This document shows positions 1-64,000 of a stretch of DNA of 64,000 nt, one piece after another (positions within the stretch are counted from its first letter, which is position 1; every line of letters starts with the position of its first letter). Origin of the DNA: Polyangiales bacterium. Lineage in GTDB: Bacteria > Myxococcota_A > Polyangia > Polyangiales > Ga0077539. The translations under genes and the position numbers were made by a program. The stretch spans positions 1 to 64,000 of the forward strand of contig JBGARZ010000018.1 in the NCBI GenBank assembly GCA_044229975.1, in the 5' to 3' direction. Under the pieces are notes generated by a model, which did no database searches, was not told the DNA's origin, and worked only from the letters and a program-made list of their open reading frames with translations.

Positions 1-539
1 ACGGCGACGGGCTCGACGGCGATCGCTGCGACGCCAAAACCAACGAGCGCCCGAGCGTCAGCCGGTCACGCCAAGGCGCTCGCCAGGCCGCGCCAACGGA
101 CGTCCGCCATTTCTTGTTGGTAGGTGTTTGACAAGCGCAGTTACGTGCTCGACGGCGCGGCGGGCATCGCGCGCAAGCGCCCCGACGGGAGCGTCGTGGG
201 CGGTGCCCCGGGAGAAACCACGCCACCCGCGCGACTGCGGATGCCGCGACGCTCGCGGTCGGCGGCCGCGTGACCGCGAAGTGCAGCGACCCAAATGCCT
301 CGGGGTCGGTCGGGACCGCGAAGGCGTCGCGGACCGTGTTGCGCTGGTTGAAGATCATCCAAATGCCAGGCGGCGCGGGTGCCGATGGCGTGGGCGGCGG
401 GAGTCACGCGACGATGCGGCGCGTGCGATCGCGATCTTGAGGAGGTCACGCCGATCGATGGGCGTGGCGACACGGGGAGTCACGCGACGAAGGTAACGCT
501 GTTAGCCATGCGAGGGCGACGGCCTACGCCCGCCGGGCG

Positions 540-900
540 ATCACGGAGTGCCCCGTGCACTCTCCGTAGCAGTCCATGTCGCCATTCGTCGGAAGTCCCG
601 AGGTGCGCGCTGACGCGGATCGAAGGCGGCGCCCGTCGACGTGCGCGATGGCGCGCGGCACCGCGTGCCGCTTGAAGACGTAGGCGAGCGCCGTCCGCGC
701 CGCCTCGGTCGCGTAGGCACGGCGCCACGGGCGGCGGAACACGGTCCACCCCCGTTTGTAGGTGCGCCCCGGCGTCTGGCGGAAGAACGCGCCCCTCTTC
801 CCGACGAGCTCACCGGTCTCGCGCGGCGTGATACCCACCAGCCCGCGTCGATCATCGTCCAGACACCCGTCTCGGCCGCGAGGAGGCGCCACGCGGTGCG
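540..900 (-). pseudogene. GNAT (RimJ/RimL-like) acetyltransferase remnant, frameshifted
   Basis: Reads ETGELVG..GAFFR..GWTVFRRPWRRAYATEAARTALAYVF..AIAHVD, then SIRVSAHLG in another frame; no intact N-terminus. Confidence 0.75.
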
Positions 901-1175
901 GCGGTCGGGCACGACGGCGACCCCGCTGCCTGCGGCGGACTTGGGCAGGCGCTCAAGACGCCTGCCCGCGACGTCGGGAATCACAACGTCAGGAAGGTCT
1001 CCATGGCGGCGGCGCGATGCACAAGACCCGGCCGACCGCTCATCGTCACCACCGCGAAGCTCTTGGCTGCGCCCCTCGCGACGAAGGATGAGATGAACCG
1101 CGCGTCGAAGCTCGTCCCGATGCTTTGATAGCGGGCCCAGTGGACAACCGCGGCGGCGGCGGAGACTCTCGACCA

Positions 1176-3239
1176 ATGCCGTACCGGAGCGCTCCGCTGC
1201 ATCGGCCCGACGCGCACGCGCCGCGGCGGACATGGGGCGCGGTGCTGGTGTTGGTGGCTGGCGCCGTGATCGTGCTCACCGGGCGACGCGCAGAGCACGC
1301 GAGTCGACCGCAGCACGCGCGGGAACGGTCGGTCGCGCAGGCGATCGAGGCGGCCCACGCGCGGACGATGGCGAGCGGCGCGCAGGTGGCGGTGCTGCAC
1401 GGCGAGGGCGAGCGCGCGGTGGTGGTGCGACTCCCCGGTCCGCTGGTGCGCCGGGGGGCCGATGTGGTGCACGTGCCGGAGGTGATCCCGGCGCGCGACG
1501 CGGTGGCGCTCATGCCCGACGGCGCGTGGGCTATCGACGCGCGGGGCAACCTCTTCGACGCGTCGAGCGCCTGGGCGGTGGCGGCCTGTTCGCAGCGGCC
1601 GTGCGTCGCGCAGACGGTGCCGGGACACGGCCGCGTGGTGCAGATCACCGTCGACGAAACGGCGCGCCTGGAGGATGGCTCGCTCGCGCGGAGGCGAGAC
1701 AGCGCGTCTGTGGAGTGGCGGGTCGACCCGTCCGCGCACGACGTAGTCGACGTGGTCGACGTGATCGATCGGGGTCCTCCCATCGAACTGCGACGCGATG
1801 GGAGCATCGGTCCATGGACCTTCAGTGCCGGGTCGCGGCGCGTGCCCGATCCGCAGGAGCTGGTGATCGACGATGGCCTGTTCTGTGTGAGAGGTCGTCG
1901 AGGGGACGTGCAGTGCCGCTCCCCGGGACCGTGCGCCCCACAGGAGATCTGCTCTGGCCCGCCTACGATCGTGGAGGGCCTGCCCGCGCGCGCCGCGCAG
2001 ATTGCTGTGGGTCTCAACGGTCTCTGCATGGTCGACTTTGGCGGCCTGCTCTCCTGCACGCGGGCGTCCCGGTACCATCGGATTCCGACGACACCGCCCG
2101 TGCTCACGCCCGAGGGCGGGCTCGGCGCGGTCACCGAGGTCGCGTTCTCCAGCGACGTGGGCTGCGCGCGCCTGCGGGGCGGCGAGGTGCGTTGCTGGGG
2201 CGCCCCGCTGGAGCACGGCGGCGTGGTGCGCCGCGACACGCCCGTCGCCATCCGGGGCCTCGACGCGGTCGAGCGACTGGAGGTCGTGGGTTCGAGGGTG
2301 TGCGCGCTCCAGCGATCGGAGGTGCTCTGCTTCGGGCAGCGGTCGGACGAGCATCACGACGGTCCGTCGGGGTTCCCTGTCCCGCTCGTGCTGGGACGAC
2401 CCGTCACGGAGATCGGGGCCGCTGGACAGCACCTCTGCGTCGTCCTCGCCGGCGGAGGAGTTCGCTGCACCGACGGCGACCCGATCGCGCGGACGTGGCG
2501 CGAGCCCGAGGGCGAGGCGCCCGTAGGTGCGCACGCCCTGGCGTGTACGGACGACCTCGTCTTCGTGCTGGATGATCGATCGCGGGCGTGGCTTGCGGCG
2601 CCCGACGAGGCGCACCTCAGGTTCCTCCGGGTGCCGATCTTCGACGGGTACGAGCGCATCGCGTGGGACCCCCTCATCTGCGCGGTCCGCCCCGACGGCC
2701 TCCGGTGTCCGGGATACCGCGACACCTCGGGGATCAACTGGCGCGCCGAGGAGAGCGAGTGGCGGCTGGCCTTCGAGCAGGCCCGCTCCGCGCTCACGCG
2801 CACCGCTCCCGTGGTCGGAGCGCGGACGCAATCGCTTCGACTACGCGAAGGGGGTACAGGGTGCCCGCCCGAGGTGTCGGAATGCTCCCTACGGGAGGTG
2901 CTCGACGGCGGCGTGCGCGCGACACCCTATTCCGCCAACCCCAGCGATTGCCTGCTCGGGGTGCGCGGCCGCGTCGCCTGCTATTGGAACGGCCACGTCG
3001 ACGGCGGGGTCGTGGACCATATCGTCCGCGGAGAAGAAGATGGAGCGGTGATGCTCGTGCCTGGCCTCGATGACGCGGTCGAGGTCGTGGTCACGGTCCA
3101 GGGCCTCGCCTGCGCCCGCCGCGCGACGGGCGGTGTCGTCTGTTGGGGCCGCAACAGCGACGGCGTGCTCACCGCCGCCGACCACCCCGACCACTTCGAA
3201 CGCTACCGCCTCGACGACCTTCTCTCTCGCGCCCGCTGA
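1176..3239 (+). CDS. Membrane-anchored RCC1/BLIP-II-like repeat protein
   Basis: N-terminal TM segment; motifs CARLRGGEVRCWG and CARRATGGVVCWGRN; paralogue of 45785..47944; start set at ATG 1176 (MPYRS). Confidence 0.8.
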   Translation: MPYRSAPLHRPDAHAPRRTWGAVLVLVAGAVIVLTGRRAEHASRPQHARERSVAQAIEAAHARTMASGAQVAVLHGEGERAVVVRLPGPLVRRGADVVHVPEVIPARDAVALMPDGAWAIDARGNLFDASSAWAVAACSQRPCVAQTVPGHGRVVQITVDETARLEDGSLARRRDSASVEWRVDPSAHDVVDVVDVIDRGPPIELRRDGSIGPWTFSAGSRRVPDPQELVIDDGLFCVRGRRGDVQCRSPGPCAPQEICSGPPTIVEGLPARAAQIAVGLNGLCMVDFGGLLSCTRASRYHRIPTTPPVLTPEGGLGAVTEVAFSSDVGCARLRGGEVRCWGAPLEHGGVVRRDTPVAIRGLDAVERLEVVGSRVCALQRSEVLCFGQRSDEHHDGPSGFPVPLVLGRPVTEIGAAGQHLCVVLAGGGVRCTDGDPIARTWREPEGEAPVGAHALACTDDLVFVLDDRSRAWLAAPDEAHLRFLRVPIFDGYERIAWDPLICAVRPDGLRCPGYRDTSGINWRAEESEWRLAFEQARSALTRTAPVVGARTQSLRLREGGTGCPPEVSECSLREVLDGGVRATPYSANPSDCLLGVRGRVACYWNGHVDGGVVDHIVRGEEDGAVMLVPGLDDAVEVVVTVQGLACARRATGGVVCWGRNSDGVLTAADHPDHFERYRLDDLLSRAR

Positions 3240-3240
3240 C

Positions 3241-3700
3241 TCAGCCCCGCGCCGCCCACCCGCGCACGATGGCGTCGATGGTGGCCAGGTCGCGCTCGCT
3301 GTCGAGGTGCTACCACGCCCCCGCGAAACGGAAACGCCTCCAGCTGCTGCTCCTTCACGAGCCCTTCCAGCACGGTGGTCTCCAGCTCCGCGCCCGCCGC
3401 CCAGTAGTCCCGCGACAGCGCCTCGCGGCGGAAGAAGTAGAAGCCCCCGTTGATGTGGTCGTTGAGCAGCACTGGCTTCGCCGCGAAGCCGCGCACCGTC
3501 GTCTCGCCATACCGCAACCCCACCACGCGGAAGCGCGTCGGCAGGTCGGTGGCCACCAGCGTCGCCAGCCACCCGTGCCGCTCGTGGCAGGCCCGCACCT
3601 CCGCGAGATCGATGTCGCTCATCGTGTCGCCGTAGGTCACCGCGAAGCTCGCGTCGTCGCCCAGCCGATCGCTCACCCGCCGCACGCGCTCGCAGGGCAG
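3241..3700 (-). pseudogene. Sugar-phosphate nucleotidyltransferase (RfbF-like) C-terminal half
   Basis: FAVTYGDTMSDID and INGGFYFF, then a frameshift and W*HLDSERDL; 5' half missing. Confidence 0.8.
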
Positions 3701-3857
3701 CGCGCGACGGCTACCCCGAGGCGCACTCGCGGGACAGCGAGGCGACGTGGGTGGCGGTCCCGCCGGGGCAGTGCTTGGTGCTGCGGGTGGGTCGACGACG
3801 GCTGGTCGGGGCCGGTCTACGCCAACTGCGGGCTGTAAGGGCGGGGAGCCCGCGCCG

Positions 3858-4691
3858 CTACCTGCCCACGATCGCGACGGCCGATGCAACAGCGAGGACG
3901 ACCGCTCCGCCCGCCACCACCGCGTGTGTTCGTCGCACGTCACGTTCGAGATCGTCGCGGAGGTCGTCGACGCCTTCGCTGCTGTTGCGGCGGTAGGCGG
4001 TCGTGTCCGCATCAGGACGCCGCGGACCTCGGGCGGCGAGGGTGCGCGCGCGGTGCAGCCACGCGAAGGTCAGCAGCGCGACCACGCCTGCGAGGACGGT
4101 CGTCTCCCGCGGCGGAAGCGCCGGGCGGAACCGCGGAGGCCGGGCGACGCGGACGAAGATCAGAGGCGGCGGGAAGACCATCCCGGGCCGGGAGGCTGCT
4201 CCAGATTCGCCGCGACTGGGGTCCCACGGACCGCTCGACAGGTCGACCGTGTGCGGACAGTCGAACACGTACCCGCCCCCGTCGGGCGAGCGGCCTCGGC
4301 GAAAGGTGTTCTGGATGGTCTCGACGAGGACGCAGCGCCACGGACCGAAGCCGCACTCCTGGTGGGGCGAGAGCCCCTCTGCGTTGACCGTCCGGCATTG
4401 AAGCACGATGGGGCCGCAGCGCGCCGTCCGGGGGAACGGCGGCTCCCCGTCGGGGCGCGCAACCCAGTCGGATTACGCCTCGCACCGGAGCGGCTCCCGG
4501 GGGAACAACGAGCGGTCGCTCGCCTCAGGTGGGTGCAGGCCGACCATCGGAGCCCGCAGCGGCGTCGCGACGAAGAGCCCGCGCAGCGATCGCACGCGAG
4601 GCGCGACCGCGGCGGCGAGCCACATCATCGGGACGACGACCAGCAGCGCGCTCGTGCACCGCTCCAGTCTCGACCAGCGTCTCGGACCCAC
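3858..4691 (-). pseudogene. Membrane protein (TM, Cys-containing loop, TMs) with one in-frame TAA at 4473-4475
   Basis: ORFs 4473..4979 and 3858..4406 share a frame; GTG 4691 is preceded by TACAAC 7 nt upstream. Confidence 0.55.
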
Positions 4692-4749
4692 GGCGTCGGT
4701 TGTATCCCGCCCGCGTCGGAAATGCCGACCGCCCCGCCGCCAGGGTCGC

Positions 4750-4860
4750 TTCAGCGCCGCGCAATCTGCACCACGAGCCAGTCGTCGTCCGACGCCGCGT
4801 CGTCGAGTCCGAGCGGGCCGCTCGTGTTCTCGCCCCAGCACCACGCGACGCTGCCAGCGA
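4750..4860 (-). pseudogene. RCC1-type repeat C-terminal fragment
   Basis: Reads AWCWGENTSGPLGLDD...QIARR*. Confidence 0.5.
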
Positions 4861-5064
4861 GCTCTCCAACGGGCGGGCATGGAGCTTCCGGTGTACGTCG
4901 CTGACAGGTGAACTTCGCGGCCTGGGCGACTTGTAGACCCGAGCGAATCCGTGCCGAATCGCGTGGGCCGTTGGAGCACCTACCAACCTCCGCGGTGGCG
5001 GACTGGCTGCCGTCGCGGCGGACCTAGCGCAGCCCGCGACGGCGGACGCAGCCGTGATGAGCGC

Positions 5065-6474
5065 TCAACGCCACGAGACGACCTCCACGGCGCGGGTCCT
5101 GCCGTTCCAGTTGAACAGGAACACGGGCTGCTCCTCGGGGCCGACGGGCTCGTCGTGAAGTGACACGAGGAGCGTCACCCGCCCGTCTTCGCAGTTCAGC
5201 GGGCCGAGGTGCCAGGCCATCCCCGCGGGTAGCGGCGGGCTCACCCAAGGAGGCCCCTCGGAGGCCCCGCCCGAGGCGAAGTCGAAGCGCCTCAGGCCGA
5301 GCGTTCGACGCCCCGAATCGTCCTCGTCGCTGAGCGCCCACGCCGCGCCGCCGCACACGATCATGCGTTGGAAGTCGCGCTCCCCGAGATCGACGGTGCG
5401 CGTTCGCGGCGCCCCCCGTGCGTCGAAGGTGGTCAGGACGAGCCGCGGGCCATCGGCGAAGCGGGAGTCGAGCGTCGCCACCCGGAGCACCGCCTCGCGA
5501 AGCTCCATCGCGCGAAGGTGGGTGGTCAGCTCCTGGGCCCCCGTCGGGGCCCGGGAGCTGCGGCGCCAGCGCGGGCGGAACGCCGCGTCGAAGACGGCCA
5601 CGTCGAGGAACTCCTCGGGCGCCAGGCCGGCGCGCCGCCAGAGCGCCACCGCGCTCGCGCCGCGCGTGCGGTGCACCAGCAGGTCGACGGGGATCAGCTC
5701 GCGGTCGGACCGCGCGTACCTCCACGTCGCGGGCGGCCCGTACCGTGGCCGCGAGCGCCCGTCGGCGGCCGGCTCGACGTGCGACACGTAGACCACCCCG
5801 CGGCCGCACGCCGAGGGCCAGACGTTGCCGACGATGCCGTGCAGGCCGCCGTCCACGAACCAATCGCCCCGCGGGGGCACGACGCCGTACCCGCACTGAT
5901 ACTCGGAGGGGACGATGGCGCCTTGGCCGCCGAGCGGGACGAGCTGCGGGCGGCCGAACGCCGCCGCCAACGCCCGCACCGACGCGCTGACCAGACTGAC
6001 CCCGTCGTACGCGGCCCACTCGGAGCCGTAGGAGGCCGGCGGCTCGTTGTCCCGGAGGCTCGGCGCCAGCAGGCCCTCCCATTGAGCGTCGCCCGCGGCG
6101 CGCGTCTCGGTCAGGTCGAGGGTCTGCGCGCGCACGACGGACAGCGCGCGGCCCGACAGCTCCGCGAGGCGGAGGCTGTAGCGCACAGCGGCCCCCGCAC
6201 GCGTCGTCTGGGAGAAGACCAGGACGCGGCGCGCCCCCATGCGCGTCAGGCCCAGGAGTCTGCCGTCGTACAGCTCGGACGGCACCGGGGCCATCGCGTC
6301 GAGCGCCGTGGGCGGGCGGGCGGCGGGGATCGAGGGCGCGGCGCCCACCGCGACGGCCTCGACCGGGACCGCAGGTCGGGAGATCGGTGCGGCGCGACCG
6401 GGCGGGGGCATCGTGACGCCGCGGCATGCCGTGAGTTCAACGAGGAGTACGAGGAGAGGGCCGATCCCGCGCAT
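5065..6474 (-). CDS. Putative lipoprotein, unknown function
   Basis: MRGIGPLLVLLVELTAC lipobox-like start, Pro/Ala linker, then a beta-rich body. Confidence 0.7.
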   Translation of the reverse strand: MRGIGPLLVLLVELTACRGVTMPPPGRAAPISRPAVPVEAVAVGAAPSIPAARPPTALDAMAPVPSELYDGRLLGLTRMGARRVLVFSQTTRAGAAVRYSLRLAELSGRALSVVRAQTLDLTETRAAGDAQWEGLLAPSLRDNEPPASYGSEWAAYDGVSLVSASVRALAAAFGRPQLVPLGGQGAIVPSEYQCGYGVVPPRGDWFVDGGLHGIVGNVWPSACGRGVVYVSHVEPAADGRSRPRYGPPATWRYARSDRELIPVDLLVHRTRGASAVALWRRAGLAPEEFLDVAVFDAAFRPRWRRSSRAPTGAQELTTHLRAMELREAVLRVATLDSRFADGPRLVLTTFDARGAPRTRTVDLGERDFQRMIVCGGAAWALSDEDDSGRRTLGLRRFDFASGGASEGPPWVSPPLPAGMAWHLGPLNCEDGRVTLLVSLHDEPVGPEEQPVFLFNWNGRTRAVEVVSWR

Positions 6475-6571
6475 GGTCCCTACCAAGGTACAACCCCGGT
6501 TCCGAATCGGGGGAAGCGACCTGCATCGCGCGTAGCCACATCGGACCGACGGGACGGAGGACGACATGCTG

Positions 6572-6844
6572 CTACGGGCGGCAGACCCAGCGGGCGCCCT
6601 TTTCGCCGCCGGGAAAGGCGAACGCCACGTTCGTGCAGCGCCGGCCAGACGGGCAGCGCAGCCCTCACCGGCCGTAGGAGAGAGGGCCGTCGGTCGGGAT
6701 CGGGATGGCGGGGATGTCTCCGGCGTCGTGCACCGCGCAGGCGGGGGGCTCGACCGAACCGTCCATGCCCGGCGCGCCGGAGCCATTGTTGGTGGAGCTA
6801 CCGCACCCGAGGAGCGCGACCACGAGAACGACCGATACCCTCAC
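6572..6844 (-). pseudogene. Small Cys-rich lipoprotein with in-frame TGA at 6665-6667
   Basis: VRVSVVLVVALLGC lipobox; LSYGR*GLRCPSGRRC resembles a decayed CGxCGxxCPxGxxC motif. Confidence 0.5.
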
Positions 6845-7134
6845 TCCCACCCCGTCTGGCGCTGATCGCGCGGCGGGGGATAGGAGGCCCGGCTCATGGG
6901 CCCTCCAAGGTGAAGCGGTGGGCGGCCTCTTGCCTGGACCAGACGGAGGTGATGGTGGCCGCGTACCGCTCGTGCACGGCAGCGGGGCGGTGCAGCGCGC
7001 CGAATCCGTATCGGTGATCCAAGGTGACGCGCGAGCGGCTCTCCCTGACATCGCGCGGGTGACGGAGCAGGAGGTGAGCGCCTCTTGAGCCCCGCGCAGC
7101 GTGCAGCCCTGGCGGTGAGGGCGACGCGCGTCGG

Positions 7135-9384
7135 TCAGGGGGTGAAGCCGACCGAGAACAGGTAGCTGGAGACGGCGTTGGAGCCGGAGACGCATACGAC
7201 GTAGCGGCCCGCCACGAGGTTGCGCGCCGTCGCGCGGACGGCGGGGTCGACGACCGGGCAGAGGCCGAACCCGTCGGTGTTGTCCTCGGAGATGACGGTG
7301 CCGCCACTCGAACTGTAGATGACGACCTGCGGGTCGGGCCCGCCGGCCGGGCAGCCCGGCGTGGCCGGGAGCTGCACCTGCGCGAAGATCGACGCGCCCG
7401 CCGGGAGGGTGATGCCCACGCAGTCGCGGTCGCCCGGCGCGAGGCTCCCGCTGAACACCGCCCCCGCCGTCACGGTCGGCGTCGCCGTCACCTGCGAGTC
7501 GTTGGGCTCCGTCTCCGGCACGGCCGCCGTGCAGGCGCCCGCGGTGACGGTCAGCGGCACGCACGCCGAGCTCGCCGGGCACGCGGTGCCGCGACCGGCC
7601 CAGTCGCAGGTCTCGCTCATCCACACCGGGCGCAGGCACCATCCCTCGGCGAGGTCGTCCGACGAGCAGATCAGGCCGGGCAGGCAGCGCGGCAAGGTGA
7701 CGCGGCAGGAGCCGCCCGGGATGCCGACAGCCGCGCAGACCATCGAGCCGCCCGACGACATGCAGGTGGTCCCGCTCGCGCAGAGGCTCGCACCGGTGCA
7801 CGCCCCGCCGAGCGGCGTCGCCGTCACGCAGCGCGCGGCGGCGTTGAGCACGTTCCCGTTGCACGCCACCGCGCCGTCGCAGGCGAGGCCCGCCGTGCGG
7901 CAGCGGCCGCCCAGGCTGCCGTTGACCAGGCACGTTCGGCTCGCGCCCGACGCGATGCAGGTGGTCCCGCTGACGCAGGGGGTCCCCGCGGGACAAGCGC
8001 CGCCGACCGGCGACGCCACGATGCAACGTGAAGTGACGCCGGCGGCCGCCCCGCTGCACGCCGCCGTGCCGTCGCAGGCGAGGCCCGTCGTGCGGCAGCG
8101 GCCGTCCAGGCTGCCGTCGGCCATGCAGGTGGTGTTGCCCGCGACCGAGACGCAGGAGCTGCCGCCGACGCAGGGGACGCCCGCGCCGGTCGCGTCGCAG
8201 GCCGTGCCCACCGCGAGGGCCGTTCGGCAGCGCGAGGCGGCGCTGGCGACCGCGCCGCTGCACGCGAGGCCGGCGTCGCAGGCCGCGTCCGTCGCGCGGC
8301 AGCGGCCACCTACGGCGCCGTCGGCCACGCAGGAGCTGCCGCCCGACGCGGTGAGGCAGGTGCCGCCGGCTGCGCAGACGTTGGTGCCGCCGGTGGGGTC
8401 GCAGGTCCCGCCGACCGCGACGGTGGCGCGGCAGCGTAAGGAGGAGGGGCTCGCGACCGTGCCGCTGCACCCGAGGCCGGCGTCGCAGGCGAGACCGACG
8501 GTGCGGCAGCGGCCGCCCACGGCGCCGTCGGCGATGCAGGTGCCCGTCGTGGTCGAGGTGCCGGTCGGGATGCAGCGGAGGTCCGTCACGCAGGTCGAGG
8601 CATCGCGCGGGTCGCACGCACCGCCCGCGGTTGCAGGGGCCACCTCGGTCACAGTGAGCTCGAACGCGCCCGTGGGCCGGTCAGCGCCGTAGCCGGCGAC
8701 GAGGATGAAGACCGGCGCCCCGGCGGCGACCGGCGCGGCGGTGGTGAACACCGAGGTGAAATCGCGCGCGCCTTCGCCGCCGTCGTCGTCGCAGCCGAGC
8801 GGCACGCCGACCGTCGAGGCGCAGGTGGACAGCGCCCAGACCACGGTGTCGAGCCCCGCGACGGTGCCCACGTTGTCCGTGGAGACCCGCAGCCGTCTAG
8901 CCGCGCGCGGCGTGTACCGGAACGCGATCTGGTGGCTGACCCTGGAGGAGCCGAGGGTGCACGTCGGCGCGCGCAAGGAGGTGCTGGTCCCGACCGACGT
9001 GTTGTCGCCGGCGTAGCTGGTGGTCTGACCTGAGAGGGTGCCCGCCGCGTTGAGGTCGATGATCGACCCCACTGCGCAGGGGTCGACCGCCGGGCCATTG
9101 TCGCGCACGCCCGTGTCGGTGCCGGCGTCGGGGCGGCCTGCCTCAACGCTCGCGTCGGTGCGACCCGCGTCAATGGAGGAGACGTCGTCCGAGAACGTGC
9201 CTTCGTCGCCGGGGAAGCCGTTGTCGCGCACGCCCAGGTCGGGGAGGCCCGGGCCGGAATCGGTCTTGTCGACGGCGCCGACGTCCGCTTCGGGCCCCGA
9301 GTCGGAGGGGGTTCGGTCGCCCCCGCACGCTGGGACCAACGCCGCTAGGACCACTGGGAGCCATCGCCGAGTCGACCGCTTCAT
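7135..9384 (-). CDS. Cys-rich repeat lipoprotein with flanking beta-sandwich (PPC-like) domains
   Basis: LVPACGG lipobox; GCDDDG and ETEPND motifs; five Cys-rich repeats; GAGGTG SD-like site upstream. Confidence 0.85.
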   Translation of the reverse strand: MKRSTRRWLPVVLAALVPACGGDRTPSDSGPEADVGAVDKTDSGPGLPDLGVRDNGFPGDEGTFSDDVSSIDAGRTDASVEAGRPDAGTDTGVRDNGPAVDPCAVGSIIDLNAAGTLSGQTTSYAGDNTSVGTSTSLRAPTCTLGSSRVSHQIAFRYTPRAARRLRVSTDNVGTVAGLDTVVWALSTCASTVGVPLGCDDDGGEGARDFTSVFTTAAPVAAGAPVFILVAGYGADRPTGAFELTVTEVAPATAGGACDPRDASTCVTDLRCIPTGTSTTTGTCIADGAVGGRCRTVGLACDAGLGCSGTVASPSSLRCRATVAVGGTCDPTGGTNVCAAGGTCLTASGGSSCVADGAVGGRCRATDAACDAGLACSGAVASAASRCRTALAVGTACDATGAGVPCVGGSSCVSVAGNTTCMADGSLDGRCRTTGLACDGTAACSGAAAGVTSRCIVASPVGGACPAGTPCVSGTTCIASGASRTCLVNGSLGGRCRTAGLACDGAVACNGNVLNAAARCVTATPLGGACTGASLCASGTTCMSSGGSMVCAAVGIPGGSCRVTLPRCLPGLICSSDDLAEGWCLRPVWMSETCDWAGRGTACPASSACVPLTVTAGACTAAVPETEPNDSQVTATPTVTAGAVFSGSLAPGDRDCVGITLPAGASIFAQVQLPATPGCPAGGPDPQVVIYSSSGGTVISEDNTDGFGLCPVVDPAVRATARNLVAGRYVVCVSGSNAVSSYLFSVGFTP
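7650..8630 (-). repeat. About five intragenic tandem Cys-rich repeats, each slightly over 60 aa
   Basis: CIADGAVGGRCR, CVADGAVGGRCR, CMADGSLDGRCR, CLVNGSLGGRCR, CAAVGIPGGSCR. Confidence 0.85.
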
Positions 9385-9547
9385 GCGCACCTCGCGGGAA
9401 GGGGGATGCGGTCACACGGAACGCGCGCCCCCGTCAACCCGCGGCGCGGGACCGAGAGGTCGAACCCGCCCCGCTCTGTGGCCGGGTGCATGCCCGACTT
9501 CGAGTAAACGATCCTCGTTTCCTGGATGGGAAACTGGTTGCTCAGAC

Positions 9548-9602
9548 CGCGAAGTTCCCTGCCCCGCGGCAGCGCCCGCGAGCACCCGCGACGCCGCCCT
9601 GG
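9548..9602 (+). repeat. Dispersed junction repeat copy A (3' part only)
   Basis: ...ttccctgccccgcggcagcgcccgcgagcacccgcgacgccgccctgg. Confidence 0.8.
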
Positions 9603-9831
9603 CAGCGCGCGCGTCGGCACCCGCGACGTGGCCGCCCAGTCCGCCGTGAAGCTCGTCGACACCGTCGCCGCGCCGCTGGAGAATGGCTCCGACGAGGGCA
9701 AGTTCCTGCTGCTCCAGGGGCGGCCCATCGCCGAACCCGTCGCGCAGCACGGGCCCTTCGTGATGGACACCCGCGCGTAGATCCAGCAGGCCTTCTCGGA
9801 CTGCCAGCGCACCCGCTTCGGCGGCTGGCCC
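9601..9831 (+). pseudogene. Pirin C-terminal fragment
   Basis: [42 protein letters not shown]; starts at the end of repeat A. Confidence 0.85.
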
Positions 9832-9861
9832 CGTCCGATCAGCGGCCCTGTGCCCGGCGCT

Positions 9862-10152
9862 CTAGCGGATGCGCCAGCGCTCGACGACCACGCTCCCATC
9901 GCGTGTTGCGGTGACGGTCACGACGCCCGCGTCGCGGTCGATCACCATCGCGTACGGGAGGTTGTCGCGCGGGAACGGCGCCCGCCCGGGAGACTCGTCG
10001 GCGTGGTGCGATCCGACGTAGGCCCCGGCCCGCACCGGGACGCGCTGGAGCGGCGGGCAGACGATGCCGTCACAGGAGGTCACGTCGCTGCCGAGGCATC
10101 CCCCCGCGGCGATCGCGAGCGCGCCGATCAATAGGCTACCGGCCCTGGTCAT
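9862..10152 (-). CDS. Small putative lipoprotein
   Basis: LAIAAGGC lipobox; last gene of an overlapping three-gene run. Confidence 0.65.
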   Translation of the reverse strand: MTRAGSLLIGALAIAAGGCLGSDVTSCDGIVCPPLQRVPVRAGAYVGSHHADESPGRAPFPRDNLPYAMVIDRDAGVVTVTATRDGSVVVERWRIR

Positions 10153-10438
10153 ATCGCCCGCTCCCCCGTCCTGTCTCGCTCCCGCGTCCCTGCCAGCGAA
10201 ACGTCAGCGCCTCGCCGTTGGAGTCGGGGTGGAGCGTCACGTCGTACGTCTGCCAGGGCGTGAGATCGGTGGACGCCGCGCCGTCGACGGTGACGGACTC
10301 GAGTTCCAGCGTGAGCAGCTCCTGATCGTAGAGTCGGCACTGACAGGCCGAGGCGCGCTCGCCCCACGAGAGCGCGACGGCCGCGCCCAGCGCCAGCGCG
10401 CACAGCCGTCGCGTCGCGACGAGACCGAGGAGCCTCAT
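10136..10438 (-). CDS. Small secreted protein
   Basis: Signal peptide ending ASA-CQC; ATGA overlap with the upstream gene. Confidence 0.65.
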   Translation of the reverse strand: MRLLGLVATRRLCALALGAAVALSWGERASACQCRLYDQELLTLELESVTVDGAASTDLTPWQTYDVTLHPDSNGEALTFRWQGRGSETGRGSGRYDQGR

Positions 10439-11196
10439 GGCGTCGGTTCGCTCCTTCCCGCGTTGACGATGACGATCCACGCCGCGCCGTCGTCGTCGCC
10501 GCCGACGCGACCCGGCGTCGGGTCGTAGCCGAACACCAGCGCGTCGAGGAGCGTCCCCCGATCGGCGAGCGCGCCCGGCAGCATCGTGCGGCGGATCGCG
10601 TCGGTGACTGGCTCCATCGTCGACGCGTCGAGGGCCGCACCCGTCGCGAGGTTCACGCCGCGCACGCGCGGAATCACCACACCGGTGCCGCACCCGTAGG
10701 CGAGCTCTGCCCCGTCGCGCCACTGCGCTGGCACGAGCGTCCGCTCGGGGTTGCCCCACACCACGGGCGCCGCGAACACCGTCACGCCCAGCCGCGCGCT
10801 CACCGCGACGATGCCGCCGAGGTCGCTGGGCGGCGCATAGAACAAGAACGCGTCCGCGGGTGTCGCTGCCTCCACCCGCCGCGGCATCGCGTCGGGGATC
10901 ATCGCCGCCTCCGCGAGCGCCGCCGCCTGCGCGTCCGTCGCGCCCATCGCGGGCCCGCAGAACGCCTGGAACCCCGTCGGCCGCATCGTCGTGGCCGAGA
11001 CCCTCACGACCACCGAACACGCGGGCCGTCCCTCGCCCGGCGCGAGGAGCTGCGAGGCGAGCTGGTACTGGGTCAGCCCGCAGGCCTGCGAGGCGTCGAA
11101 GCCCGCGCGCGCGTCCGACCCGGCGTCCGTCGAGGCCGCGGTCGAGCCGCAGCCGAGCATCGCGAGCGCAACCAGCATGACTACCCGGATGCCCAT
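10435..11196 (-). CDS. Putative lipoprotein
   Basis: LAMLGC lipobox, DAG linker; TACGGT 8 nt upstream of the ATG. Confidence 0.8.
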   Translation of the reverse strand: MGIRVVMLVALAMLGCGSTAASTDAGSDARAGFDASQACGLTQYQLASQLLAPGEGRPACSVVVRVSATTMRPTGFQAFCGPAMGATDAQAAALAEAAMIPDAMPRRVEAATPADAFLFYAPPSDLGGIVAVSARLGVTVFAAPVVWGNPERTLVPAQWRDGAELAYGCGTGVVIPRVRGVNLATGAALDASTMEPVTDAIRRTMLPGALADRGTLLDALVFGYDPTPGRVGGDDDGAAWIVIVNAGRSEPTP

Positions 11197-11204
11197 CGGG
11201 TCTC

Positions 11205-11210
11205 ACCGTA
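11205..11210 (-). promoter_or_regulatory. -10-like hexamer TACGGT, leaderless spacing
   Basis: 8 nt before ATG 11196. Confidence 0.6.
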
Positions 11211-11308
11211 CCAGCGCACCGAGCGCCCCGCGACGGTGCCCGATTCGCGTCAGCGGGGTCGACGCGCCGCGGTTGACGTCGACACGGCATCCGCGGTCGC
11301 ATGGGACG

Positions 11309-11509
11309 ATGATGGACCTTCGCGGCGTTGCGCCCGCCCTCCTCGCGGCGTTCGCGTTCGGCCTCGTGGTGCGACCCGCGGACGCGGGCTCGCGCGCCCC
11401 GTCGTGCTGCAACCGCATGTGGGTCACCCCGGTGGGCGACCTCGTGCCTGCGAACCTCCCGGGCTTCTGGTGGTGGCCCGGCCCGGCCCGGACGCGGGCT
11501 CGTGGGTAG
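11309..11509 (+). pseudogene. N-terminal fragment of a secreted protein
   Basis: Signal peptide (ALLAAFAFGLVVRPADA), then VPANLPGFWWWP and an abrupt end. Confidence 0.5.
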
Positions 11510-11559
11510 GATTCTCCAGCACCTCCCAACACGGGCCTCGATGTAGGGAAGGTGATGCG

Positions 11560-12339
11560 ATGAGAGACCCACGGAGTGTCGCGGAGGCTCTGCGTTTGCG
11601 AGGAGCTCGTCGGGCTCTGGTCGTGGCAACCGTCTGTCAGATGGCTTGCGAACAGCACCCGACGCGGGCCGACGTGCGCGACTCGTTCGACGCAGGTCGC
11701 CGCGAAGCGGGAGCGCTCGACGGGAGCGGGCCATGGAGCGACGTCGCAGGGCCCGACGCCAGACCAACCACCAACCGTTGCCGCGAACTGTACGCGGAGA
11801 GCTTGGTCGTCTTGCCCAACTTGTTTAGGTCTCCCTGGGAAGTAGTCGCGGAGGGATGCCCTCCGCCGCATCTGATCGGTGAGCACTTCGTGGGACGCCC
11901 GCAGATGCAACGTTGTCGCGCCAATGCGAGACGCCTCCGCGAAAGGATACGGAGCACGTTCACCTGGATCGACGAGCCATTCCTTTGTGCGGCTCCCCCT
12001 CATCCCTCGCCCGTGCTTCGGAATCGGCGAGGCGAGTGGGGAGGGTTCCTCCGGCGAGTTCGTGCGGTCACCGCGACTCGTCGGCCAGCGTTGGATCAAT
12101 GCTACTTGTCGTGGTGCGCCGAGGGGGTGCGCGATCCGACGCTGGTGTCCACGTCGATGATCGCCGTCGACGTCGATCGTGCCGGAAGGGCCACCGAGGC
12201 AACCCGCGAATGTCCCCCGGGCGCAGAGTCTTATTGCCAATGCGTGCGCGGCGCCCTCGAGAGCGTCGAGTACCCCAGAGATGCACCGTACTCGTTCGGA
12301 TTCTGGCTGAGCCATCCCCCTTGTTCGGCGTCGCGCTGA
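11560..12339 (+). CDS. Cys-rich secreted protein or lipoprotein
   Basis: Hydrophobic stretch plus Cys, DAG linker, many Cys; visibly lower GC than neighbours. Confidence 0.6.
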   Translation: MRDPRSVAEALRLRGARRALVVATVCQMACEQHPTRADVRDSFDAGRREAGALDGSGPWSDVAGPDARPTTNRCRELYAESLVVLPNLFRSPWEVVAEGCPPPHLIGEHFVGRPQMQRCRANARRLRERIRSTFTWIDEPFLCAAPPHPSPVLRNRRGEWGGFLRRVRAVTATRRPALDQCYLSWCAEGVRDPTLVSTSMIAVDVDRAGRATEATRECPPGAESYCQCVRGALESVEYPRDAPYSFGFWLSHPPCSASR

Positions 12340-12470
12340 CGCGGTGACGGGTCGGGAGACTCCGGGGCAACGTGGAAACGCCACTGCACCCCGGCGATGC
12401 GGTCGGTGCGAGCGGGCGACTCGACGGCGGCGACGCGTCGTGATTCACCCCGGAGGGGAACATGAGCCGG

Positions 12471-12585
12471 CGATCCAACGGAGCACCCTCGGTGGGAAGG
12501 ATCGGCCGGAGTGGACCAAGCGCCCCTTTACGCACAGCTCCCCGACGCGGAGCAGCTCGCGCGAGCTCCCGCGACGCCGCCTTGG
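12471..12585 (+). repeat. Dispersed junction repeat copy B
   Basis: cgatccaacggagcaccctcggtgggaaggatc...gagctcccgcgacgccgccttgg; closest match to copy C. Confidence 0.9.
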
Positions 12586-12740
12586 ATGATCGACGCCGCG
12601 AGCGCGCTGTGCTCGAGGGTTCCGCCCGCCATCGCGTAGACGACCCCGTCGAGCCATTCGTGCTTCGCATCCCCCGCCGCTTCGAGCCGAAGGTACTCCG
12701 CGTACGACACTCGGTGGTGAACCGCCGCCGCGCTGCGCAT
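12585..12740 (-). pseudogene. Uma2-family endonuclease N-terminal fragment
   Basis: SYAEYLRLEAAGDAKHEWLDGVVYAMAGGTLEHSALAASII, cut at the end of repeat B. Confidence 0.9.
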
Positions 12741-12823
12741 GAACCGACGATGCACCCCAACCGCTCGCCTGGCTACGCTCCTCCGTTCGAGCGCGTCCGC
12801 GCGGGCCGCGATCGAGGAGGCCC

Positions 12824-14149
12824 CTACCAGTCCATCCGCGCGAGGGTGCCGGTCGGGTTGCGACCCAACGATCCCCAGCACCAGACACTGCGGTCGAAGC
12901 GAATGACGCACACGTTGTTGAAGCCCCCGAACAACCGCTCGGCCCCGTCGAGACCCACGACCTGCGCCGGGCGCGTCGCGCACGGATCGGAGCTCGCATC
13001 GCCCGTCGAGCAGGTGTCGGGTGGGGGGAAGCCGAGCATGCCGTAGGTGCCGCGCCCCCAGCACTGCACCGTGTGATCGGCCATGAGCGCGCACGTGTTG
13101 GAGAACGTTCCGACGACCGATCGCACGCCGCACAGGCCCGGATCGATCGGGGGGGAAAATCCCCCGGTCCGGCCGGACCCGAGCTGGCCGTGGATGTCGA
13201 ACCCGAAGCAGCGGGCGCTGGAGTCCGGCAGCCGGTAGCAGAGGTGCGAACTCCAGCCTGCGTGGTCGCGCGTGATCTCCGCCTCCGCGGGGATCGCGTC
13301 GGCGTAGCGCGCCACGAAGTCCGTGCCCAGCGACCGGTAGGCCCCCGACCGGAGCCGCGCGACCCAGCCCCCGCTCAGGGGCCAGAGCATCGCGACGTCC
13401 GAGATGCCGGGGACGGGCGAAGGAACCGACCGGTCCTCCGCAACGGTGAGGTGGTTGTAGTCCCCCCAGCACCAGACCGTGCCGTCACGCTTGACGGCGC
13501 ACACGCCTCCCAGGTCGCTCATCGCCAGGTGGACGACGTCCGCGACCCCGGCGACGAGCGCCGGGCGCGTCCGGCATGGCCCCACCGACGGACAGTCCTC
13601 GTCGCCTTCGTGCCCCGTGCCAAGCGAGCCGTGGGCGTTGGAGCCCCAGCAGCGCACGGTCCCGTCCCGATGGCGGGAGCACGTGGCGCTGCCGATGTTC
13701 GTGAGCACCTGCTCGACGCTCTCCAGCCCCGGAACCACCACCGGGCGCTCTCTGCTCACGCCGACCGTCCCGTCGCCGAGCTGGCCGTACTCGCTGAGCG
13801 CGATGCAGCGCACCGTCCCGTCGCTCATGCGCGCGCAGTCGACGGTGCCGCGCCCGACCGCCAACTCGACGACGTAGGGCGCGTCCGAAGCCGGAGCGTC
13901 CGCGACGGTGGCGTCGACCTCGACGATGGGCCTGCATACCCGGGCCCCGGCCTCGACGTCCGCCGGGGCGTCGGGCCTGCCAGCGCCCAGGGTCGCTACG
14001 TCGACGGCGACGTCGACGACCGCCTCCTCGATCATCACCGCGTCGTGGGCGTCGACCTCCACCCGTCCATCGGTCGCCGTCACTGAGGATGCGCAACCCG
14101 CGATCAAGGACGGCACAGCGACCCACATCAATGCCCGCACGCGCACCAT
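12824..14149 (-). CDS. RCC1/BLIP-II repeat lipoprotein
   Basis: LIAGC lipobox; repeated DGTVxCWG and GQLG motifs. Confidence 0.9.
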   Translation of the reverse strand: MVRVRALMWVAVPSLIAGCASSVTATDGRVEVDAHDAVMIEEAVVDVAVDVATLGAGRPDAPADVEAGARVCRPIVEVDATVADAPASDAPYVVELAVGRGTVDCARMSDGTVRCIALSEYGQLGDGTVGVSRERPVVVPGLESVEQVLTNIGSATCSRHRDGTVRCWGSNAHGSLGTGHEGDEDCPSVGPCRTRPALVAGVADVVHLAMSDLGGVCAVKRDGTVWCWGDYNHLTVAEDRSVPSPVPGISDVAMLWPLSGGWVARLRSGAYRSLGTDFVARYADAIPAEAEITRDHAGWSSHLCYRLPDSSARCFGFDIHGQLGSGRTGGFSPPIDPGLCGVRSVVGTFSNTCALMADHTVQCWGRGTYGMLGFPPPDTCSTGDASSDPCATRPAQVVGLDGAERLFGGFNNVCVIRFDRSVWCWGSLGRNPTGTLARMDW

Positions 14150-14201
14150 CAATCACCGAAGCCGACGCGGCGTCGAGGGCGGCCAGAGTTTTCTGCCGAT
14201 A

Positions 14202-14326
14202 GGCGATCCGTCGGAGCACCCTCGGTGGGAAGGATCTGCCGGAGTTGACCAAACGCCCCTCTACGCCTGGCCCCCATCATCCCCGCCCTGCGGCAGCTCT
14301 CGCGAGCTCCCGCGACGCCGCCTTGG
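14202..14326 (+). repeat. Dispersed junction repeat copy C
   Basis: ggcgatccgtcggagcaccctcggtgggaaggatc...gagctcccgcgacgccgccttgg. Confidence 0.9.
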
Positions 14327-14416
14327 CGAAGATCGGCCCAAGCCCGGACGGGGGCACCCGATCCGATGGCAGCGGTCGCCGCTCGAACTCCCGATCGCCC
14401 CGCCGGCACGCGCAGC

Positions 14417-17167
14417 ATGAAACCCAATGCATTGCTCCCATGGATGGCGGTGGCGTGTTCGTCGCGCGCGGTCCGGCCCGACCCTCCGGCGGCGCCCGCC
14501 ACCCGCGCGCCGGTCGCCCTGGCGCCCGCGGTACGGGCAGCCGCGGGCGTCGCTCCGTCGCGGATCCTGTTGAGGCCGCGGATCACCCACGCGTTGGAGC
14601 TGATGCCGCGCGACGGGGAGGTCCGCCGTCTCATCCTGTCGGGGCGACCGGCCGAACTGCGCGGCCGCGCGGTGCGCCTCGGGCGCGGGCGCTTCCTGCG
14701 CGACGTGGTCTTCGCGGCCCCCACCGAGGGCGGGCGCTGGCGCTTCGTTACGCAGGACGGGGTCTGGGACGCGGACGGCTTCCTGGGGCTTCCCCGGCGG
14801 GCGTCGGCGATGCAGGGCGCCGGGCGGGGCGTCGGGCGCGTCTGCGCGGCGCGGGCGGGCGGCGTCGAGGGCGTGCCCCCGCCCGACGCGGGCGCCGTCA
14901 TCGACGTCGCGTTCTCCGACGACGCGCTCGGCCTCGCGGTGACCGAGCCGGGCCTCGCGTGGGTCACCCGCGACGGCGGCGCACGCTGGTCGCGCCTCGC
15001 GATCGACGGCGCCGCGCTGTCGGTCGCCGCGGACCGCGACCGCCGCTGGCTCCGCACGAGCGCGGGCGCAGTGGCGGTCGACGCGGGTGGCCACGACGCA
15101 ACGACGGACCCGGCGCGCCTTCCGCGGCTCGAAGCGCTCGACGAGAACGATAACCTCGCGCGGACCGCCGCGCGCGACTGCGAGCTCGCGCCCCTCGACC
15201 CCGTCGAGGTCGCCTCGGTCGACGGCTCGCTCGTCGTGGCGCAGCGGGAGGAGCAGTGGGGCCTCTACGACCTCCGCGACGAGTCGTGGACGCCGCTCCC
15301 GACGCTCCCCGAGGGCTGCGGCTCCGACGCCGGGTGGCTCTTCGCGGGGCGCCTCCACGCGCGGTGCGGGCCCGAGCTATACGCGCTCGGCGACGACGGC
15401 CGCTGGTCACTGCGGCTGCGCGTGACCTCGTGCGGACCGGCCGTCTGCGTGGGCTCGGCCGACGGCGAGCGCGTGGCCTGCGAGGGGCGCTGCGCCGGCA
15501 ACGACGTCTGCGGCGCCGACCCGGTGTGGTGCGAGTCGGCGACGGGAGCACCTCCCGCGGAATGGCACGCGCCGTCGTCGGGGCCGTGGCGGCCGGTGGG
15601 TTACGTCGGTGGGCGCCTGTTCGCGGTCGAGCAGAACTTCGACCTCGGCGGCCTGCGCATGACCCTCGGCGACGAAGCCCCGCGGCCGCTCGTCGTCGCG
15701 GCCCCCGCGGACGCGCGGCGCGTCGACCGCTACTCCATCGGCGTGGGGCGCGACGGCCAGGTGCGGATGTTCGCGTGGGGGGACCTTCCGGCCAACGCCG
15801 GCGTCCTCGAAGGGCCGCCGGGCGGGCGCTTCGCGTGGCGCGCCCTCGCGCCGGGAGACACCCTCCCCGAGGGTCGACCGAACGGACGGCTGCAGCTCCA
15901 TGCCGACCACTTCACGGTCACGCTGACGCGGGACGACGGCACGCTGCTGGTCTCGCGCGGGAGCGCCGGCGCGTGGACGACGCTGACCGCCGCGCCGGAC
16001 GACCCGCTCGCGGCCGACGTCCTCGCGCACTCGGTCGGCGCGCCCACCGACCGGGTCTGGTTGAGTCTTTTTACCGGGGCCGCCGATCGATCGGCCGGCG
16101 CCCTGGTGCTCGACACGACCCATCCGCTGCGGAGCTCGGCGACCGACAGCCTGGGCCTCCCAGAGGCGCCGAGCGTGCCGACGCCCGCGATCGCGTGGGA
16201 CTGCGAGAGGCCCTCCACCGAGGAGCGGACGGACCCCTGGGCGGCGCTGCGAACGCTGCCCCCGATCGGCGCCGTGGGCGTGCAGGAGGGTGAGCGCGTC
16301 CGCCTGTACGACCCGGCGGTGGCGACGCCGGGTTCGTTCCTCGGCGTGGGTTTCGCGACGAGGGCGGAACTCGCGACCCGCGCCCTCCCCGCGCACAGCA
16401 CCGACGCGCTCGCCCGTGGTGAGTGGGCCCTCGCGACCCTCGACGCGCGGCGCGCCACCCTGCTCCGGGTCGAGGCGCTCTCCGGCGACCCGCGCTTCGA
16501 GACGTGGGCGATCGGCGCACCCTCTTCTTCCGGGCCGACCGCGGCGGTCCGCGTGCCGGGGCCCTTCAGCCATGCTCACGTCGTCGCCACGGCGCGGGAT
16601 GGCGCGCGCTCGGCGACGCTGGTCGCGACGAGCGCGCCCTGGGGCGTGGCGTGGTGGCTCGCGGAGGTGCGCCGCGACGGGTCGATGTCCGTGGCCCCGG
16701 TCGCGCTCGCGTCGCGCGAATTCGCAGGCCCCTTCCTGCTCGACGGCGTCGCGGGCCTCGCGCGCATCACTCCCGACGGGCGCGCGGTCGGCGGCCCCGT
16801 GGGCGCGTCGCCCCGGGTGCTCGCGGAGCGGGTGCGCGCCGCCCGCTGCTCCGCGTCGGCGCGGGGCGAGCTGCGCGTCCCGATCACCCACTCGTACGCC
16901 GTCCACGGGGCGCAGCTCTGGATCAGCGCCGTCGCCCACTACGCCTTCGACGGCGCGTCGCTCTGCCTCCGCTCGATCGGCGCGTTGTCGTCGAGCAGCT
17001 TCCTGCCCGCGCCGCCGGGCGCCCGCGCGCAGACCGACGACGACGACTTCGGGTCGTCGCGCTCGCCGCCGAGCTTCGCGCTCGCGCCGGAGGGCGCGGG
17101 GTGGGTCGAGCGGAGCGTCTACCGCGGCGGGTTCGCTCGCACGCGGTGCGTGCCGCGGGCGCGGTAG
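14417..17167 (+). CDS. Large (about 916 aa) lipoprotein, family L, with Asp-box-like motif
   Basis: MAVAC lipobox; DVAFSDD..G..VTEPG..WVTRDGGARW; C-terminal YAFDGASLCLR shared with paralogues. Confidence 0.85.
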   Translation: MKPNALLPWMAVACSSRAVRPDPPAAPATRAPVALAPAVRAAAGVAPSRILLRPRITHALELMPRDGEVRRLILSGRPAELRGRAVRLGRGRFLRDVVFAAPTEGGRWRFVTQDGVWDADGFLGLPRRASAMQGAGRGVGRVCAARAGGVEGVPPPDAGAVIDVAFSDDALGLAVTEPGLAWVTRDGGARWSRLAIDGAALSVAADRDRRWLRTSAGAVAVDAGGHDATTDPARLPRLEALDENDNLARTAARDCELAPLDPVEVASVDGSLVVAQREEQWGLYDLRDESWTPLPTLPEGCGSDAGWLFAGRLHARCGPELYALGDDGRWSLRLRVTSCGPAVCVGSADGERVACEGRCAGNDVCGADPVWCESATGAPPAEWHAPSSGPWRPVGYVGGRLFAVEQNFDLGGLRMTLGDEAPRPLVVAAPADARRVDRYSIGVGRDGQVRMFAWGDLPANAGVLEGPPGGRFAWRALAPGDTLPEGRPNGRLQLHADHFTVTLTRDDGTLLVSRGSAGAWTTLTAAPDDPLAADVLAHSVGAPTDRVWLSLFTGAADRSAGALVLDTTHPLRSSATDSLGLPEAPSVPTPAIAWDCERPSTEERTDPWAALRTLPPIGAVGVQEGERVRLYDPAVATPGSFLGVGFATRAELATRALPAHSTDALARGEWALATLDARRATLLRVEALSGDPRFETWAIGAPSSSGPTAAVRVPGPFSHAHVVATARDGARSATLVATSAPWGVAWWLAEVRRDGSMSVAPVALASREFAGPFLLDGVAGLARITPDGRAVGGPVGASPRVLAERVRAARCSASARGELRVPITHSYAVHGAQLWISAVAHYAFDGASLCLRSIGALSSSSFLPAPPGARAQTDDDDFGSSRSPPSFALAPEGAGWVERSVYRGGFARTRCVPRAR

Positions 17168-17280
17168 GCGTGGCGGGCGTCGGGCCCGCGTTGCGGGCGA
17201 TCAACGTCGACGTAGATGAGAAGATGGGCGTGCGCCCGGGAGATCCGGCACCGCGCCAACGGGCACGCGCGACCCCGAGG

Positions 17281-17395
17281 GTGGACCCACCGGGCGCCCT
17301 CGCCAGCGCCAACCCACCTGCGTTGAGCGAAGGCTCCTTGCGCGCACTTCCCCGCCCCGCGGCAGCCCCCGCGAGTTCCCGCGACGCCGCCCTGG
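17281..17395 (+). repeat. Dispersed junction repeat copy D
   Basis: gtggacccacc...ccttgcgcgcacttcccc...gagttcccgcgacgccgccctgg. Confidence 0.85.
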
Positions 17396-17610
17396 CGTTC
17401 GCCGGTGGGCCAAAGTACCGAGGTGAGGATCTGCGGGCCGAAGGCCTCGATGCGGTCGCGCCACTCCTGCTGCATGCGCACCTCGAAGCAGTGGTCGTAC
17501 TGGACCTGGTCGCGCCAGTCGCCCGGCTCCTGCGTACAGATGTAGAGCGTCATTCGATCGCGGTGGCGGTGGCGTGCGTGGAGTCCACGCCGGGTCGGCG
17601 ATGGTGTCAC
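17396..17610 (-). pseudogene. Fragment of an unidentified gene, cut at repeat D
   Basis: Protein-like LYICTQEPGDWRDQVQYDHCFEVRMQQEWRDRIEAFGPQILTSVLWP runs into the repeat. Confidence 0.45.
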
Positions 17611-17641
17611 GGGCGGCGGTCGGGACGCGAGCGGGTGGCGG

Positions 17642-18190
17642 TCACCCCCCCGTCGTGAGGCTCACTCGGAAGACGCTCTCGCCCCGGCGCCCCGGGCCGA
17701 CCGACGGGACGCGGGCGAGTCCCGCGCGGAGGCACTGGTCGAAGCGCGGGTCGGGGCTGCCGGTGAGGCCCGCGATGGTGACGCCGCCGCGCGAATCGAC
17801 GGCGAGCGTGATCTGCACCGACGCGTCGCGCACGGCGGGATTCAGCCGAAGTACGTTCTGCCAGCAGGTATTCACGAGGCGGGCGTTCGCGAAATCGCGG
17901 ATGGCTCGCGCGAGCCGCGCGCGCTCCTGTTCCTGCTCGCGGAAGCAGGGCGAGGTCGGCGGCCATTGGAACCGCCAGAACGGGTCCTCCGAGCCGGGCT
18001 CCGCGCGGGCGTAAGCATCGCGAGCCCAGCGATCGGTGAGCGCGGGTTCGGGGAGCGGCCGCCCGCAACGTCGGAGGGTCGCGGCGTCGGGGCGCGGCTC
18101 GTCGGGCCGGTGATGACGGCGCCGGGGTTGCGCGTCGGCGGCGCCGCCCAACAACGCCAACGCCGCTGCGAGCGTCACCATGGGTCGCAC
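17642..18190 (-). CDS. Secreted AgmX/PglI C-terminal (TonB-C-like) domain protein
   Basis: Signal peptide; CWQNVLRLNP..VQITLAVDSRGGV..FDQCL; paralogue of 52247..52774. Confidence 0.75.
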   Translation of the reverse strand: MRPMVTLAAALALLGGAADAQPRRRHHRPDEPRPDAATLRRCGRPLPEPALTDRWARDAYARAEPGSEDPFWRFQWPPTSPCFREQEQERARLARAIRDFANARLVNTCWQNVLRLNPAVRDASVQITLAVDSRGGVTIAGLTGSPDPRFDQCLRAGLARVPSVGPGRRGESVFRVSLTTGG

Positions 18191-18196
18191 GCCGCG

Positions 18197-18202
18197 AGCC
18201 TA
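18197..18202 (-). promoter_or_regulatory. -10-like hexamer TAGGCT
   Basis: 6 nt before GTG 18190. Confidence 0.6.
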
Positions 18203-18343
18203 CACCATCCGTCGGTCGGCTCGCTTCGTCCTCCAAAGCGGGACGCACCTTCGCCACGCAGCGGGCCGTCGGCGCGAGCGACCAGGTGCCTCCCGGTCAG
18301 CGAGCTCGCGCCCGAGTGCTCGACGTCAACTACATCTCCCCCC

Positions 18344-19486
18344 TCACTCGCGCGGAACGCCGCCTGGGATGTCGTCCGTCCGAACGTCGTAGGGCGTGAC
18401 CCAGAGCCTCGCGGTCGCACTCGTCACCAAGGCGCAGTCGAAGGTGGTGCGCGCGCCCGGCCGCACCGCGAAGATCACCGACGCTGCGCGCCGGGCGCCA
18501 TCGGGCGTCGTCACGTCGAGCGTGCGCGTCGTGAGTCCGACCGGGGCTTCCCACTCGACGTGGCCCCCCGGCAGCAGCGTCATCCCGTCGAGCGCGCAGC
18601 GGGTCGCGCCGGAGGTGAGGGCGATCGTCCCGGTGATCGGCGGGAGCGCCCCGCGGAAGGTCGCCACGCGCACGAACAGCCCCAACGAGGCGAGGACCAA
18701 CAGCGCCGAGGGCGCGAGCCTCAGCCCCAGCGAGGGCGACCGATCGGCGTGCGCTCCCTCGGCGAGGGCGCGGTTGGCCCGCGCGACGAGGCGGTCGAAG
18801 GTCGGGCGCTGGCGGGCGTTGTGGGCGACGAGCAGCGGGGGCGACGCGCCGTCCTCGCTGGCGACCCGCAGCACCGGCAGGTACGGCGCGGCGGGTTCGT
18901 CGGTGAGTCGGAGGCGCGGCTGCCCGCCGACGGGCGACTCGCGGTCAACGGCGGGGCCGCCGAGGCCCACCGAGCGGGCACGGGCGACGCGCCCGGCGGG
19001 GTCGATCGTGAGCGCGACGACGCGCGTGCGGCGCTCGGCGAAGAGCAGGGCCGCGACGCCCGCCAGCGGCGCCAGCCGGGACAGCGCGCAGGCCAGCGAA
19101 CTGCGACCGCCCGGGCGATGAAGGACGGCGAAGTAGTTCGCCGTGCCGTCGCGGAAGAACGCGCGGGCGGTGTCGGCGAGGCGGTCGTCGTCGCGCCACA
19201 TGTCCGCCGCCCCGTCGTAGTAGACGCCGCGCGGCGGGAGCGCGGCGGCGGGCCCGTCGACCGCGCGCTCGTCAGAGGAGTAGGCGCGATGGGTGGTGAG
19301 CTTGCAGTCCGCGCCCGCGGGGACGCGGATGCACTCGAACTCCGTCGCCTGCGTCACCCCGGCGCCGGCGAGCCCCACGAGCAACAGGGCCGCCGCCGCG
19401 CCCCGCCCGACGCCAAGCGGCGCGGTGACCTCGTGCAGTGCGACTAGCGGACCAGTCTGTGGTGCTTCGCGATACGGGGCATCCAT
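18344..19486 (-). CDS. Multi-pass membrane protein
   Basis: Start MDAPYRE at 19486; three hydrophobic segments; the supplied ORF extends upstream into integrase relic sequence. Confidence 0.7.
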   Translation of the reverse strand: MDAPYREAPQTGPLVALHEVTAPLGVGRGAAAALLLVGLAGAGVTQATEFECIRVPAGADCKLTTHRAYSSDERAVDGPAAALPPRGVYYDGAADMWRDDDRLADTARAFFRDGTANYFAVLHRPGGRSSLACALSRLAPLAGVAALLFAERRTRVVALTIDPAGRVARARSVGLGGPAVDRESPVGGQPRLRLTDEPAAPYLPVLRVASEDGASPPLLVAHNARQRPTFDRLVARANRALAEGAHADRSPSLGLRLAPSALLVLASLGLFVRVATFRGALPPITGTIALTSGATRCALDGMTLLPGGHVEWEAPVGLTTRTLDVTTPDGARRAASVIFAVRPGARTTFDCALVTSATARLWVTPYDVRTDDIPGGVPRE

Positions 19487-19509
19487 CGGGCGCGGTAGCC
19501 GCACAGGAT

Positions 19510-19680
19510 GCGGCAGGTCGCGCGATTGCACCAAGATCTTCCGATCACGACGCCCCGTGGTCGCGGCCGTGGTCGCCAGCCCTGGGTGCAGCGAGTGGCC
19601 CGAGACGAGGGTCGTATCGATCCCGGCGCAAGCCGCGAGCTCCTTGAGTGCTGAGCGCAACATTGCGACCATCGAGCCGG
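19510..19680 (-). pseudogene. Tyrosine recombinase/integrase C-terminal fragment
   Basis: LKELAACAGIDTTLVSGHSLHPGLATTAATTGRRDRKILVQ matches the SGHSLRxGxAT box; Arg changed to His; catalytic Tyr region absent. Confidence 0.8.
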
Positions 19681-19946
19681 CTTCCTACCTGGCTGTGACG
19701 GTCCACGGCCCGCGAGAGCCGTACTGCGCGTACTGCTTGAGGCGGCGCGCCATGCGTCGGTTCGGGGAGCCCCGCGTCGAAGTGGGTCGCATGGATGGCC
19801 GCGCCCCGAACCCAGCGCGGCGACCGCTACGAGTTTGCCTCGCGCCGTCGCGGCCCGTTCGGCGCCCTCAGCTCGCTCGCGCGGTACGGCATCGCAACCG
19901 ATGCTACATCCGCCCTCCGACGAACCGACGCTCCCGCCCGCGGCGC

Positions 19947-20972
19947 CTACAGGCGGAACGACGTGACGAGCAGCGACGCCGACGCGACGACCGACGCGAG
20001 TCCGAGCGCGGCGACGAGGGCGAGGCTCCGCCGACGATCGGCGACGCGGTACTACTGGAGTGCGGCGAGAGTGCCGATGCGGAGGTGGGTCGCCGTCGCG
20101 CTCGCCGCGTTGCGGTAGGTGCCCGACTCGCGCGACTCCGGCAGCACCACACACATTGCGCTGGTGCCCGGGTGGACAACGGCCCCCTGCGGCGCGTTCA
20201 CGACGATGTCGCCCTCACGAAGGACGCCGTCCGCGCCCTGCGTCGCCTCGCGCCAGGGAAGCGCGTGCGAGCGCTCGCGCCGTGACCACCGCGCCGCGAG
20301 CGTCGTCGCGCACACGAGCAGCGCGGTCGCGAGGGCGCGCAGGCAAGGGACCACGGGGCGCGACGCCTCCCACAGCGCGACGGTCCGCGGGTCGGGCTCC
20401 CGATACAGCACGGTCCACAGGATGATCGGGCCGCCCCCGCGGGAGGCTGTGCAGCGGTAGCCGTGCTCCTCGCGTCGATGGTCGTACGCGTAGAGGAGTT
20501 CGCCGGTGTTCGCTCGTCCGCTCGCGTGAGGGTCGCGCTCGGAGCCGTCCCTGGAAGCCTCATCCAGCAGGCACCACGACCGCCCGACGGTCGCGCTCTC
20601 GATCGTGACGGCGTGACTCGTATGGACGGAGAGGCCGGCGCCGACGCCGCTCGATCGGGACGTCTCGACGAGGGGCACTGGCCCCAGCATGCGTCGACAG
20701 ACCCTGGTGACTTGTGAGTAGTCCGACGAACCGTTGCCGTCCTGGCTCTCGCAGTCGGAGGGAGACGCGTCGCCGATCACCTCCCGCCAGGGACGGTAGT
20801 CGCGCAGCGGGTCTTCGGACGAGGAGACCCGTATCACGTGCTCCCCCGGAGTGGACGCCTCGTCAGCGCGCGCCTCGAAGTGCACCGTCGCGACGAGCGC
20901 GGCGAGCGCGGCCGCGATGGACGTCGAAGCGAGCACGCTGAACCGGGCGTCGGTTGGGGCATCGACGGTCAT
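19947..20972 (-). CDS. Membrane protein with extracellular Cys-rich domain; in-frame TAG at 20052-20054 removes the last TM helix
   Basis: GGAGG SD before ATG 20972; the frame continues LQ*YRVADRRRSLALVAALGLASVVASASLLVTSFRL*. Confidence 0.65.
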
Positions 20973-21176
20973 GGCGGGAGCCTCCGGGGGGTACTCATCG
21001 CACGGATGGTCGAGCAGTGTCCGACTGGCAGAGACCTCACGCCGCGTGAACCAGAACCACAGAGCATGCGGGCGGGCGGGCAACTCGGCGACGGGCTCCT
21101 TGAGCGCGAGGTAGTTGGGCGTCGCGTCGGTGAGCGCGTGAAGCGACGAAGGTCCACGTCGCGGGCTCAGGAGAAA

Positions 21177-21270
21177 GGTCAGACCAACCTGTCAGGTTGA
21201 TGAGCGCCGATCCACCCGGGTCAACCGAGCGCTCCCTGCGCGCCGCTCTCTGCGCCGAGTCAGCGCCCAC
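21177..21270 (+). repeat. Dispersed junction repeat copy G (conserved 3' end missing)
   Basis: agaccaacc...agcgccgatccacccgggtcaaccgagcgctccctgcgcgc aligns by eye with copies D, E and F. Confidence 0.65.
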
Positions 21271-21359
21271 GCCCCTCCCTTTCTCCATCGCGCGGACCAG
21301 ACGCGCGTGCCGTGCGCGCTGGCGCTGGCTCCCTCTCGCCGCGGCCGTGGGCGTCGGGG

Positions 21360-21365
21360 TACGGT
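21360..21365 (+). promoter_or_regulatory. -10-like hexamer TACGGT
   Basis: 6 nt before in-frame GTG 21372. Confidence 0.6.
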
Positions 21366-21371
21366 CGCAGC

Positions 21372-22421
21372 GTGCGTCGACTCCCCCGTGTGCATGGCGC
21401 CCGCGTCGATGGCGCGCTCTCCCTCGTCGCGTTCTTCGTCGCGTGTTCTTCGCGGCCCGTGGCTACCTCGCGCGACTCCGCGACCGCCGCGCAAGATCTC
21501 CCCTCGTCGGAGCAGGACGCTCGCCCCGACGCGTCTGCGGGGCGAACGCCAGACGATGCGGCGGTGAACGCCGAGCGATTGCCGCCTTGGATCCTGGGCG
21601 CGCTCGCCCCGCACTCGTCGCGCCTCTGGGCGACGCAGTCCGAGGCCGCCGGCGCCGCGGGCGTCGGCGCGACCGCAGCACCCGACCTGCGCTGCGACCT
21701 CGACCTCGACGGCCGACCCGACGCGCTGTACCTCCGCCCCGCGGTGGCCGTCCGCGACACCGGCCGTGGCTTCGTAGGCGAGCGCCTGGGATCGCCGGAC
21801 GGAGCCCGCGCTCCGCACGTCGTCGCGCACTTCGACTTTCGGGGAATGCCCCTCGTCGCGGTGGCCGAGGATGACGGCGCGGCGGCGGACGGTGCGGAGC
21901 GGACCGCTACGCCGGGCGTCGCCCTCTTCGGCTTTCCCGCGAAGGCTCGACCGCGGATGCTCTGGCAGCACCGCGCCGAAACCTGGGACTCGCCTCGGGG
22001 AGAGTGGGAGTTCGCGCCTCTCGGCGACGGCTCCCTGCGGGTCACCGGCCACTTGATGGTGCAGGGCCGAGACGCCGGTCGGGTGGTGACGTTCTTGTCC
22101 ATTCGAACGTACCCCGCGAACCGCCGCGCGGGTGAGCTCCTGGCCGCCTCCTGCTGGAGTCCAGAGGCGCGACCGGGGAGGACCTTTCCGGAAACGATCT
22201 ACAGCTGCCATCCGCGCCGGCCGTTCCGACTGCGCGACATCGAGACGGCTGCCGCGCCCACACGCGGGATCATCTTCCCCGCCCACACGATGGTCTGGCC
22301 CGTGTACGGTAGCGCGTCGGGCCTGCGCTGCGTGGGCGTACGTTGCGCCGGCTTCGGCACGGTCTGCGAGCATATCGGTTGGCTCGCCCTCGACCGCTCG
22401 ACCCCCTGCTACGGCGAGTGA
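21372..22421 (+). CDS. Putative lipoprotein with a DxDxDG motif
   Basis: FFVAC lipobox; CDLDLDGRPD. Confidence 0.7.
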   Translation: MRRLPRVHGARVDGALSLVAFFVACSSRPVATSRDSATAAQDLPSSEQDARPDASAGRTPDDAAVNAERLPPWILGALAPHSSRLWATQSEAAGAAGVGATAAPDLRCDLDLDGRPDALYLRPAVAVRDTGRGFVGERLGSPDGARAPHVVAHFDFRGMPLVAVAEDDGAAADGAERTATPGVALFGFPAKARPRMLWQHRAETWDSPRGEWEFAPLGDGSLRVTGHLMVQGRDAGRVVTFLSIRTYPANRRAGELLAASCWSPEARPGRTFPETIYSCHPRRPFRLRDIETAAAPTRGIIFPAHTMVWPVYGSASGLRCVGVRCAGFGTVCEHIGWLALDRSTPCYGE

Positions 22422-22439
22422 CGCTCGCTCGCGACGGTA

Positions 22440-23271
22440 AGCCCCAGGGCATCGCGCCTCAGAACACCACGGCGGTCGGGACGTTGGTCAGCGTCGGGCT
22501 GTAGTTGACGTCGGCATCGGGCGGTCGCCAACCTGCCCGTAGGTGTCGAGCAGTCGTCGCCCCAGCAGCGGGCCGACCCGTCGCCGAGTCGCGCGCAGGT
22601 GCGCGCCTCGTTCGCCGAGATCTCCACGACGCCGTTGAGACCGGGCACGAGGGTCGGGACGGTCCGCGCGGTGGTGGTGTCGTCGCCGAGTTGTCCGTGG
22701 GCGTTGTCGCCCCAGCACCAGACCGTGCCGTCCGCGCGACGCGCGCAGGTGTGGCCGCTGCCAGCGGTGGTGTCCGCGGCGTCGCCGAGGCCGGTCACCG
22801 CGGTGGGGGCGGGCCGGTCGGTGGTGGTGCCGTCGCCGATCTGGCCGAAGGTGTTGCCGCCCCAGCAGCGCACGGAGCCGTCCGACCACTGCGCGCAGGT
22901 GTGGGTGTCGCCGACGGTCAGGGCACGGATGACGACGCAGCCACCGTCGCAGGGGCGGTCGGCGATTGGCACGTCGAGCGTCGAGCCCGCATCGACCGCG
23001 TCGCTCGAAGGGGCGTCGGGCGAAGGAAGGTCGGTGGGGATGTCACTCGCAGCCGCGTCTATCGCCGCGTCGCCGTCGACGTCAGTCAGGGCACGCGCAG
23101 GGTCCGGCGGTACGGTCGGGGCCACAGGTCGACGTGCCGCTCGCGCCGCCCGCGCAGGCGCACGCAGTGATCTGGCCAGGCGTGCAGCCCGACGAGGCGG
23201 TGACCTCGGAGTTGCAAGCCGCGACGAGCATCGTCAACAAGAGCGCTAGCGAGACCGTTCAATCGACCCAT
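22440..23271 (-). pseudogene. RCC1-repeat lipoprotein, frameshifted and truncated
   Basis: LLLTMLVAAC..CTPGQITACAC in one frame; HTCA..DGSVRCWGGNTFGQIGDGTT repeats in another; degenerate tail. Confidence 0.8.
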
Positions 23272-23463
23272 GGGACGACTTCCTCCTCCGACGGCGCCAA
23301 CGATCGCACGCCGCAAGGACGGCGCCCAGGCAGTGGTGCTTCCACGCGAGGTTGGGTTGCCCAAGGTGCACGACACACGAAGGCCGGGCGCCGTGCCGCG
23401 AAGCGCCGGACGTCGTCTACGCTCTCGACCGATGAGCGAGTACGACGAAACGGACGGGGCACG

Positions 23464-26325
23464 ATGAGCCCGTCGCTCGGTTGGAATCGGCTGGTGGCCC
23501 TGACCGCGCTCGCGTTGCTCGCCGGATGCGGTCGGCCTCGAATCTCGTTCGTCCCTCAAGTTCCTCGCCGTGCGACGGTTGCGGCACCCATCGAAGGGAT
23601 GTTCCTCGTGTGGCTCGGGAACAACTCGTCACGGCGCGGGAGCGCGGCGCTCGGCGACTCCTCCCGCGGTCCACGTCATTGGGTATCAACCGGGCTGAGG
23701 TACGAGCGTCAGGGCGACCGGGCCGTCTTTGAGGCTCCGCCAATTGACGGGCTTGAGGCCGTGCTCCCGTTCGCCGGTGGCTGGCGCTTCGTGACCGACG
23801 ACACCGTGCTCGATTCGGACTCGTTCGTCGGTCCCCTCCGTCAGCACGATCTCCTTTCTGTGGGTCGCCCAGGGCGCGGCACCGGCCGGGTGGTTCGGGT
23901 CCATCACGGAACCCTCGAAGGGGCGCCTCCGCCGGCCATCGATGGCACCGTGCTCGATGCCGCGTTCGTCGATGAGCGGCGCGGCGTCCTGGTCGTCGAG
24001 CCGGGACGCGGCATGTCGACCGAAGACGGCGGCGGCCGTTGGACCGCGCTCAACGGAGGTCCCTTCTCCGGGGCGTTCGCCGCGCAGGGGCGACGCTGGT
24101 TCGAGACGCGCAGGGGGTGCTTCGAGCTCCAGGACGGCGGGGCGCTTGTCGATGTGCCCTGCGAGACGATGCCCGCGTTCCGACCGCTCGACCTGCGAGA
24201 GACCGAGCCGCCCGCCACGCCAGCGGGCGCCCCGCAACTGGTGCCCTTCCCCATCCTCCGCGCCGCGTCGGGAGGTCCCGGGAGGCTTTGGCTCGAAGGC
24301 CCCGATCGGGTGAGCGAGATCGAACTCTCGACGGGGAACGTCGTCGCCCCGCGCTTCCAGCTGCCGCCCTGCGCGAGCGCCTCGCGGGGGACCCGCTACC
24401 TCCTCGGGGAACACCTCGACGTCATCTGCGGCGACACGGCCGAGGGGCCAGCGACCCTCCTGCGACACCACCCCGACGGGTCTTGGCGCGAGTTGATCAG
24501 GTACTATCGGACCAGCGTCCGCATGGGCCCCTCGTGCAGCGTGCGGGAGGACGGGCGGGCCGTGGTGTGCGCGGGCGGATGCGCGCCGGTCGCGGTGGAC
24601 ATCTCAGAGGCGGATCGCCGGTTCTGCGTGCGGCAGGACGGCGGCCGACCCGAGGAGATGCGGCTGGGTAGACCTGAGGAGGAGGGCCAGTACGCCATCG
24701 CGGGGTGGCACGGAGGAGAGCCGGTCTTCGTCCGGCTCCATCGCAACCCGTCCCGCGCGGAGTGGGTTCGGGGCGCGGGCGACCCCTCACCGCTCGTCGG
24801 AATGGCACCGGTCCTCGGGCCCGGCATCGAACCGTCCGCCAGCGACGACCTCGCAATCGGCGCTGACGGTCGGCTGCGGATGTCGCTCAACCACGTCACT
24901 CCCCGACCCCATGATTCCCCCACTGTACACGCCGCGGGAGTCATCGAGGGCCGTCCGGGCGGGACCTTCGCCACGCGACCTCTACCGCCTTGGTGGGACG
25001 AACTCGCCTCGGCTCCCGACGACCGCCAGATCAAACCTTGCGGCCCCGACGGAGTCGTCGTCGCGGCGTCGCCGCGCCACGGGTACTGGGTGTCCGAAGG
25101 CACGAATCGCCCGTGGAGGCCTCTCTTCGAGGACGGAGACGGCGAGCTTCGGCGTTGGCTCGCGGTCAACCCGCCGCCATTCAACAGGTTCTTCACCTGT
25201 GACGCCTGGGGAGTCCGGTTTCTGGACTACGGTCGAACTATCGGCTGGGGGACGCTGAGAGAGCCCGTGCTGGGGACGGCCAACCTTCCCACGGGGTCCG
25301 AGCGTGAACGCCGCCCTGCGCCCTACCGGCTCTCCTGGCGCTGCCAGACCACAGAGAGGGCGACGGTTGCCGAACCCTCACCCGGCATCACCGCGCCCGA
25401 AGAGCCAACCGTACGCCTCGCGGGGCTCGATCGTTCGTCGCGTCTCGTCGCGTCCCGCGCCCGGGACACTGGGGGCGCGGTCGTGATGAGCAGCTTCGGC
25501 GTCACGTTGAGCGATCCGTACCCCGCGTATCACCCCATCGACCGCGTGGACCTGTCCGATGCCCGCGACCAGAGCAGCTACGTGGGTCTCGTCCACGATG
25601 GAGCGGACGGCCTCTCGTTCGTGACGGTCGTCGGGCGCGAGCGCGAGGTCGCCGTCGCGCTGTTCGACGCGACGACGGCGGGACGGGTGCAGGTCCGACG
25701 GCGTTGGACCTTCGACGGTGGTCTGCCCGACGTCAGCCATGTTGGCTCTGGGTGCAACATCGGCAGTGGTTGCTCGAGCGGGGTGAGTCTCGGGATGGTG
25801 GGGACGGTCACCGCGGCGTCGTTCGGATCGCGCTCGACCGCAGTGCTCCGCCTGCCAACATGGAACCAGGGTCGAACCCGCCGCGTCCTCGCGATGGAGC
25901 ACGCCGTGGGTGGGGAGGTGCGAACGGCAGAGCTCGAACTCGCCGACGCGGAGGACTTCGGCGCCTTTGCTCTGCCGGACGCGTCCGGGGTCGCTCGGCT
26001 CGATGGGTCCGGTGTGTTGTGGGGCGTCACGCTCGACGGATCGCGGCGACGACTCGCGCCGGCCCTTCGGTGGGAAACGTGTCCGGCCGACGCGCGAGGG
26101 ATGGTCGTACTCCCGGTCTACGTGGCGCACTCGCAGGGCTGGGACGATCTCGGACACCAGCCCGGCGTGCGGGCGGAGTTCGGTTTCCACGACGGCGGCT
26201 TGTGCCTGCGGAGGATGAGCGCCTTCGGGTTCGTCATGGAGGCGCGCGCGGGGCGCTGGGAAGCGGTCGCCATCGACGCGAGTGGGAGGGGATGGGTGCG
26301 GGCCACCTGCGAACCGTCCAACTGA
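23464..26325 (+). CDS. Large lipoprotein, family L
   Basis: LLAGC lipobox; DAAFVDERRG..VEPG..STEDGGGRW; AEFGFHDGGLCLR. Confidence 0.85.
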   Translation: MSPSLGWNRLVALTALALLAGCGRPRISFVPQVPRRATVAAPIEGMFLVWLGNNSSRRGSAALGDSSRGPRHWVSTGLRYERQGDRAVFEAPPIDGLEAVLPFAGGWRFVTDDTVLDSDSFVGPLRQHDLLSVGRPGRGTGRVVRVHHGTLEGAPPPAIDGTVLDAAFVDERRGVLVVEPGRGMSTEDGGGRWTALNGGPFSGAFAAQGRRWFETRRGCFELQDGGALVDVPCETMPAFRPLDLRETEPPATPAGAPQLVPFPILRAASGGPGRLWLEGPDRVSEIELSTGNVVAPRFQLPPCASASRGTRYLLGEHLDVICGDTAEGPATLLRHHPDGSWRELIRYYRTSVRMGPSCSVREDGRAVVCAGGCAPVAVDISEADRRFCVRQDGGRPEEMRLGRPEEEGQYAIAGWHGGEPVFVRLHRNPSRAEWVRGAGDPSPLVGMAPVLGPGIEPSASDDLAIGADGRLRMSLNHVTPRPHDSPTVHAAGVIEGRPGGTFATRPLPPWWDELASAPDDRQIKPCGPDGVVVAASPRHGYWVSEGTNRPWRPLFEDGDGELRRWLAVNPPPFNRFFTCDAWGVRFLDYGRTIGWGTLREPVLGTANLPTGSERERRPAPYRLSWRCQTTERATVAEPSPGITAPEEPTVRLAGLDRSSRLVASRARDTGGAVVMSSFGVTLSDPYPAYHPIDRVDLSDARDQSSYVGLVHDGADGLSFVTVVGREREVAVALFDATTAGRVQVRRRWTFDGGLPDVSHVGSGCNIGSGCSSGVSLGMVGTVTAASFGSRSTAVLRLPTWNQGRTRRVLAMEHAVGGEVRTAELELADAEDFGAFALPDASGVARLDGSGVLWGVTLDGSRRRLAPALRWETCPADARGMVVLPVYVAHSQGWDDLGHQPGVRAEFGFHDGGLCLRRMSAFGFVMEARAGRWEAVAIDASGRGWVRATCEPSN

Positions 26326-26605
26326 TCTTCGGGAGGGCAAGACCGCCCGTAGAGCGAGATGGCCGAGCGGTCAGCGGTGCATGATGTCGATGGGGTTTGA
26401 GGAGGCTGTCGCGCAGTTGCCCGGCCCCCACATGCACGTTGGCCTGTCGGGAGTCCGTGGTGCGGAAGACCGGGATGCGCAGCAACCGAGGGCACTGATC
26501 GTCGCAGTCCAGCGTGACGAGCCAGGTAACGGTGCCCGGCGTCCGCTCCTTCTCGCGCGGGCGCTCTGGCGGTTGACGCTGCTGCCGGTGACAGGTCGCC
26601 TTGAG

Positions 26606-27772
26606 TCAGGGGAACTCCGCGGCCCACTGCAATAGCAGCGCGCGGTGGCGGCAGCCCTGCGGGTTGCGGACGACCGTCTCGCAGTCGTCGTCCGTGACCA
26701 GCTCGTCGCACGCGCGCAACGCCGCCTCGATCGTCGCGCGCCGCACACCCCACGCGCCCGCGCACACCACGTTGCGCGCCGTCGTCGCCTCGTCCACGGC
26801 GCCATTGGCGTCGCGCGCCACGATCGTCGAGGGGCGCGCGGGGCACTCCCGCCGGTTGTAGGCACGCACCGCGGGATCGCTGATGGAGAACGCGCCGCCG
26901 GGGAGCGAGCGCGCCGCGGTCATCGGCGCGCGGACCTCGTCGACACACACGTCGTGCGGATCCTGGTGGAACTCAGCCGGGGTCTCCCAGAGGCGCCGGT
27001 GGACGGCCACTGCGTCGGGCCGATCGTCGCCGTCCACGTCGCTAAGGTACTGCGCGTTGGCGAGCCGCGCGAACCGCGTGACCCGGCCGCCCGCGTAGCG
27101 GAACACCCACAGCGCGACCCCCTCACCTTCTTCGCTCTCCCCCTCGTGCGTGAACACGATCTCCTCCTCGCCGTCGCCGTCGAAGTCGAACATGTCCACG
27201 AAACCGGTCACGTCGTACGGCCTCCGCGGCGGGCGGTTCTGCTCGCTGAACCAACGCTCGGGGCGCGGGTTGCCGGAGTTCGAGAGGTACTCGACGTAGT
27301 GGACGTCGCGGCCCGCGCCGTCGATGTGATGGAGCTGCCATCGCACCCTGTCGGCGTACGCGTGCTCGGGGTTCAGTACGATGCCCCAGGCGGTGTCGTC
27401 GCCCGTCCGGTGACACTGGGCGAGTTCCGAGAGGCGGGCCTCGCCCGCGTACTGCTCCACGCGCTCCAGACGCCATTCGGAGTGGTTGTCCTCCCAGAGC
27501 CGGTGCATCAGCGCGAGCGTCGCGGCGTTCTGGTGGTCGAAGCGGGAGCAGGGCCACTCGCCGATGGGGTGTGCCAGCGCGGGGCTTGCAGCCGCATCGA
27601 CGGTCACCGCGGCATCGACGATCGCGACTTCGGTCGACGCGTCAGGACGCTCATCGCAATGGGTGACCTGTGCCGGGGACGCGGCGGGCGGTTGCACGCG
27701 GCGCGGCGCCCCGCACGATGCGGACAGCGCCACCAGAAGGCCCGCTCCCCAGCTCCGCGACGTGCGAGACAC
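26606..27772 (-). CDS. Lipoprotein with FG-GAP-like DxDGD motifs
   Basis: LSASC lipobox; DFDGDGEEEIV and DVDGDDRPD; start uncertain (27772-27811). Confidence 0.75.
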   Translation of the reverse strand: MSRTSRSWGAGLLVALSASCGAPRRVQPPAASPAQVTHCDERPDASTEVAIVDAAVTVDAAASPALAHPIGEWPCSRFDHQNAATLALMHRLWEDNHSEWRLERVEQYAGEARLSELAQCHRTGDDTAWGIVLNPEHAYADRVRWQLHHIDGAGRDVHYVEYLSNSGNPRPERWFSEQNRPPRRPYDVTGFVDMFDFDGDGEEEIVFTHEGESEEGEGVALWVFRYAGGRVTRFARLANAQYLSDVDGDDRPDAVAVHRRLWETPAEFHQDPHDVCVDEVRAPMTAARSLPGGAFSISDPAVRAYNRRECPARPSTIVARDANGAVDEATTARNVVCAGAWGVRRATIEAALRACDELVTDDDCETVVRNPQGCRHRALLLQWAAEFP

Positions 27773-27902
27773 GACGCCTGGATGAAGCGCAGGGCGCGTC
27801 GAAGGCGTCAAGCCAGCGGTCCGCGCGGAACCCCTCGGCCCGCGCTGCCTCTGCGATCCGATGCTGGCCAGCGAGCCGTTCGGTCGCGATCCTCTTCTCA
27901 GG

Positions 27903-28399
27903 TCACGGCACTGCGTTGTTCGGCGCCCGTTGGCAGGTCACGGGACAGTCGTCTCGACCTTCGAGGCCGCGGAACGATCCCTCGAAGCGGTCGCAAGGCC
28001 GTGCGCGCACCACCCCGAACGTCGCGCTCAACCGTTCGTAGCCCCTGCCGCCTCGCGCCAGGCCGAGCGCGCGCAGGCAGACGCCGCGCGGCGTCCACTC
28101 GGCCTCGGCCCAGTGACCGCCCACGAACATCGGCGGTCCCTCCCCGCCGATCCCGTCGAACTCGCGGTGCTCGTCCGCGTCGGTGGCCGGGACCAGCGCG
28201 ACCGGGGCCTCGTCGAACCACAGCGTGATCGCGTCGGGCGTTGGCGCCCCGTCACACGCCGGGGCAGTGGAACTCGGACCGCTCGATGGCGACGGCGACC
28301 GGGGCGGCGCGGACCACGCGCTTCGGGCGCAGGCGGTACGAGGCGGCGCGGCCGCCGTGGTCCGACGGGCGGGTACAGCGGGCCGGAGCGGTAGGGCAT
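27903..28399 (-). pseudogene. Internally deleted remnant of family L
   Basis: MPYRS-type start at 28399; another frame has AEAEWTPRGVCLRAL, matching the family L C-terminus. Confidence 0.5.
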
Positions 28400-28472
28400 G
28401 CGTGATGGTCACGCCGCCGCGTTCGGGGAGTCAACGGGGCGCGCCACGCGGCGGTGGTCCGCACCGGGCGGG

Positions 28473-29303
28473 TCAGTCCACCGTCGACGCCAGGCCGACC
28501 GCCACGAGGACGAGCAGCACCGCGCCAAGCCAGTGCCAGCGGATGGGCCGCTCCGCCGGTCCGCGCCCCGCCGGGAGTTCGGCGGCGCGATACGGCGACG
28601 CACGGAGGGCCGTGCCGCGTTCGGGCGGGCGGGCGAGCGTGAGGACGACTGCGAGCAGCTCGATCAGGGCGGCAGCGAAGAGGCAGAGCGCCGCGAACCG
28701 GAGCCGTCGCAGCGCGGCTTGATCGTTCGCGTTGAGCCACGCGGGTTCGCGCCGGAGGCCGAGCGCCAGCGGGCGTCGCGGCGACGCGTCGCGGACGAGG
28801 GAGAGGGTCGACGGCGCGGGTGGGGACACGCCGTCGGGCACGTGATCGACCGCGCAGCGGAACTGGAGCACGGACCGGTCAGCACTCTCGCGGTGCACGA
28901 GGTGCGTGTCCGTCACGAACTGCGAGGGCCCCCCACCCGAGGAGCACGACACGCCGGGGCCGCCCCGAAACGTCACCGAGGTACCCGCGTGCGCGTACGC
29001 CATGTCGCGTCCGCTGCGCGACTGGAATTCCACCGGGCCGAAGACCCCCGATCTCTGCGAGTAGGAGGTGTGATTCGAGTGTTCCGAGGAGGACCACAGC
29101 GGGCGGAGGTCAGGGACCGACCACGCGCGCCCGCGCAGCGCTCTCTCCACGGTCGCGTCATCGGTGACACGCCACGACGACAGCTCCCCGGCGGTGACCC
29201 ACATCCACAAGCCCAGGCCGACCGCGACGGCCGCCGCGCCGACGGCGAAGCCCGGCCCGATCGGTCGGGCTGCTTGACGATCACGAGGCCCATCACCCTT
29301 CAC
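28473..29303 (-). CDS. Membrane protein (TM, loop, two TMs); paralogue of 37453..38265
   Basis: Shares RALRGR.W, SS.HSN, LVHR.SAD...LQFRC and P.WL with 37453..38265. Confidence 0.75.
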   Translation of the reverse strand: MKGDGPRDRQAARPIGPGFAVGAAAVAVGLGLWMWVTAGELSSWRVTDDATVERALRGRAWSVPDLRPLWSSSEHSNHTSYSQRSGVFGPVEFQSRSGRDMAYAHAGTSVTFRGGPGVSCSSGGGPSQFVTDTHLVHRESADRSVLQFRCAVDHVPDGVSPPAPSTLSLVRDASPRRPLALGLRREPAWLNANDQAALRRLRFAALCLFAAALIELLAVVLTLARPPERGTALRASPYRAAELPAGRGPAERPIRWHWLGAVLLVLVAVGLASTVD

Positions 29304-29310
29304 CGCACCA

Positions 29311-29316
29311 ACGGTA
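29311..29316 (-). promoter_or_regulatory. -10-like hexamer TACCGT
   Basis: 7 nt before GTG 29303. Confidence 0.6.
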
Positions 29317-29504
29317 CACCACGTCGGCCCAGCAGGGCGCTTCAGCGCGCGAGCGGGTCGCAGAGGTCGAGGGACCAGAGCAGGAGCTCGGTCGCGATCG
29401 CGTCGCGGAGCAAGCGCAGCGGCGCCTCCGCCGTGAAGACGCGCAACGCGTCGGACCCGCCGAGCGGCGTCGACCCCGCGAGCCGGAGCTTCATCCGCGC
29501 GGCG

Positions 29505-29575
29505 CTGCGATGGTTGAGGTTGTACTTGCTCAGTCCGCGAAAGGGCGAGAGGTAGTTCCGCAGGGCTCGCCGTGG
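29505..29575 (-). mobile_element. Possible IS1595-family transposase C-terminal scrap
   Basis: LRNYLSPFRGLSKYNL resembles the LRxFLRPFRGVxKxYL stretch recalled for IS1595 transposases; very short. Confidence 0.35.
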
Positions 29576-29579
29576 GAGA

Positions 29580-29720
29580 GGCGATGGAGTGTGTGCGTCA
29601 CAGCACCGGGCGCGTCTCGTGCTGGGGCTCCAACCAGGGAGGGTCGCTGTCCCACGGGGAGTCGACGCCGTGGGTCGTCGGACTCGACGAGTTGCTCGCG
29701 CGGGCCCGGGGCGGAGCGGT
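29580..29720 (+). pseudogene. C-terminal fragment of the RCC1-like family of 1176..3239 and 45785..47944
   Basis: CVRHSTGRVSCWGSN...GLDELLARAR versus CARRATGGVVCWGRN...LDDLLSRAR. Confidence 0.65.
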
Positions 29721-29744
29721 AGGTCGACGGCGAAGGGACGCCTG

Positions 29745-31079
29745 TCAGCGTGCGGCCGCGAGGGCGGCGTCGATGCGCCGCTCGAACTCCTCGAAGGGCA
29801 GCGCACCCTGGACGAGCCTGCCAGCGATGAAGAAAGCAGGGGTGCCGATCTCGGCGCCGGTCGCAGCGCCGGCCGCCAGGTCCGCGCGAATGCCAGCCTC
29901 GTGGGTGTGGTGATCGAGGGCGGCGCGGAAGCGGTCCATGTCGAGTCCGGCCGCCTGGGCGTAGCGTTCGAGGTCGGCCCGCTGGATGTGCGTCTGGTTG
30001 CCGAAGAGCGTGTCGTGGAAGCGCCAGAAGCCCCGGTTGCCCAGCTGGGCATACGCCTCGCGCGCGGCCTCGGCGGCGGGCATGGCGAGGCTGTGGAAAT
30101 CGAGCGGATGATCACGCCACACGATGCGGACGCGGTCGCCGTAGCGCTGGCGGATCTGGTCGACGACCGGCCCGACACGCGCGGAGAACGGGCACTCGTA
30201 GTCCGCGAAGAGCTGGATCACGACCCGGGCGTTGGCCGGGCCGAGGCTCGGGGCGCGCGGATTGTTGCGGACGGCGTAGATCCGGTTCTCGTCGACAGGC
30301 GGGCGACGCGGACGGTTGGCGTACAGGCCTTCTCCGCACGTCCCTCTCGGTGTAGCGACGGGGTCGGCGACCATGTTCGCGTAGACGCGGTTGCGGGGTT
30401 GGATGGTGCGCGCGCGGGCGAGCACCTGATCGATGACGGTCGTGAAGCGCTCGAGGGGTTGGGCGCCGGTCACCTGCTGTCCGTTGATGAAGAAGTTGGG
30501 GGTGCCCACGGCGCCGAGGGCCCACGCGAGGGCGACGTCGCGATCGACGGCGGCCCGGTGCGTGTGGTCGTTCATGGCCGTACGAAAGCGCGCGAGGTTG
30601 AGACCGGCCTGCTGGGCGAGGTTGTCGAGGGTGGTGGCGTCGAGGCTCTGCTGGTGCTGGTAGAGAAGGTCGTGCATCTGCCAGAAGCGGGCTTCTCCCC
30701 CCTGCGCCAGCGCCTCCAGCGATGCCTCGGCCGCGGGCATGGCGTTGTCGTTGAACGGAAGCGGGGCGTTCTTCCAGACGATGCGGACGTCGCGGCCGTA
30801 GCGCTGGCGGATCTGCTGCAGGGTCTCCTCCGCTCGCGCACAGAACGGGGACTGGAAGTCTCCGAACATGACCATGGTGACGAGCGCGTCGTCGGCCCCG
30901 AGCATCGGGGAGTCGACCACAGGGATGCGCTCGGCGTCCAACATGGCGGACCGGTCGCGCGCCGCGGCGCGGTGGACGCCGACCGGTCGGCGCCACGTCG
31001 TCGGGTTGGTGACGAGACCCGCGACGAGGCCGATCACCAGCGTCAGAAGCGTGGTGATGGCGACGAGTCCCTTGCTCAC
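29745..31079 (-). CDS. Two-domain DsbA/thioredoxin-fold membrane-anchored protein
   Basis: GDFQSPFC and DYECPFS active-site positions, GTP cis-Pro loops; start GTG 31079 by homology to 32569. Confidence 0.9.
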   Translation of the reverse strand: MSKGLVAITTLLTLVIGLVAGLVTNPTTWRRPVGVHRAAARDRSAMLDAERIPVVDSPMLGADDALVTMVMFGDFQSPFCARAEETLQQIRQRYGRDVRIVWKNAPLPFNDNAMPAAEASLEALAQGGEARFWQMHDLLYQHQQSLDATTLDNLAQQAGLNLARFRTAMNDHTHRAAVDRDVALAWALGAVGTPNFFINGQQVTGAQPLERFTTVIDQVLARARTIQPRNRVYANMVADPVATPRGTCGEGLYANRPRRPPVDENRIYAVRNNPRAPSLGPANARVVIQLFADYECPFSARVGPVVDQIRQRYGDRVRIVWRDHPLDFHSLAMPAAEAAREAYAQLGNRGFWRFHDTLFGNQTHIQRADLERYAQAAGLDMDRFRAALDHHTHEAGIRADLAAGAATGAEIGTPAFFIAGRLVQGALPFEEFERRIDAALAAAR

Positions 31080-31294
31080 GAGATCCTTGATTCCCCGCTC
31101 AGCGAGCGCGTGGTCCAAGCGTGAACAGTCGAGGTGGGCGTGTCTATTCCGTGACCCGAGCGAATCACCCGCGCCCGTGTGGATGTACGTCGGTACGAGA
31201 GCGAAGGTTCCGAGGACGTCGAGCAACGCCCGACGAACACCGGGGAGCGTCGACTGCTGCGCGAACGTAGAAGCTGACCGGTCAAGCCCAACGC

Positions 31295-31610
31295 CGACGA
31301 GATGATCGCGCGGTCGCACGCCGGTCGGCTCGCGTCGGGGGAGACGGTCACCATCTTCGTCGGTGACGGCGCGCACGCGCAGATCATCCGCGTGCCGAGA
31401 CGCGAGCGGCACTGGGGGACGAACGTTGTGCGCGACGTGGACGTGATCTCCGCGCCGGGCGTGGTCTGAGGCTCCGCGGACGGCATCCACGCCATCAACA
31501 TCGAAGACATGCTCACGGCGCAGAGCGTGGGCTCGTACCAGAACGCGCGACGACTCGTGGTCTACGCGACGAGCTCGCTACCACCGGCCGTCAACGCGTC
31601 GTGGTGGGAC
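31295..31610 (+). pseudogene. Fragment of an unidentified gene with an in-frame stop
   Basis: GETVTIFVGDGAHAQIIRVP...PGVV*GSADGIHAINIEDMLTAQ...LVVYATS. Confidence 0.35.
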
Positions 31611-31857
31611 CGTCCGGCGCGGACGGCGGGGGTAAGTGCACCCTCTGGGGCACCCCAGCGGTGTGCTGTGGAGGCGGAGCAGGCGGAGGCGGGGGCGGAG
31701 GCGGAGGCGGAGTGCGGACCCCGCCGTCACGGGATGGCGCTTGCTGGGCGTGAGCGTCAGTGATGCACCCCTCGACGGCGACGCCGGCGGCGAGGAGCCC
31801 CAGGAGAGTCGGGATGGCGGTGCTGCGCGACGAGGCGATCGGGCGGCGGGGGCTCAT
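31591..31857 (-). CDS. Small Pro-rich secreted peptide or lipoprotein
   Basis: Signal-like LLGLLAAGVAVEGC and a poly-Pro tract. Confidence 0.55.
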   Translation of the reverse strand: MSPRRPIASSRSTAIPTLLGLLAAGVAVEGCITDAHAQQAPSRDGGVRTPPPPPPPPPPAPPPQHTAGVPQRVHLPPPSAPDGPTTTR

Positions 31858-32026
31858 GGCGACGAGGATCGCACGAAGACTGGGGGCCTCGCGCGGTGAG
31901 CCCAGCTTGTCGTCAGAGCCGGAAGGCGGCGCGCGAACGAATCGGCCGACACCCGGAATAGCCCCGACCCCTCCCCTGGTTGCGCCCAAGGTCGGCCGGG
32001 GAATCGTCCTCCGTCGACCCACCAGA

Positions 32027-32449
32027 ATGCGCTCGCTGGTCCTCGCCCTCTGCGCCGCGTTCGCCGTGCTGCTCACGGCCATGCCCGCGCACGCGCACGC
32101 TCCACGGCGCTGGTGCGTCGGTCAGTTGGCCAGCTACCGGCATCTCGACCGCAACCACGCGACCTCCTTCGTCCACGCGGAAGCGCCCGTCGCCGCACCC
32201 GCCACACCGCTGCGCTCGCAAGCCCCGACGCTGTGCAGCGACCCCCACCAGGCGGGCTGTCGCATCGACCGCCCCGACACCCCGAGGCACCACACGTCGT
32301 CGGACCTCCACCACGAACCCATCGCACTGAATACCTCCGTGCCCGAGGTCCCGCTGCGATCGGCCGACGACGTCACGACCGAGCCGTTGCTTCGCGGCGG
32401 TCCGCGCGTCGCGACGACACGGTCGCCCTGGCGACCGCCCAGCGCCTGA
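32027..32449 (+). CDS. Small secreted His/Cys-containing protein ending RPP
   Basis: Signal peptide (AHA-HAP), C-x7-C, HH pairs, C-terminal WRPPSA; directly upstream of the DsbA-like gene. Confidence 0.7.
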   Translation: MRSLVLALCAAFAVLLTAMPAHAHAPRRWCVGQLASYRHLDRNHATSFVHAEAPVAAPATPLRSQAPTLCSDPHQAGCRIDRPDTPRHHTSSDLHHEPIALNTSVPEVPLRSADDVTTEPLLRGGPRVATTRSPWRPPSA

Positions 32450-32568
32450 ACGCGGTCTCCGCGTAGGCATCGACGCGCGATCGTCCTGTGAAGGGACGAC
32501 GCGCGCCGACCGGGTCGCGCCCTGCGCGCTCCCGGGTGGGTCGTCGTGCAGGGAAATCGGAGGATCTC

Positions 32569-34581
32569 GTGAGCAAGGGAAGCATCGCCGTCTCCGCGCT
32601 ATTGGCGCTGATCGTCAGTTTCTTCGTGGGTTACGTCACAACACCGCAGACCCGCTCGCGTTGGGGCGAACGAGCCCGCGTCGCCTTCGCAGCGCACCGG
32701 AACTCGGAGTCGATGGACGACGCCGAACGCATCCCCGTCGGTGCGTCCCCGGTGCTCGGGCCCGACGACGCGCTCGTCACCATCGTGCAGTTCGGGGACT
32801 TCCAGTGTCCGTTCTGCTCGCGCGTCGAGACGACGCTCCATCAGATCCGTCAGCGGTACGGGCGCGACGTCCGCGTCGTCTGGAAGAACGCCCCGCTGCC
32901 CTTCCACCCGAACGCGGGCCCCGCGGCCGAGGCCGCGATGGAGGCGATGGCCCAGCGCGGCCATGACGGTTTCTGGCGGATGCACGACCTTCTCTATCGC
33001 GAGCAGCAGCACCTCGACGCGGCCACGCTGGAGCACCTCGCGCTCGAAGCGGGCCTCGACCTCACCCGCTTTCGCGCGGCGCTCAACGACCACCGGCTCC
33101 GGGCTTCCATCGATCGCGACGTGGCCCTCGCGCAGGCCATCGGAGCCCAAGGAACGCCCAACTTCTTCATCAACGGAACCCAGGTCAGCGGCGCACAGTC
33201 CTTCGACCGATTCGAGAGAATCATCGACGACGTGATCGCCCGCGCGCGCACCATCAAGCCGCGCCGACGTGTCTACGCCGCCATGGTGGCTGACCCGGTG
33301 GAAAACCCGGTGGAAAACCCGGACTCGCGCCGGCCACCAACCGGGTGCGGTGGACGCTGGCCGCAGGAGGACCCCACCCGTCGATGGCCTGTCCCGGTGG
33401 GACGCTCGCCGGTGCAGGGTCCGAACACGGCGCTCGTGACGATGGTGATCTTCGGGGACTTCCAGTGCCCGTTCTGCGCGCGTACGAGCGACACCCTGGC
33501 GCAGCTCCGCGCCCGCTACGGCAACGACCTCCGCGTGGTGTGGAAGAACGAACCCCTGCCCTTCCACGAAGCATCGCGCCCGGCGGCCGAGCTCGCGATG
33601 GAGGCCTTCGCCCAGCGCGGCAACGAGGGGTTCTGGCAGGTCCATCGGCTCCTCTTCGATCACCAGAGCGCCCTCGACCGCGGTCACCTCGACGGGTACG
33701 CGCTGCGGTCGGGCCTCGACATGGACCGCTACACCGCGGCGATGAACGCGCACACCCACGTCGCCCTCATCGACGCCGACCACGCCCTCGGCCAGACCGT
33801 CGAGGTCAACGGCGTCCCACACTTCTTCATCAACGGCTTCCGCCTCGTCGGCGCCCAGGCCCTCGACGCCTTCATCAGCGCCATCGACGAGGAGCGGAGG
33901 CGAGCCGCGGAGTTCATGCGAGCCCACCCCGACGTCACTCGCGCTGACCTCTACGAGCGCATGGTGCTCCACCCCCCGGTGCCCACCCCGGCGCCTCCCG
34001 TCGACGAAGAGAGCCGCGTCTACACCGTGCGCGACGACCGGCGCGCCCCGAGCTTCGGCCCCTCCGACGCCCGCGTCGTGATCCAGCACTTCGCGGACTA
34101 CCAGTGCCCGTTTTCGTCGCGCGTCGGGCCGACCATCGAGCGGATCCGTCGGCGGTACGGCGACCGCGTACGCTTCGTGTGGCGGGACTATCCCCTGCCC
34201 TTCCACCCTGCGGCCATGCTCGCCGCCGAGGCCGCCCGTGAAGCGTACGCCCAGCGCGGCAACCCGGGCTTCTGGCGCTTCCACGACCACCTGTTCGAGC
34301 ACCCGCAGCACATCGAGCGCGAGGACCTCGAACGCTACGCCCGCGAGCAGGGACTCGACGTCGATCGCTTCCGCGCCGCCCTCGATCACCACATCCACAA
34401 GCCCCGGGTCGAGGAAGACATGGCCGTCGCAGACGCCACCGGCGCCTCCATCGGAACGCCAGCCTTCTTCATCGGGGGAAGGTTCGTCGCGGGCGCGTTG
34501 GCGTTCGAGGAGTTCGAGCGACGCATCGAAGCCGCGCTACGCTTCGCGCGTGATGCAGAGGTGCGGCGGCTCGATCGCTGA
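32569..34581 (+). CDS. Three-domain DsbA/thioredoxin-fold protein
   Basis: GGAGG SD; CPFC, CPFC and CPFS motifs; GTP/GVP loops. Confidence 0.92.
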   Translation: MSKGSIAVSALLALIVSFFVGYVTTPQTRSRWGERARVAFAAHRNSESMDDAERIPVGASPVLGPDDALVTIVQFGDFQCPFCSRVETTLHQIRQRYGRDVRVVWKNAPLPFHPNAGPAAEAAMEAMAQRGHDGFWRMHDLLYREQQHLDAATLEHLALEAGLDLTRFRAALNDHRLRASIDRDVALAQAIGAQGTPNFFINGTQVSGAQSFDRFERIIDDVIARARTIKPRRRVYAAMVADPVENPVENPDSRRPPTGCGGRWPQEDPTRRWPVPVGRSPVQGPNTALVTMVIFGDFQCPFCARTSDTLAQLRARYGNDLRVVWKNEPLPFHEASRPAAELAMEAFAQRGNEGFWQVHRLLFDHQSALDRGHLDGYALRSGLDMDRYTAAMNAHTHVALIDADHALGQTVEVNGVPHFFINGFRLVGAQALDAFISAIDEERRRAAEFMRAHPDVTRADLYERMVLHPPVPTPAPPVDEESRVYTVRDDRRAPSFGPSDARVVIQHFADYQCPFSSRVGPTIERIRRRYGDRVRFVWRDYPLPFHPAAMLAAEAAREAYAQRGNPGFWRFHDHLFEHPQHIEREDLERYAREQGLDVDRFRAALDHHIHKPRVEEDMAVADATGASIGTPAFFIGGRFVAGALAFEEFERRIEAALRFARDAEVRRLDR

Positions 34582-34606
34582 CGGAAGACGCGCCGTGGAG
34601 GGAACA

Positions 34607-34710
34607 GGTAGACCAACTGGGCCCTCTCGTTAGCACCGATCCACCCACGTCCCTTGCGCGCAGTCCCTGCCCACATGGCAGCTCCCGCAAGCTCCTGCGA
34701 CGCCTCCCTC
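34607..34710 (+). repeat. Dispersed junction repeat copy E
   Basis: ggtagaccaac...cccttgcgcgcagtccctgccc...aagctcctgcgacgcctccct; short internal deletion relative to D. Confidence 0.8.
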
Positions 34711-35168
34711 TATTCGAACACGTTGGTGACGACGATCGGGCCAGCTTCGACGGATGCACCGGATCGCCGCCCGAAGTCGCTCACGTTCGACGTTTCCGGG
34801 ATCCCAGCGGGACCCGTGGGTTGCTCGGATTGATGAACCCACCGGGTCGGCAGAGCGCCCGTCGGGGCCGCGGGAGCCGCGCTTCCCGGATCGTAGGTCA
34901 GCACGGCCAGCGGAAGAACGAGGCTGCCAACGGCCGCGAGAACCACCGCGATGTCGGACGCGATGACGCGCCACGAGGGCGTCGATGCGACGGCGACTTC
35001 GGGCGCGATCGGCATCACGACACGGTAGGGCACGGTGCACCATACATCGACCCCGCAGACCACGTATGCCCCCTCGTACGCCACGCACGCGCCGGCCTCA
35101 GCCGCGTCGAGGGCTGCAGCGTCGCGCTGCCACCAGGGACGATGCACAACCCGCTGTGGCTCGCCCAC
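34710..35168 (-). CDS. Small single-TM protein, possibly 3'-truncated at repeat E
   Basis: VPYR motif then a TM helix; stop codon coincides with the repeat boundary. Confidence 0.45.
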   Translation of the reverse strand: MGEPQRVVHRPWWQRDAAALDAAEAGACVAYEGAYVVCGVDVWCTVPYRVVMPIAPEVAVASTPSWRVIASDIAVVLAAVGSLVLPLAVLTYDPGSAAPAAPTGALPTRWVHQSEQPTGPAGIPETSNVSDFGRRSGASVEAGPIVVTNVFE

Positions 35169-35522
35169 TGGGACGACCAGGGCGGCAGGCCGACGGGCCG
35201 ACGGGGCTGACGAAGAATGCGTGCGACAGGCGGGGCAGCGGACGCGGCATGAGGAAACTCAGCGCACCGCCATGCCGCGAAGCGCGACGTCGAACGAGAC
35301 GGCGACCTCGGGGCGCTGGCGCTGAGCAGGAGCGGGCCCCCGGGGCCCCCCACTCCCTCAACGGTCGCAGTTGATCGTCGGGAGGTCCGCGCCCAGGCAC
35401 AGTTCGCGCGCGTCACGCCATCCGAGGTCGAGCTCCTCAACGGCCACGTTGAAGAGGGCCTCGCGTCGACCTTCGCCGCGCTCGAGTCTGGCTACGTCAT
35501 CCTGAGACTCCCGCGCTTCCGG

Positions 35523-35864
35523 GTGGCGACCCCGTCGGTGAGCCTGCGCAACGCGCTCTCCGCGCTGGGGATGACGCTCACGTTCGACGCGACGCGGGCG
35601 GACTTCACCGGCATCGCCAGCCCGCCGGAACCCGGCGATCGGCTGAGCCTCTCCGACGCGTTCCACAAGGTGTTCGTCGAGGTGAACGAGGTGGGCACCG
35701 TGGCGGCCGCCGCCGCCGTGACCAGCGGCCCCACCACGCGCGGGATCGACAACCGCGAGCCGACGCCCTCCGTCGTCGACCACCCCTTCCTCTTCGTGAT
35801 CCGCGACCTCACTACGGGCGCGGTGCTCTTCATGGGCCGCGTCGTCGACCCGCGCGCCGCGTGA
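35523..35864 (+). pseudogene. Serpin C-terminal fragment
   Basis: ADFTGI, HKVFVEVNEVGTVAAAAA hinge, DHPFLFVIRD..TGAVLFMGRVVDP; only about 110 aa. Confidence 0.92.
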
Positions 35865-35936
35865 CCGTGGGCTGCCCCGCCCTCGTGCCCGAGGTCCTCC
35901 CCCTCGTTCGTCGCCGTCGCGGGATCTGACGCAACG

Positions 35937-37400
35937 TCAGTCGGTTCGCGTGCGGGAGGGAGGGAGTCGCCATGTGAGAGGGCCGCGGTCGAGGCCCGAG
36001 GGGTCGTCGCGCCCGCTGCGGGCTACGAACAGCAGGCGGCCGTGGACGTCGATGCTGAGCGCGCGTCCCTCGAACGCCCGGTGCGTGTTCGTCGTGAAGT
36101 CGAACCAGAGCTGCTCGAAGAACGCGCCGCGGTCCGTGACGCCGCGGCGACCCCAGATGCTCGGACGCACGGGCTCGTCCAAGGGAGTGCCGACCGCCAC
36201 CTGCGCCGCGGCGAGTTCGACGGCGCGCGTCACGCCCTGGGCGTCCCTGACGTACGCGTAGCCGTCGACCGATGACTGGTCATCGCACGCATCACCCACG
36301 CGGATCGGGAGGGCGCAGTGGGTCTCGGGACCGCGCACCGCGACCACGCCGCCCATGCGGCAGGACACCAGCAAACGCTCCAGCGCCGCGGAGCGGGCGA
36401 TGACCTCACCCCAGCACGCCGACGGGACCCACTCGCGCTCGCTGCCGTCGGGCGACCGCGCCACGAGCGCGCCGTCGGGCAGCCGCCGGACGAGGTAGCG
36501 TCCCATCGCCGTGACGAAGCCCGGCACCGGGACCATCGCCCCACCGCTCGCGAGGGCGGCGTAGGTCTCTGGCTCGTCTCCCGGTGGGCGGGTGATGCCG
36601 ATGCGTCCGTCGTGCTGCCGACAGCTCCGCCGCTCGGCCGAGAGGTCGTGCGCTTCGAGGCGACCGTCGTGGTTGGTGTCGCGGGGGATGGCGCGCGCGA
36701 GGACCCACACGCCGCCCTCGTCGATCCACGCCCGGTGCAGCGCGCCGGGACCCGGGGTGAGCTCGCGCTCGCCGCCGTCTGCGAGGGTCCGCACCACGAC
36801 GGTCTGCCCGCAGGGGGTCGTGTGGATCCATACGAAGCGCGTTCCGGCGTCGTCGAAGGAGCCCACGCGGTGAGGGTCGACGGGGTCGTCGTCGGAGCTG
36901 GCGTCGGCGCCCCGCGGGCCGAGGTCGACCTCGGCGCCGGTCAGGGTGTCGAGCAGGCGCAGCGACCCGCCGCGCACCAGCGCGAGGTGGCGCCCGTCGC
37001 GCGAGCCCGCGACGAGGTCGTCGATGGGCTCGCCGGGGCCCGCGCCGCGCGCGAGGTAGAGGTCGAAGCGGTCGCCCGCCACGCCCCGGGAACACCAGCT
37101 GAACGAGATGCTGCCGTCGCCGTTGGTGTCGCGGCGCGCCTGGCGGAAGGCCGTCCAGCGCGCGTCGGGCGACGAGGCGACCAGGAGGACCGGGTGCTCG
37201 GTACCCACCTGGACCGACGGCGCGGTTTCGGCGGGCACGTGGCGCAGGGCGACCTCCGGGAAGCGCCGCAGGAACTTCACACGGTCGGACCCGTCGCACG
37301 CTCGCAGCGGCGGCGGGACGACAGGGGCGACGTCGTTGGGTGCCGCACCCACGCCCGACAGCAACAGCAGCACCGGCACCCACTCCCGCACGGCGCCCAT
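35937..37400 (-). CDS. Secreted protein with two DTNxDG motifs, beta-propeller-like
   Basis: Signal peptide; RDTNGDG and RDTNHDG; SPDARW and SRDGRH blade-like motifs. Confidence 0.8.
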   Translation of the reverse strand: MGAVREWVPVLLLLSGVGAAPNDVAPVVPPPLRACDGSDRVKFLRRFPEVALRHVPAETAPSVQVGTEHPVLLVASSPDARWTAFRQARRDTNGDGSISFSWCSRGVAGDRFDLYLARGAGPGEPIDDLVAGSRDGRHLALVRGGSLRLLDTLTGAEVDLGPRGADASSDDDPVDPHRVGSFDDAGTRFVWIHTTPCGQTVVVRTLADGGERELTPGPGALHRAWIDEGGVWVLARAIPRDTNHDGRLEAHDLSAERRSCRQHDGRIGITRPPGDEPETYAALASGGAMVPVPGFVTAMGRYLVRRLPDGALVARSPDGSEREWVPSACWGEVIARSAALERLLVSCRMGGVVAVRGPETHCALPIRVGDACDDQSSVDGYAYVRDAQGVTRAVELAAAQVAVGTPLDEPVRPSIWGRRGVTDRGAFFEQLWFDFTTNTHRAFEGRALSIDVHGRLLFVARSGRDDPSGLDRGPLTWRLPPSRTRTD

Positions 37401-37452
37401 CGTTGGGGCGCGCCGCCGCGTCGAGCAATGGGAGAACCGTCGAGGCGGGCGG

Positions 37453-38265
37453 CTACCGTCGCGCCGACGCCGACCCCGCGCCGCGGACCACCCCGCCCAT
37501 CGACCACAACGTCCCGACGGCCGCTGCCGCGAGCACGATGGCCACGCCGACCGCGCGCCGGGCGCGGGCCGCGCTGACGACCGCGGCCAGCAGCAGGGCG
37601 CTCGCCAGGGAGAGCAGTGCGAGCGTTGTGCGCAGCATCGTCACCGCGCGGCGCACGTGGCCGTCGAGCCAGACGGGCGCGGCGTTCCAGGGGAGCACGA
37701 GCGAGCGCAGGAGGGCGGTGTCGACGCGGAGGGAGACGACGCGCAGCTCGTCGGCGCCCAGCGCGAGACGAATGCGGTCGAGGTCGGGTTCTCGGCCGAA
37801 GTCGCAGCGGAACTGCAAGAGTCGCCCGTCGGCGCTGCGCCGGTGGACGAGTCGACCCACGGGGAGTCCGGCGGAGTTCTGGCCGTCGCAACGGAGCGCC
37901 GCGGGGGCGGGGTGTTCGATCGCCTCCCCCATCCAGCGGGTCGGGTCGGAGTTGTCCCATCGCCGGAAGGTGAGGCCCTCGAAGGACCCGACCTCGCGGT
38001 GTTCCGCGCGGAAGCTCGACACCGAGTCGTTGTGCGAGTCCGACACGACCCGGTACCTGACGGGCGGCGGTGCCCACGGGCGGCCGCGCAGCGCGCGATC
38101 GGTCTCGCCCTGGTCGACAACGACGAAGGCGCCGGGCCCGCGCCACAGCGAGCACCATCCGAGCGTCAAGGCGACGACGCAGGCGGCCACCAGCGTGCGC
38201 CACCGCTGCGGCGTCTCGCGCCCTCCGATGAGCAGTTGGACGAGGCGGTTCACGCTACCGGCCAT
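37453..38265 (-). CDS. Membrane protein; paralogue of 28473..29303
   Basis: Three TM segments and shared motifs; TATGAT 8 nt upstream. Confidence 0.75.
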   Translation of the reverse strand: MAGSVNRLVQLLIGGRETPQRWRTLVAACVVALTLGWCSLWRGPGAFVVVDQGETDRALRGRPWAPPPVRYRVVSDSHNDSVSSFRAEHREVGSFEGLTFRRWDNSDPTRWMGEAIEHPAPAALRCDGQNSAGLPVGRLVHRRSADGRLLQFRCDFGREPDLDRIRLALGADELRVVSLRVDTALLRSLVLPWNAAPVWLDGHVRRAVTMLRTTLALLSLASALLLAAVVSAARARRAVGVAIVLAAAAVGTLWSMGGVVRGAGSASARR

Positions 38266-38273
38266 TCCTCGCG

Positions 38274-38279
38274 ATCATA
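38274..38279 (-). promoter_or_regulatory. -10-like hexamer TATGAT
   Basis: 8 nt before ATG 38265. Confidence 0.65.
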
Positions 38280-39035
38280 GGGGCATGCGCTCACCGGCGC
38301 GCCACGACCAGCGAGCAGCGCAGCCGCGCCGCCTCGTTCGCCGTCACGGCGTGGCGGCTGTCGTCGTAGACCACCCCGACGAGCCCGCCGCCAGCGAGCT
38401 CTCCATCGGGTGCTGCAGCAGCTCCGGACACACGTCGTTCGCCAGCGTACTTTGCGGGATGGGTTTTGAAAGAAGCCGCTCCGCGGCGTGGCCTCTCCCG
38501 GAGCTTCGCGCTCGCGCGCGTGACCTGCTGACTCGTCGGTCGCTGCGCCTTCCTTCGTGCCGACGAGTTGCTCCGCGTCCACGACGCGCCCCGCTTCGCG
38601 GAGCTCGGCGACGATCGGGTCGAAGGCCGCCGCCACGCTCTCGTCGAAGGGCCGATAGCCGGGGAGGATTCCCCTCCGGCGCGTCGCGAGCGCCAGCGAG
38701 GTGCACGCCGCTGTCGGATCACGCCGATCGAGCTTGCCCCCCGCTCGCGCGGGGCGAAGGGGGGCCCTCGCCCCGACCGCCCCTTTCGCCTTCCGTTCGT
38801 ACCGTCGTGCAGATGGCTCCCGTCGCCGTGCCGGACACCTCGCGCTTCCTGCGAGCCTCCGGCGGCGACGCCGCCTTGCACGTCCGGAGATCCCCGATCA
38901 TCCTGCCCCTCCCTGCCGAGAGCCCGCTGTGCACTCCTGACGTCGCCCCTCCGCTGATCGGTCGCCCTTCGCTGTCGCGTGCGCTGACACGCCGCTGCGT
39001 CGGGCCGGGTGCGTCTCTTTCTTCAGGAGTGAGCC

Positions 39036-39647
39036 ATGAGGCTCGGTCTCATCTCGGATATTCACGCGGATCACCGCGCGCTGATGCGTGCGCTGGCCCT
39101 GCTCGAGCAGCGGGGCGCTGACAAGGTCGTGTGCATGGGTGATCTGGTCGAGAAAGGGCCAGACGGGGATCGCGTCGTCGCGACCCTCAACGATCACCTC
39201 GCGATCTGTGTGCGCGGCAACCACGACGACAACGCCGTCCGCCGCCGCCTTGAGGGCGACGAGGACGACACGGACCCTCTCATCGACGCCGACACCGCGG
39301 CCTTCCTCGCGGCCCTCCCGCGCGATCGGCTCACGACCTGGAACGGCGTCCGCGTGGCGATGAGCCACATCGCCCCGTGTGGCATCGAGGAGTCGGTGCT
39401 GCCCGAGCACATCCCGAAGACGCTCAAGCGCTCGCTGCGCGGCTTCGAGGCCGACGTGCTGCTGCTCGGCCACACGCACCGCCCGATGAAGATCCGCCAC
39501 GGCGACCTGTGGATCATCAACCCGGGCTCCGTCGCCGGCACCCGCCCGCGCGACAGGTTCACCTGCGCGCTGCTCGACCTGCCCTCGCTCGCCCTGACCG
39601 TGCTCTCGCTCGACGACGGCTCGCCGGTGCCGTTCGCGGTCGGCTGA
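39036..39647 (+). CDS. Calcineurin-like metallophosphoesterase (YfcE/MJ0936-type)
   Basis: SDIH, GD, GNHD, GHTH and NPGS motifs; AGGAG SD. Confidence 0.93.
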   Translation: MRLGLISDIHADHRALMRALALLEQRGADKVVCMGDLVEKGPDGDRVVATLNDHLAICVRGNHDDNAVRRRLEGDEDDTDPLIDADTAAFLAALPRDRLTTWNGVRVAMSHIAPCGIEESVLPEHIPKTLKRSLRGFEADVLLLGHTHRPMKIRHGDLWIINPGSVAGTRPRDRFTCALLDLPSLALTVLSLDDGSPVPFAVG

Positions 39648-39723
39648 CCACGCCGCCCTCGTCGCTAGGCAGTCGCCAGACCTGCCGCGGGATGGTGGGA
39701 TCTCCTCGACCTGGAACCCGCGC

Positions 39724-39729
39724 TACCAT
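39724..39729 (+). promoter_or_regulatory. -10-like hexamer TACCAT
   Basis: 8 nt before GTG 39738. Confidence 0.65.
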
Positions 39730-39737
39730 CGCGCGCC

Positions 39738-41204
39738 GTGCGTCGGGCGCTCCTCCTCCTCTCGCTGCTCGGTGCGTGCAGATCCGGTCTCATCCCGCGA
39801 CTGCCCAACGACGCAACGACGCCTCGCGACACCGCGACCGTGGACATCGTCGACGCCAGCGCGGCCGCTGACACCCCTGTGATCACCGCGGAGATCCTCC
39901 CTCGTTCGCGGCTCGACACGGAGCTGCGCCCGTTGATCGATGACGGGTGGCTCGCGGGCGCCATCGTCGGCATCGTCGACCCGCGCGGCGCGCAGCTCGC
40001 GGGCTACGGCGTGGCCATTGAAGGCACCGCGCGTCCCCCAGACGGCGACACGCTCTTCGAGATCGGATCCATCACCAAGACCCTCACCTCGCTCGTCCTC
40101 GCCGAGGACGTAGCCGCAGGCACCTTCCCCCTCGACACGCCCGTGCAGTCGCTGTTGCCCGCATCAACGCGCGTACCCACGGGGCGTCGCGCCATCACCC
40201 TGCGCGACCTCTCGGTGCACGGATCGGGGCTCCCGCGTCTGGCCACAAACCTCAACCCCGCGGACCCCCAGAACCCCTACGCGGACTACACCGTCGATGA
40301 CCTCGACGCCTTCCTCTCGGCGTACACTCTCCCGCGCGAACCCGGCGCGTCCTTCGAGTATTCAAACCTCGCCGTGGGCCTCCTCGGACGCGCCCTCGCA
40401 CACCGCGCGTCCAGCACCCTGGAAGCCCTCTTGCGTGACCGCATCTTCGTGCCCCTCGGGATGCGCGACACCTCCATCGCGCTCTCCGATGAGCGCCGCG
40501 CGCGCCTCGCCACCCCCCACGACTTCGAAGGGACCACCGTGCGTTCATGGGAGGCCACCGACGCCACCGCGGGCGCAGGCGCCGTGCGCTCTACCGCGCG
40601 CGACATGCTGCGTTACGGAGCTGCCATCGCGGGCACGGATCCCACCACCGCGCCACTCACACGCGCCATCGAGCTCTCGGTGCGGGAGCAGCAGCGGTGG
40701 CCCGACAGGCGGATGGGCCTCGGGTGGTTCTTCACCGACGACGGGAGGCTCTGGCACAACGGCGGCACCGGGGGTTTCGAGAGCGTCCTCGTGGTGGACC
40801 GCGAACAACGCCGCGCCGTGCTGGTGCTCGCCAACACCAACAGTCCATGGCAACCCATCACCAACCTCGGACTGCGGCTCTCGTCCCTGGCGCGCGGCGA
40901 AAACCCTGCACCGCTGGGGCTTCCGCGTCGTGTGGAGGTCGCCCCGGCGACGCTCGCACGCTACGTCGGGGTGTATCGAATGGAGGCGTCGCCCTCGACA
41001 ACCATCACCGTGGCCATGGGCAGCGGCGGTCTCACGGCGCGGCTCTCGGGACAATCGGCCTTTCGCATCACGCCATCGAGCGAGACGGGCTTCTTCTTCC
41101 GCGTCGCTGTCGCGCGCCTGCACTTCGAGGCTGACAGCACGGGCGCGTGGACGCGCGTTCGCCTCGACCAGAACGGCCGCTCGCAATGGGCGCGACGGTC
41201 GTAG
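39738..41204 (+). CDS. Serine hydrolase lipoprotein, class C beta-lactamase/D-Ala-D-Ala carboxypeptidase-like, with a small C-terminal beta domain
   Basis: LLGAC lipobox; FEIGSITK (SxxK), YSN, WHNGGTGG. Confidence 0.93.
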   Translation: MRRALLLLSLLGACRSGLIPRLPNDATTPRDTATVDIVDASAAADTPVITAEILPRSRLDTELRPLIDDGWLAGAIVGIVDPRGAQLAGYGVAIEGTARPPDGDTLFEIGSITKTLTSLVLAEDVAAGTFPLDTPVQSLLPASTRVPTGRRAITLRDLSVHGSGLPRLATNLNPADPQNPYADYTVDDLDAFLSAYTLPREPGASFEYSNLAVGLLGRALAHRASSTLEALLRDRIFVPLGMRDTSIALSDERRARLATPHDFEGTTVRSWEATDATAGAGAVRSTARDMLRYGAAIAGTDPTTAPLTRAIELSVREQQRWPDRRMGLGWFFTDDGRLWHNGGTGGFESVLVVDREQRRAVLVLANTNSPWQPITNLGLRLSSLARGENPAPLGLPRRVEVAPATLARYVGVYRMEASPSTTITVAMGSGGLTARLSGQSAFRITPSSETGFFFRVAVARLHFEADSTGAWTRVRLDQNGRSQWARRS

Positions 41205-41308
41205 GAACACAGCTCACGGCGACCACCACTCGAAGCGCGTCAGGCGGTCCATCGCGACGTTGCGGAGGCCGTGAATCGACCGCTGGCGCGGTACAACCAA
41301 CCCACCCC

Positions 41309-43207
41309 ATGGCGCACAAAGAGGTGGTTGCTCACAGCGTTGGACTGCTGATCCTCGCGCTCGTCACGGGCTGCGCGTCGATGTGCCCGCCTGCCCCGCA
41401 ACACGGGCCGTCTGGCAACATCACGCGCACGATCCGCGGCCTCGACGTCCTCGCGGTCGAAGACCTCGACGAACGGGTGACGCGCGGTACCGCCGCCGCG
41501 AGGTCCGCCGGGGAACTTGCCGCGCTCTGGCGAACCTACGGCCTGCCGACGCCCCTGCCCGAGGTCGACTTCGACCGGTACGTCGTGGTCGCCTGGGCCG
41601 GTCGGGTCACGAGCCACGTGGAGGAGCTCGTCGCCGCCGACCTCTTGAGCGACGGCCAGCTTGCGCCCCTGCTCGAACGCGCTCCTATTGACGACAACGA
41701 GACGGACTGGCGGCGGGTGGTCTACGTGGCGGCCGTTCCGCGCGAGCACCTCCCGCCGACGTTCGTCGTGTCGCTCGAAACCGACGCTGCCGAAAGCAGG
41801 ACGCGTGTGACCCTCGACGCCCGTCCCCAACCGATGCGGGCCGAGCCGGAGCCGCGCGAAGACGACGTCCCGCTCCGCGGAGAGGTGCTCGGGACCGTTC
41901 CGTTGCCGACGAACACCGGGGCGACGCTCGGGAATCTCGACGACCACACGCCCGTGTGGGTGGTGCGTCACGCCGACGGGACGATCAGCGTGCTCGCGGC
42001 GGACGTCGCTTCCACGGAGCACGCGGGCAGCGGGCTCATCGGGGTGCGAGAGGCCGTGATCTGGTTGCCGGAGCGGCAACGCTTCTTCGGCGGCGGCGGA
42101 ACGTTCGACGAATACGGCGCCTCGACGATGGGCCGATACGCGCCCGACCTCGATCGGTACACGTTCGCCGTCGTGCCCGGCGTCCCCCCGCGAGTGGCCG
42201 TGGGGCAGCGCATCGGGGGCACCTCACGCCGCACGGTCGCGCCGTTCCCTTCCGACGAGGCGAACCTGGCAGGGATCGACCCCTACCGGCTCAACGACGG
42301 GTTGCTGCCGTGGCCCACGACGTCACTCGAAGGCGTGCCGCGCCAACCCGAAGGCGCTCTCGTCGTGGTCTCTGCCGCTCTCAGTGCAGCTCCGGACGGG
42401 CCGGTGCGTCTCTGTACACATGCGCCGCCGCTCGGGTGTCCGCCCGAAGCGATCGAGGCACCCGGGGTGACCCGAATGCCATGGAGGAGGCGGATCCTGT
42501 GGTGGGCCGGCCCGCTCCTGGCGCGCGTTCGAGGCGGACGGCTCACGGACATCGTTCGGTTGAGCAGCTCGCAAGGCGGCGACGACGAACGCCACGCCCG
42601 GGAAGAGATCGCTCTATGGGCCTACGAGAGGGCGCAGACGGCGCAGGGCGCGCGCGCCGACCGGAGCTGGATGAGCGGCGAGGCCGTGGGCCTGCGGTTC
42701 GAACTCGGGCTGGGGGCGCTGCTCGGCGCGGGGACGCGCGGCGAGGTCGTCGTCGGTGGAATGCTTCGCTTCGGCCCGCGCTGGTGGGACCCGCCGACCT
42801 GGGAGACGCGAGTGCGTCAGGCGACCAGGGCGGACGACGTGTTCGACACGCTGGTGGGCGACGTGCTCGGCGTCGACCTGCGCCTGCGCTGGTTCGCGCT
42901 CGCGAACGACCGCGACCGCACGGGCTACGGCCTCGCTGTCGGCCTCGCCCCGTCGTTCCAGAACGGCGTCGGCGTGAGCTCGCTGCGGGTTCCGTCGCTG
43001 CTGGGGCTGCTGCCCGAGGTCGGCGTCCTGCTGCGCTCGACCGACCCCGCGCGCGCCTACGTCGCCTTCGCGCCGACGATCGGCGTGCTGCTCGATCGGC
43101 GAAGTGCGGTGGAGTTCGGGGTCACGGCGCTCGTGTACGACGACGGCGACTGGTTCGCGCGCGCCGGCGTGCAGGTCACCGCCGGGGTGACGGCGGTGTT
43201 CCGATGA
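41309..43207 (+). CDS. Multi-domain lipoprotein with a C-terminal beta-barrel-like domain
   Basis: LVTGC lipobox; PEVDF motif; amphipathic beta strands ending VTAVFR. Confidence 0.75.
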   Translation: MAHKEVVAHSVGLLILALVTGCASMCPPAPQHGPSGNITRTIRGLDVLAVEDLDERVTRGTAAARSAGELAALWRTYGLPTPLPEVDFDRYVVVAWAGRVTSHVEELVAADLLSDGQLAPLLERAPIDDNETDWRRVVYVAAVPREHLPPTFVVSLETDAAESRTRVTLDARPQPMRAEPEPREDDVPLRGEVLGTVPLPTNTGATLGNLDDHTPVWVVRHADGTISVLAADVASTEHAGSGLIGVREAVIWLPERQRFFGGGGTFDEYGASTMGRYAPDLDRYTFAVVPGVPPRVAVGQRIGGTSRRTVAPFPSDEANLAGIDPYRLNDGLLPWPTTSLEGVPRQPEGALVVVSAALSAAPDGPVRLCTHAPPLGCPPEAIEAPGVTRMPWRRRILWWAGPLLARVRGGRLTDIVRLSSSQGGDDERHAREEIALWAYERAQTAQGARADRSWMSGEAVGLRFELGLGALLGAGTRGEVVVGGMLRFGPRWWDPPTWETRVRQATRADDVFDTLVGDVLGVDLRLRWFALANDRDRTGYGLAVGLAPSFQNGVGVSSLRVPSLLGLLPEVGVLLRSTDPARAYVAFAPTIGVLLDRRSAVEFGVTALVYDDGDWFARAGVQVTAGVTAVFR

Positions 43208-43869
43208 GAGCGTGGGTCGCGCTCTGCATCGGGGCGGCGGCGCTGGCCGCGCCTGCGTCGGGCTTCGCCCAACCTTCCCTCACTCACACGGGCGTGTTCG
43301 ACCCGGCGAGGATCGGGTGGCCGGCGCGGCCGCCGATGGTTGGGTGGGCGGCGCCGGGTTACGGGAGACTCACGTGGGAGTTCTCCGCCGGTCCCGCGGT
43401 CGCCCTCGACGTCGACCGCGGCGCCCCGTACGTGGGGGCGAGTCTGCGGTGCGCCTGGCTGCCCTCCGCGTACTTCCCCATCAAGTATCCCGACTTCATC
43501 GAATTCTTCGCCGGAGACACCTTCGGAATCGAGCTGCGCGCGCAGATGCTCGTCGGCGTCGGCGAGGCGTCGACGTTGGTCGTCGCGGGCCTCGCGCCCG
43601 TGGTCATGAACGCCGTCGGCGACAGGGACTACGGGAAGAGCCGGTTCCGCGTCCCCACCGTCTTCGGCGCGCTCGTCCCGGAGCTCGGCGTCGCGGTCCG
43701 CGCGGGAGATCCGCGGTTCTACCTGCGCTGGGAGCTGCCGTTCTCCGTGCTCCTGACCAACCGCGTGGCCTTAGAGGCCCGCCCGAGCGTCGCGCTGATC
43801 GACGGCGTCGCGCCCAACGGGAGCACTGGCGTGCTCGCCGCAATCAGCCTGGGCGTGCTGTTGCGGTAG
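43204..43869 (+). CDS. Secreted beta-barrel-like protein homologous to the C-terminus of the upstream gene
   Basis: ATGA overlap; GDTFGIELR..GLAP..RVPT..PELGV versus GDVLGVDLR..GLAP..RVPS..PEVGV. Confidence 0.75.
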   Translation: MRAWVALCIGAAALAAPASGFAQPSLTHTGVFDPARIGWPARPPMVGWAAPGYGRLTWEFSAGPAVALDVDRGAPYVGASLRCAWLPSAYFPIKYPDFIEFFAGDTFGIELRAQMLVGVGEASTLVVAGLAPVVMNAVGDRDYGKSRFRVPTVFGALVPELGVAVRAGDPRFYLRWELPFSVLLTNRVALEARPSVALIDGVAPNGSTGVLAAISLGVLLR

Positions 43870-44127
43870 GTGGAACGCGCCGCGCAACGTCGCAGAACAC
43901 ACCGACGGCGCGGGAGCCATGGGCGTTTGCGCCGAGGCGACGCCTGCAGGCACGAGCAACGCCAATGGCCCAACGGCCACGGCGAGCGCGACGCACGTCG
44001 CCAGTTGCGTCCGCCTGGCCCGCCGCTGCGCCACGCGTCGATGGCAGTCCGTTGGATCCACGAAGGGAGCGTATGTCACTGCAGCGTCCCGGGGGACCTC
44101 TCGTCGAGAGTTCTGTCGGTGCCCGCA

Positions 44128-45210
44128 TCACTCACCGCGGTAGTCGCGCAGCGTCAGGGTCATCCCGGCGAGTCGGCGAGCGCTCCCCCCGCCCGTGAAG
44201 ACCCACTCGAACTGCGGGACGATGAACTCATCGTCGCGCACGCGCACCCGGCAGCGATGCACCGCGCCGCGCGTCTCGCAGGTCGGCCGCGGAGGGGAGA
44301 CCAACCGCGCGGCGATCCCTTCAAGGTCCGGCGCATCCCCGATGAGCGGGTCTTCGAACCAAACCAGCGGCGCGAAAGGCCACGGAGGTTCGGTCGAGTC
44401 GTCGGACGACGGCCTCGGCGTTCGCGCCGGACGAACGCCGAAGGTCAGCACTACGGTCCGAACGTCCGCGTCCGGGAGGGCGCCCAGCCGTAGGCTCCAG
44501 CAGCGTCGGCGGGGCCCGCGCGCCATGCGGGACTGGTCGACCTTGCAGAACGTCACTCCTCGGGGGCTGGCGATGGCGCGCAGCTCGGCGGCCGTTGCCG
44601 TCTGCAGCCGCAGCACCATGTCTTCGGTGGGCGAAGCGTCGGTCGGCGCGGCGAAGTGGGTGAGGGTCGCCGCCCGCTCGCCCACCTCCACGAGCGTGCG
44701 GGCGCCGGCGAGCAGCCAGGAGGCACGCTGCAACTGCGTCGGCTCTCGGAGGGGGGCACTGCGTGTCCATGCAACGACCTCGTCGCCGCCGTCGGGCCGA
44801 TGTTCGAAGAGCAGCAGCTCGGCCTCGCCGTCGCCGTTCAGGTCGAGCACTCCGAAGCGGGGAACGACGTCCGCGATCGCGTCGCCGTCGTGGATGGAGT
44901 CGCTTCCACCGCGGGGCCGTCCTCGGCACCTCGCCCAAAGGAGCGACGTCCGCCCGAGCGCCACCAGCAGGTCGTCCCGCCCGTCGCGGGAGGGCCACAC
45001 GAACTCACCGCGCGGCCTCCCCGCGGGCCAGTCCTGTTCCGCCAGGATCGCCGCCAATTCCCCGCGGGTGCGCTCCGCGTCCTCGATCGGCGGTGACGCG
45101 CGCTCGACGGGGTGGGCTTCGACCGGTGGCGAAGCAGGGGGCGGTCGCGACGTACGCAGCGGGGCCGAGCATGCGACGGTGACGAGCGTCAGCAGAACCC
45201 CGTGCTTCAT
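44128..45210 (-). CDS. Lipoprotein with a DLNGDG motif
   Basis: MKHGVLLTLVTVAC lipobox; LDLNGDGEAELL. Confidence 0.75.
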   Translation of the reverse strand: MKHGVLLTLVTVACSAPLRTSRPPPASPPVEAHPVERASPPIEDAERTRGELAAILAEQDWPAGRPRGEFVWPSRDGRDDLLVALGRTSLLWARCRGRPRGGSDSIHDGDAIADVVPRFGVLDLNGDGEAELLLFEHRPDGGDEVVAWTRSAPLREPTQLQRASWLLAGARTLVEVGERAATLTHFAAPTDASPTEDMVLRLQTATAAELRAIASPRGVTFCKVDQSRMARGPRRRCWSLRLGALPDADVRTVVLTFGVRPARTPRPSSDDSTEPPWPFAPLVWFEDPLIGDAPDLEGIAARLVSPPRPTCETRGAVHRCRVRVRDDEFIVPQFEWVFTGGGSARRLAGMTLTLRDYRGE

Positions 45211-45784
45211 GGGTCCAGCTCGCCGCATCGGTTGCTTCCTCTGGACATGGCCGTCCGTCGAATGTCCCACCGGAGCGACGTGCGACACCACCCATTCGTC
45301 GAGGGGCGCCCGGTCCGCGCCCCGAGCGCGGCCAACTCCGTGGCCTCCGCTGGGCGCCGGGCCTCGTCGTGGCATTGACCCAGCAGCCGCGCCCAGATCT
45401 GCACGCGCACGAGCGCGTCCGTGCGCGTGGTCGGCGAACACCGCGCGGTAGACGCCGGGCGGGAGCGCGACCGCGGCGATCGGCCGACCCATCGCGTCCA
45501 CCGCGACGCCCACGGCGAGCGTCTGGCCTTCGTCCACGGCCAGCCCTGGCTCGTCGCGCTCCACACCAGCGACCTGACGACGCTCGCGCGCCAACCAAGC
45601 CTGGTGCCAGCAGCTCGTGGTGCGCTGACTGACCCAGCGCAGAGGCCCAAGGTGGAGGCTGAACGCGGGCCCGCGGCGGCTCGGGCTGATCGGCGCGAAA
45701 GACTCACGCCCCCGGCGGGGACCTCATCCGCGGTGCCCACCCGTGCGCGTTGACCACCGCGCCCGTCGATGATGGCCTCGTGCG

Positions 45785-47944
45785 ATGCCCGAAAGGCCCC
45801 GCACCCGCCTCGGTGCTCTGTTCGCACCCACCGTCTGGCTCACCTTCGCGAACGCGCTCGCCGCGTCCTGCGCGCGTCCCGTGATGATCCCATCGCCGCC
45901 ACCGCCGGCGCCGCCGCCGCCACACGGTACGACTACGCCCGCACCGCCCGCACCGCCCACACCGCCCGCCGCGGCCCGCGCCGCCGGCCGCACGATGGGC
46001 GCCGACGGGGTGCTCCACGTGCTCATGGGCGAGGGCGAGAGCGCCGTGGTCGCGCGCATGTCCAGCTGCCTCGCGCCGCGTGGAACCGATTTCGTTCGCG
46101 ACGTCGAGCTCCTCCCCGCCCGCGACGCGGTGGCCCTGACGCCCGAAGGAACCTGGGCCGTCGACGCGCGCGGCGACTTCTTCCCCGTGTGGCCCGCGAC
46201 TGCGGCCGCCCGGTGCGCGCGGCGGCCGTGCGTCCCGCGGGAAGTGGCAGGCCACGGTCGCGTGGTGTTCGTGAGCGACTACGGCATCGCGCGCCTGGAG
46301 GACGGAACCGTCGCCCGGCGCACGCGGGCCTCGGCCGGCTGGGTCGTCGACCACCCGTCGCAGCGCGTCGTGGACGTGCACGCCAACGAGTTCAACGCCG
46401 TCTTCTCCCGGCGCGAGCTGCTCGCCAACGGTGACGTGCGCCACGTCGTCGTGCGCGGCAACGGTCGGACACCAGGCGCGACCGACGAGTTCACGACGTC
46501 CCTGTTGCGCGTGCCCGACCCGATCGAGCTGGTCGAGAGCTTCCACGGCGACGCCGCCTGCGTCCGCGGGCGCGGCGGCGACCTGCGATGCGGCGCCCAC
46601 TTCGACCTCCACCGCCACTTTACCCCAGACGCGGGTCGCATCCTCTGGGCGCCACTCGACGTCCCGCCGACGGGGGCCGCGCAGGTCGCGGTGAGCGAGC
46701 GCGAGCTGTGCCGCGTGGGCGTCGGCGGCGAGCTCTCCTGCGCGCAGTTCCTCCCGCAGGACGACTATGGCCCGCGGGGCACGCCTGCGCTCACCTTCAC
46801 ACCCGTCGGGGGCCTCGACGACGTGCGCGAGGTGGGGCTCGGCCACGATGCCGGGTGCGCGCGCCGCCGATCGGGCGAGGTGATGTGCTGGGGGGAGATG
46901 TTCCGCCACGGCGGCGTCGTGCGGCGCGGCCTACCGGTGGCCGTCGGCGGCTTCGACGCCGTCGAGCGCCTGGTGAACCTCGATGGCTACCTCTGCGCGC
47001 TGCAACGCGGGGTCGTCTCGTGCTGGGGCGGCGGCGGCTTCCGTCTCCGCTCCGTCGCGCGCCCGCGGCCCCTCACCGGCGCGAGCGACGCGACGGGGCT
47101 CGCCACCGCCGGCGCCATGCTCTGCGTAACGCGCGCGCCGGGCGGCGTCGGGTGCTGGAGCGGCGACCCGTTCGATTCGTCGCTGTGGATGGCGCGGGGC
47201 CTCCCCGGCGGCGCGCTCCACTCGCTCGTGGGCGCCCGCGGCAAGCTCTACGTCCTCGACGATCGCGCGCAGGCCTGGGTGCTCGACACCCAGGACCGCA
47301 TGACCTTCGCCTTCCGCCGCGCGGCCTCTCTCGACGGCTACGACCACCTTATTGCAGCCGACCAGATCGTCTGCGCCCTGCGCGGGACCGAGCTCCTCTG
47401 CCCGACCGACCGCGACCCGTCGCGCGTCAACGAGGGGAGGGGCCCGTGGTACGCAGAGTCGCGCGCACGCCTGCTGCTGCTCGCCCCGCGGCTCGCGGCG
47501 GGTCAGGGCGCCGAGACCCTGATCGGCCGCTACCCCCGAGAGCTGGCGCCGGACGAGTGGCGCGAGTGGGAGGAGGTCGCGGTGCGCGCGCTGCTGCCGG
47601 GCGGCGTGCGGGCAAGTGGGGCAGAGGGAACGACCTTCTGCCTCCTTGGCGTGAACGGCCGCGTCGCCTGCCGGTGGACCGGCCGCGGATGGCACGGGAT
47701 GGGCGAGAACTACTGCGCGGGCGTCGACCACGGTCTCGGGCCCGCGCTCGTCCCCGGCCTCGACGACGCAGTCGAGCTCCGCGGCGTCGGGGGTCTGAGC
47801 TGCGCCCGCCGCGCCACGGGCGCCGTGGTGTGCTGGGGTTCCAACGAGCTCGGCGTGCTCACGGTCGAGGACGACGAGCACTCGCCAGCCCTCTACAGCC
47901 TCGACGCGATGGTGGCCCGCGCACGCGCCCGCCGCGTACCCTGA
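45785..47944 (+). CDS. RCC1/BLIP-II-like repeat lipoprotein; paralogue of 1176..3239
   Basis: LAASC lipobox; shared PARDAVAL.P.G.WA.DARG, HGGVVRR..PVA, LVPGLDDAVE. Confidence 0.85.
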   Translation: MPERPRTRLGALFAPTVWLTFANALAASCARPVMIPSPPPPAPPPPHGTTTPAPPAPPTPPAAARAAGRTMGADGVLHVLMGEGESAVVARMSSCLAPRGTDFVRDVELLPARDAVALTPEGTWAVDARGDFFPVWPATAAARCARRPCVPREVAGHGRVVFVSDYGIARLEDGTVARRTRASAGWVVDHPSQRVVDVHANEFNAVFSRRELLANGDVRHVVVRGNGRTPGATDEFTTSLLRVPDPIELVESFHGDAACVRGRGGDLRCGAHFDLHRHFTPDAGRILWAPLDVPPTGAAQVAVSERELCRVGVGGELSCAQFLPQDDYGPRGTPALTFTPVGGLDDVREVGLGHDAGCARRRSGEVMCWGEMFRHGGVVRRGLPVAVGGFDAVERLVNLDGYLCALQRGVVSCWGGGGFRLRSVARPRPLTGASDATGLATAGAMLCVTRAPGGVGCWSGDPFDSSLWMARGLPGGALHSLVGARGKLYVLDDRAQAWVLDTQDRMTFAFRRAASLDGYDHLIAADQIVCALRGTELLCPTDRDPSRVNEGRGPWYAESRARLLLLAPRLAAGQGAETLIGRYPRELAPDEWREWEEVAVRALLPGGVRASGAEGTTFCLLGVNGRVACRWTGRGWHGMGENYCAGVDHGLGPALVPGLDDAVELRGVGGLSCARRATGAVVCWGSNELGVLTVEDDEHSPALYSLDAMVARARARRVP

Positions 47945-47976
47945 GCTTCCTGTTTTGCGACGACGACGGGGTCGCC

Positions 47977-48738
47977 ATGAGCGTCTCCCCCGACGGCTAC
48001 CCGGGGATCTCTCGCGGGCCCGATGACCCGTGGCAGCACGTGGCGCCTGACATAGGCGACCCGGCCTTTGAGACGGTCGGCGGGGACCCGCTCACGGCGC
48101 CCCCACGCCTCTCGAGCGACGCCGCGACCGCGCGCGTGCTGCGGCGGGTGGGCGGCTACGACGAACAGTGCCGCGTCGCCGACGCCGGTCACCTCGCGCG
48201 ACTCGACTGCGAGGAGAGCGGCTCGCACGGCGCGGTCACCGCTTCGTCCTCCTTCGTCGACCCCGGCGGCGCGGTCCCGTCGGGCGTCGGCGGCCCGGAC
48301 CCCGCGCGACCCTGTGAGGGTTGCCTCAAGCGCGCCCGATGTCGCGCGCCCTGCGCCCTGCTCGCCCGCCTCGTCCCAGAGGAGGACGTTCCGGTCTGGA
48401 ACGAGGTCTCCTCCCCCGCGCTCATGGAGAGCCGCAGCGTCGATGAGCAGTTCATGGCGATGCCCGAGGCCCTCCTCGCGGACGAGCCCGAGCACCTCTG
48501 GCCCGTGGTCGTCGCGTACTACAGCGGGGCGCGGCTGCGCGCGGCGACGGCCGTGCTGACGCAGCAGCACGTGGCGGGCCAGTACCTCGACGGGGCGAGC
48601 CGCGCCGAGATCGGGACCGGCCGCGGGACCTCGCGCCAGGCCACGCACAAGGTGTTCTGGGCCGCGATCGGGCGACTCCAACGCGAGCTCGGGCCGCTGC
48701 TGCCGCGCAGCGCGCTCGCCGCGTCGACGGTCGACTGA
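47977..48738 (+). CDS. Putative DNA-binding protein: four-Cys cluster plus sigma-70 region 4-like HTH
   Basis: CEGCLKRARCRAPC; LTQQ..YLDGASRAEIG..RGTSRQATHK..AIGRL. Confidence 0.55.
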   Translation: MSVSPDGYPGISRGPDDPWQHVAPDIGDPAFETVGGDPLTAPPRLSSDAATARVLRRVGGYDEQCRVADAGHLARLDCEESGSHGAVTASSSFVDPGGAVPSGVGGPDPARPCEGCLKRARCRAPCALLARLVPEEDVPVWNEVSSPALMESRSVDEQFMAMPEALLADEPEHLWPVVVAYYSGARLRAATAVLTQQHVAGQYLDGASRAEIGTGRGTSRQATHKVFWAAIGRLQRELGPLLPRSALAASTVD

Positions 48739-48740
48739 GG

Positions 48741-48746
48741 TACCTT
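48741..48746 (+). promoter_or_regulatory. -10-like hexamer TACCTT
   Basis: 6 nt before GTG 48753. Confidence 0.6.
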
Positions 48747-48752
48747 CCCCCG

Positions 48753-49223
48753 GTGCGCCCCGCACCCGTGCTGCTGCTCGCCGCCCTCGCCCTCGCGGCG
48801 CCCGCGTCGGCCCAGCGCGAGCCGCCCGACCCGCTGTTCGTCCCCGCGGAGATGCCGACCGGGCGCGGGTGGTTCTGCTTCACGCATCGCCGCGCCAGCC
48901 GCTGCTTCCGTCGCGCGGGCCTCTGCGGGGACACCCGGAGCAGCGCGATCGCGCCGCACGCGCAGGTCGCGTATAGCTGCGGCCCGCCGCGGACCACCGC
49001 GCACTGCCTGCGCGTCGAGTGGCGGTGGGGCCCCTACGTGCGGTGCGCGCCGACGGCCGCGCTCTGCCGGGCGGAACGACGTCGGCTGACAACGCCGCCG
49101 CCGCCACACCAGCCAAACACGCCCGATCTCCCGCCCCCGACTGGCGTCTCGCGCTGCCACGCCGTGGGGGACGTCCCGTCGCGAGCCTCGACCGCTCAGG
49201 GTGACGCGCAGCCCGAGGGGTGA
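48753..49223 (+). CDS. Small secreted Cys-rich protein; paralogue of 58872..59360
   Basis: MRPA..AQRE.PDPLF, TAHCL, CAPTA..CRA.RRRLT, CHAVGDV. Confidence 0.8.
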   Translation: MRPAPVLLLAALALAAPASAQREPPDPLFVPAEMPTGRGWFCFTHRRASRCFRRAGLCGDTRSSAIAPHAQVAYSCGPPRTTAHCLRVEWRWGPYVRCAPTAALCRAERRRLTTPPPPHQPNTPDLPPPTGVSRCHAVGDVPSRASTAQGDAQPEG

Positions 49224-49641
49224 TGCAGCCCTTCGACTACGCCTTCCTCGACGCCGTGCTCCCCCACGTCCCGCGGTCGTGGAGGTCGCCGCGAACAACG
49301 GCAGCTTCACCGCGATGGCCCTGCCCGGCGCGATGCCCGCCAACGCCGCGCGGTACCTGCTCCAGGTCGAGCCCGTGGCCGTCGCCTACCAGCTCCTCAG
49401 CGTACCGTTCGTATGGCGGCAGACCACGGGGGGAAGCGCGACGGCTTCCCCTTCGTTGTCCACACCTTGCAGAGAATCTGCTCACCGTCTCGCATCAGCC
49501 CGTGAGCTGAAACGAACAGACTATCAGCGACAATCTCAACTTTCTTTCAACGAGCGCATGCACGCGATCTCCTCCACGGCGATCGCGCTCTTTGGTTACT
49601 TTGCTTGTCCGGCCACGATCGGTTCGGGGCAGTGGCCCCGG

Positions 49642-50823
49642 TCAGTGGTCTCCTTCCCAATCAAAGTGGCAGAGCCGTTCGAGCGGTTCGGTCGGGAGCG
49701 TGTTTCCTTCGGGTTCCAGACGGAACAGGTCCTCGTTCCAGTGCAGCAAGAGACTGCGATGCGGACGCAGGCAGTCGACGCGGATCGAACCATCAGGAAG
49801 CCCATTCCATCGACATCCGCCGGCGACGAGTTCGTGGAGGTGGAGCACCGAGACGATCGTCCCGCAGGGGTGCCAGCGTGCAAGGGTTATGTCTTCCACC
49901 TGGTCTCTCACGAGGGGCGGTCGATCCGTGCAGGTGTACATCTGATAGGGCGGTGTCACGTCGACGCGGAAGTAGGTCGCGGCCCCGGCGCGGATCACGC
50001 CGCCGTACTCCGTCGAGACGTGGTTTCTCTCGTTGCCCCCGTGGCCGTTGGTGTCTCCGTCGACCGAGATGGGGGTCGCGCGCCATCCGTCGGGACCTCG
50101 CCAGCGCAGCACGGTGACCGCCGCGAAGTATCCTTCATCCCCGGAGCGATCACACAGCTCCGCGTGGTTGTGGAGTCGTAGGACGCTGTCGGGCTGGCCG
50201 TCGCCGGTCGCGTCGACCCGCGTGACCTCCTCGTCCCCGGGCTGTGCACCGCAGCGCAGTGGCCCGACCGGAGAACGGAACGCCCCCCGACGCGTGTAGA
50301 GCCCCCACGGCCGACGGCAGATATTTGCGATCTGTGCCGCGCGTTCGTCGGGGCTTTCGGGGCCTGGAATCCCGACGCGAATGGGGCATGCCTCTCCGAA
50401 CTCCGTCGCGCGTACGAAGGCCCAGCCGGCCGCGCCGTCCTCGATCACCCGCACATGGGCGAGCACCGCCGGGTCATCGGCACCACGTGCGACGTCCCGC
50501 CGGACCCCGTCGGCAACCGCAAGCACAGCGACCGTCGTCCCAGCGGCGAGCAGGCGCCCCTCCGAGAAGGCCGTCGCGCGCGGTCGCAGGTGCCCGCCGC
50601 TTCGCAGGACCGCCGTGCAGGTCGGCGCCGCGTCGACCGTCGCGATGGGCGTGGAGGCTATACTCGCTTCGAGCACCATCGCGTCCCCCGTGGGACCAGC
50701 GTCGATGGGCGGTACCTCACGAACCGCGGGTGTCGCTGAGATCATCGCGAGGGGCGTCGGTCGCGTTGACGAGACACAGCCGAGCAGGAACGACACGACC
50801 ACGAACCGTGGGCAGCAGGCCAT
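49642..50823 (-). CDS. Lipoprotein with an SH3b-like N-terminal domain; paralogue of 62095..63240
   Basis: LLGC lipobox; CTA.LR...HLRP..LAAG..V.VL..VRV...G..G..FV..CP; DATGDGQPD. Confidence 0.75.
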   Translation of the reverse strand: MACCPRFVVVSFLLGCVSSTRPTPLAMISATPAVREVPPIDAGPTGDAMVLEASIASTPIATVDAAPTCTAVLRSGGHLRPRATAFSEGRLLAAGTTVAVLAVADGVRRDVARGADDPAVLAHVRVIEDGAAGWAFVRATEFGEACPIRVGIPGPESPDERAAQIANICRRPWGLYTRRGAFRSPVGPLRCGAQPGDEEVTRVDATGDGQPDSVLRLHNHAELCDRSGDEGYFAAVTVLRWRGPDGWRATPISVDGDTNGHGGNERNHVSTEYGGVIRAGAATYFRVDVTPPYQMYTCTDRPPLVRDQVEDITLARWHPCGTIVSVLHLHELVAGGCRWNGLPDGSIRVDCLRPHRSLLLHWNEDLFRLEPEGNTLPTEPLERLCHFDWEGDH

Positions 50824-51665
50824 GAGCGCGTGGTTACACCGACGCGGTGACGTTGCGATCGTCTTGAAATCTCGTTGGATCATCCGTGTTCGGGACCAAA
50901 AAGCACGGCCTGTGCCTGATCTTCGACCATCTCCGCGAGCGTCCCGCAGGCGTCCGGCGAGCCCGCCTCGCAGCCGATGCGGTCGCGGCGGATGTCGCGC
51001 GCGGCCATGAAGCAGAGCAGTCCGCGCTCGCGCTCGCTAATATCGCCGGTGACGCAGTGCCGCACCATCGCCGCCGAGGACGAGATGTCGAAGGCGTCGC
51101 CGACAGCGCGCCGTGGCGGGGACGGAGCAGTGCGTCGAGCGCGGCTGACGGGGGGCTGAGAGGAGCGCGAAGAGGGGCCGCATCGGGAGTCCCGTCTTCG
51201 CGCCAATGCGTCCTGCTTGTCGAGGGTGGGCAGCGTAGCCTCGCGCTGTGGACCTCTCGCTCGAACAGTTTCCCATCCGCGCCGACCGCCCGGCGGACGA
51301 CAGGTTCTACTACACGCTCCACGACGCGCTCCGGCGCGAGCTCGGGCTCCCCGACGACGCGGTCATCGCCTGCGGCGGCGGCTGGGGAGCACGGCCGAAG
51401 GGCGTTCGCACCTGGCCGCGGCCAGGCAGGACGCTACGCGGCGGGCTCCGCGTGCCCGGCACCCGCAAGTCCACCTACGCCGAGGTAGTGCTGGTCGGCT
51501 ACGCGCTCTTCGATGACGACGACGTCGCCATCGAAGAGCGGCGACCTCAACCGCGCGATGCCCGGCCCCGCGCCAGTGTCAACGTTGCCCACGCCCAGTC
51601 GATACGTTCCGACCGGCACCCTCGACGGCGGGCGCGGTCCCCTCGGCCTCCGGCTCGACCGCTCG

Positions 51666-52250
51666 TCAGATGCTGACGCCTGTCTCCAGGTTCTTCGGAT
51701 TGAAGGTGTCGCAGGGCCACGGGCGCTCGGGGTCGCGCACCTTGTGAGCGTTGGCGTCGTCGATCTCGGCCGACAGGTCGCTCAGCGCCCGGTGGAAGCC
51801 GCGGAAGGCCTCGCGGCCCCGGCGGTGGGCATCGAAGACCCCTTCCGCTTCACCGACGCCCATGAGCCGGAGCATCCCGAGGCTGGTGAGCACCATCCCG
51901 AGCAGCCACTGCATCGACGACTTCACGTAGGCCGTCTCGGTGCCGGGGCGGATCTTCGTCGCCATGAAGGTCGGGTCGAGCACGTACTCGTGCATCGTAC
52001 CCACCGCCTCGTGCAGCCCCGTCACGCTCCAGACGAACTGCGCGATCACATCTACGATCGTCTCCGGCCACCGGCCCGTGAACTTCATCGTCGGCAGCGC
52101 CGTGTTGAGGTGGTTCCAGAAGCCGACGCTGTGCACGTCGTCCATGAGGGCATCGAGGGTGGCGTACCGGCCGATATAATCCACCACGAACGCGCGGACG
52201 ACGTCGTACGGCTTGAGCGCGTCGTGGCGCCGCACGCGAAGGTTGGTCAC
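51666..52250 (-). pseudogene. Lipoxygenase C-terminal fragment
   Basis: IAQFVWSVTGLHEAVG (iron-ligand His segment), LSDLSAEIDDAN, terminal NPKNLETGVSI ending in Ile; the N-terminal majority is absent. Confidence 0.75.
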
Positions 52251-52774
52251 CCGGCCGTCGTGAGGCTCGCGGCGATGTCCACCTCGACGCTCGGCCCCGG
52301 CCCGAGCGGAGAGATGCGGCCGATGCCAACCTCAATGCACGTGCGGAAGCGTGAGTCGGGGCTGTTGAGGACACGGACGGTGCCGAAGTGTCCGTCCGCG
52401 TCAACGACGATCCTGATCCGCACGTGGGCGGCACCGACGGCAGGGTTGATAAGCAGCAGGTTCTGCCAGCAGTTGCTGACGATGCGGTTCGCGTGGAAAG
52501 TGCGGATCGCGCGGTCACGCCGCTCCTGCTCTCGAAAGCAAGGCGACGTGGGAGGCCAGCGGAGCGCCCTTGGGGGGGGAGGGGGCCGAACGAGCCCCCA
52601 ATCGGGGATGCCGCGCGGATCGGCGACGGGTTCGGGGAGAGGCCGTCCGCAGCGTCGCATCGTCGCGGCATCAGGGCCGAGCTCCGGTCGAGGACGGCGC
52701 CGATGTTGGGCGCTGGCCACCTGTTCGGAGAGCGCCAACGCCAGCAACCCTGCGATCACTGCGCCGCGCCTCAT
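52247..52774 (-). CDS. Secreted AgmX/PglI C-terminal (TonB-C-like) domain protein
   Basis: PDAAT.RRCGRPLPEP, WPPTSPCFREQE and CWQN.L..NPAV shared with 17642..18190. Confidence 0.78.
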   Translation of the reverse strand: MRRGAVIAGLLALALSEQVASAQHRRRPRPELGPDAATMRRCGRPLPEPVADPRGIPDWGLVRPPPPPRALRWPPTSPCFREQERRDRAIRTFHANRIVSNCWQNLLLINPAVGAAHVRIRIVVDADGHFGTVRVLNSPDSRFRTCIEVGIGRISPLGPGPSVEVDIAASLTTAG

Positions 52775-52780
52775 GTCGCG

Positions 52781-52786
52781 ACGCTA
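52781..52786 (-). promoter_or_regulatory. -10-like hexamer TAGCGT
   Basis: 6 nt before ATG 52774. Confidence 0.6.
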
Positions 52787-52887
52787 CCAGAGCGCGGATG
52801 ACGGGAGCGGGCCACGTCGGTGCGACCCGACGTGTACTTCCACGAGCTCCCCTCCGCTTCTCAATCCAGCGCTACGGTTGGTGCTCC

Positions 52888-53115
52888 ATGAGCACCCGCC
52901 TCCGATGCTTCGCTGCACTCTCTTTGATCATGCACGCCGGCTGCTCCAGCGCGGGTGACGCCTCTGCCCCCACGTCGCAGCGTGTGACCTAAGTCGCGAT
53001 GGGCACCGCGCACGTCTGCGCGCTGCTCGATGACGGAAGCGTGCGCTGTTGCGGCCGCAACGACGCAGGGCAGTTCGGCGACGGCACCACGGTCGAGCGC
53101 ACGAGCGCGGGGGAT
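52888..53115 (+). pseudogene. RCC1-repeat lipoprotein N-terminal fragment
   Basis: [55 protein letters not shown], cut where repeat F begins. Confidence 0.8.
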
Positions 53116-53116
53116 C

Positions 53117-53231
53117 GGTAGACCAACCCGGTAGGCTCAGGAGCACCGCTCCGCTTGGGTCGACCGAACGCAGTTTCTCGCAGTTCCCCGTACCAGGACA
53201 GCTCCTGGTAGCACCCGCAACGCCGCCCTGG
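53117..53231 (+). repeat. Dispersed junction repeat copy F
   Basis: ggtagaccaacc...gagcaccgctcc...cgcagttcccc...agcacccgcaacgccgccctgg. Confidence 0.8.
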
Positions 53232-53243
53232 CGAAGGCAACGA

Positions 53244-55880
53244 CTACGGGGCTGTGCAGCGGAGCGGGGCGCCGTCATCCGAGACGCCTGTAAGGCCCGC
53301 TGCGGTCGGGGCGACGACCGCGGAGTCCGCGCGCAGCACCCTGAGGCAGAGCGCGTCGCCATCGAGCGCATACTCCGCTCGGGCCGAGTCGCCGTGCTCG
53401 CGTCCGTCGAACGTCACGCCGGTCGTGAAGGTGAACGCACCGTGCGCCGATGGTCCGCACGCGACGTTCGAGGTGGACCGCGCCAGTACCCGCGGCGCCT
53501 CCCCCGGCGGGCCGCCGATCACTGACCCGTCCGACCGGGCGCGGGCGACGCCCGACCGACCGTCGAGGACGTAGATCCCCAGCGTGCCGAGCTCACGGCC
53601 GCACGTCGCCCAGTGCAACTGCGGCGCGGCGCCGGGCACGACCGCGAGGAAGCCCATCGAGCGGGGGGTCGGGTCGGTGCTGTAGTCCGAGGGGACCACC
53701 AGGGCCGCCAGGTGCTCGCCGTCGCGCACCGTCAGGACGGACGGTAAGCGGTCGGACAGCGCCCACTCCGGGAAACCCTGCCTTCGCGGCGGCAGGTCCG
53801 CCGAGAACGTCACCAGCCCGACGGACGGGCCCTGCGGCCGCCCCCCCGTGATCTCCAGCACGCTCGCGCGGCGGGCGTCGGCGGACAGTACGGTCCACGA
53901 ACGATCCCCGATGGCGGGCATCTCCAAGCGGGCGCCCGCGCGGTACCACCACGAGCGCCCCTCGGGTCGGGTGGGTGTCGCGTCGCCGTTCAGCCAGAAC
54001 TCCACGCGCGCCCCATCCGGCCGGACCCAGTCGCGGCCCACGCGCCCAATGCTGATCGCCGCCTCGGGCCTCGGCCGACTTCGACCCGCCGTCCGCGAAC
54101 CGTCGTGCGTGCAGTGCCACGCGGGGCGCTCGGTCCACGCGGGGCGCTCGGGTTGACCGTCCCCGACCGAGCCGAAGCGCGTCGGTTGGATGGGCCCCCA
54201 GCCGATGACCTCCCCGGGGCCGAGGGTCGTACGGAGCGGCAACGGTCCGCACCCCACAACCGAGCCGGGCGACGACGCGGGAGCCCGCAGCTCGCTCACC
54301 CCCTCGGCGGAGTCCAACGGCCGCCAATCCTGGCCCGGCGCGGAGGCCCAGGTCACGTCGTCCTCGGCCTTCGCGAGCAGCAGACCGCTTCCTCCGCACG
54401 AGCGCACGGGTAGCGTCGGCGCGTCCGGGCGGCTCATCCACGGCAGCAGCGGCCGCTCGGCGAAGGTCTCCCCGGCCCGGCCTTCGAGCAGCCGCCGACC
54501 GTCGGCCCGGCCGGAACGCACCCACAGCCGCAAGCGGCCGTCGCGGTCGACCTCCGGCGCGCCTTCGAGGCGCAATCCGACCGCGGGCGGCGACGGAACG
54601 AGCCTCCGCGGGGCCGCATCCCCGGCGATGAACTCGACGTGCGAGAGCCACTCGCGGCCGTCCACCAGCACCCGCGTCTCGCCGTCGTAGCCCGCCAGTC
54701 GCCAGCGGCGCACCAGTGATCCGACGCTCGTCTCTCGCGGCGTCCCCTCCCCCGCACGCTCGCAGAACGCGCTGCCCGCCCCGCAAGTGGCGCCCTGGGT
54801 GCAGCGCCCCGAGCAGCTCACCCGCGCGCCGTTCGCGCTCGCCGCGCAGCGCACCTCGTCGCCGCAGCCCCACGTCCGCATCCGCTCGCGCCAGGACGTT
54901 CCGTCGAAGGACCACAGCGCCGTCGCGCCGTCCTCGCCGCCGCACTCGACGTACGGCCGGTCGGCCGTGAAGACGCGCCGCGGGTCGCAGGGCAGGTCGG
55001 CCGCGCTGCCCGCCACCACCTCATCGCGCACGACGTCGTAGACCGCGGCGCGCGGCGGCGTGGCGCCCTCGTAGCGCACGAGCAGGCGCGTCTGCGAGGC
55101 GTCGACGAAGGCCATCGGCGCCCACTCCTGGCCCTGGCGGACGCGCTCGTAGAGGGCGTGAAAGTCCGCGCCCATCGCCCGCGTGCGCAGCGTCGGCAGC
55201 GACTCGCACGCGCACGGTTGCAGCGCGCCCGACTCGTCGAGCGAGCGGCACTCCGCGGCGCCGCGGACCCACCGCGCGGGCCCCACCGCCAGCACCGCCT
55301 CGGGGCGGTCGACGGCCAGCGAGCGCCAGTGCTGTCCGCCGTCGTCCGTGGCGAGCGCGAGGCCGGGTTCGAGGAGGGCGATGCCGTGGGCGTCGTCGCC
55401 GAAGGCCACCTCGAGCACGACCCCATCGGGCAGTCCGATGTCCGTCGCGGTGCCGTCGCGGAGGAGCACCGGGCGGCCCGTTCCGAGGCCCAGGGTCGAC
55501 CCGACGGGTGCGCGGACGAGCTCGCGCAGCGGGCCGAGGTACGTCGCGGACTCCCAGCGCGCCGTGCGCCCCGCGAAGATCCAGCGGCCGTCGTGCTCCC
55601 ACGCCCCCTGCACCGGCGCCGCGAACCATCCGTCCGCCGCGCGGAGGTCGTCGCCCCGCAGCTCGACGCGCACCCCGCGAACGATCGCGCGGCGCGGGTC
55701 GCCGTGCTCGTCCACCCACCCGTCGGGCACGGCGTGGTAGCTGCGGTGGTAGACGCGCGCGATCGACGGCGGCGCCGCGTCGACGGTGGGCACGCTCCGA
55801 GCGGGCGACGCCGGACGGGTCGCGGGTCGCGCGCACGACGCGGCGGAGAGCAGGGCCGCGATCGGGAGGAGCACCTTCAT
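53244..55880 (-). CDS. Large lipoprotein, family L
   Basis: MKVLLPIAALLSAASC; EVAFGDD..G..LEPG..ATDDGGQHW; AEYALDGDALCLR; ATGA overlap with the upstream gene. Confidence 0.85.
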   Translation of the reverse strand: MKVLLPIAALLSAASCARPATRPASPARSVPTVDAAPPSIARVYHRSYHAVPDGWVDEHGDPRRAIVRGVRVELRGDDLRAADGWFAAPVQGAWEHDGRWIFAGRTARWESATYLGPLRELVRAPVGSTLGLGTGRPVLLRDGTATDIGLPDGVVLEVAFGDDAHGIALLEPGLALATDDGGQHWRSLAVDRPEAVLAVGPARWVRGAAECRSLDESGALQPCACESLPTLRTRAMGADFHALYERVRQGQEWAPMAFVDASQTRLLVRYEGATPPRAAVYDVVRDEVVAGSAADLPCDPRRVFTADRPYVECGGEDGATALWSFDGTSWRERMRTWGCGDEVRCAASANGARVSCSGRCTQGATCGAGSAFCERAGEGTPRETSVGSLVRRWRLAGYDGETRVLVDGREWLSHVEFIAGDAAPRRLVPSPPAVGLRLEGAPEVDRDGRLRLWVRSGRADGRRLLEGRAGETFAERPLLPWMSRPDAPTLPVRSCGGSGLLLAKAEDDVTWASAPGQDWRPLDSAEGVSELRAPASSPGSVVGCGPLPLRTTLGPGEVIGWGPIQPTRFGSVGDGQPERPAWTERPAWHCTHDGSRTAGRSRPRPEAAISIGRVGRDWVRPDGARVEFWLNGDATPTRPEGRSWWYRAGARLEMPAIGDRSWTVLSADARRASVLEITGGRPQGPSVGLVTFSADLPPRRQGFPEWALSDRLPSVLTVRDGEHLAALVVPSDYSTDPTPRSMGFLAVVPGAAPQLHWATCGRELGTLGIYVLDGRSGVARARSDGSVIGGPPGEAPRVLARSTSNVACGPSAHGAFTFTTGVTFDGREHGDSARAEYALDGDALCLRVLRADSAVVAPTAAGLTGVSDDGAPLRCTAP

Positions 55881-58765
55881 GGCAGGCGACACTCCAGCGC
55901 GTGGGCCGTGCGCCCCACCGTCGCGACGCCGCGCAGGGTTCCGTCCCCGGCGGCGGACACCACCGACGACGCGGCCGCGGAGCGCTGCTCGACGCCGCGC
56001 AGGCAGGTGCCGCTCGCGGAGGTCTCGACCACGAGGTCGACGCAGTCGTCCTCGGTGCGCGCGCCGAGCACGGGCGCATCGACGCGCACGACGACGCTCC
56101 AGGCGTCGGGTGCTGCGGGGGCGCGGCAGGGGACCAGCGGGGCGTCGCCGCGCCAGCGCACGCGGACGGGCTCGGCGTCGGGCGACGGCGCGACCGGGTA
56201 CACCGCGACCTCGGTGGGCGTTCCGTCCAACAGCCTCGCCGCGCCGCGCTGCGGGCCGCTCTCCGCGATCGCCCACCGCGCCGTCTCCGATCGGTCGTCG
56301 TGGTAGTTCCTCCGGTGATCAGGCTCCACGCTCCGGTGTCGGCGGCCGGCCCCGCCGGGCGAGACGTCGAACACGTCGGCCCGACCCATCCCTCCGGAGA
56401 GGAGCGTGAAGCCGTCGCCGTGCGCGCGCCGCGCCGCGCCGCCGAGGTCGCGCACCGGGAGCGTCGCGAGGTGCTCGACGTCGCCGGCCGCGGTGACCCG
56501 CAACAGCTCGCCGTCGGTGTGGTCCTCGCGGAAGGCGATCACGCTCGCAGCGCCGCGGTCGACGCCCAGCACCTCGATGCGCAGGGTCGCGAGGTCGACC
56601 TCGTTCCATTCGAGGGACGGGCCGTGCACGCTCGCCGCGCGACTCGCGGCGGCGTAAGGACCCTGCGCGTCGCGGCCGACCCAGGCGAAGCGCGCGGTCA
56701 GCCGACCGGAAGCGTCGCGCCAGGTCAGCGCGCGCAACGACCCCTCCAGGGTGTCGCCAGAGAAGAGGCGGGAGGCGCGACCCGCGGGCGCCGCCAACGC
56801 ACCGATGGGCGGCAGCGGTGGCAGCAGCGCGGACGGCGCGCATTGGAGGCGCGGCAGGGTTCCTTCGGCGAACCACGCGGCGCGCGGAGTCTCCGGGGCG
56901 GGCGCCGTCGGAGCGACGGCGAAGGCCAGCGCGGAAGGGTCGTCGATGGGTCCCCAGCCCGTGACGACGAGCCGGTCGTCGAGGACGCAGCGGGAGAGGG
57001 AGCAGCGCTCGGGGGCGGGGCGCCAGCGGTCGTCAAGGATGTCCGAGCGGTCCTGCTCGGTGGGATACACGCCGTCAACGGGGGACGGCAGCGCCTCCCA
57101 CGTCCGGCCGCCGTCGCGCGTCCGGCGGAGGACGGAGAACGAGCGCGACCACGCGTAGCCGTGCGACGGGTCGGCGAAGATCGCGCGCTCGACCCCGGCG
57201 GGCAGCGACACCCGCACCAGCGGATCGCCCGGCCGCCCCACGGCCACGTCGCTCAGCGCGCGGCCGGACCACTGCAACGCCATCACGACCCCGGGCCTCA
57301 TGCCCACGGTCACCTGCACTCCGTCAGGCACCGTCCACACGGGCGCCACCGGCAATGGCTCGTCGCCGCGCGCTGCGAGGTCAACCACCCCCAGTGACCC
57401 GCCGTCGCGCTGCACGATCGCCCGCCGGCCGAAGACGCCAACGAGATGCTCGTAGGGTTCGGCAAGGCGGCGCGTGCGGCCCTGCGGCGTGTTGCCGTCG
57501 ATCACGCAGAGCGCGGGCGGCGGTTGCGTCGGGACCTCTGCTTCGTCGTCCGACATCGGCTCACGGGGCTCGCAAGCGAAGGGCGCGACGGCGAAGTCGG
57601 CAATCTCCGAGGGGATCGCCCTCCGCACCGCGAACGGCGGGTCGCTCACCACGCGGCCGGTGCGGAGGTTGACGAACGAGTCCGCCGTCGACGTCGACCC
57701 GTGCGAGCCCGAGTGCGTGCATTCGAGATGGATCAGGTGGCCCGCGTTTCAGAGCGCGCAGCCGCTCATGTCGGTGGCGACGCGGCCGAGCACGCGCCCC
57801 GAGTCGGCGTCGAGCGAGACGAGCCCGCCCGAGGTACCGAAGACGATCGTTCCGTCGGGGCGCACGAGCCCGCCCAGCAGGTCGAGCCAGGCCGGGTCGC
57901 GCGCGGCGAGCAGCAGCCGGAGACCGCGATCGCCGCGGTCGTTGTTGTGTTCTTCTTCCCGCGCGACGGCCTCACGGTAGAGGCGGTCGTAGCGTTCGAC
58001 CTCGCCCGCGGGAAGGTCGGGCCGGCGCGACTCTTCGGACGCGCGCGCGAACACCTCGCAGCCCGGCAGGAGGGTGTACCAGGGCCCGGCGAGCACCTGG
58101 ATGAGCGGCCCCAACGTGAGCATGTGCGAGGCGCCGACGCCCCCGGTGGGCATGACCCGCCAATGCTCGCCGCCGTCGGCCGTGCAGCGGACCACGCCGC
58201 CGTCGGTGATGGCAGCGCCGTGGCGTTCGTCGACGAAGTACACCTGCTCGACGCGGTCGGGCCCGAGCCCGGTGATGCGGCCGAAGGGGCCGCCGTCGCT
58301 CATCCACGCGACGCGTTCGCGATCGACCAGCGCGACGCGACCCCGCTGCGGGCTCTGCGCGCCGTCGGAGCGGTAGTGCTGATAGAAATCTGGGAAGTCA
58401 CCGACGCGCCTCAGCGGCCCGAGGAAGTCCGCGGACGCGAGGCAGGCGCCGTCCGTCGCGACGTAGACCCAGCCATGCGCCACCCGAGCGCCGAAGGAGA
58501 TCGGGGCGGCGAGCTGCTCGCGGGCGGACTGGAACTCGTCGTCGCGGACCCGCACGCGCATCGTCCCGGCGACGAGGTCGGTGGTGCCGTCCTCCTCGCG
58601 ATGTAGCGACTGCGACGCCCCGACCGGGACCCACAACAAGCGGGTGGGCGCGAGCGCGACCGCGGCGACTGTCGGCGTGGTCGGACGCGTGCCGTGGCGG
58701 CATCCCGCGAGCGCACCCGCAACCGCCAGCGCCGTCCATGGAGGGAGTGACGAGACCCGCGGCAT
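55877..58765 (-). pseudogene. Large lipoprotein, family L, interrupted by one in-frame TGA at 57749-57751
   Basis: ORFs 57749..58810 and 55877..57652 are in frame and joined by 32 sense codons (GCAL*NAGHLIHLEC...); LAGC lipobox; TADGGEHW and TRDGGRTW. Confidence 0.8.
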
Positions 58766-58859
58766 GACTCCACCAGATACGACCGACGGGCGCCGCGAGT
58801 CGAGACGCAACGTCCCCGTTCAGGAGCTCACCGCGCGAACGGGTGTCGCATCTTCGTTG

Positions 58860-58865
58860 TACTCT
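58860..58865 (+). promoter_or_regulatory. -10-like hexamer TACTCT
   Basis: 6 nt before ATG 58872. Confidence 0.6.
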
Positions 58866-58871
58866 CCCCTG

Positions 58872-59360
58872 ATGCGCCCGGCTGTGGCCCTTCTCGTCGC
58901 CCTCTTCTCCGCCCCTGCGTTGGCGCAGCACGAATCGCCTGACCCGCTCTTCGATGCGTCCGCGGTGGACCCAGGACGAGAGTGGTCCTGCTACTCGCAG
59001 GGGACGCCGATGGACACGTCACAACCCGCGTCGCTCTGCGACGTGAGTCGCGGCGCCCGCTGTTTTCGCTCGCACCAGCGCTGCGGGAGCGAGCTCACCC
59101 GCCTGGTCGCGGGTCGCCTGCTGGTCGTGCTGATGTGCACGCAAAGCGTGCGGACGGCCCACTGCCTAAGCTTCGAGAACACACAGGGGACCGAGACCTG
59201 GTGCGCCCCGACTGCCCAATCGTGCCGTGCAACGCGTCGGCGATTGACGGGCGCCGCGCGAGAGCGACATGGCGCGCAGTGCCCCATGCGTCGGATCTCG
59301 CAGTGCCACGCGGTCGGGGACGTTGGCTCCCTTCCAGCCGAGGCCTCCGCGGCGCCGTGA
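58872..59360 (+). CDS. Small secreted Cys-rich protein; paralogue of 48753..49223
   Basis: MRPAVALLVALFSAPALAQHESPDPLF with conserved Cys spacing. Confidence 0.8.
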   Translation: MRPAVALLVALFSAPALAQHESPDPLFDASAVDPGREWSCYSQGTPMDTSQPASLCDVSRGARCFRSHQRCGSELTRLVAGRLLVVLMCTQSVRTAHCLSFENTQGTETWCAPTAQSCRATRRRLTGAARERHGAQCPMRRISQCHAVGDVGSLPAEASAAP

Positions 59361-59397
59361 GGCTCACCGCGCGAGCGGGTGCCGCGGGCACTCCACG

Positions 59398-59760
59398 GGG
59401 GGATGTACGACAGCGGTCGCACGCTCGTCGCCCGTGAAGGCGAGTTCATCACCGCGTTGTCCGTCGGCGCGGAGGGGTATCCAAGCGCCCCCTCGCGGGC
59501 GCGCGCCTTCGGCTTCCTCACGATCGCGCCCGGCGCCGCGCCGATGGCGCGCCGGGTGTCCCTCGACGCGTGGCTGCGGCCCAACGCCCGCCGCGGGACA
59601 CCTGTCCGAAGGCGACGACGGACAGGGTGCGGTGCTCGCGGCAGCTCCCGCGACGCGTCGGGTCGCGATGCGGCTCGACGCACCGTCGCTGGCCGAGGTT
59701 GAGTCACGACGCGGGGTGACCCGCAGAGGCCGAGGGCCGAGAGCGGGAGCGCGGTCGCGG
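59398..59760 (+). pseudogene. Internal fragment of family L
   Basis: AREGEFITALSV..RAFGFLTIAPGAAP versus VRDGEHLAALVV..RSMGFLAVVPGAAP in 53244..55880. Confidence 0.55.
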
Positions 59761-59800
59761 ACCTGAGCGACGCGACCCACTGCGATGGCCACGACGATAG

Positions 59801-59806
59801 TAGCCT
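59801..59806 (+). promoter_or_regulatory. -10-like hexamer TAGCCT
   Basis: 6 nt before ATG 59813. Confidence 0.6.
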
Positions 59807-59812
59807 CGCCTG

Positions 59813-60931
59813 ATGGTGGCGACGCGCCCTTTCCCCCCATGGATCGCGCTTCCAGTGCTCCTGGCGGCGTGCGGCGCTCGCACGGGGCTCCACGGCGAGC
59901 TCGCCGCGACCCCGCCCGTCGACGTGACCTCGTTCGACGTCCCCTCACCCGACGTCCCTTCGTTCGACATCCGCGTTCCCCTCCCCGACGCGGGCCTCGC
60001 CGACGACGCGTGCGCGCCCTTGAGCTATGCGCTGCCCGGGCGCCCGGCGCGCGTGGTGCTGCTGCTCGACCGCTCGGCGTCGATGCTCAACTACTTCCCC
60101 ACGACGGCGGGGCGGCGCACGCGTTTCCAGGGCCTCCTCTCCACGCTTCGCGGGGCCTTCGCGCGCTACGACGGCGCCTTCGAGGTCGGCGCGCTCCTCT
60201 TCCCCAACGCGGGCGAGTGCGCGGTGCGACCTCCCCTCGACCTCGCGCTCGGCGAGGGGAGCGCCGGGCGCGTCGCCGCGCTCTACGAGCGGCGCGGAAC
60301 GGAGATCGGCACGCCCACCCACGAGGCCGTCCGACTGGCCTTGTTGGCGCTCTCGGAGGGCCCCGCCGACGTGCCCCGGGCGATCCTCCTCGCGACCGAC
60401 GGCGGGCCCGTCTGCAACGACGCCCTCGACGGCAGCGACTGCCTCTGCACGAACAACGCGGTCACCTCGCGGGGCCCATGCGAGACGCGCTTCTGCCTCG
60501 ACGACACCCGCACGCTCGCGACGATCTCGGCGGCGCGCGAGGCGGGCGTCCCCACCTATGTCATCGGCCTCGACGACCCGCGCGACGCGGTGCTCCGCGA
60601 CACGCTCGACCGGATGGCCTCGGCCGGCGGGCGGCGCCGCGGCGGCGCGCTGGGGTACTACAGCGCGCGCTCGATGGAGGAGCTCGACGCGGCCTTCGAG
60701 TCGGTCCGCCGGACGCTCGCGCGCTGCACGCGGGTGCTCCCCGCGACGACGCGCGGCCCGGGCGCGCTGCGGGTGACGGTCGACGGGCGCGAGGTGGCGA
60801 GGGACCCGTCGCGCCGCGACGGGTGGGACTGGTCCGGGTCGGCGAGGTCCGAGGTGGTGCTGTACGGCGACGCCTGCGAGCGGACGACGGAGCGCTCGGA
60901 CGTGCGCGCGGAGACCTGCGCGACGCCCTGA
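59813..60931 (+). CDS. VWA-domain lipoprotein (CglB-like architecture)
   Basis: LLAAC lipobox; MIDAS residues LLLDRSASM, GTPT, LATDG; TYVIG. Confidence 0.88.
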   Translation: MVATRPFPPWIALPVLLAACGARTGLHGELAATPPVDVTSFDVPSPDVPSFDIRVPLPDAGLADDACAPLSYALPGRPARVVLLLDRSASMLNYFPTTAGRRTRFQGLLSTLRGAFARYDGAFEVGALLFPNAGECAVRPPLDLALGEGSAGRVAALYERRGTEIGTPTHEAVRLALLALSEGPADVPRAILLATDGGPVCNDALDGSDCLCTNNAVTSRGPCETRFCLDDTRTLATISAAREAGVPTYVIGLDDPRDAVLRDTLDRMASAGGRRRGGALGYYSARSMEELDAAFESVRRTLARCTRVLPATTRGPGALRVTVDGREVARDPSRRDGWDWSGSARSEVVLYGDACERTTERSDVRAETCATP

Positions 60932-61022
60932 GGTCGCGCCCGTCGCCGTTGTCGCGGAGGGAGGCGGCAGGTAGACCCACGGGCGGCCGTCGCGCGGCCG
61001 GTGGCAGTCTCGCGCCTTGGCC

Positions 61023-61259
61023 ATGCGCTCGCTGCCCTCTCTCGTCGCCGCGCTGTCCCTGAGCGGGTGCGCCTTTGGCGTGCGCGAGCGGCTCTGCTCG
61101 GGCTTCCCCTCAGCCGCCGGTCCCCTCCGTCGGTCGTGTGGGTGGACGATCGCTCCCGGAACGCGTTCGAACCCGCCGACGAACGCCACCTCGATCGCAC
61201 CATCGCCGACCCATAGATCCGCGGTCGCTCTCGTCCGTTCAACGAGCTCAACCCCATGA
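61023..61259 (+). CDS. Small putative lipoprotein, possibly degenerate
   Basis: LSLSGC lipobox; ATGA overlap with the next gene. Confidence 0.35.
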   Translation: MRSLPSLVAALSLSGCAFGVRERLCSGFPSAAGPLRRSCGWTIAPGTRSNPPTNATSIAPSPTHRSAVALVRSTSSTP

Positions 61260-61954
61260 GTGATGCCCTCGTCGTCTGCGCCGGCTGCTACCGCCACGTC
61301 CGCTCGTCGGAGCGCGCGTGCCCCATCTGCTCCGCCGCCAGCGGCGCAACGCCGCCCGCCTCGCGCCCGGGCGCCCTGCACACCGCAGTCATCGCCGCAG
61401 CCCTCGCGCTCGCGGTGAGCGATCGCGCCTACGCCCAGCAGAACCCGCCGACCAACCCGCGCCTCGACATGCTCCACGGCGGCGCCGAGGGCTACGGCGC
61501 TCCGCCCGCGCCGGGCCTCCCCGGCATCCACCCGCCCGGCGCGATCGCCCCGGAGCCCCGCACCGCCGCACCGCTGTTCGAGCTCGCCCGACAGCGTGTG
61601 CGGCCGAACAGTCGCCGTGCCCAGGCCCGCGAGCCGTGGCTCGTTGCTCTGCGCATCAAGGCCGACGGAGCGTGGAGTGCGCCGGGCCACTCGGGACGCC
61701 TGTTGCCGGCACAGCTCGCTGAACTCCGTACGGCGGCGGGGCGGACACCCCTTTCTCCCGACCCCACGAGCGTCCCGATCGACCCGCAGCCCCCGAGAGT
61801 TACGGAGCGCCTCACGCTCGGGGCGAGATCGGTGGGGTGGTCCGAAGCGAACATCGGTATGCCCGGCCGCGACATGCGTCACATCATCGAGCTCGCCTAT
61901 CGCCTGACCCGGGCCCGTCCTACAGCCACACCGTCAACGTCCCGAGCACAGTGA
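61256..61954 (+). CDS. Protein with N-terminal CxxCxRH...CPxC, a hydrophobic segment and a YGAPP motif
   Basis: MSDALVVCAGCYRHVRSSERACPIC...AVIAAALALAV...EGYGAPP followed by a further domain of about 130 aa. Confidence 0.75.
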   Translation: MSDALVVCAGCYRHVRSSERACPICSAASGATPPASRPGALHTAVIAAALALAVSDRAYAQQNPPTNPRLDMLHGGAEGYGAPPAPGLPGIHPPGAIAPEPRTAAPLFELARQRVRPNSRRAQAREPWLVALRIKADGAWSAPGHSGRLLPAQLAELRTAAGRTPLSPDPTSVPIDPQPPRVTERLTLGARSVGWSEANIGMPGRDMRHIIELAYRLTRARPTATPSTSRAQ

Positions 61955-62094
61955 ACGGCCGGCCCCCCGCGGTGAAGTGCTGCACCGGCACCCGGCTGGT
62001 GTCCGCGCCCGGCGTGATCGAGACGTAGAAGCGCTTCGGGACAGAGGAGTCGGCGGCCTTGGTGAACGGCACGCCTGGTGCTGGGCGCCGCTTC

Positions 62095-63240
62095 ATGCTT
62101 CACGCAACTCCCCCTGGAGCAGACGGCGTTTGTCGTCGCCGTGTGCTCGTCGACGCGGTGTTGTGGCTCGTGTTCCTCACGGGATGCGCGAGCCGACCTC
62201 CCGCGCGCACGGCGCGTGCCCTCGCAATGGAGACGCAACCGGTCGCGGTGGACACCTTCGTCGAAGCCACGCCCACACCCGACCCATCGCCGACCCTGGT
62301 CGTCGAGACGGCGGTTCCTCCGGCCGTCGCGACGGTGACGTGCACTGCGACGCTGCGGGCTGCGTTTCACCTGCGACCGCACATGACAGTGAGGTCGATC
62401 GGCCCCGAGCTCGCGGCGGGAAGTCGGGTCGTGGTGCTCGAAACGTCGACGATCTCCCGGAGGGGTGAGCTCGGCCCGGAGCCGGTCCTGAGCCGCGTCC
62501 GGGTCGTCGCGACCGGGGTCGAGGGCTACACCTTCGTCCACCCCCATGAACTCGGGCCGGGGTGTCCGCTTCTCCCCGACCGCGCTCAACGTACGGTCTC
62601 GCTGCGGGACCGCATCAGCGGTCGCCGGTTGCTTGATCGAGGTGAGGATCAGGGAGGCCGTGACGCGCGGCCGACGACCTCCTGGAGTTGGGCCTTCGAC
62701 GCCACACGCGACCGCGTGCTGGCGCGCTTCGACATCGATCAAAACGGCAGCCTTGAGACGCTGATCCGGGGCGGCCTCAGGGACGACGGACTGGCCCCCG
62801 CGGTCGTTCTCTTGCGTGAGGGCGTGCGCGGGCCGGTCGGCATCGTCGTCGCCGAGGAGCGGTACGTCGGGGAGAACTTCACCTCGAGCTTCGCCACGAC
62901 CCTTATCGCCGGGGGCGTCGTCTACGTTGCGATGGAGGAATCGGAGACGGGCGACTGTCGGCACTGTCGCGGCGCTTCGTGCGACCGCAACTCGTACGCG
63001 CTCTATCGCCTTCACCCCGACGGGTGGTTCGTCCGGGTGGCATCGATCCCTCTGAAGTCCCAGGGAGAGCGACTGCGCGTCCGCGGCGATGACGACGGAA
63101 CCCTGAGCGTCGAGAGCGAGACCACGCACCGACGCGCGTCGCTCCGCTTCGATCGGGCTGAGTTCCGGTTCGTCACGGACGCGCCAACACTGCCGGAGAA
63201 CGCGAGTGATCGCGGCGAGGACTTCTGCGAGAGGGACTGA
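62095..63240 (+). CDS. Lipoprotein with an SH3b-like domain; paralogue of 49642..50823
   Basis: FLTGC lipobox; shared N-domain; FDIDQNG; start uncertain. Confidence 0.75.
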   Translation: MLHATPPGADGVCRRRVLVDAVLWLVFLTGCASRPPARTARALAMETQPVAVDTFVEATPTPDPSPTLVVETAVPPAVATVTCTATLRAAFHLRPHMTVRSIGPELAAGSRVVVLETSTISRRGELGPEPVLSRVRVVATGVEGYTFVHPHELGPGCPLLPDRAQRTVSLRDRISGRRLLDRGEDQGGRDARPTTSWSWAFDATRDRVLARFDIDQNGSLETLIRGGLRDDGLAPAVVLLREGVRGPVGIVVAEERYVGENFTSSFATTLIAGGVVYVAMEESETGDCRHCRGASCDRNSYALYRLHPDGWFVRVASIPLKSQGERLRVRGDDDGTLSVESETTHRRASLRFDRAEFRFVTDAPTLPENASDRGEDFCERD

Positions 63241-63523
63241 CAGACGAGCAGTGGCGCGGCGCGAGCGCTCGTCTCGACCGCGTGAACGTGGGCAGCCCCG
63301 ACACGCGCTTCGACGCATGCCTCCGGTCCGTCGCACCCGTCCGTCGCGTCGCCGTCGCGCTCCTTGGTTGCCGCGTCGCCTGCCGACCGACCGCGTCTGA
63401 AAACGTCCGGTAGGTCACAGATGGAGGAGCAGCGTTCTCGATTCAAGAATCGGGAGGTCGATCCGGGCGTACGCGGGCAATCGATTGGTAAAGCCGGGCG
63501 CCGATCGACCGTCCCGCGCGTGT

Positions 63524-63529
63524 TACCGT
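63524..63529 (+). promoter_or_regulatory. -10-like hexamer TACCGT
   Basis: 8 nt before ATG 63538. Confidence 0.6.
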
Positions 63530-63537
63530 CTCGTCCG

Positions 63538-64000
63538 ATGCGGGCGATGCGGGGGCTTCTTGTTGCGCTCGTTGCCGTCGTCGGCTGTCACCTTGCGCGC
63601 CGTCCGATGGTCGCCCCGGCAATGCCGCACGCCGCCGGGGACGTTCCGACGCGCGTGCTATGGCTCCCGCGGGGCGGTGGCCTGGACTTCTACGCGCGCG
63701 AGCCCGACGGCTTCGCGGACGTGCTCTTCGGCTCGCTGCGCGTGCAGGTGCGCGACGACGAGGTGCGTGTCGCGACCGACCAATTCGTGCTGCCAGTCAG
63801 CTACGCGGCGCCCGTCGCGCGCGGCTGGGTCTTCGTCGGCGAGGACGGCGTCTGCGCCGCGTCCAGGAGCTTCCTCGGGCCGCTCACGCGCGTGGGCGAC
63901 TTCCCCGACTTCCACCGCGAGTTCGGCTACCACGGCAGCGACAACCGCCAGCGCGGGCGCGTGGCGCTCGTCGATCGCGACCACGCCGCGTGGATGAGCG
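63538..64000 (+). CDS. Family L lipoprotein, partial (runs off the window; absent from the ORF track)
   Basis: Manual translation MRAMRGLLVALVAVVGC..PTRVLWLP..FLGPLTRVGDFPDF..QRGRVALVDR..AWMS; close to the N-terminus of 55877..58765. Confidence 0.85.
   Translation, partial: MRAMRGLLVALVAVVGCHLARRPMVAPAMPHAAGDVPTRVLWLPRGGGLDFYAREPDGFADVLFGSLRVQVRDDEVRVATDQFVLPVSYAAPVARGWVFVGEDGVCAASRSFLGPLTRVGDFPDFHREFGYHGSDNRQRGRVALVDRDHAAWMS

Follow-up and report, generated by a model that had tools for sequence, protein, structure and literature searches.

A 64-kb mosaic of genes and gene scraps in a Polyangiales genome carries oriIS ends of an IS91/ISCR-type element and may have been built by stacking them with DNA from related species

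The window (the whole stretch of DNA analyzed, 64 kb of a Polyangiales genome, here G000) combines intact genes with gene scraps in a mosaic that contains nine copies of a repeat of about 125 nt (Table 1). This repeat represents one end, oriIS, of a rolling-circle element of the IS91/ISCR type. From the pattern of sequences, we put at roughly 60% the probability that an HUH transposase acting in trans built the window by stacking units of a mini-origin plus a passenger, and that deletions then took out most of the units and left the scraps. The stacked passengers would derive from the DNA of related species, with the units arranged head to tail.

Truncated-paralogue scraps are denser in the window than in the genome background, as the initial annotation had predicted: there are 14, against a median of 0, ranking the window first of 152 genome windows of at least 40 kb, with two of the 14 (1331-1727 and 63320-63400) resembling diverged paralogues more than scraps. 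Pfam profile matches bear out the GNAT, pirin, serpin, Uma2 and RCC1 scraps of that annotation (two RCC1 pieces were found among the gap frames), paralogues in the same genome bear out the RfbF-like and lipoxygenase scraps, and the NusB and TonB-receptor-end scraps are additional. The integrase scrap listed with them was not recovered, as 10 integrase, recombinase and transposase queries from the same genome gave only matches of E 0.33 and 0.46, and Pfam scans of 68 and 121 window frames (the latter picked by coding score from 421 gap frames) gave none. Searches of the window with Rfam and for tRNA and tmRNA genes also returned 0 matches. Between eight window scraps and their homologues in the genome, differences fall at 163 of 679 third codon positions, compared to 97 of 678 and 77 of 679 at the other two.

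The proposed absence of core operons also held, the first core-type genes starting only near C24:114 kb, as did the lack of synteny with relatives: no gene order shared with the window was found in the eight congeners searched for 1-40 kb and 44-64 kb, or in the five of them compared for 40-46 kb. The statement that nearly every intact gene encodes a secreted or membrane protein was too strong. By a crude hydropathy rule this applies to 18 of the 26 window genes of at least 200 aa, versus 2657 of 5774 genome-wide, and a lipobox is present in 9 of the 26 versus 721 of 5774. Gene orientation is mixed, as described, but ordinarily so (strand-switch rate 0.40, median 0.375). Several of the long ORFs belong to one array protein family of about 850-930 aa, with paralogues near 23.6, 53.2, 55.9-58.8 and 63.4 kb, at C24 64-95 kb and on C1. 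BNR/beta-propeller-like look-alikes of this family score 0.83-0.86 and serve as a lead only, all leads being below 0.9.

Table 1. Features of the window. G000 is the genome that contains the window; G001 and G005 are other species; C numbers are contigs.
Feature	Position	Strand	Basis
Multi-copy repeat end, probably IS; contig breaks there	1..143		99-100% to four further sites, several of which lie at contig ends
GNAT scrap	524..907	-	PF13302 56-129/138; 81% to G001:C140
NTP-transferase (RfbF-like) scrap, C-terminal 150 aa	3230..3711	-	93% to G000:C2:50786-51267; aa 103-252 of a 252-aa NTP-transferase of the same genome; PF00483 in donor-type gene
C-terminal scrap of a second gene	3702..3842	+	79% to G000:C2:55903-56045
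oriIS mini-unit, complete, GCTG subfamily	4855..4987	-	nhmmer model 3-128, E 2e-21
RCC1-type scrap after the 4855..4987 unit			Likeness to repeat family D17
oriIS mini-unit, inner half; abuts pirin scrap	9532..9601	+	nhmmer
Pirin scrap starting at unit	9602..9857	+	PF05726 29-87/103; 82% to G000:C20
Two-gene segment	9862..11283	-	84% to G000:C19:378136-379558
oriIS mini-unit; abuts Uma2 scrap at 12585	12469..12584	+	nhmmer
Uma2 N-terminal scrap cut at unit	12585..12776	-	PF05685 2-41/172; 83% to G001:C192
oriIS mini-unit, complete, intact outer end	14195..14325	+	nhmmer
Long ORF, array protein family (~850-930 aa)	14366..17167	+	tblastn; no Pfam match
C-terminal scrap ending at unit	17188..17275	+	89% to G000:C15:1518-1607
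oriIS mini-unit, decayed outer end, one scrap on either side	17276..17394	+	nhmmer
oriIS mini-unit, outer two thirds, weak	21173..21257	+	E 0.015 genome-wide, 5e-4 regional; control, 0 matches in 480 kb
2.9-kb segment: small gene and DsbA-family gene	31590..34538	+	86% to G000:C32:625714-628634; PF13462/PF01323
oriIS mini-unit shortly behind DsbA-family segment	34600..34709	+	nhmmer
Serpin C-terminal scrap	35458..35870	+	PF00079 260-370/370; 75% to G000:C11
oriIS mini-unit, inner half; adjoins remnant of small insert 38466-38577	38392..38467	-	nhmmer
Array-family gene scrap	45413..45511	-	90% to C24:65019-65117; X4 contig spans both junctions
Two fused array-family scraps	47942..48273	+	83% to C24:76407-76589, 94% to C24:64461-64617
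Segment common to two other species, different contexts	48274..49289	+	48274-49231, 95% to G005:C441; 48661-49289, 96% to G001:C172
Lipoxygenase C-terminal scrap	51666..52228	-	78% to G000:C39:208007-208573; aa 365-550 of a 550-aa paralogue of the same genome; PF00305 in donor-type gene
RCC1 scrap ending at unit	52993..53109	+	PF13540 E 4e-10
oriIS mini-unit, complete; immediately 3' of RCC1 scrap	53110..53230	+	nhmmer
Array-family long ORF, lipobox-like; ends 13 nt from unit	53244..55889	-	tblastn
TonB-receptor-end scrap (-) abutting NusB scrap (+)	61916..62074		83% to G000:C10, 83% to G000:C20

The identity of the repeat comes from its position behind transposase genes. It has 37 nhmmer matches in the genome, nine of them in the window. 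Outside the window, the unit occurs about 110 nt past the stop codon of an intact transposase of 503 aa (G000:C14:204879-206390), which has the HUH (Y2_Tnp) and zinc-binding domains that define IS91/ISCR transposases (204879-206387; PF04986 E 4e-30, PF14319 E 1e-19) and visible HLH and RY motifs. The 3' flanks of close matches to this transposase contain the inner box of the unit in 16 of 16 cases and the full unit in 12 of 16 (one locus being entered twice). In 13 of 13 5' flanks the gene is preceded by a block of conserved short repeats, which may hold a terIS with its subterminal palindrome. The outer end of the unit matches the terminal CCTAT motif found behind four more distant IS91-type genes, and it also matches the oriIS 22-mer of ISCR1 given in PMC13023784; IS91/ISCR elements have their oriIS in this position, past the transposase gene, with a CCTAT-type terminus. 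Judged by eye, the 75 congener and 37 own-genome matches show no terminal inverted repeats or target duplications at their ends and in their flanks, as expected of the IS91/ISCR family. The unit is not a coding sequence, its reading frames being unconserved. Nor does it behave as a MITE, which would insert into otherwise contiguous DNA: 23 units have a match in G000 for each of their two flanks, and in none are these flanks contiguous there, so that no donor-state insertion, the intermediate expected under stacking, was seen among them.

The ends of the unit are exact to the base. At the right end, 73 of 80 copies exit the element at one identical base, and the unrelated DNA that follows these 73 fixed ends begins with G in 66 and with GC in 54 (GC background 13.8%). 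The inner end carries CTTG in 33 of 80 units, a count bounded by the search pattern used, and in two subfamilies this inner boundary stays the same throughout the genus. Within the window, the six copies that are best conserved belong to a subfamily absent from the rest of the assembly. At the outer end, the first base of the unit is G in 65 of 71. IS91/ISCR elements have a conserved target tetranucleotide of the CTTG/GTTC type 5' of the oriIS cut (PMC13181058), whereas no conserved tetranucleotide precedes the outer end of the unit in these 71 copies, with position -1 being G in 38, A in 19, T in 10 and C in 4, and positions -4 to -2 mixed.

The unit was found in seven of the eight congeners searched, often in head-to-tail clusters. 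Neighboring units share a strand in 47 of 64 pairs and are opposed in 17, and the 39 passengers between units are 0-6156 nt long. Congener passengers often begin and end inside genes that adjoin each other in G000. The three examined look foreign in origin. The passenger ends in G007 are only 87-90% identical to the host's own orthologues, and those in G002 are only 81-90% identical to the host's orthologues, the G002 passenger being closer to G000 (88-93%). For the G005 passenger, the host orthologues are missing from a 64%-complete assembly. One cluster sits inside a larger insert with a 12-nt direct repeat at its borders, and therefore other elements carry clusters too. In G000, the homologue of the two-gene segment ends beside a unit (C19:378005-378135). 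The proposal that kilobase segments were serially inserted together with pieces of their neighbors is supported by the mid-gene ends of congener passengers and by window scraps that abut units. Many junctions look like later deletions more than insertion ends.

Under the mechanism that we propose, copying from oriIS would halt early at an internal CTTG/GCTG/CCTG site, giving a mini-element of about 125 nt that would be joined to DNA cut just before GC. Copying would then continue for 0.5-6 kb up to another such site, and the circle would insert either at a unit already in place, on its outer end, or somewhere new, after which short-homology deletions and point mutation would erode the array. 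These five steps are a reconstruction; what the sequences show is which element the unit comes from, that its ends are fixed, that units cluster on one strand, that passengers end mid-gene and, in three congener cases, that passengers look foreign. Several observations count against the mechanism, among them the missing donor-state insertions, the lack of a conserved 5' tetranucleotide, the restriction of the best-conserved subfamily to the window within this assembly, the opposed pairs of units and the cluster inside a larger insert. Possibly, although we regard this broader reading as doubtful, a clade of IS91/ISCR elements in myxobacteria-like genomes has a built-in second cut site about 125 nt inside oriIS, which the transposase would join to foreign chromosomal DNA cut just before GC, stacking arrays of more than 100 kb. 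It seems distinctly improbable that the internal site is instead a dedicated capture site, which the transposase would link straight to free single-stranded DNA of foreign origin cut before GC, a donor chromosome never receiving an insertion. Such a site would fit the missing contiguous flanks, the foreign-looking passengers, the constancy of the inner boundary within the genus in both subfamilies, and passengers with both ends inside core-type genes, where a donor-state insertion would do harm. However, harmful intermediates would be purged, and hence unseen, under our main model too, and in IS801 early termination is already known to yield fixed mini-elements.

A rival explanation is a generic integration hotspot, in which congener DNA would enter by homologous or short-homology recombination and the oriIS units would be passengers or debris, at most homology anchors. 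Most window junctions have neither unit nor GC signature, the nine units (three of them partial) being set against dozens of junctions; only two of the nine lie beyond 35 kb, C24:64-100 kb has one weak match, and C29:0-64 kb has eight scraps and no unit. Overlaps of 7-10 nt occur at 3702-3711 (10 nt, between the RfbF-like scrap and the adjoining one), at 48117-48124 (8 nt, between the fused array-family scraps), and at G001:C172 and G005:C441, while repeated array gene families and 89-96% blocks common to G001 and G005 offer homology. Bardaji et al. regarded the majority of IS801 fragments in genomes as debris of rearrangements. We nevertheless consider a hotspot unlikely, since debris would not be expected to stop at one base and be followed by GC, scraps are 11-fold enriched beside units (17 of 180 genome-wide within 1 kb, 1.5 expected), and passengers with a unit on either side start and end mid-gene. 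A GC signature at all junctions, suggested by eye, was not borne out by a strict test: unit-blind mid-gene breakpoints had GC at 6 of 30 right and 3 of 30 left ends against a null of 15%, a test of low power because only nine window breakpoints passed its filters.

Two further explanations are very hard to reconcile with the data. It is extremely improbable that the window is a cassette array of the integron type (CALIN) that depends on an IntI elsewhere, with the repeat as an unusual attC. Same-strand repeats lie 1-5 kb apart between accessory genes, as in integron arrays, and an intact IntI exists at G000:C4:248132-249067. But this sole IntI is not beside the array, and a scan for attC sites (R''/R' paired bottom-strand hairpins), which did recover two 91-nt sites next to it, gave one marginal candidate in the window and 0 and 1 in two controls, ruling out the unit as attC. 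The earlier observation that the window has neither attC sites nor an intact integrase holds. Passengers are multi-gene, with both orientations represented, and their ends fall inside genes; a delimiting repeat that is an oriIS points to a transposase of the IS91/ISCR type and not to a recombinase like that of integrons. That the mosaic is a chimera produced in assembling a metagenome bin is very improbable as well. The contig begins in a multi-copy repeat, the genome has a completeness of 93% with 3% contamination, and none of four runs covers the window (word shares 0.05-0.11, contigs only). Against this, the scraps are 75-95% rather than about 100% identical to loci of the same genome, seven other assemblies show the same pattern at their unit junctions, and two X4 short-read contigs bridge four scrap junctions (81-285, 1 difference; 45373-45584, 2 differences). 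Read support for these four junctions is at a depth of about 2.

Helitrons are eukaryotic elements whose RepHel protein includes a helicase. As related rolling-circle elements they take up pieces of genes and reshuffle them (PMC4778049), and in this they resemble the proposed system. The target motif that a Helitron-style read-through would leave at unit-less junctions was looked for in the unit-blind test above, and without a GC excess a train of GC junctions is unsupported. Closer precedents exist for parts of the mechanism, IS801 mini-ends and ISCR capture being already known. According to PMC3189936, IS801 makes short, fixed-length fragments of its oriIS end by early termination (right-end minis of 229, 360 and 679 nt), the transposase acts in trans, and adjacent DNA is carried in vivo and cut mid-gene. 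In that work the minis moved by themselves, and it was the full element that captured DNA (290-1431 nt), whereas the units in the window and congeners, of about 125 nt, are joined to passengers of 0.5-6 kb and stacked, and their constant bases are 3' of the cut (GC) instead of a 5' tetranucleotide. ISCR1, ISCR2 and ISCR8, as described in PMC13393415 and PMC13023784, likewise have an HUH transposase with a CCTAT-ended oriIS behind its gene, mobilize neighboring genes and form tandem unit repeats. In those elements the captured DNA is separated from oriIS by the transposase gene, whereas most units here are without the gene, and the cargo here is congener chromosomal DNA enriched in exported proteins, in an array that takes up 64 kb or more of the chromosome. 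We found no published arrays of oriIS plus passenger in the literature searched, most subscription papers and supplements lying outside it.

IS91/ISCR elements are credited with the capture of resistance genes, and the start of capture is poorly shown. In this one genus some 110 unit junctions occur naturally with ends defined to the base, and there is a candidate intact transposase together with a minimal substrate of about 125 nt, so that how capture begins becomes directly testable. Stacking of this kind would explain how large myxobacteria-like genomes gain surface-protein genes from relatives without cassettes or phage, by a route that would work without an integron. If the second-cut-site reading is true, the system would be an analogue of the integron that needs no cassette format and can sample any gene of its relatives.

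The initial annotation, which read the window as a gene-capture array, overlooked a repeat: a 56-nt family with six copies on one strand, extendable to a unit of about 125 nt. The final profile matched 37 sites in the genome, nine of them in the window; 480 kb of control sequence gave no match. On contig C14 a unit follows an intact IS91-type transposase gene, about 110 nt past its stop, and on C15 one follows a transposase remnant; the 3' flanks of close transposase relatives in the genus carry the inner box in 16/16 cases and the whole unit in 12/16, with one locus entered twice and one flank interrupted by a contig end. The outer end matches the terminal motif found behind four more distant IS91-type genes, and it agrees with the ISCR1 oriIS sequence in the available portion of PMC13023784. 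Based on this position, the shared inner box and the outer-end motif, the unit is, judged from sequence, an oriIS end. It agrees with the IS91 family by domain, position and motif, but no tetranucleotide 5' of the outer end was conserved among 71 units, whereas the accessible text of PMC13181058 gives IS91 one on the 5' side. A congener unit copy used as query found matches in 7/8 congeners and in 0/22 genomes outside the genus. The six best window copies belong to a subfamily not present elsewhere in their own assembly; import of these copies, or loss of their parent, is the probable explanation.

The anatomy of the units was examined in a set pooling our own matches with 75 from 32 congener loci picked for units or array genes. 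Lengths group at 119-125 and 131-140 nt, and the first base is G in 65/71. Right ends are sharply defined: 73 of 80 depart from the element at one identical base, mostly preceded by CTTG, GCTG or CCTG, and seven continue like the full element. The fixed ends are followed by G in 66 and by GC in 54, against a GC background of 13.8%; the search pattern restricted the tally of inner tetranucleotides, leaving the bases 3' of them unaffected. The outer end is preceded by G (38), A (19), T (10) or C (4; n=71). Among 50 units inspected, 23 had both flanks mapped, and in none of these were the flanks adjacent in our genome (G000).

Neighbouring units share a strand in 47/64 pairs, and the passengers between them measure 0-6156 nt (n=39). 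In clear cases from two congeners (G007:C681 and G005:C50), each passenger end falls within a gene; the genes concerned are neighbours in G000, and other genes lie between the ends. Identity of the G007 passenger ends to that genome's own orthologues is 87-90%; a G002 passenger is 88-93% identical to G000 versus 81-90% to G002's own genes. The G005 passenger matches G000 at 90% and three others at 74-75%; the assembly of its host lacks the orthologues. Two window segments recur in different contexts in G005 (95%) and G001 (96%), above most long collinear stretches (roughly 77-91%).

The gene scraps named by the initial annotation were largely recovered (GNAT, pirin, serpin, Uma2, RCC1, RfbF-like and lipoxygenase), an integrase piece was not found, and NusB and a TonB-receptor end are further scraps. 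The excess is real: the window holds 14 truncated-paralogue scraps, two of them doubtful, ranking first among 152 windows with a median of 0. Exported or membrane proteins, described as nearly universal, are instead enriched (18/26 vs 2657/5774 genome-wide by a crude rule), and gene orientation is no more mixed than in the rest of the genome. In a synteny comparison, the window's gene order was kept in 0/8 congeners; homologues of single pieces are present in all eight, on scattered contigs. In a read check, two contigs of short-read run X4, at a depth of about 2, spanned four scrap junctions. Eight window scraps differ from our genome's own genes by 24%, 14% and 11% at third, first and second codon positions, a pattern that fits descent from working homologues and that an old paralogue would also give. 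Of the 180 scraps in the whole genome, 17 are found no more than 1 kb from a unit (expected 1.5), and C29:0-64 kb has eight scraps and no unit.

The genome spans 10.0 Mb in 39 contigs with a G+C content of about 72%, and the window corresponds to C24:1-64000. Contig C24 starts with a multi-copy repeat, across which C1, with five unit matches, may adjoin it. Under a codon model, C24:0-100 kb and C1:0-50 kb supply the three lowest scores among 184 50-kb windows, and core-type genes on C24 begin at about 114 kb.

Features in the window, elsewhere in G000, and in further loci (L); other G numbers are congeners
Feature	Coordinates	Observation
Units touching mid-gene scraps	window 4855, 9601, 12584, 17276, 53110
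Segments shared with G005; G001	window 48274-49231; 48661-49289
Second small element within units	window 38466-38577; L062:7255-7786; L111:10191-10460	at model position ~61, several genomes; one end a hairpin terminating TTCAA; presumably IS200/IS605-like
Short inverted-repeat insert	window ~12420-12468; L062:7151-7202; G000:C1:42822-42873	near outer end of some units
Single unit plus ~1.8 kb	G000:C10:164970-166870	in place of a ~58-nt intergenic gap in G004:C34; unit at one end only
~140-nt gene end, three copies	L104 and L105 (G002:C9)	flank cluster and full element; hint of homology-based integration
Shared 2.8 kb	L047:7357-10532 (G005:C441); G000:C17:4231-11248	95-97%, internal deletions; another recent exchange between species
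Similar mosaic	G000:C1:1-60000; C24:64000-97000	architecture and gene families as in window
ORF near core-gene border	G000:C24:112262-113638	presumably serine recombinase-like (N-terminal motif)
Paralogue of 929-aa gene (63.4-66.4 kb)	window 55877-58810	broken into two ORFs at ~57.7 kb
Long array-family ORF	window 22966-26325	very low coding score; paralogue similarity ends ~25.4 kb
Two DsbA-family multi-thioredoxin genes	window 29745-31490; 32488-34581	pointing apart; DNA ~75-80% alike
Integron	G000:C4:244343-249067 (L001)	intact integrase, low-G+C cassette region, two 91-nt attC sites; no relation to window array

The identity of the unit, its fixed ends, the clustering and the mid-gene passengers are direct observations. 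We give a probability of roughly 0.6 to a mechanism in which early-terminated oriIS mini-ends with passengers were stacked and the array then suffered deletions. A mini-end would arise by early termination and be joined to DNA cut before GC, copying would proceed to the next GC-type site, and the product would be inserted at the outer end of a resident unit, as suggested by two units joined without a passenger; deletions would later erode the array. Capture may have occurred via insertion into a donor chromosome or on free foreign DNA. Against it, GC had been predicted at every junction, and a strict test found it at 6/30 right ends and 3/30 left ends, vs 15%. Units are sparse beyond 35 kb in the window, several junctions without a unit have 7-10 nt overlaps, which point to deletions, and a 10.7-kb congener insert bordered by a 12-nt direct repeat contains one unit cluster. 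The subfamily restriction of the six best window copies and the unit-free scraps of C29 also count against it.

An integron array was considered and rejected: an attC scan gave two sites beside the genome's IntI, with the window no higher than the control. The process resembles ISCR capture and the one-ended transposition of IS801, for which the available part of PMC3189936 describes right-end minis of 229, 360 and 679 nt and 290-1431 nt carried along from a neighbouring gene; ISCR elements, in the accessible text of PMC13393415, have oriIS and terIS and possibly mobilise adjacent genes. The mosaic is real, and a known class of chemistry accounts for it in outline; our literature search found no published account of oriIS-plus-passenger arrays in such a layout.

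Follow-up and report, generated by a model that had tools for sequence, protein, structure and literature searches.

The window analysed here, a stretch of 64 kb (positions 1 to 64,000) of a Polyangiales contig, carries scattered copies of a short repeat, which is the origin (oriIS, or ori) end of a myxobacterial IS91/ISCR-family transposon standing without its transposase. All seven copies claimed by an earlier sequence-only reading were present in their places on the plus strand. Solo ori-end segments of type II lie at 12469..12584 (recovered by a model built from relatives only), 14195..14325 (with an intact ori tip, GCCGATAGG), 17277..17394 (with a worn ori tip) and 53110..53230. A further type II segment, ending CGCCGCCCTG, occupies 9532..9601; its ori half is missing, and the remaining inner 70 nt are 64% identical to the best relative copy. 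Decayed copies were located at 21170..21263, where only the ori half is left and the conserved inner end is lost, and at 34600..34706, with an internal deletion and a degenerate inner end. Of the copies reported earlier, the one at 9548 consists of its last ~70 nt only, and the one at 21177 has no conserved end. Two minus-strand members had been overlooked, a type I solo segment ending GAGCTCGCTG (4855..4987) and the inner half of a type I segment (38392..38467). Co-orientation inside the window is therefore weaker than first claimed: instead of a chance of 1/64, seven of nine members point the same way (two-sided p = 0.18), and the copies are not independent. The exact end motif was confirmed in five copies, with 0.04 matches expected and none of 100 shuffles reaching five; however, the last G of the "TGG" assigned to it belongs to the joined DNA, and the element stops at TG. 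As had been stated, the sharp end showed no inverted partner, here among the 25 longest inverted repeats listed.

The window copies are old and decayed, being 64-72% identical to their best relatives, and together with the copies on C15 they are mutually 61-95% alike. A single window copy used as BLAST query was too diverged to match anything in 60 relatives, but a profile search did find the relatives' copies. Reads matching window positions 9000-18000 came from low-depth relatives and gave no information on the junctions. The window gave no Rfam match, and a domain search (PF04986/PF14319) found no transposase gene in the window or its contig. An isolated ori tip (GGGGATAGG..., 6876..6890, plus strand) is followed from 6891 by a terminal repeat that we take, from an ORF, to be IS1595-like, and a repeat of the same kind (GGCTCATG..., 12445..12468, minus strand) replaces the ori tip of copy 12469..12584.

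Several genes are broken at the copies, as the sequence-only reading had noticed. At copies 9548 and 12471 the repeat end truncates a pirin and a Uma2 gene, respectively, whose homologues extend beyond the break. The pirin 3' fragment (9603..9780, plus strand, Pirin_C) is joined to the inner end and is 82% identical to an intact paralogue at C20:247735, which extends further upstream; the Uma2 5' fragment (12586..12710, minus strand) matched PF05685 at E 3e-4, below the cut-off. As described, the stop of the gene at 53244-55880 lies 12 nt away from copy 53117, and the ori tip of that copy (53110..53230) cuts an RCC1-repeat gene remnant (52984..53109, plus strand). For the gene at copy 17281, tblastx with a smaller region found no homologue. 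The left flank of copy 17277 matches C15:1518-1607 up to 17275, and both sides of this copy are collinear with one locus of G001, which fits an insertion with deletion. The block at 9862..11283 (minus strand) is 84% identical to C19:378136-379558, and the C19 block runs as far as the ori tip of a further solo segment.

Copies with an enzyme gene attached were found in the same genome, two of them lying 105-108 nt downstream of Y2_Tnp genes. The parent elements on C14 gave PF04986 and PF14319 over the cut-off (an HUH Y2 transposase with an N-terminal zinc-binding domain), and the window copies aligned with the end of the intact element L022 through their last base. The parent transposase is 38% identical to that of ISCR1 (the transposase tree was a quick tree only, and L031 was mis-scored because its match ended early). 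The oriIS lies downstream of the transposase gene; a strict CCTAT end motif was present in 19 of 42 downstream rows, and in more by eye, and ISCR1 and L027 end alike with this motif. Terminal inverted repeats are absent, both ends carrying a TCCAAC box in direct orientation, and no target-site duplication beyond chance was detected, the flank overlap in 70 solos equalling that of shuffled pairs. No tetranucleotide target of the CTTG/GTTC type known from IS91, IS801 and IS1294 was found, only a purine before ori (81/100) and G(C) after the inner end, which lowers the kinship with IS91 proper but not with the wider family. In the test for terIS, the region upstream of the transposase showed GC-rich repeats and a palindrome without a sharp common end. 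A reading of the right end as terIS from upstream of the transposase, based on likeness to CGCCGCCATGG, was dropped, since intact elements show the same sequence beside the inner motif. The earlier description of a one-ended mobile-element terminus that builds the array thus stands as to an IS91-family end and polar arrays, the latter in relatives; the true terminus (oriIS) is, however, what had been taken as the left end, and on the right the sharp boundary marks a cut site inside the element.

This inner site is fixed to the base. Intact elements read TG|ACCGAATCCAAC and continue into the transposase; solos read TG|G(C) followed by unrelated DNA. The base after TG was G in 96 and GC in 79 of 107 solos, counts from an end-calling pattern in which TG was obligatory; it placed a few ends wrongly, and at least two of these "solos" are worn intact ends. 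Independently of that pattern, three BLAST searches with queries extended 60 nt beyond the inner site gave matches ending exactly at TG or one base on in 63/125, 19/41 and 25/39 rows, and 11, 11 and 7 rows continued as intact elements; the four query segments are mutually only 50-60% alike. The inner motif is kept across transposases just 45-80% identical and was found in 34 of 42 downstream rows (three loci counted twice). Terminal segments of unrelated sequence from three other genera also halt at the inner site, and contigs from public runs break at the same two positions, the ori and inner boundaries. Measured from the TCCAAC box that both sites share, the distance to the cut is 6 nt at the inner site and 12-13 nt at ori, which makes the two sites non-equivalent. 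Searched alone in 251 genomes of the phylum, the inner motif occurred at about background level and gave no map of its range. The reciprocal joint, in which foreign DNA would be fused to the inner site on its transposase side, was absent among the matches listed. Miniature IS801 ends and ISCR gene capture are already known; our literature search returned no report of a conserved inner cut site feeding polar arrays.

In relatives the segments form polar arrays. Among congeners, neighbours at most 15 kb apart share orientation in 37 of 40 pairs; in the own genome the figure is only 11 of 18. Of 23 solos with at least 95% identity to an intact element on the same strand, 22 were located upstream of that element; this is a hand count, and less DNA had been fetched downstream than upstream of intact elements. 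One solo, at G024:C204, is downstream. The repeated unit is a 109-180-nt piece of the element, with up to about 14 per array, and solos outnumber intact ends about 9:1 in the sample. Some arrays hold 100% identical copies, and an identity gradient along the arrays is not strict (G026:C27). Head-to-tail dimers, in which TG is joined directly to the G of ori, would fit a circle junction.

The blocks between copies are, judged by their matches, cut-out foreign DNA, including core genes of sister species. They are arbitrary fragments of 0.1-18 kb, often cutting through genes. At G026:C6, blocks 204121-206964 and 215474-217289 consist of ~100% class 1 integron DNA that fills the gaps between segments to the base; they are two overlapping pieces, cut at four different positions that all follow a G, and these overlapping pieces of one small foreign source sit in two different segment types. 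Further blocks have a segment as their exact start or end point and show 79-93% identity to core loci of the host or a congener. No plasmid or phage match was obtained for window positions 9400-22000 or two G024 stretches, and G026:C27 gave only two short ones; cargo from distant taxa is thus seen in one array only. Among 64 solos we found no convincing homologue spanning both flanks, one weak 70% match crossing a junction (L092), and among 31 copies no flank of one continued into a flank of another, few such tests being informative: among the 31 copies, homologues existed for 7/31 left and 13/31 right flanks. Two solos (L138 and L140) share one right flank and differ in their left flanks.

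We consider it probable that these transposase-less origin ends, cut at the conserved inner site, arise when rolling-circle copying started at oriIS stops there and the freed end is joined to foreign DNA. The mechanism is read from other loci, because the window has no transposase and its copies are only 64-72% identical to their best relatives. The HUH transposase would nick at ori and then at the inner TG|A, 109-180 nt in, and would also cut DNA that enters or passes by, typically between a purine and a following G. The TG end of the segment would be joined to the start of the foreign piece and the far end of the piece to the ori of another copy, either in one step or via a segment-plus-cargo circle. 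Repeated rounds would give arrays of the form segment-cargo-segment-...-segment-transposase, and the window would be an aged, decayed case of this, its own parent element now missing from the assembly. On the pattern of these junctions, the IS91/ISCR element likely works as a DNA-capturing device.

Two alternatives are unlikely, to about the same degree. In the first, the segments are ordinary IS801-type miniature ends: premature termination produces simple insertions, later deletion and RecA recombination shuffle the flanks, and the arrays are debris. IS801 right-end miniatures of 229, 360 and 679 nt are indeed described, and in the parts of that report available to us such fragments are argued to serve mainly as recombination substrates (PMC3189936); the age of the window copies and the collinear flanks of copy 17277 in G001 would also agree. 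However, no simple insertion was seen among 64 solos and no matching left and right flanks across 31 copies. Simple insertions would be expected to yield paired junctions, but the four with class 1 integron DNA are each at a different site, and the upstream position of 22 of 23 solos also argues against debris. In the second, a two-step read-through, a solo would insert simply in a donor locus, re-initiate at its ori and carry downstream DNA away by one-ended transposition, the units landing at a resident ori and arrays perhaps moving between species as blocks. One-ended transposition is given as established for IS91 and IS801 in the sections consulted (PMC13181058, PMC6354349), the shared right flank of L138 and L140 with different left flanks would agree, and the predicted end products are the same as those of capture at the inner site. 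Read-through nevertheless requires simple-insertion intermediates to be common, and the same 64 solos and 31 copies yielded none; the overlapping integron pieces in two different segment types also speak against it.

An assembly artefact, with metagenome assemblers linking unrelated contigs via identical 120-180-nt repeats, is very improbable. The relatives are incomplete, fragmented assemblies and some of their arrays do hold identical copies, but window and C15 copies that are 61-95% alike cannot be collapsed. Even if the blocks were ordered wrongly, each junction between segment and cargo would have to be real; simple insertions joined in error should show matching flanks, which are absent; and both boundaries were seen in independent contigs. 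It is harder still to believe that the repeats are integron attC sites recombined by the genome's IntI. An integron integrase does score over the cut-off at C4:248120-249070, and some type I copies start and finish with complementary CCAAC/GTTGG boxes, which had suggested attC. Yet the hairpin proposed by the sequence-only reading is not conserved: z-scores ranged from -1.7 to +1.7, folding no better than shuffles (mean -0.5 over 23 type II ends), and covariation analysis of two alignments gave no consensus structure or pairs. The integron's own attC is a different 91-nt hairpin, no match to the repeat family lies within 140 kb of intI, the blocks cut through genes, and the repeat is continuous with IS91 elements. 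An orphan ISAs1-type inverted repeat, suggested earlier by a CAGGGC resemblance, can practically be set aside, since the parent enzyme is an HUH Y2 transposase, the hexamer is internal in intact elements, beside the inner motif downstream of the Y2 transposase (L043), and neither paired terminal inverted repeats nor target duplication beyond chance in 70 solos was found.

Among characterised systems, IS801 right-end miniatures are similar in being transposase-less fragments that retain the ori end and halt at an internal site, in their case by premature termination, and can be mobilised in trans; as far as the consulted text goes, they end at a tetranucleotide without surrounding repeat, palindrome or consensus and were trapped as sacB insertions (Bardaji et al. 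2011, PMC3189936). Here, by contrast, a conserved motif of 14 nt forms the inner end and has the TCCAAC box in common with ori, and solos exceed intact ends about 9:1 and bracket foreign blocks in polar arrays. An intact ori end with a fixed internal stop is common to both; simple insertion in a target was convincing in 0 of 64 solos, few of these tests being informative. ISCR1 of complex class 1 integrons has the closest characterised transposase (38%) and variable captured DNA on its ori side, and is tied to the integron 3' segment in the portions seen of PMC6218425; what is repeated here is instead a stretch of 109-180 nt from the element's own sequence. The ISCR1 ori lies ~230-250 nt downstream of the gene and ends in a CCTAT motif, and no inner motif was found in its ori region (NZ_CP065344.1). 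The ISCR28 "sandwich" (Yuan et al. 2024, as cited in PMC12772301) likewise has a captured gene flanked by a remnant ori end on one side and an intact element on the other, with two sequential oriIS; it concerns single resistance genes, and the sections of PMC12772301 consulted mention neither a fixed inner cut site nor long arrays. Helitrons, in the excerpts used (PMC5714925), share rolling-circle HUH chemistry, lack of target duplication, gene-fragment capture and many non-autonomous copies; the present enzyme is a prokaryotic Y2 transposase without a helicase domain, and the element has no conserved terminator hairpin.

The ori-side capture of IS91/ISCR elements, suspected gene-capture agents behind many resistance loci, has been inferred and is poorly explained. 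Two cut sites are now defined at base resolution by hundreds of natural junctions, and a substrate of 120-180 nt opens the question to direct experiment. Should the capture model prove true, it would be a means of fixing arbitrary foreign DNA without sequence homology.

In integrons, IntI builds attI/attC arrays of single-gene cassettes with the enzyme gene at one end. The arrays described here differ in that an HUH transposase takes the place of the tyrosine recombinase, the repeat forms no hairpin and the blocks are arbitrary fragments; the layout is nevertheless integron-like, since copies of one site, all pointing the same way, separate acquired blocks and the enzyme gene sits at the end of the row. 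We tentatively suggest that a clade of myxobacterial IS91 elements may have evolved a second cut site in its own end and so become an integron-like platform, whose HUH enzyme would chop incoming DNA (of sister species, plasmids and possibly prey) and file the pieces in order between ori segments, the arrays serving for gene gain and at the same time recording the DNA that the cell has encountered. In one relative the captured class 1 integron DNA includes an intact sul1 gene, and such arrays may therefore act in the environment as a sink or relay of resistance genes.

The seven plus-strand copies of the ~115-bp repeat that the sequence-only reading had reported between 9548 and 53231 were all confirmed at their coordinates, and the end motif occurs 5 times in the window against an expectation of 0.04. 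An iterated profile gave 35 matches on both strands of the organism's own 10-Mb genome, and these were clustered, with 18 neighbour pairs within 15 kb (1.7 expected; maximum 6 among 2000 random placements). Since two family members in the window lie on the minus strand (4855-4987 and 38392-38467), only 7/9 window copies share an orientation (p = 0.18). The earlier description of a co-oriented repeat in one window was partly right: the seven copies stood, the uniform orientation did not. Profiles built from relatives' copies alone recovered five window copies (4855, 12469, 14195, 38392 and 53110) and gave 0 matches in the reversed genome; the remaining four window copies rest on the window-seeded profile and alignment. 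The repeat is a real feature. The pirin and Uma2 genes are truncated at its right end, as had been noticed before, and copy 53110 has an RCC1-repeat gene truncated at its left end. The copies in the window are worn and the region is old; the mechanism is read from other loci.

Two own-genome copies lie 105-108 nt downstream of Y2_Tnp transposase genes. The intact transposase on contig C14 carries Zn_Tnp_IS91 besides Y2_Tnp; its relatives come mostly from Myxococcota assemblies, and the closest characterised one is ISCR1 (38% identity). On the gene strand, 70-115 nt separate the stop codon from the inner motif GTTGGA(T/A/G)TCGGT-CA; next come a 109-180-nt segment and the end GTTGGA-NNN-CYTAT-NNNC. 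The inner motif was present in 34/42 downstream rows and the strict end in 19/42, with three loci counted twice. IS91 elements are described as beginning transposition at oriIS, without target duplication and with frequent mis-termination (PMC13181058). Based on this start and on the downstream layout of intact elements, the strand of the seven copies begins at ori, so that the left end of the repeat is oriIS and the inner motif forms its sharp right end. Alignment of window copies with the intact element L022 extends to the last base, after which the window has G and L022 has A. The window's contig carries no transposase, and in the own assembly no intact element was found that has the subtype of the window copies. 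The feature belongs with the IS91/ISCR rolling-circle elements, as a variant. The ISCR1 ori region has a similar end but lacks the inner motif, and a betaproteobacterial element likewise has a matching ori end without it. A second, different IS91-type element (C19:433729-435793), in which a tyrosine recombinase gene precedes the Y2 transposase, also lacks the inner motif.

Comparison across genomes indicates that the fixed inner site is general. Seven of eight congeners gave 31-102 profile matches and the eighth gave 1, all lower bounds (150 candidates scored per genome). Among 138 distinct copies the inner end was called in 119, comprising 12 intact elements and 107 solos, i.e. segments without transposase. 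The base after the inner end in solos was G in 96/107 and GC in 79/107, counts that include a few mis-called ends, and a purine preceded ori in 81/100. BLAST query segments from two other genera were only 50-60% alike; with these queries extended 60 nt beyond the inner site, matches ended at TG or one base further in 63/125, 19/41 and 25/39 rows, while 11, 11 and 7 rows continued past the site and 32, 8 and 3 ended before it. Both solo matches from a third genus ended within 4 nt of the inner site, and in public runs loose contig ends coincide with ori and with the inner site. No target duplication beyond chance was found in 70 solos, and no conserved structure in the segment.

The arrays are polar. 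In congeners, neighbours within 15 kb shared their orientation in 37/40 pairs (hand-entered contig-sharing rows among 150 listed of 434 matches); in the own genome only 11/18 did. In recent arrays an intact element stands at the downstream end, and the solos share 96-100% identity with it (relatives' contigs G002:C9, G008:C67, G003:C29, G003:C62, G019:C9, G011:C38, G026:C6 and G026:C27, and own C14 with the 180-nt subtype). By hand count, 22/23 solos lay upstream of a near-identical intact element, with downstream DNA sampled less than upstream and six G026 solos left out whose identical intact element is inverted. In two dimers TG is fused directly to the ori G, as expected of a circle junction. 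G024:C43 packs 14 copies, all on one strand, into 33 kb of a contig stretch that lacks an intact element.

As far as testable, no solo is a simple insertion: among 64 empty-site queries the only spanning matches were a weak one at 70% and three that are artefacts of dimers, and among 31 copies no left flank continued into any copy's right flank, with homologues for 7 left and 13 right flanks. DNA between copies is often one continuous piece, as on C15, where a piece matches C4:102533-101214 at both ends; such pieces are foreign. An operon fragment adjoining a copy that shares 99.4% identity with its parent is 87% identical to the host's own operon and 75-85% to those of eight congeners, with one match per genome. 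Further blocks are 79-90% identical to host loci, and one G002 block is 93% identical to the own genome versus 90% to G002's own copy. The clearest cargo is on G026:C6 (204121-206964 and 215474-217289), where overlapping class 1 integron pieces (intI1, sul1, a GNAT gene and IS6100; ~100% to plasmid records) fill two gaps to the base. They are headed by two different segment types and have four distinct cut sites, each after G; intI1 abuts the sul1 start, cassettes and qacE-delta1 are absent, and sul1 is intact in one of the two blocks. Two Uma2 pieces on C15 overlap by 231 nt in the same form.

We consider it fairly probable that these blocks were captured by the transposase. The enzyme would make one nick at ori and another at the inner TG|A, and would cut foreign DNA with weak specificity; the segment end would be joined to the cargo start and the cargo end to ori, directly or via a circle, so that arrays would grow beside the intact element. 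Two alternatives seem unlikely, and equally so: that the arrays are passive debris, and a two-step origin in which read-through starts from simple insertions. Against the capture mechanism, the distance to the shared TCCAAC box differs between the two cuts (6 nt for the inner one, 12-13 nt for the one at ori), the identity gradient along arrays is imperfect, window copy 17277 has collinear flanking DNA in G001, and arrays may have been acquired whole. An attC identity was rejected because the genome's own integron (C4:241000-249070; IntI over the TIGR02249 cut-off, low-GC cassette array) has different, 91-nt hairpin attC sites; its array is terminated by a large insertion sequence.

Among known systems, published work describes miniature ori-end derivatives of IS801 that end at a bare tetranucleotide without surrounding consensus (PMC3189936; PMC6354349), variable genes on the ori side of ISCR1 (PMC6218425), and capture between two sequential oriIS for ISCR28 (Yuan 2024, as described in PMC12772301). 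In the literature covered, which took in few subscription papers, neither these arrays of myxobacteria nor a conserved motif at an inner cut was found described. What makes the feature interesting is the fixed inner site, together with exact foreign cargo in relatives.

An element that we presume from its ORF to be IS1595-like, and its 37-nt miniature (ends GGCTCATG), are repeatedly inserted in the IS91 segment at its ori tip (window 6891 and 12468; own C14:48174-49203, C36:290273-291302 and C1:42837; loci L135, L145 and L147); in C14 and L145 an 8-nt duplication accompanies the insertion. The element resembles a parasite inactivating the IS91 origin; a literature search on it gave nothing. 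The ATG of a chimeric ORF (C14:39285-41111) comes from a 180-nt solo, at the solo's inner end, and the 3' part of the ORF from a fragment of another IS91 transposase. In the intact element L042 (G003:C118) the terminal segment is replaced by the element's own inner end, inverted, perhaps through template switching in a palindrome. Within the window, two divergent DsbA/thioredoxin-repeat genes (29745-34581) are arranged as a large inverted paralogy, in which the second gene is 86% identical to C32:625714-628634, and the contig start (1-144) is the end of a repeat found at 99-100% on four other contigs. The 629 nt at 48661-49289 are 96% identical to G001:C172 versus 66-75% for adjoining matches, and this identity, far above that of its neighbours, marks an apparent recent transfer.
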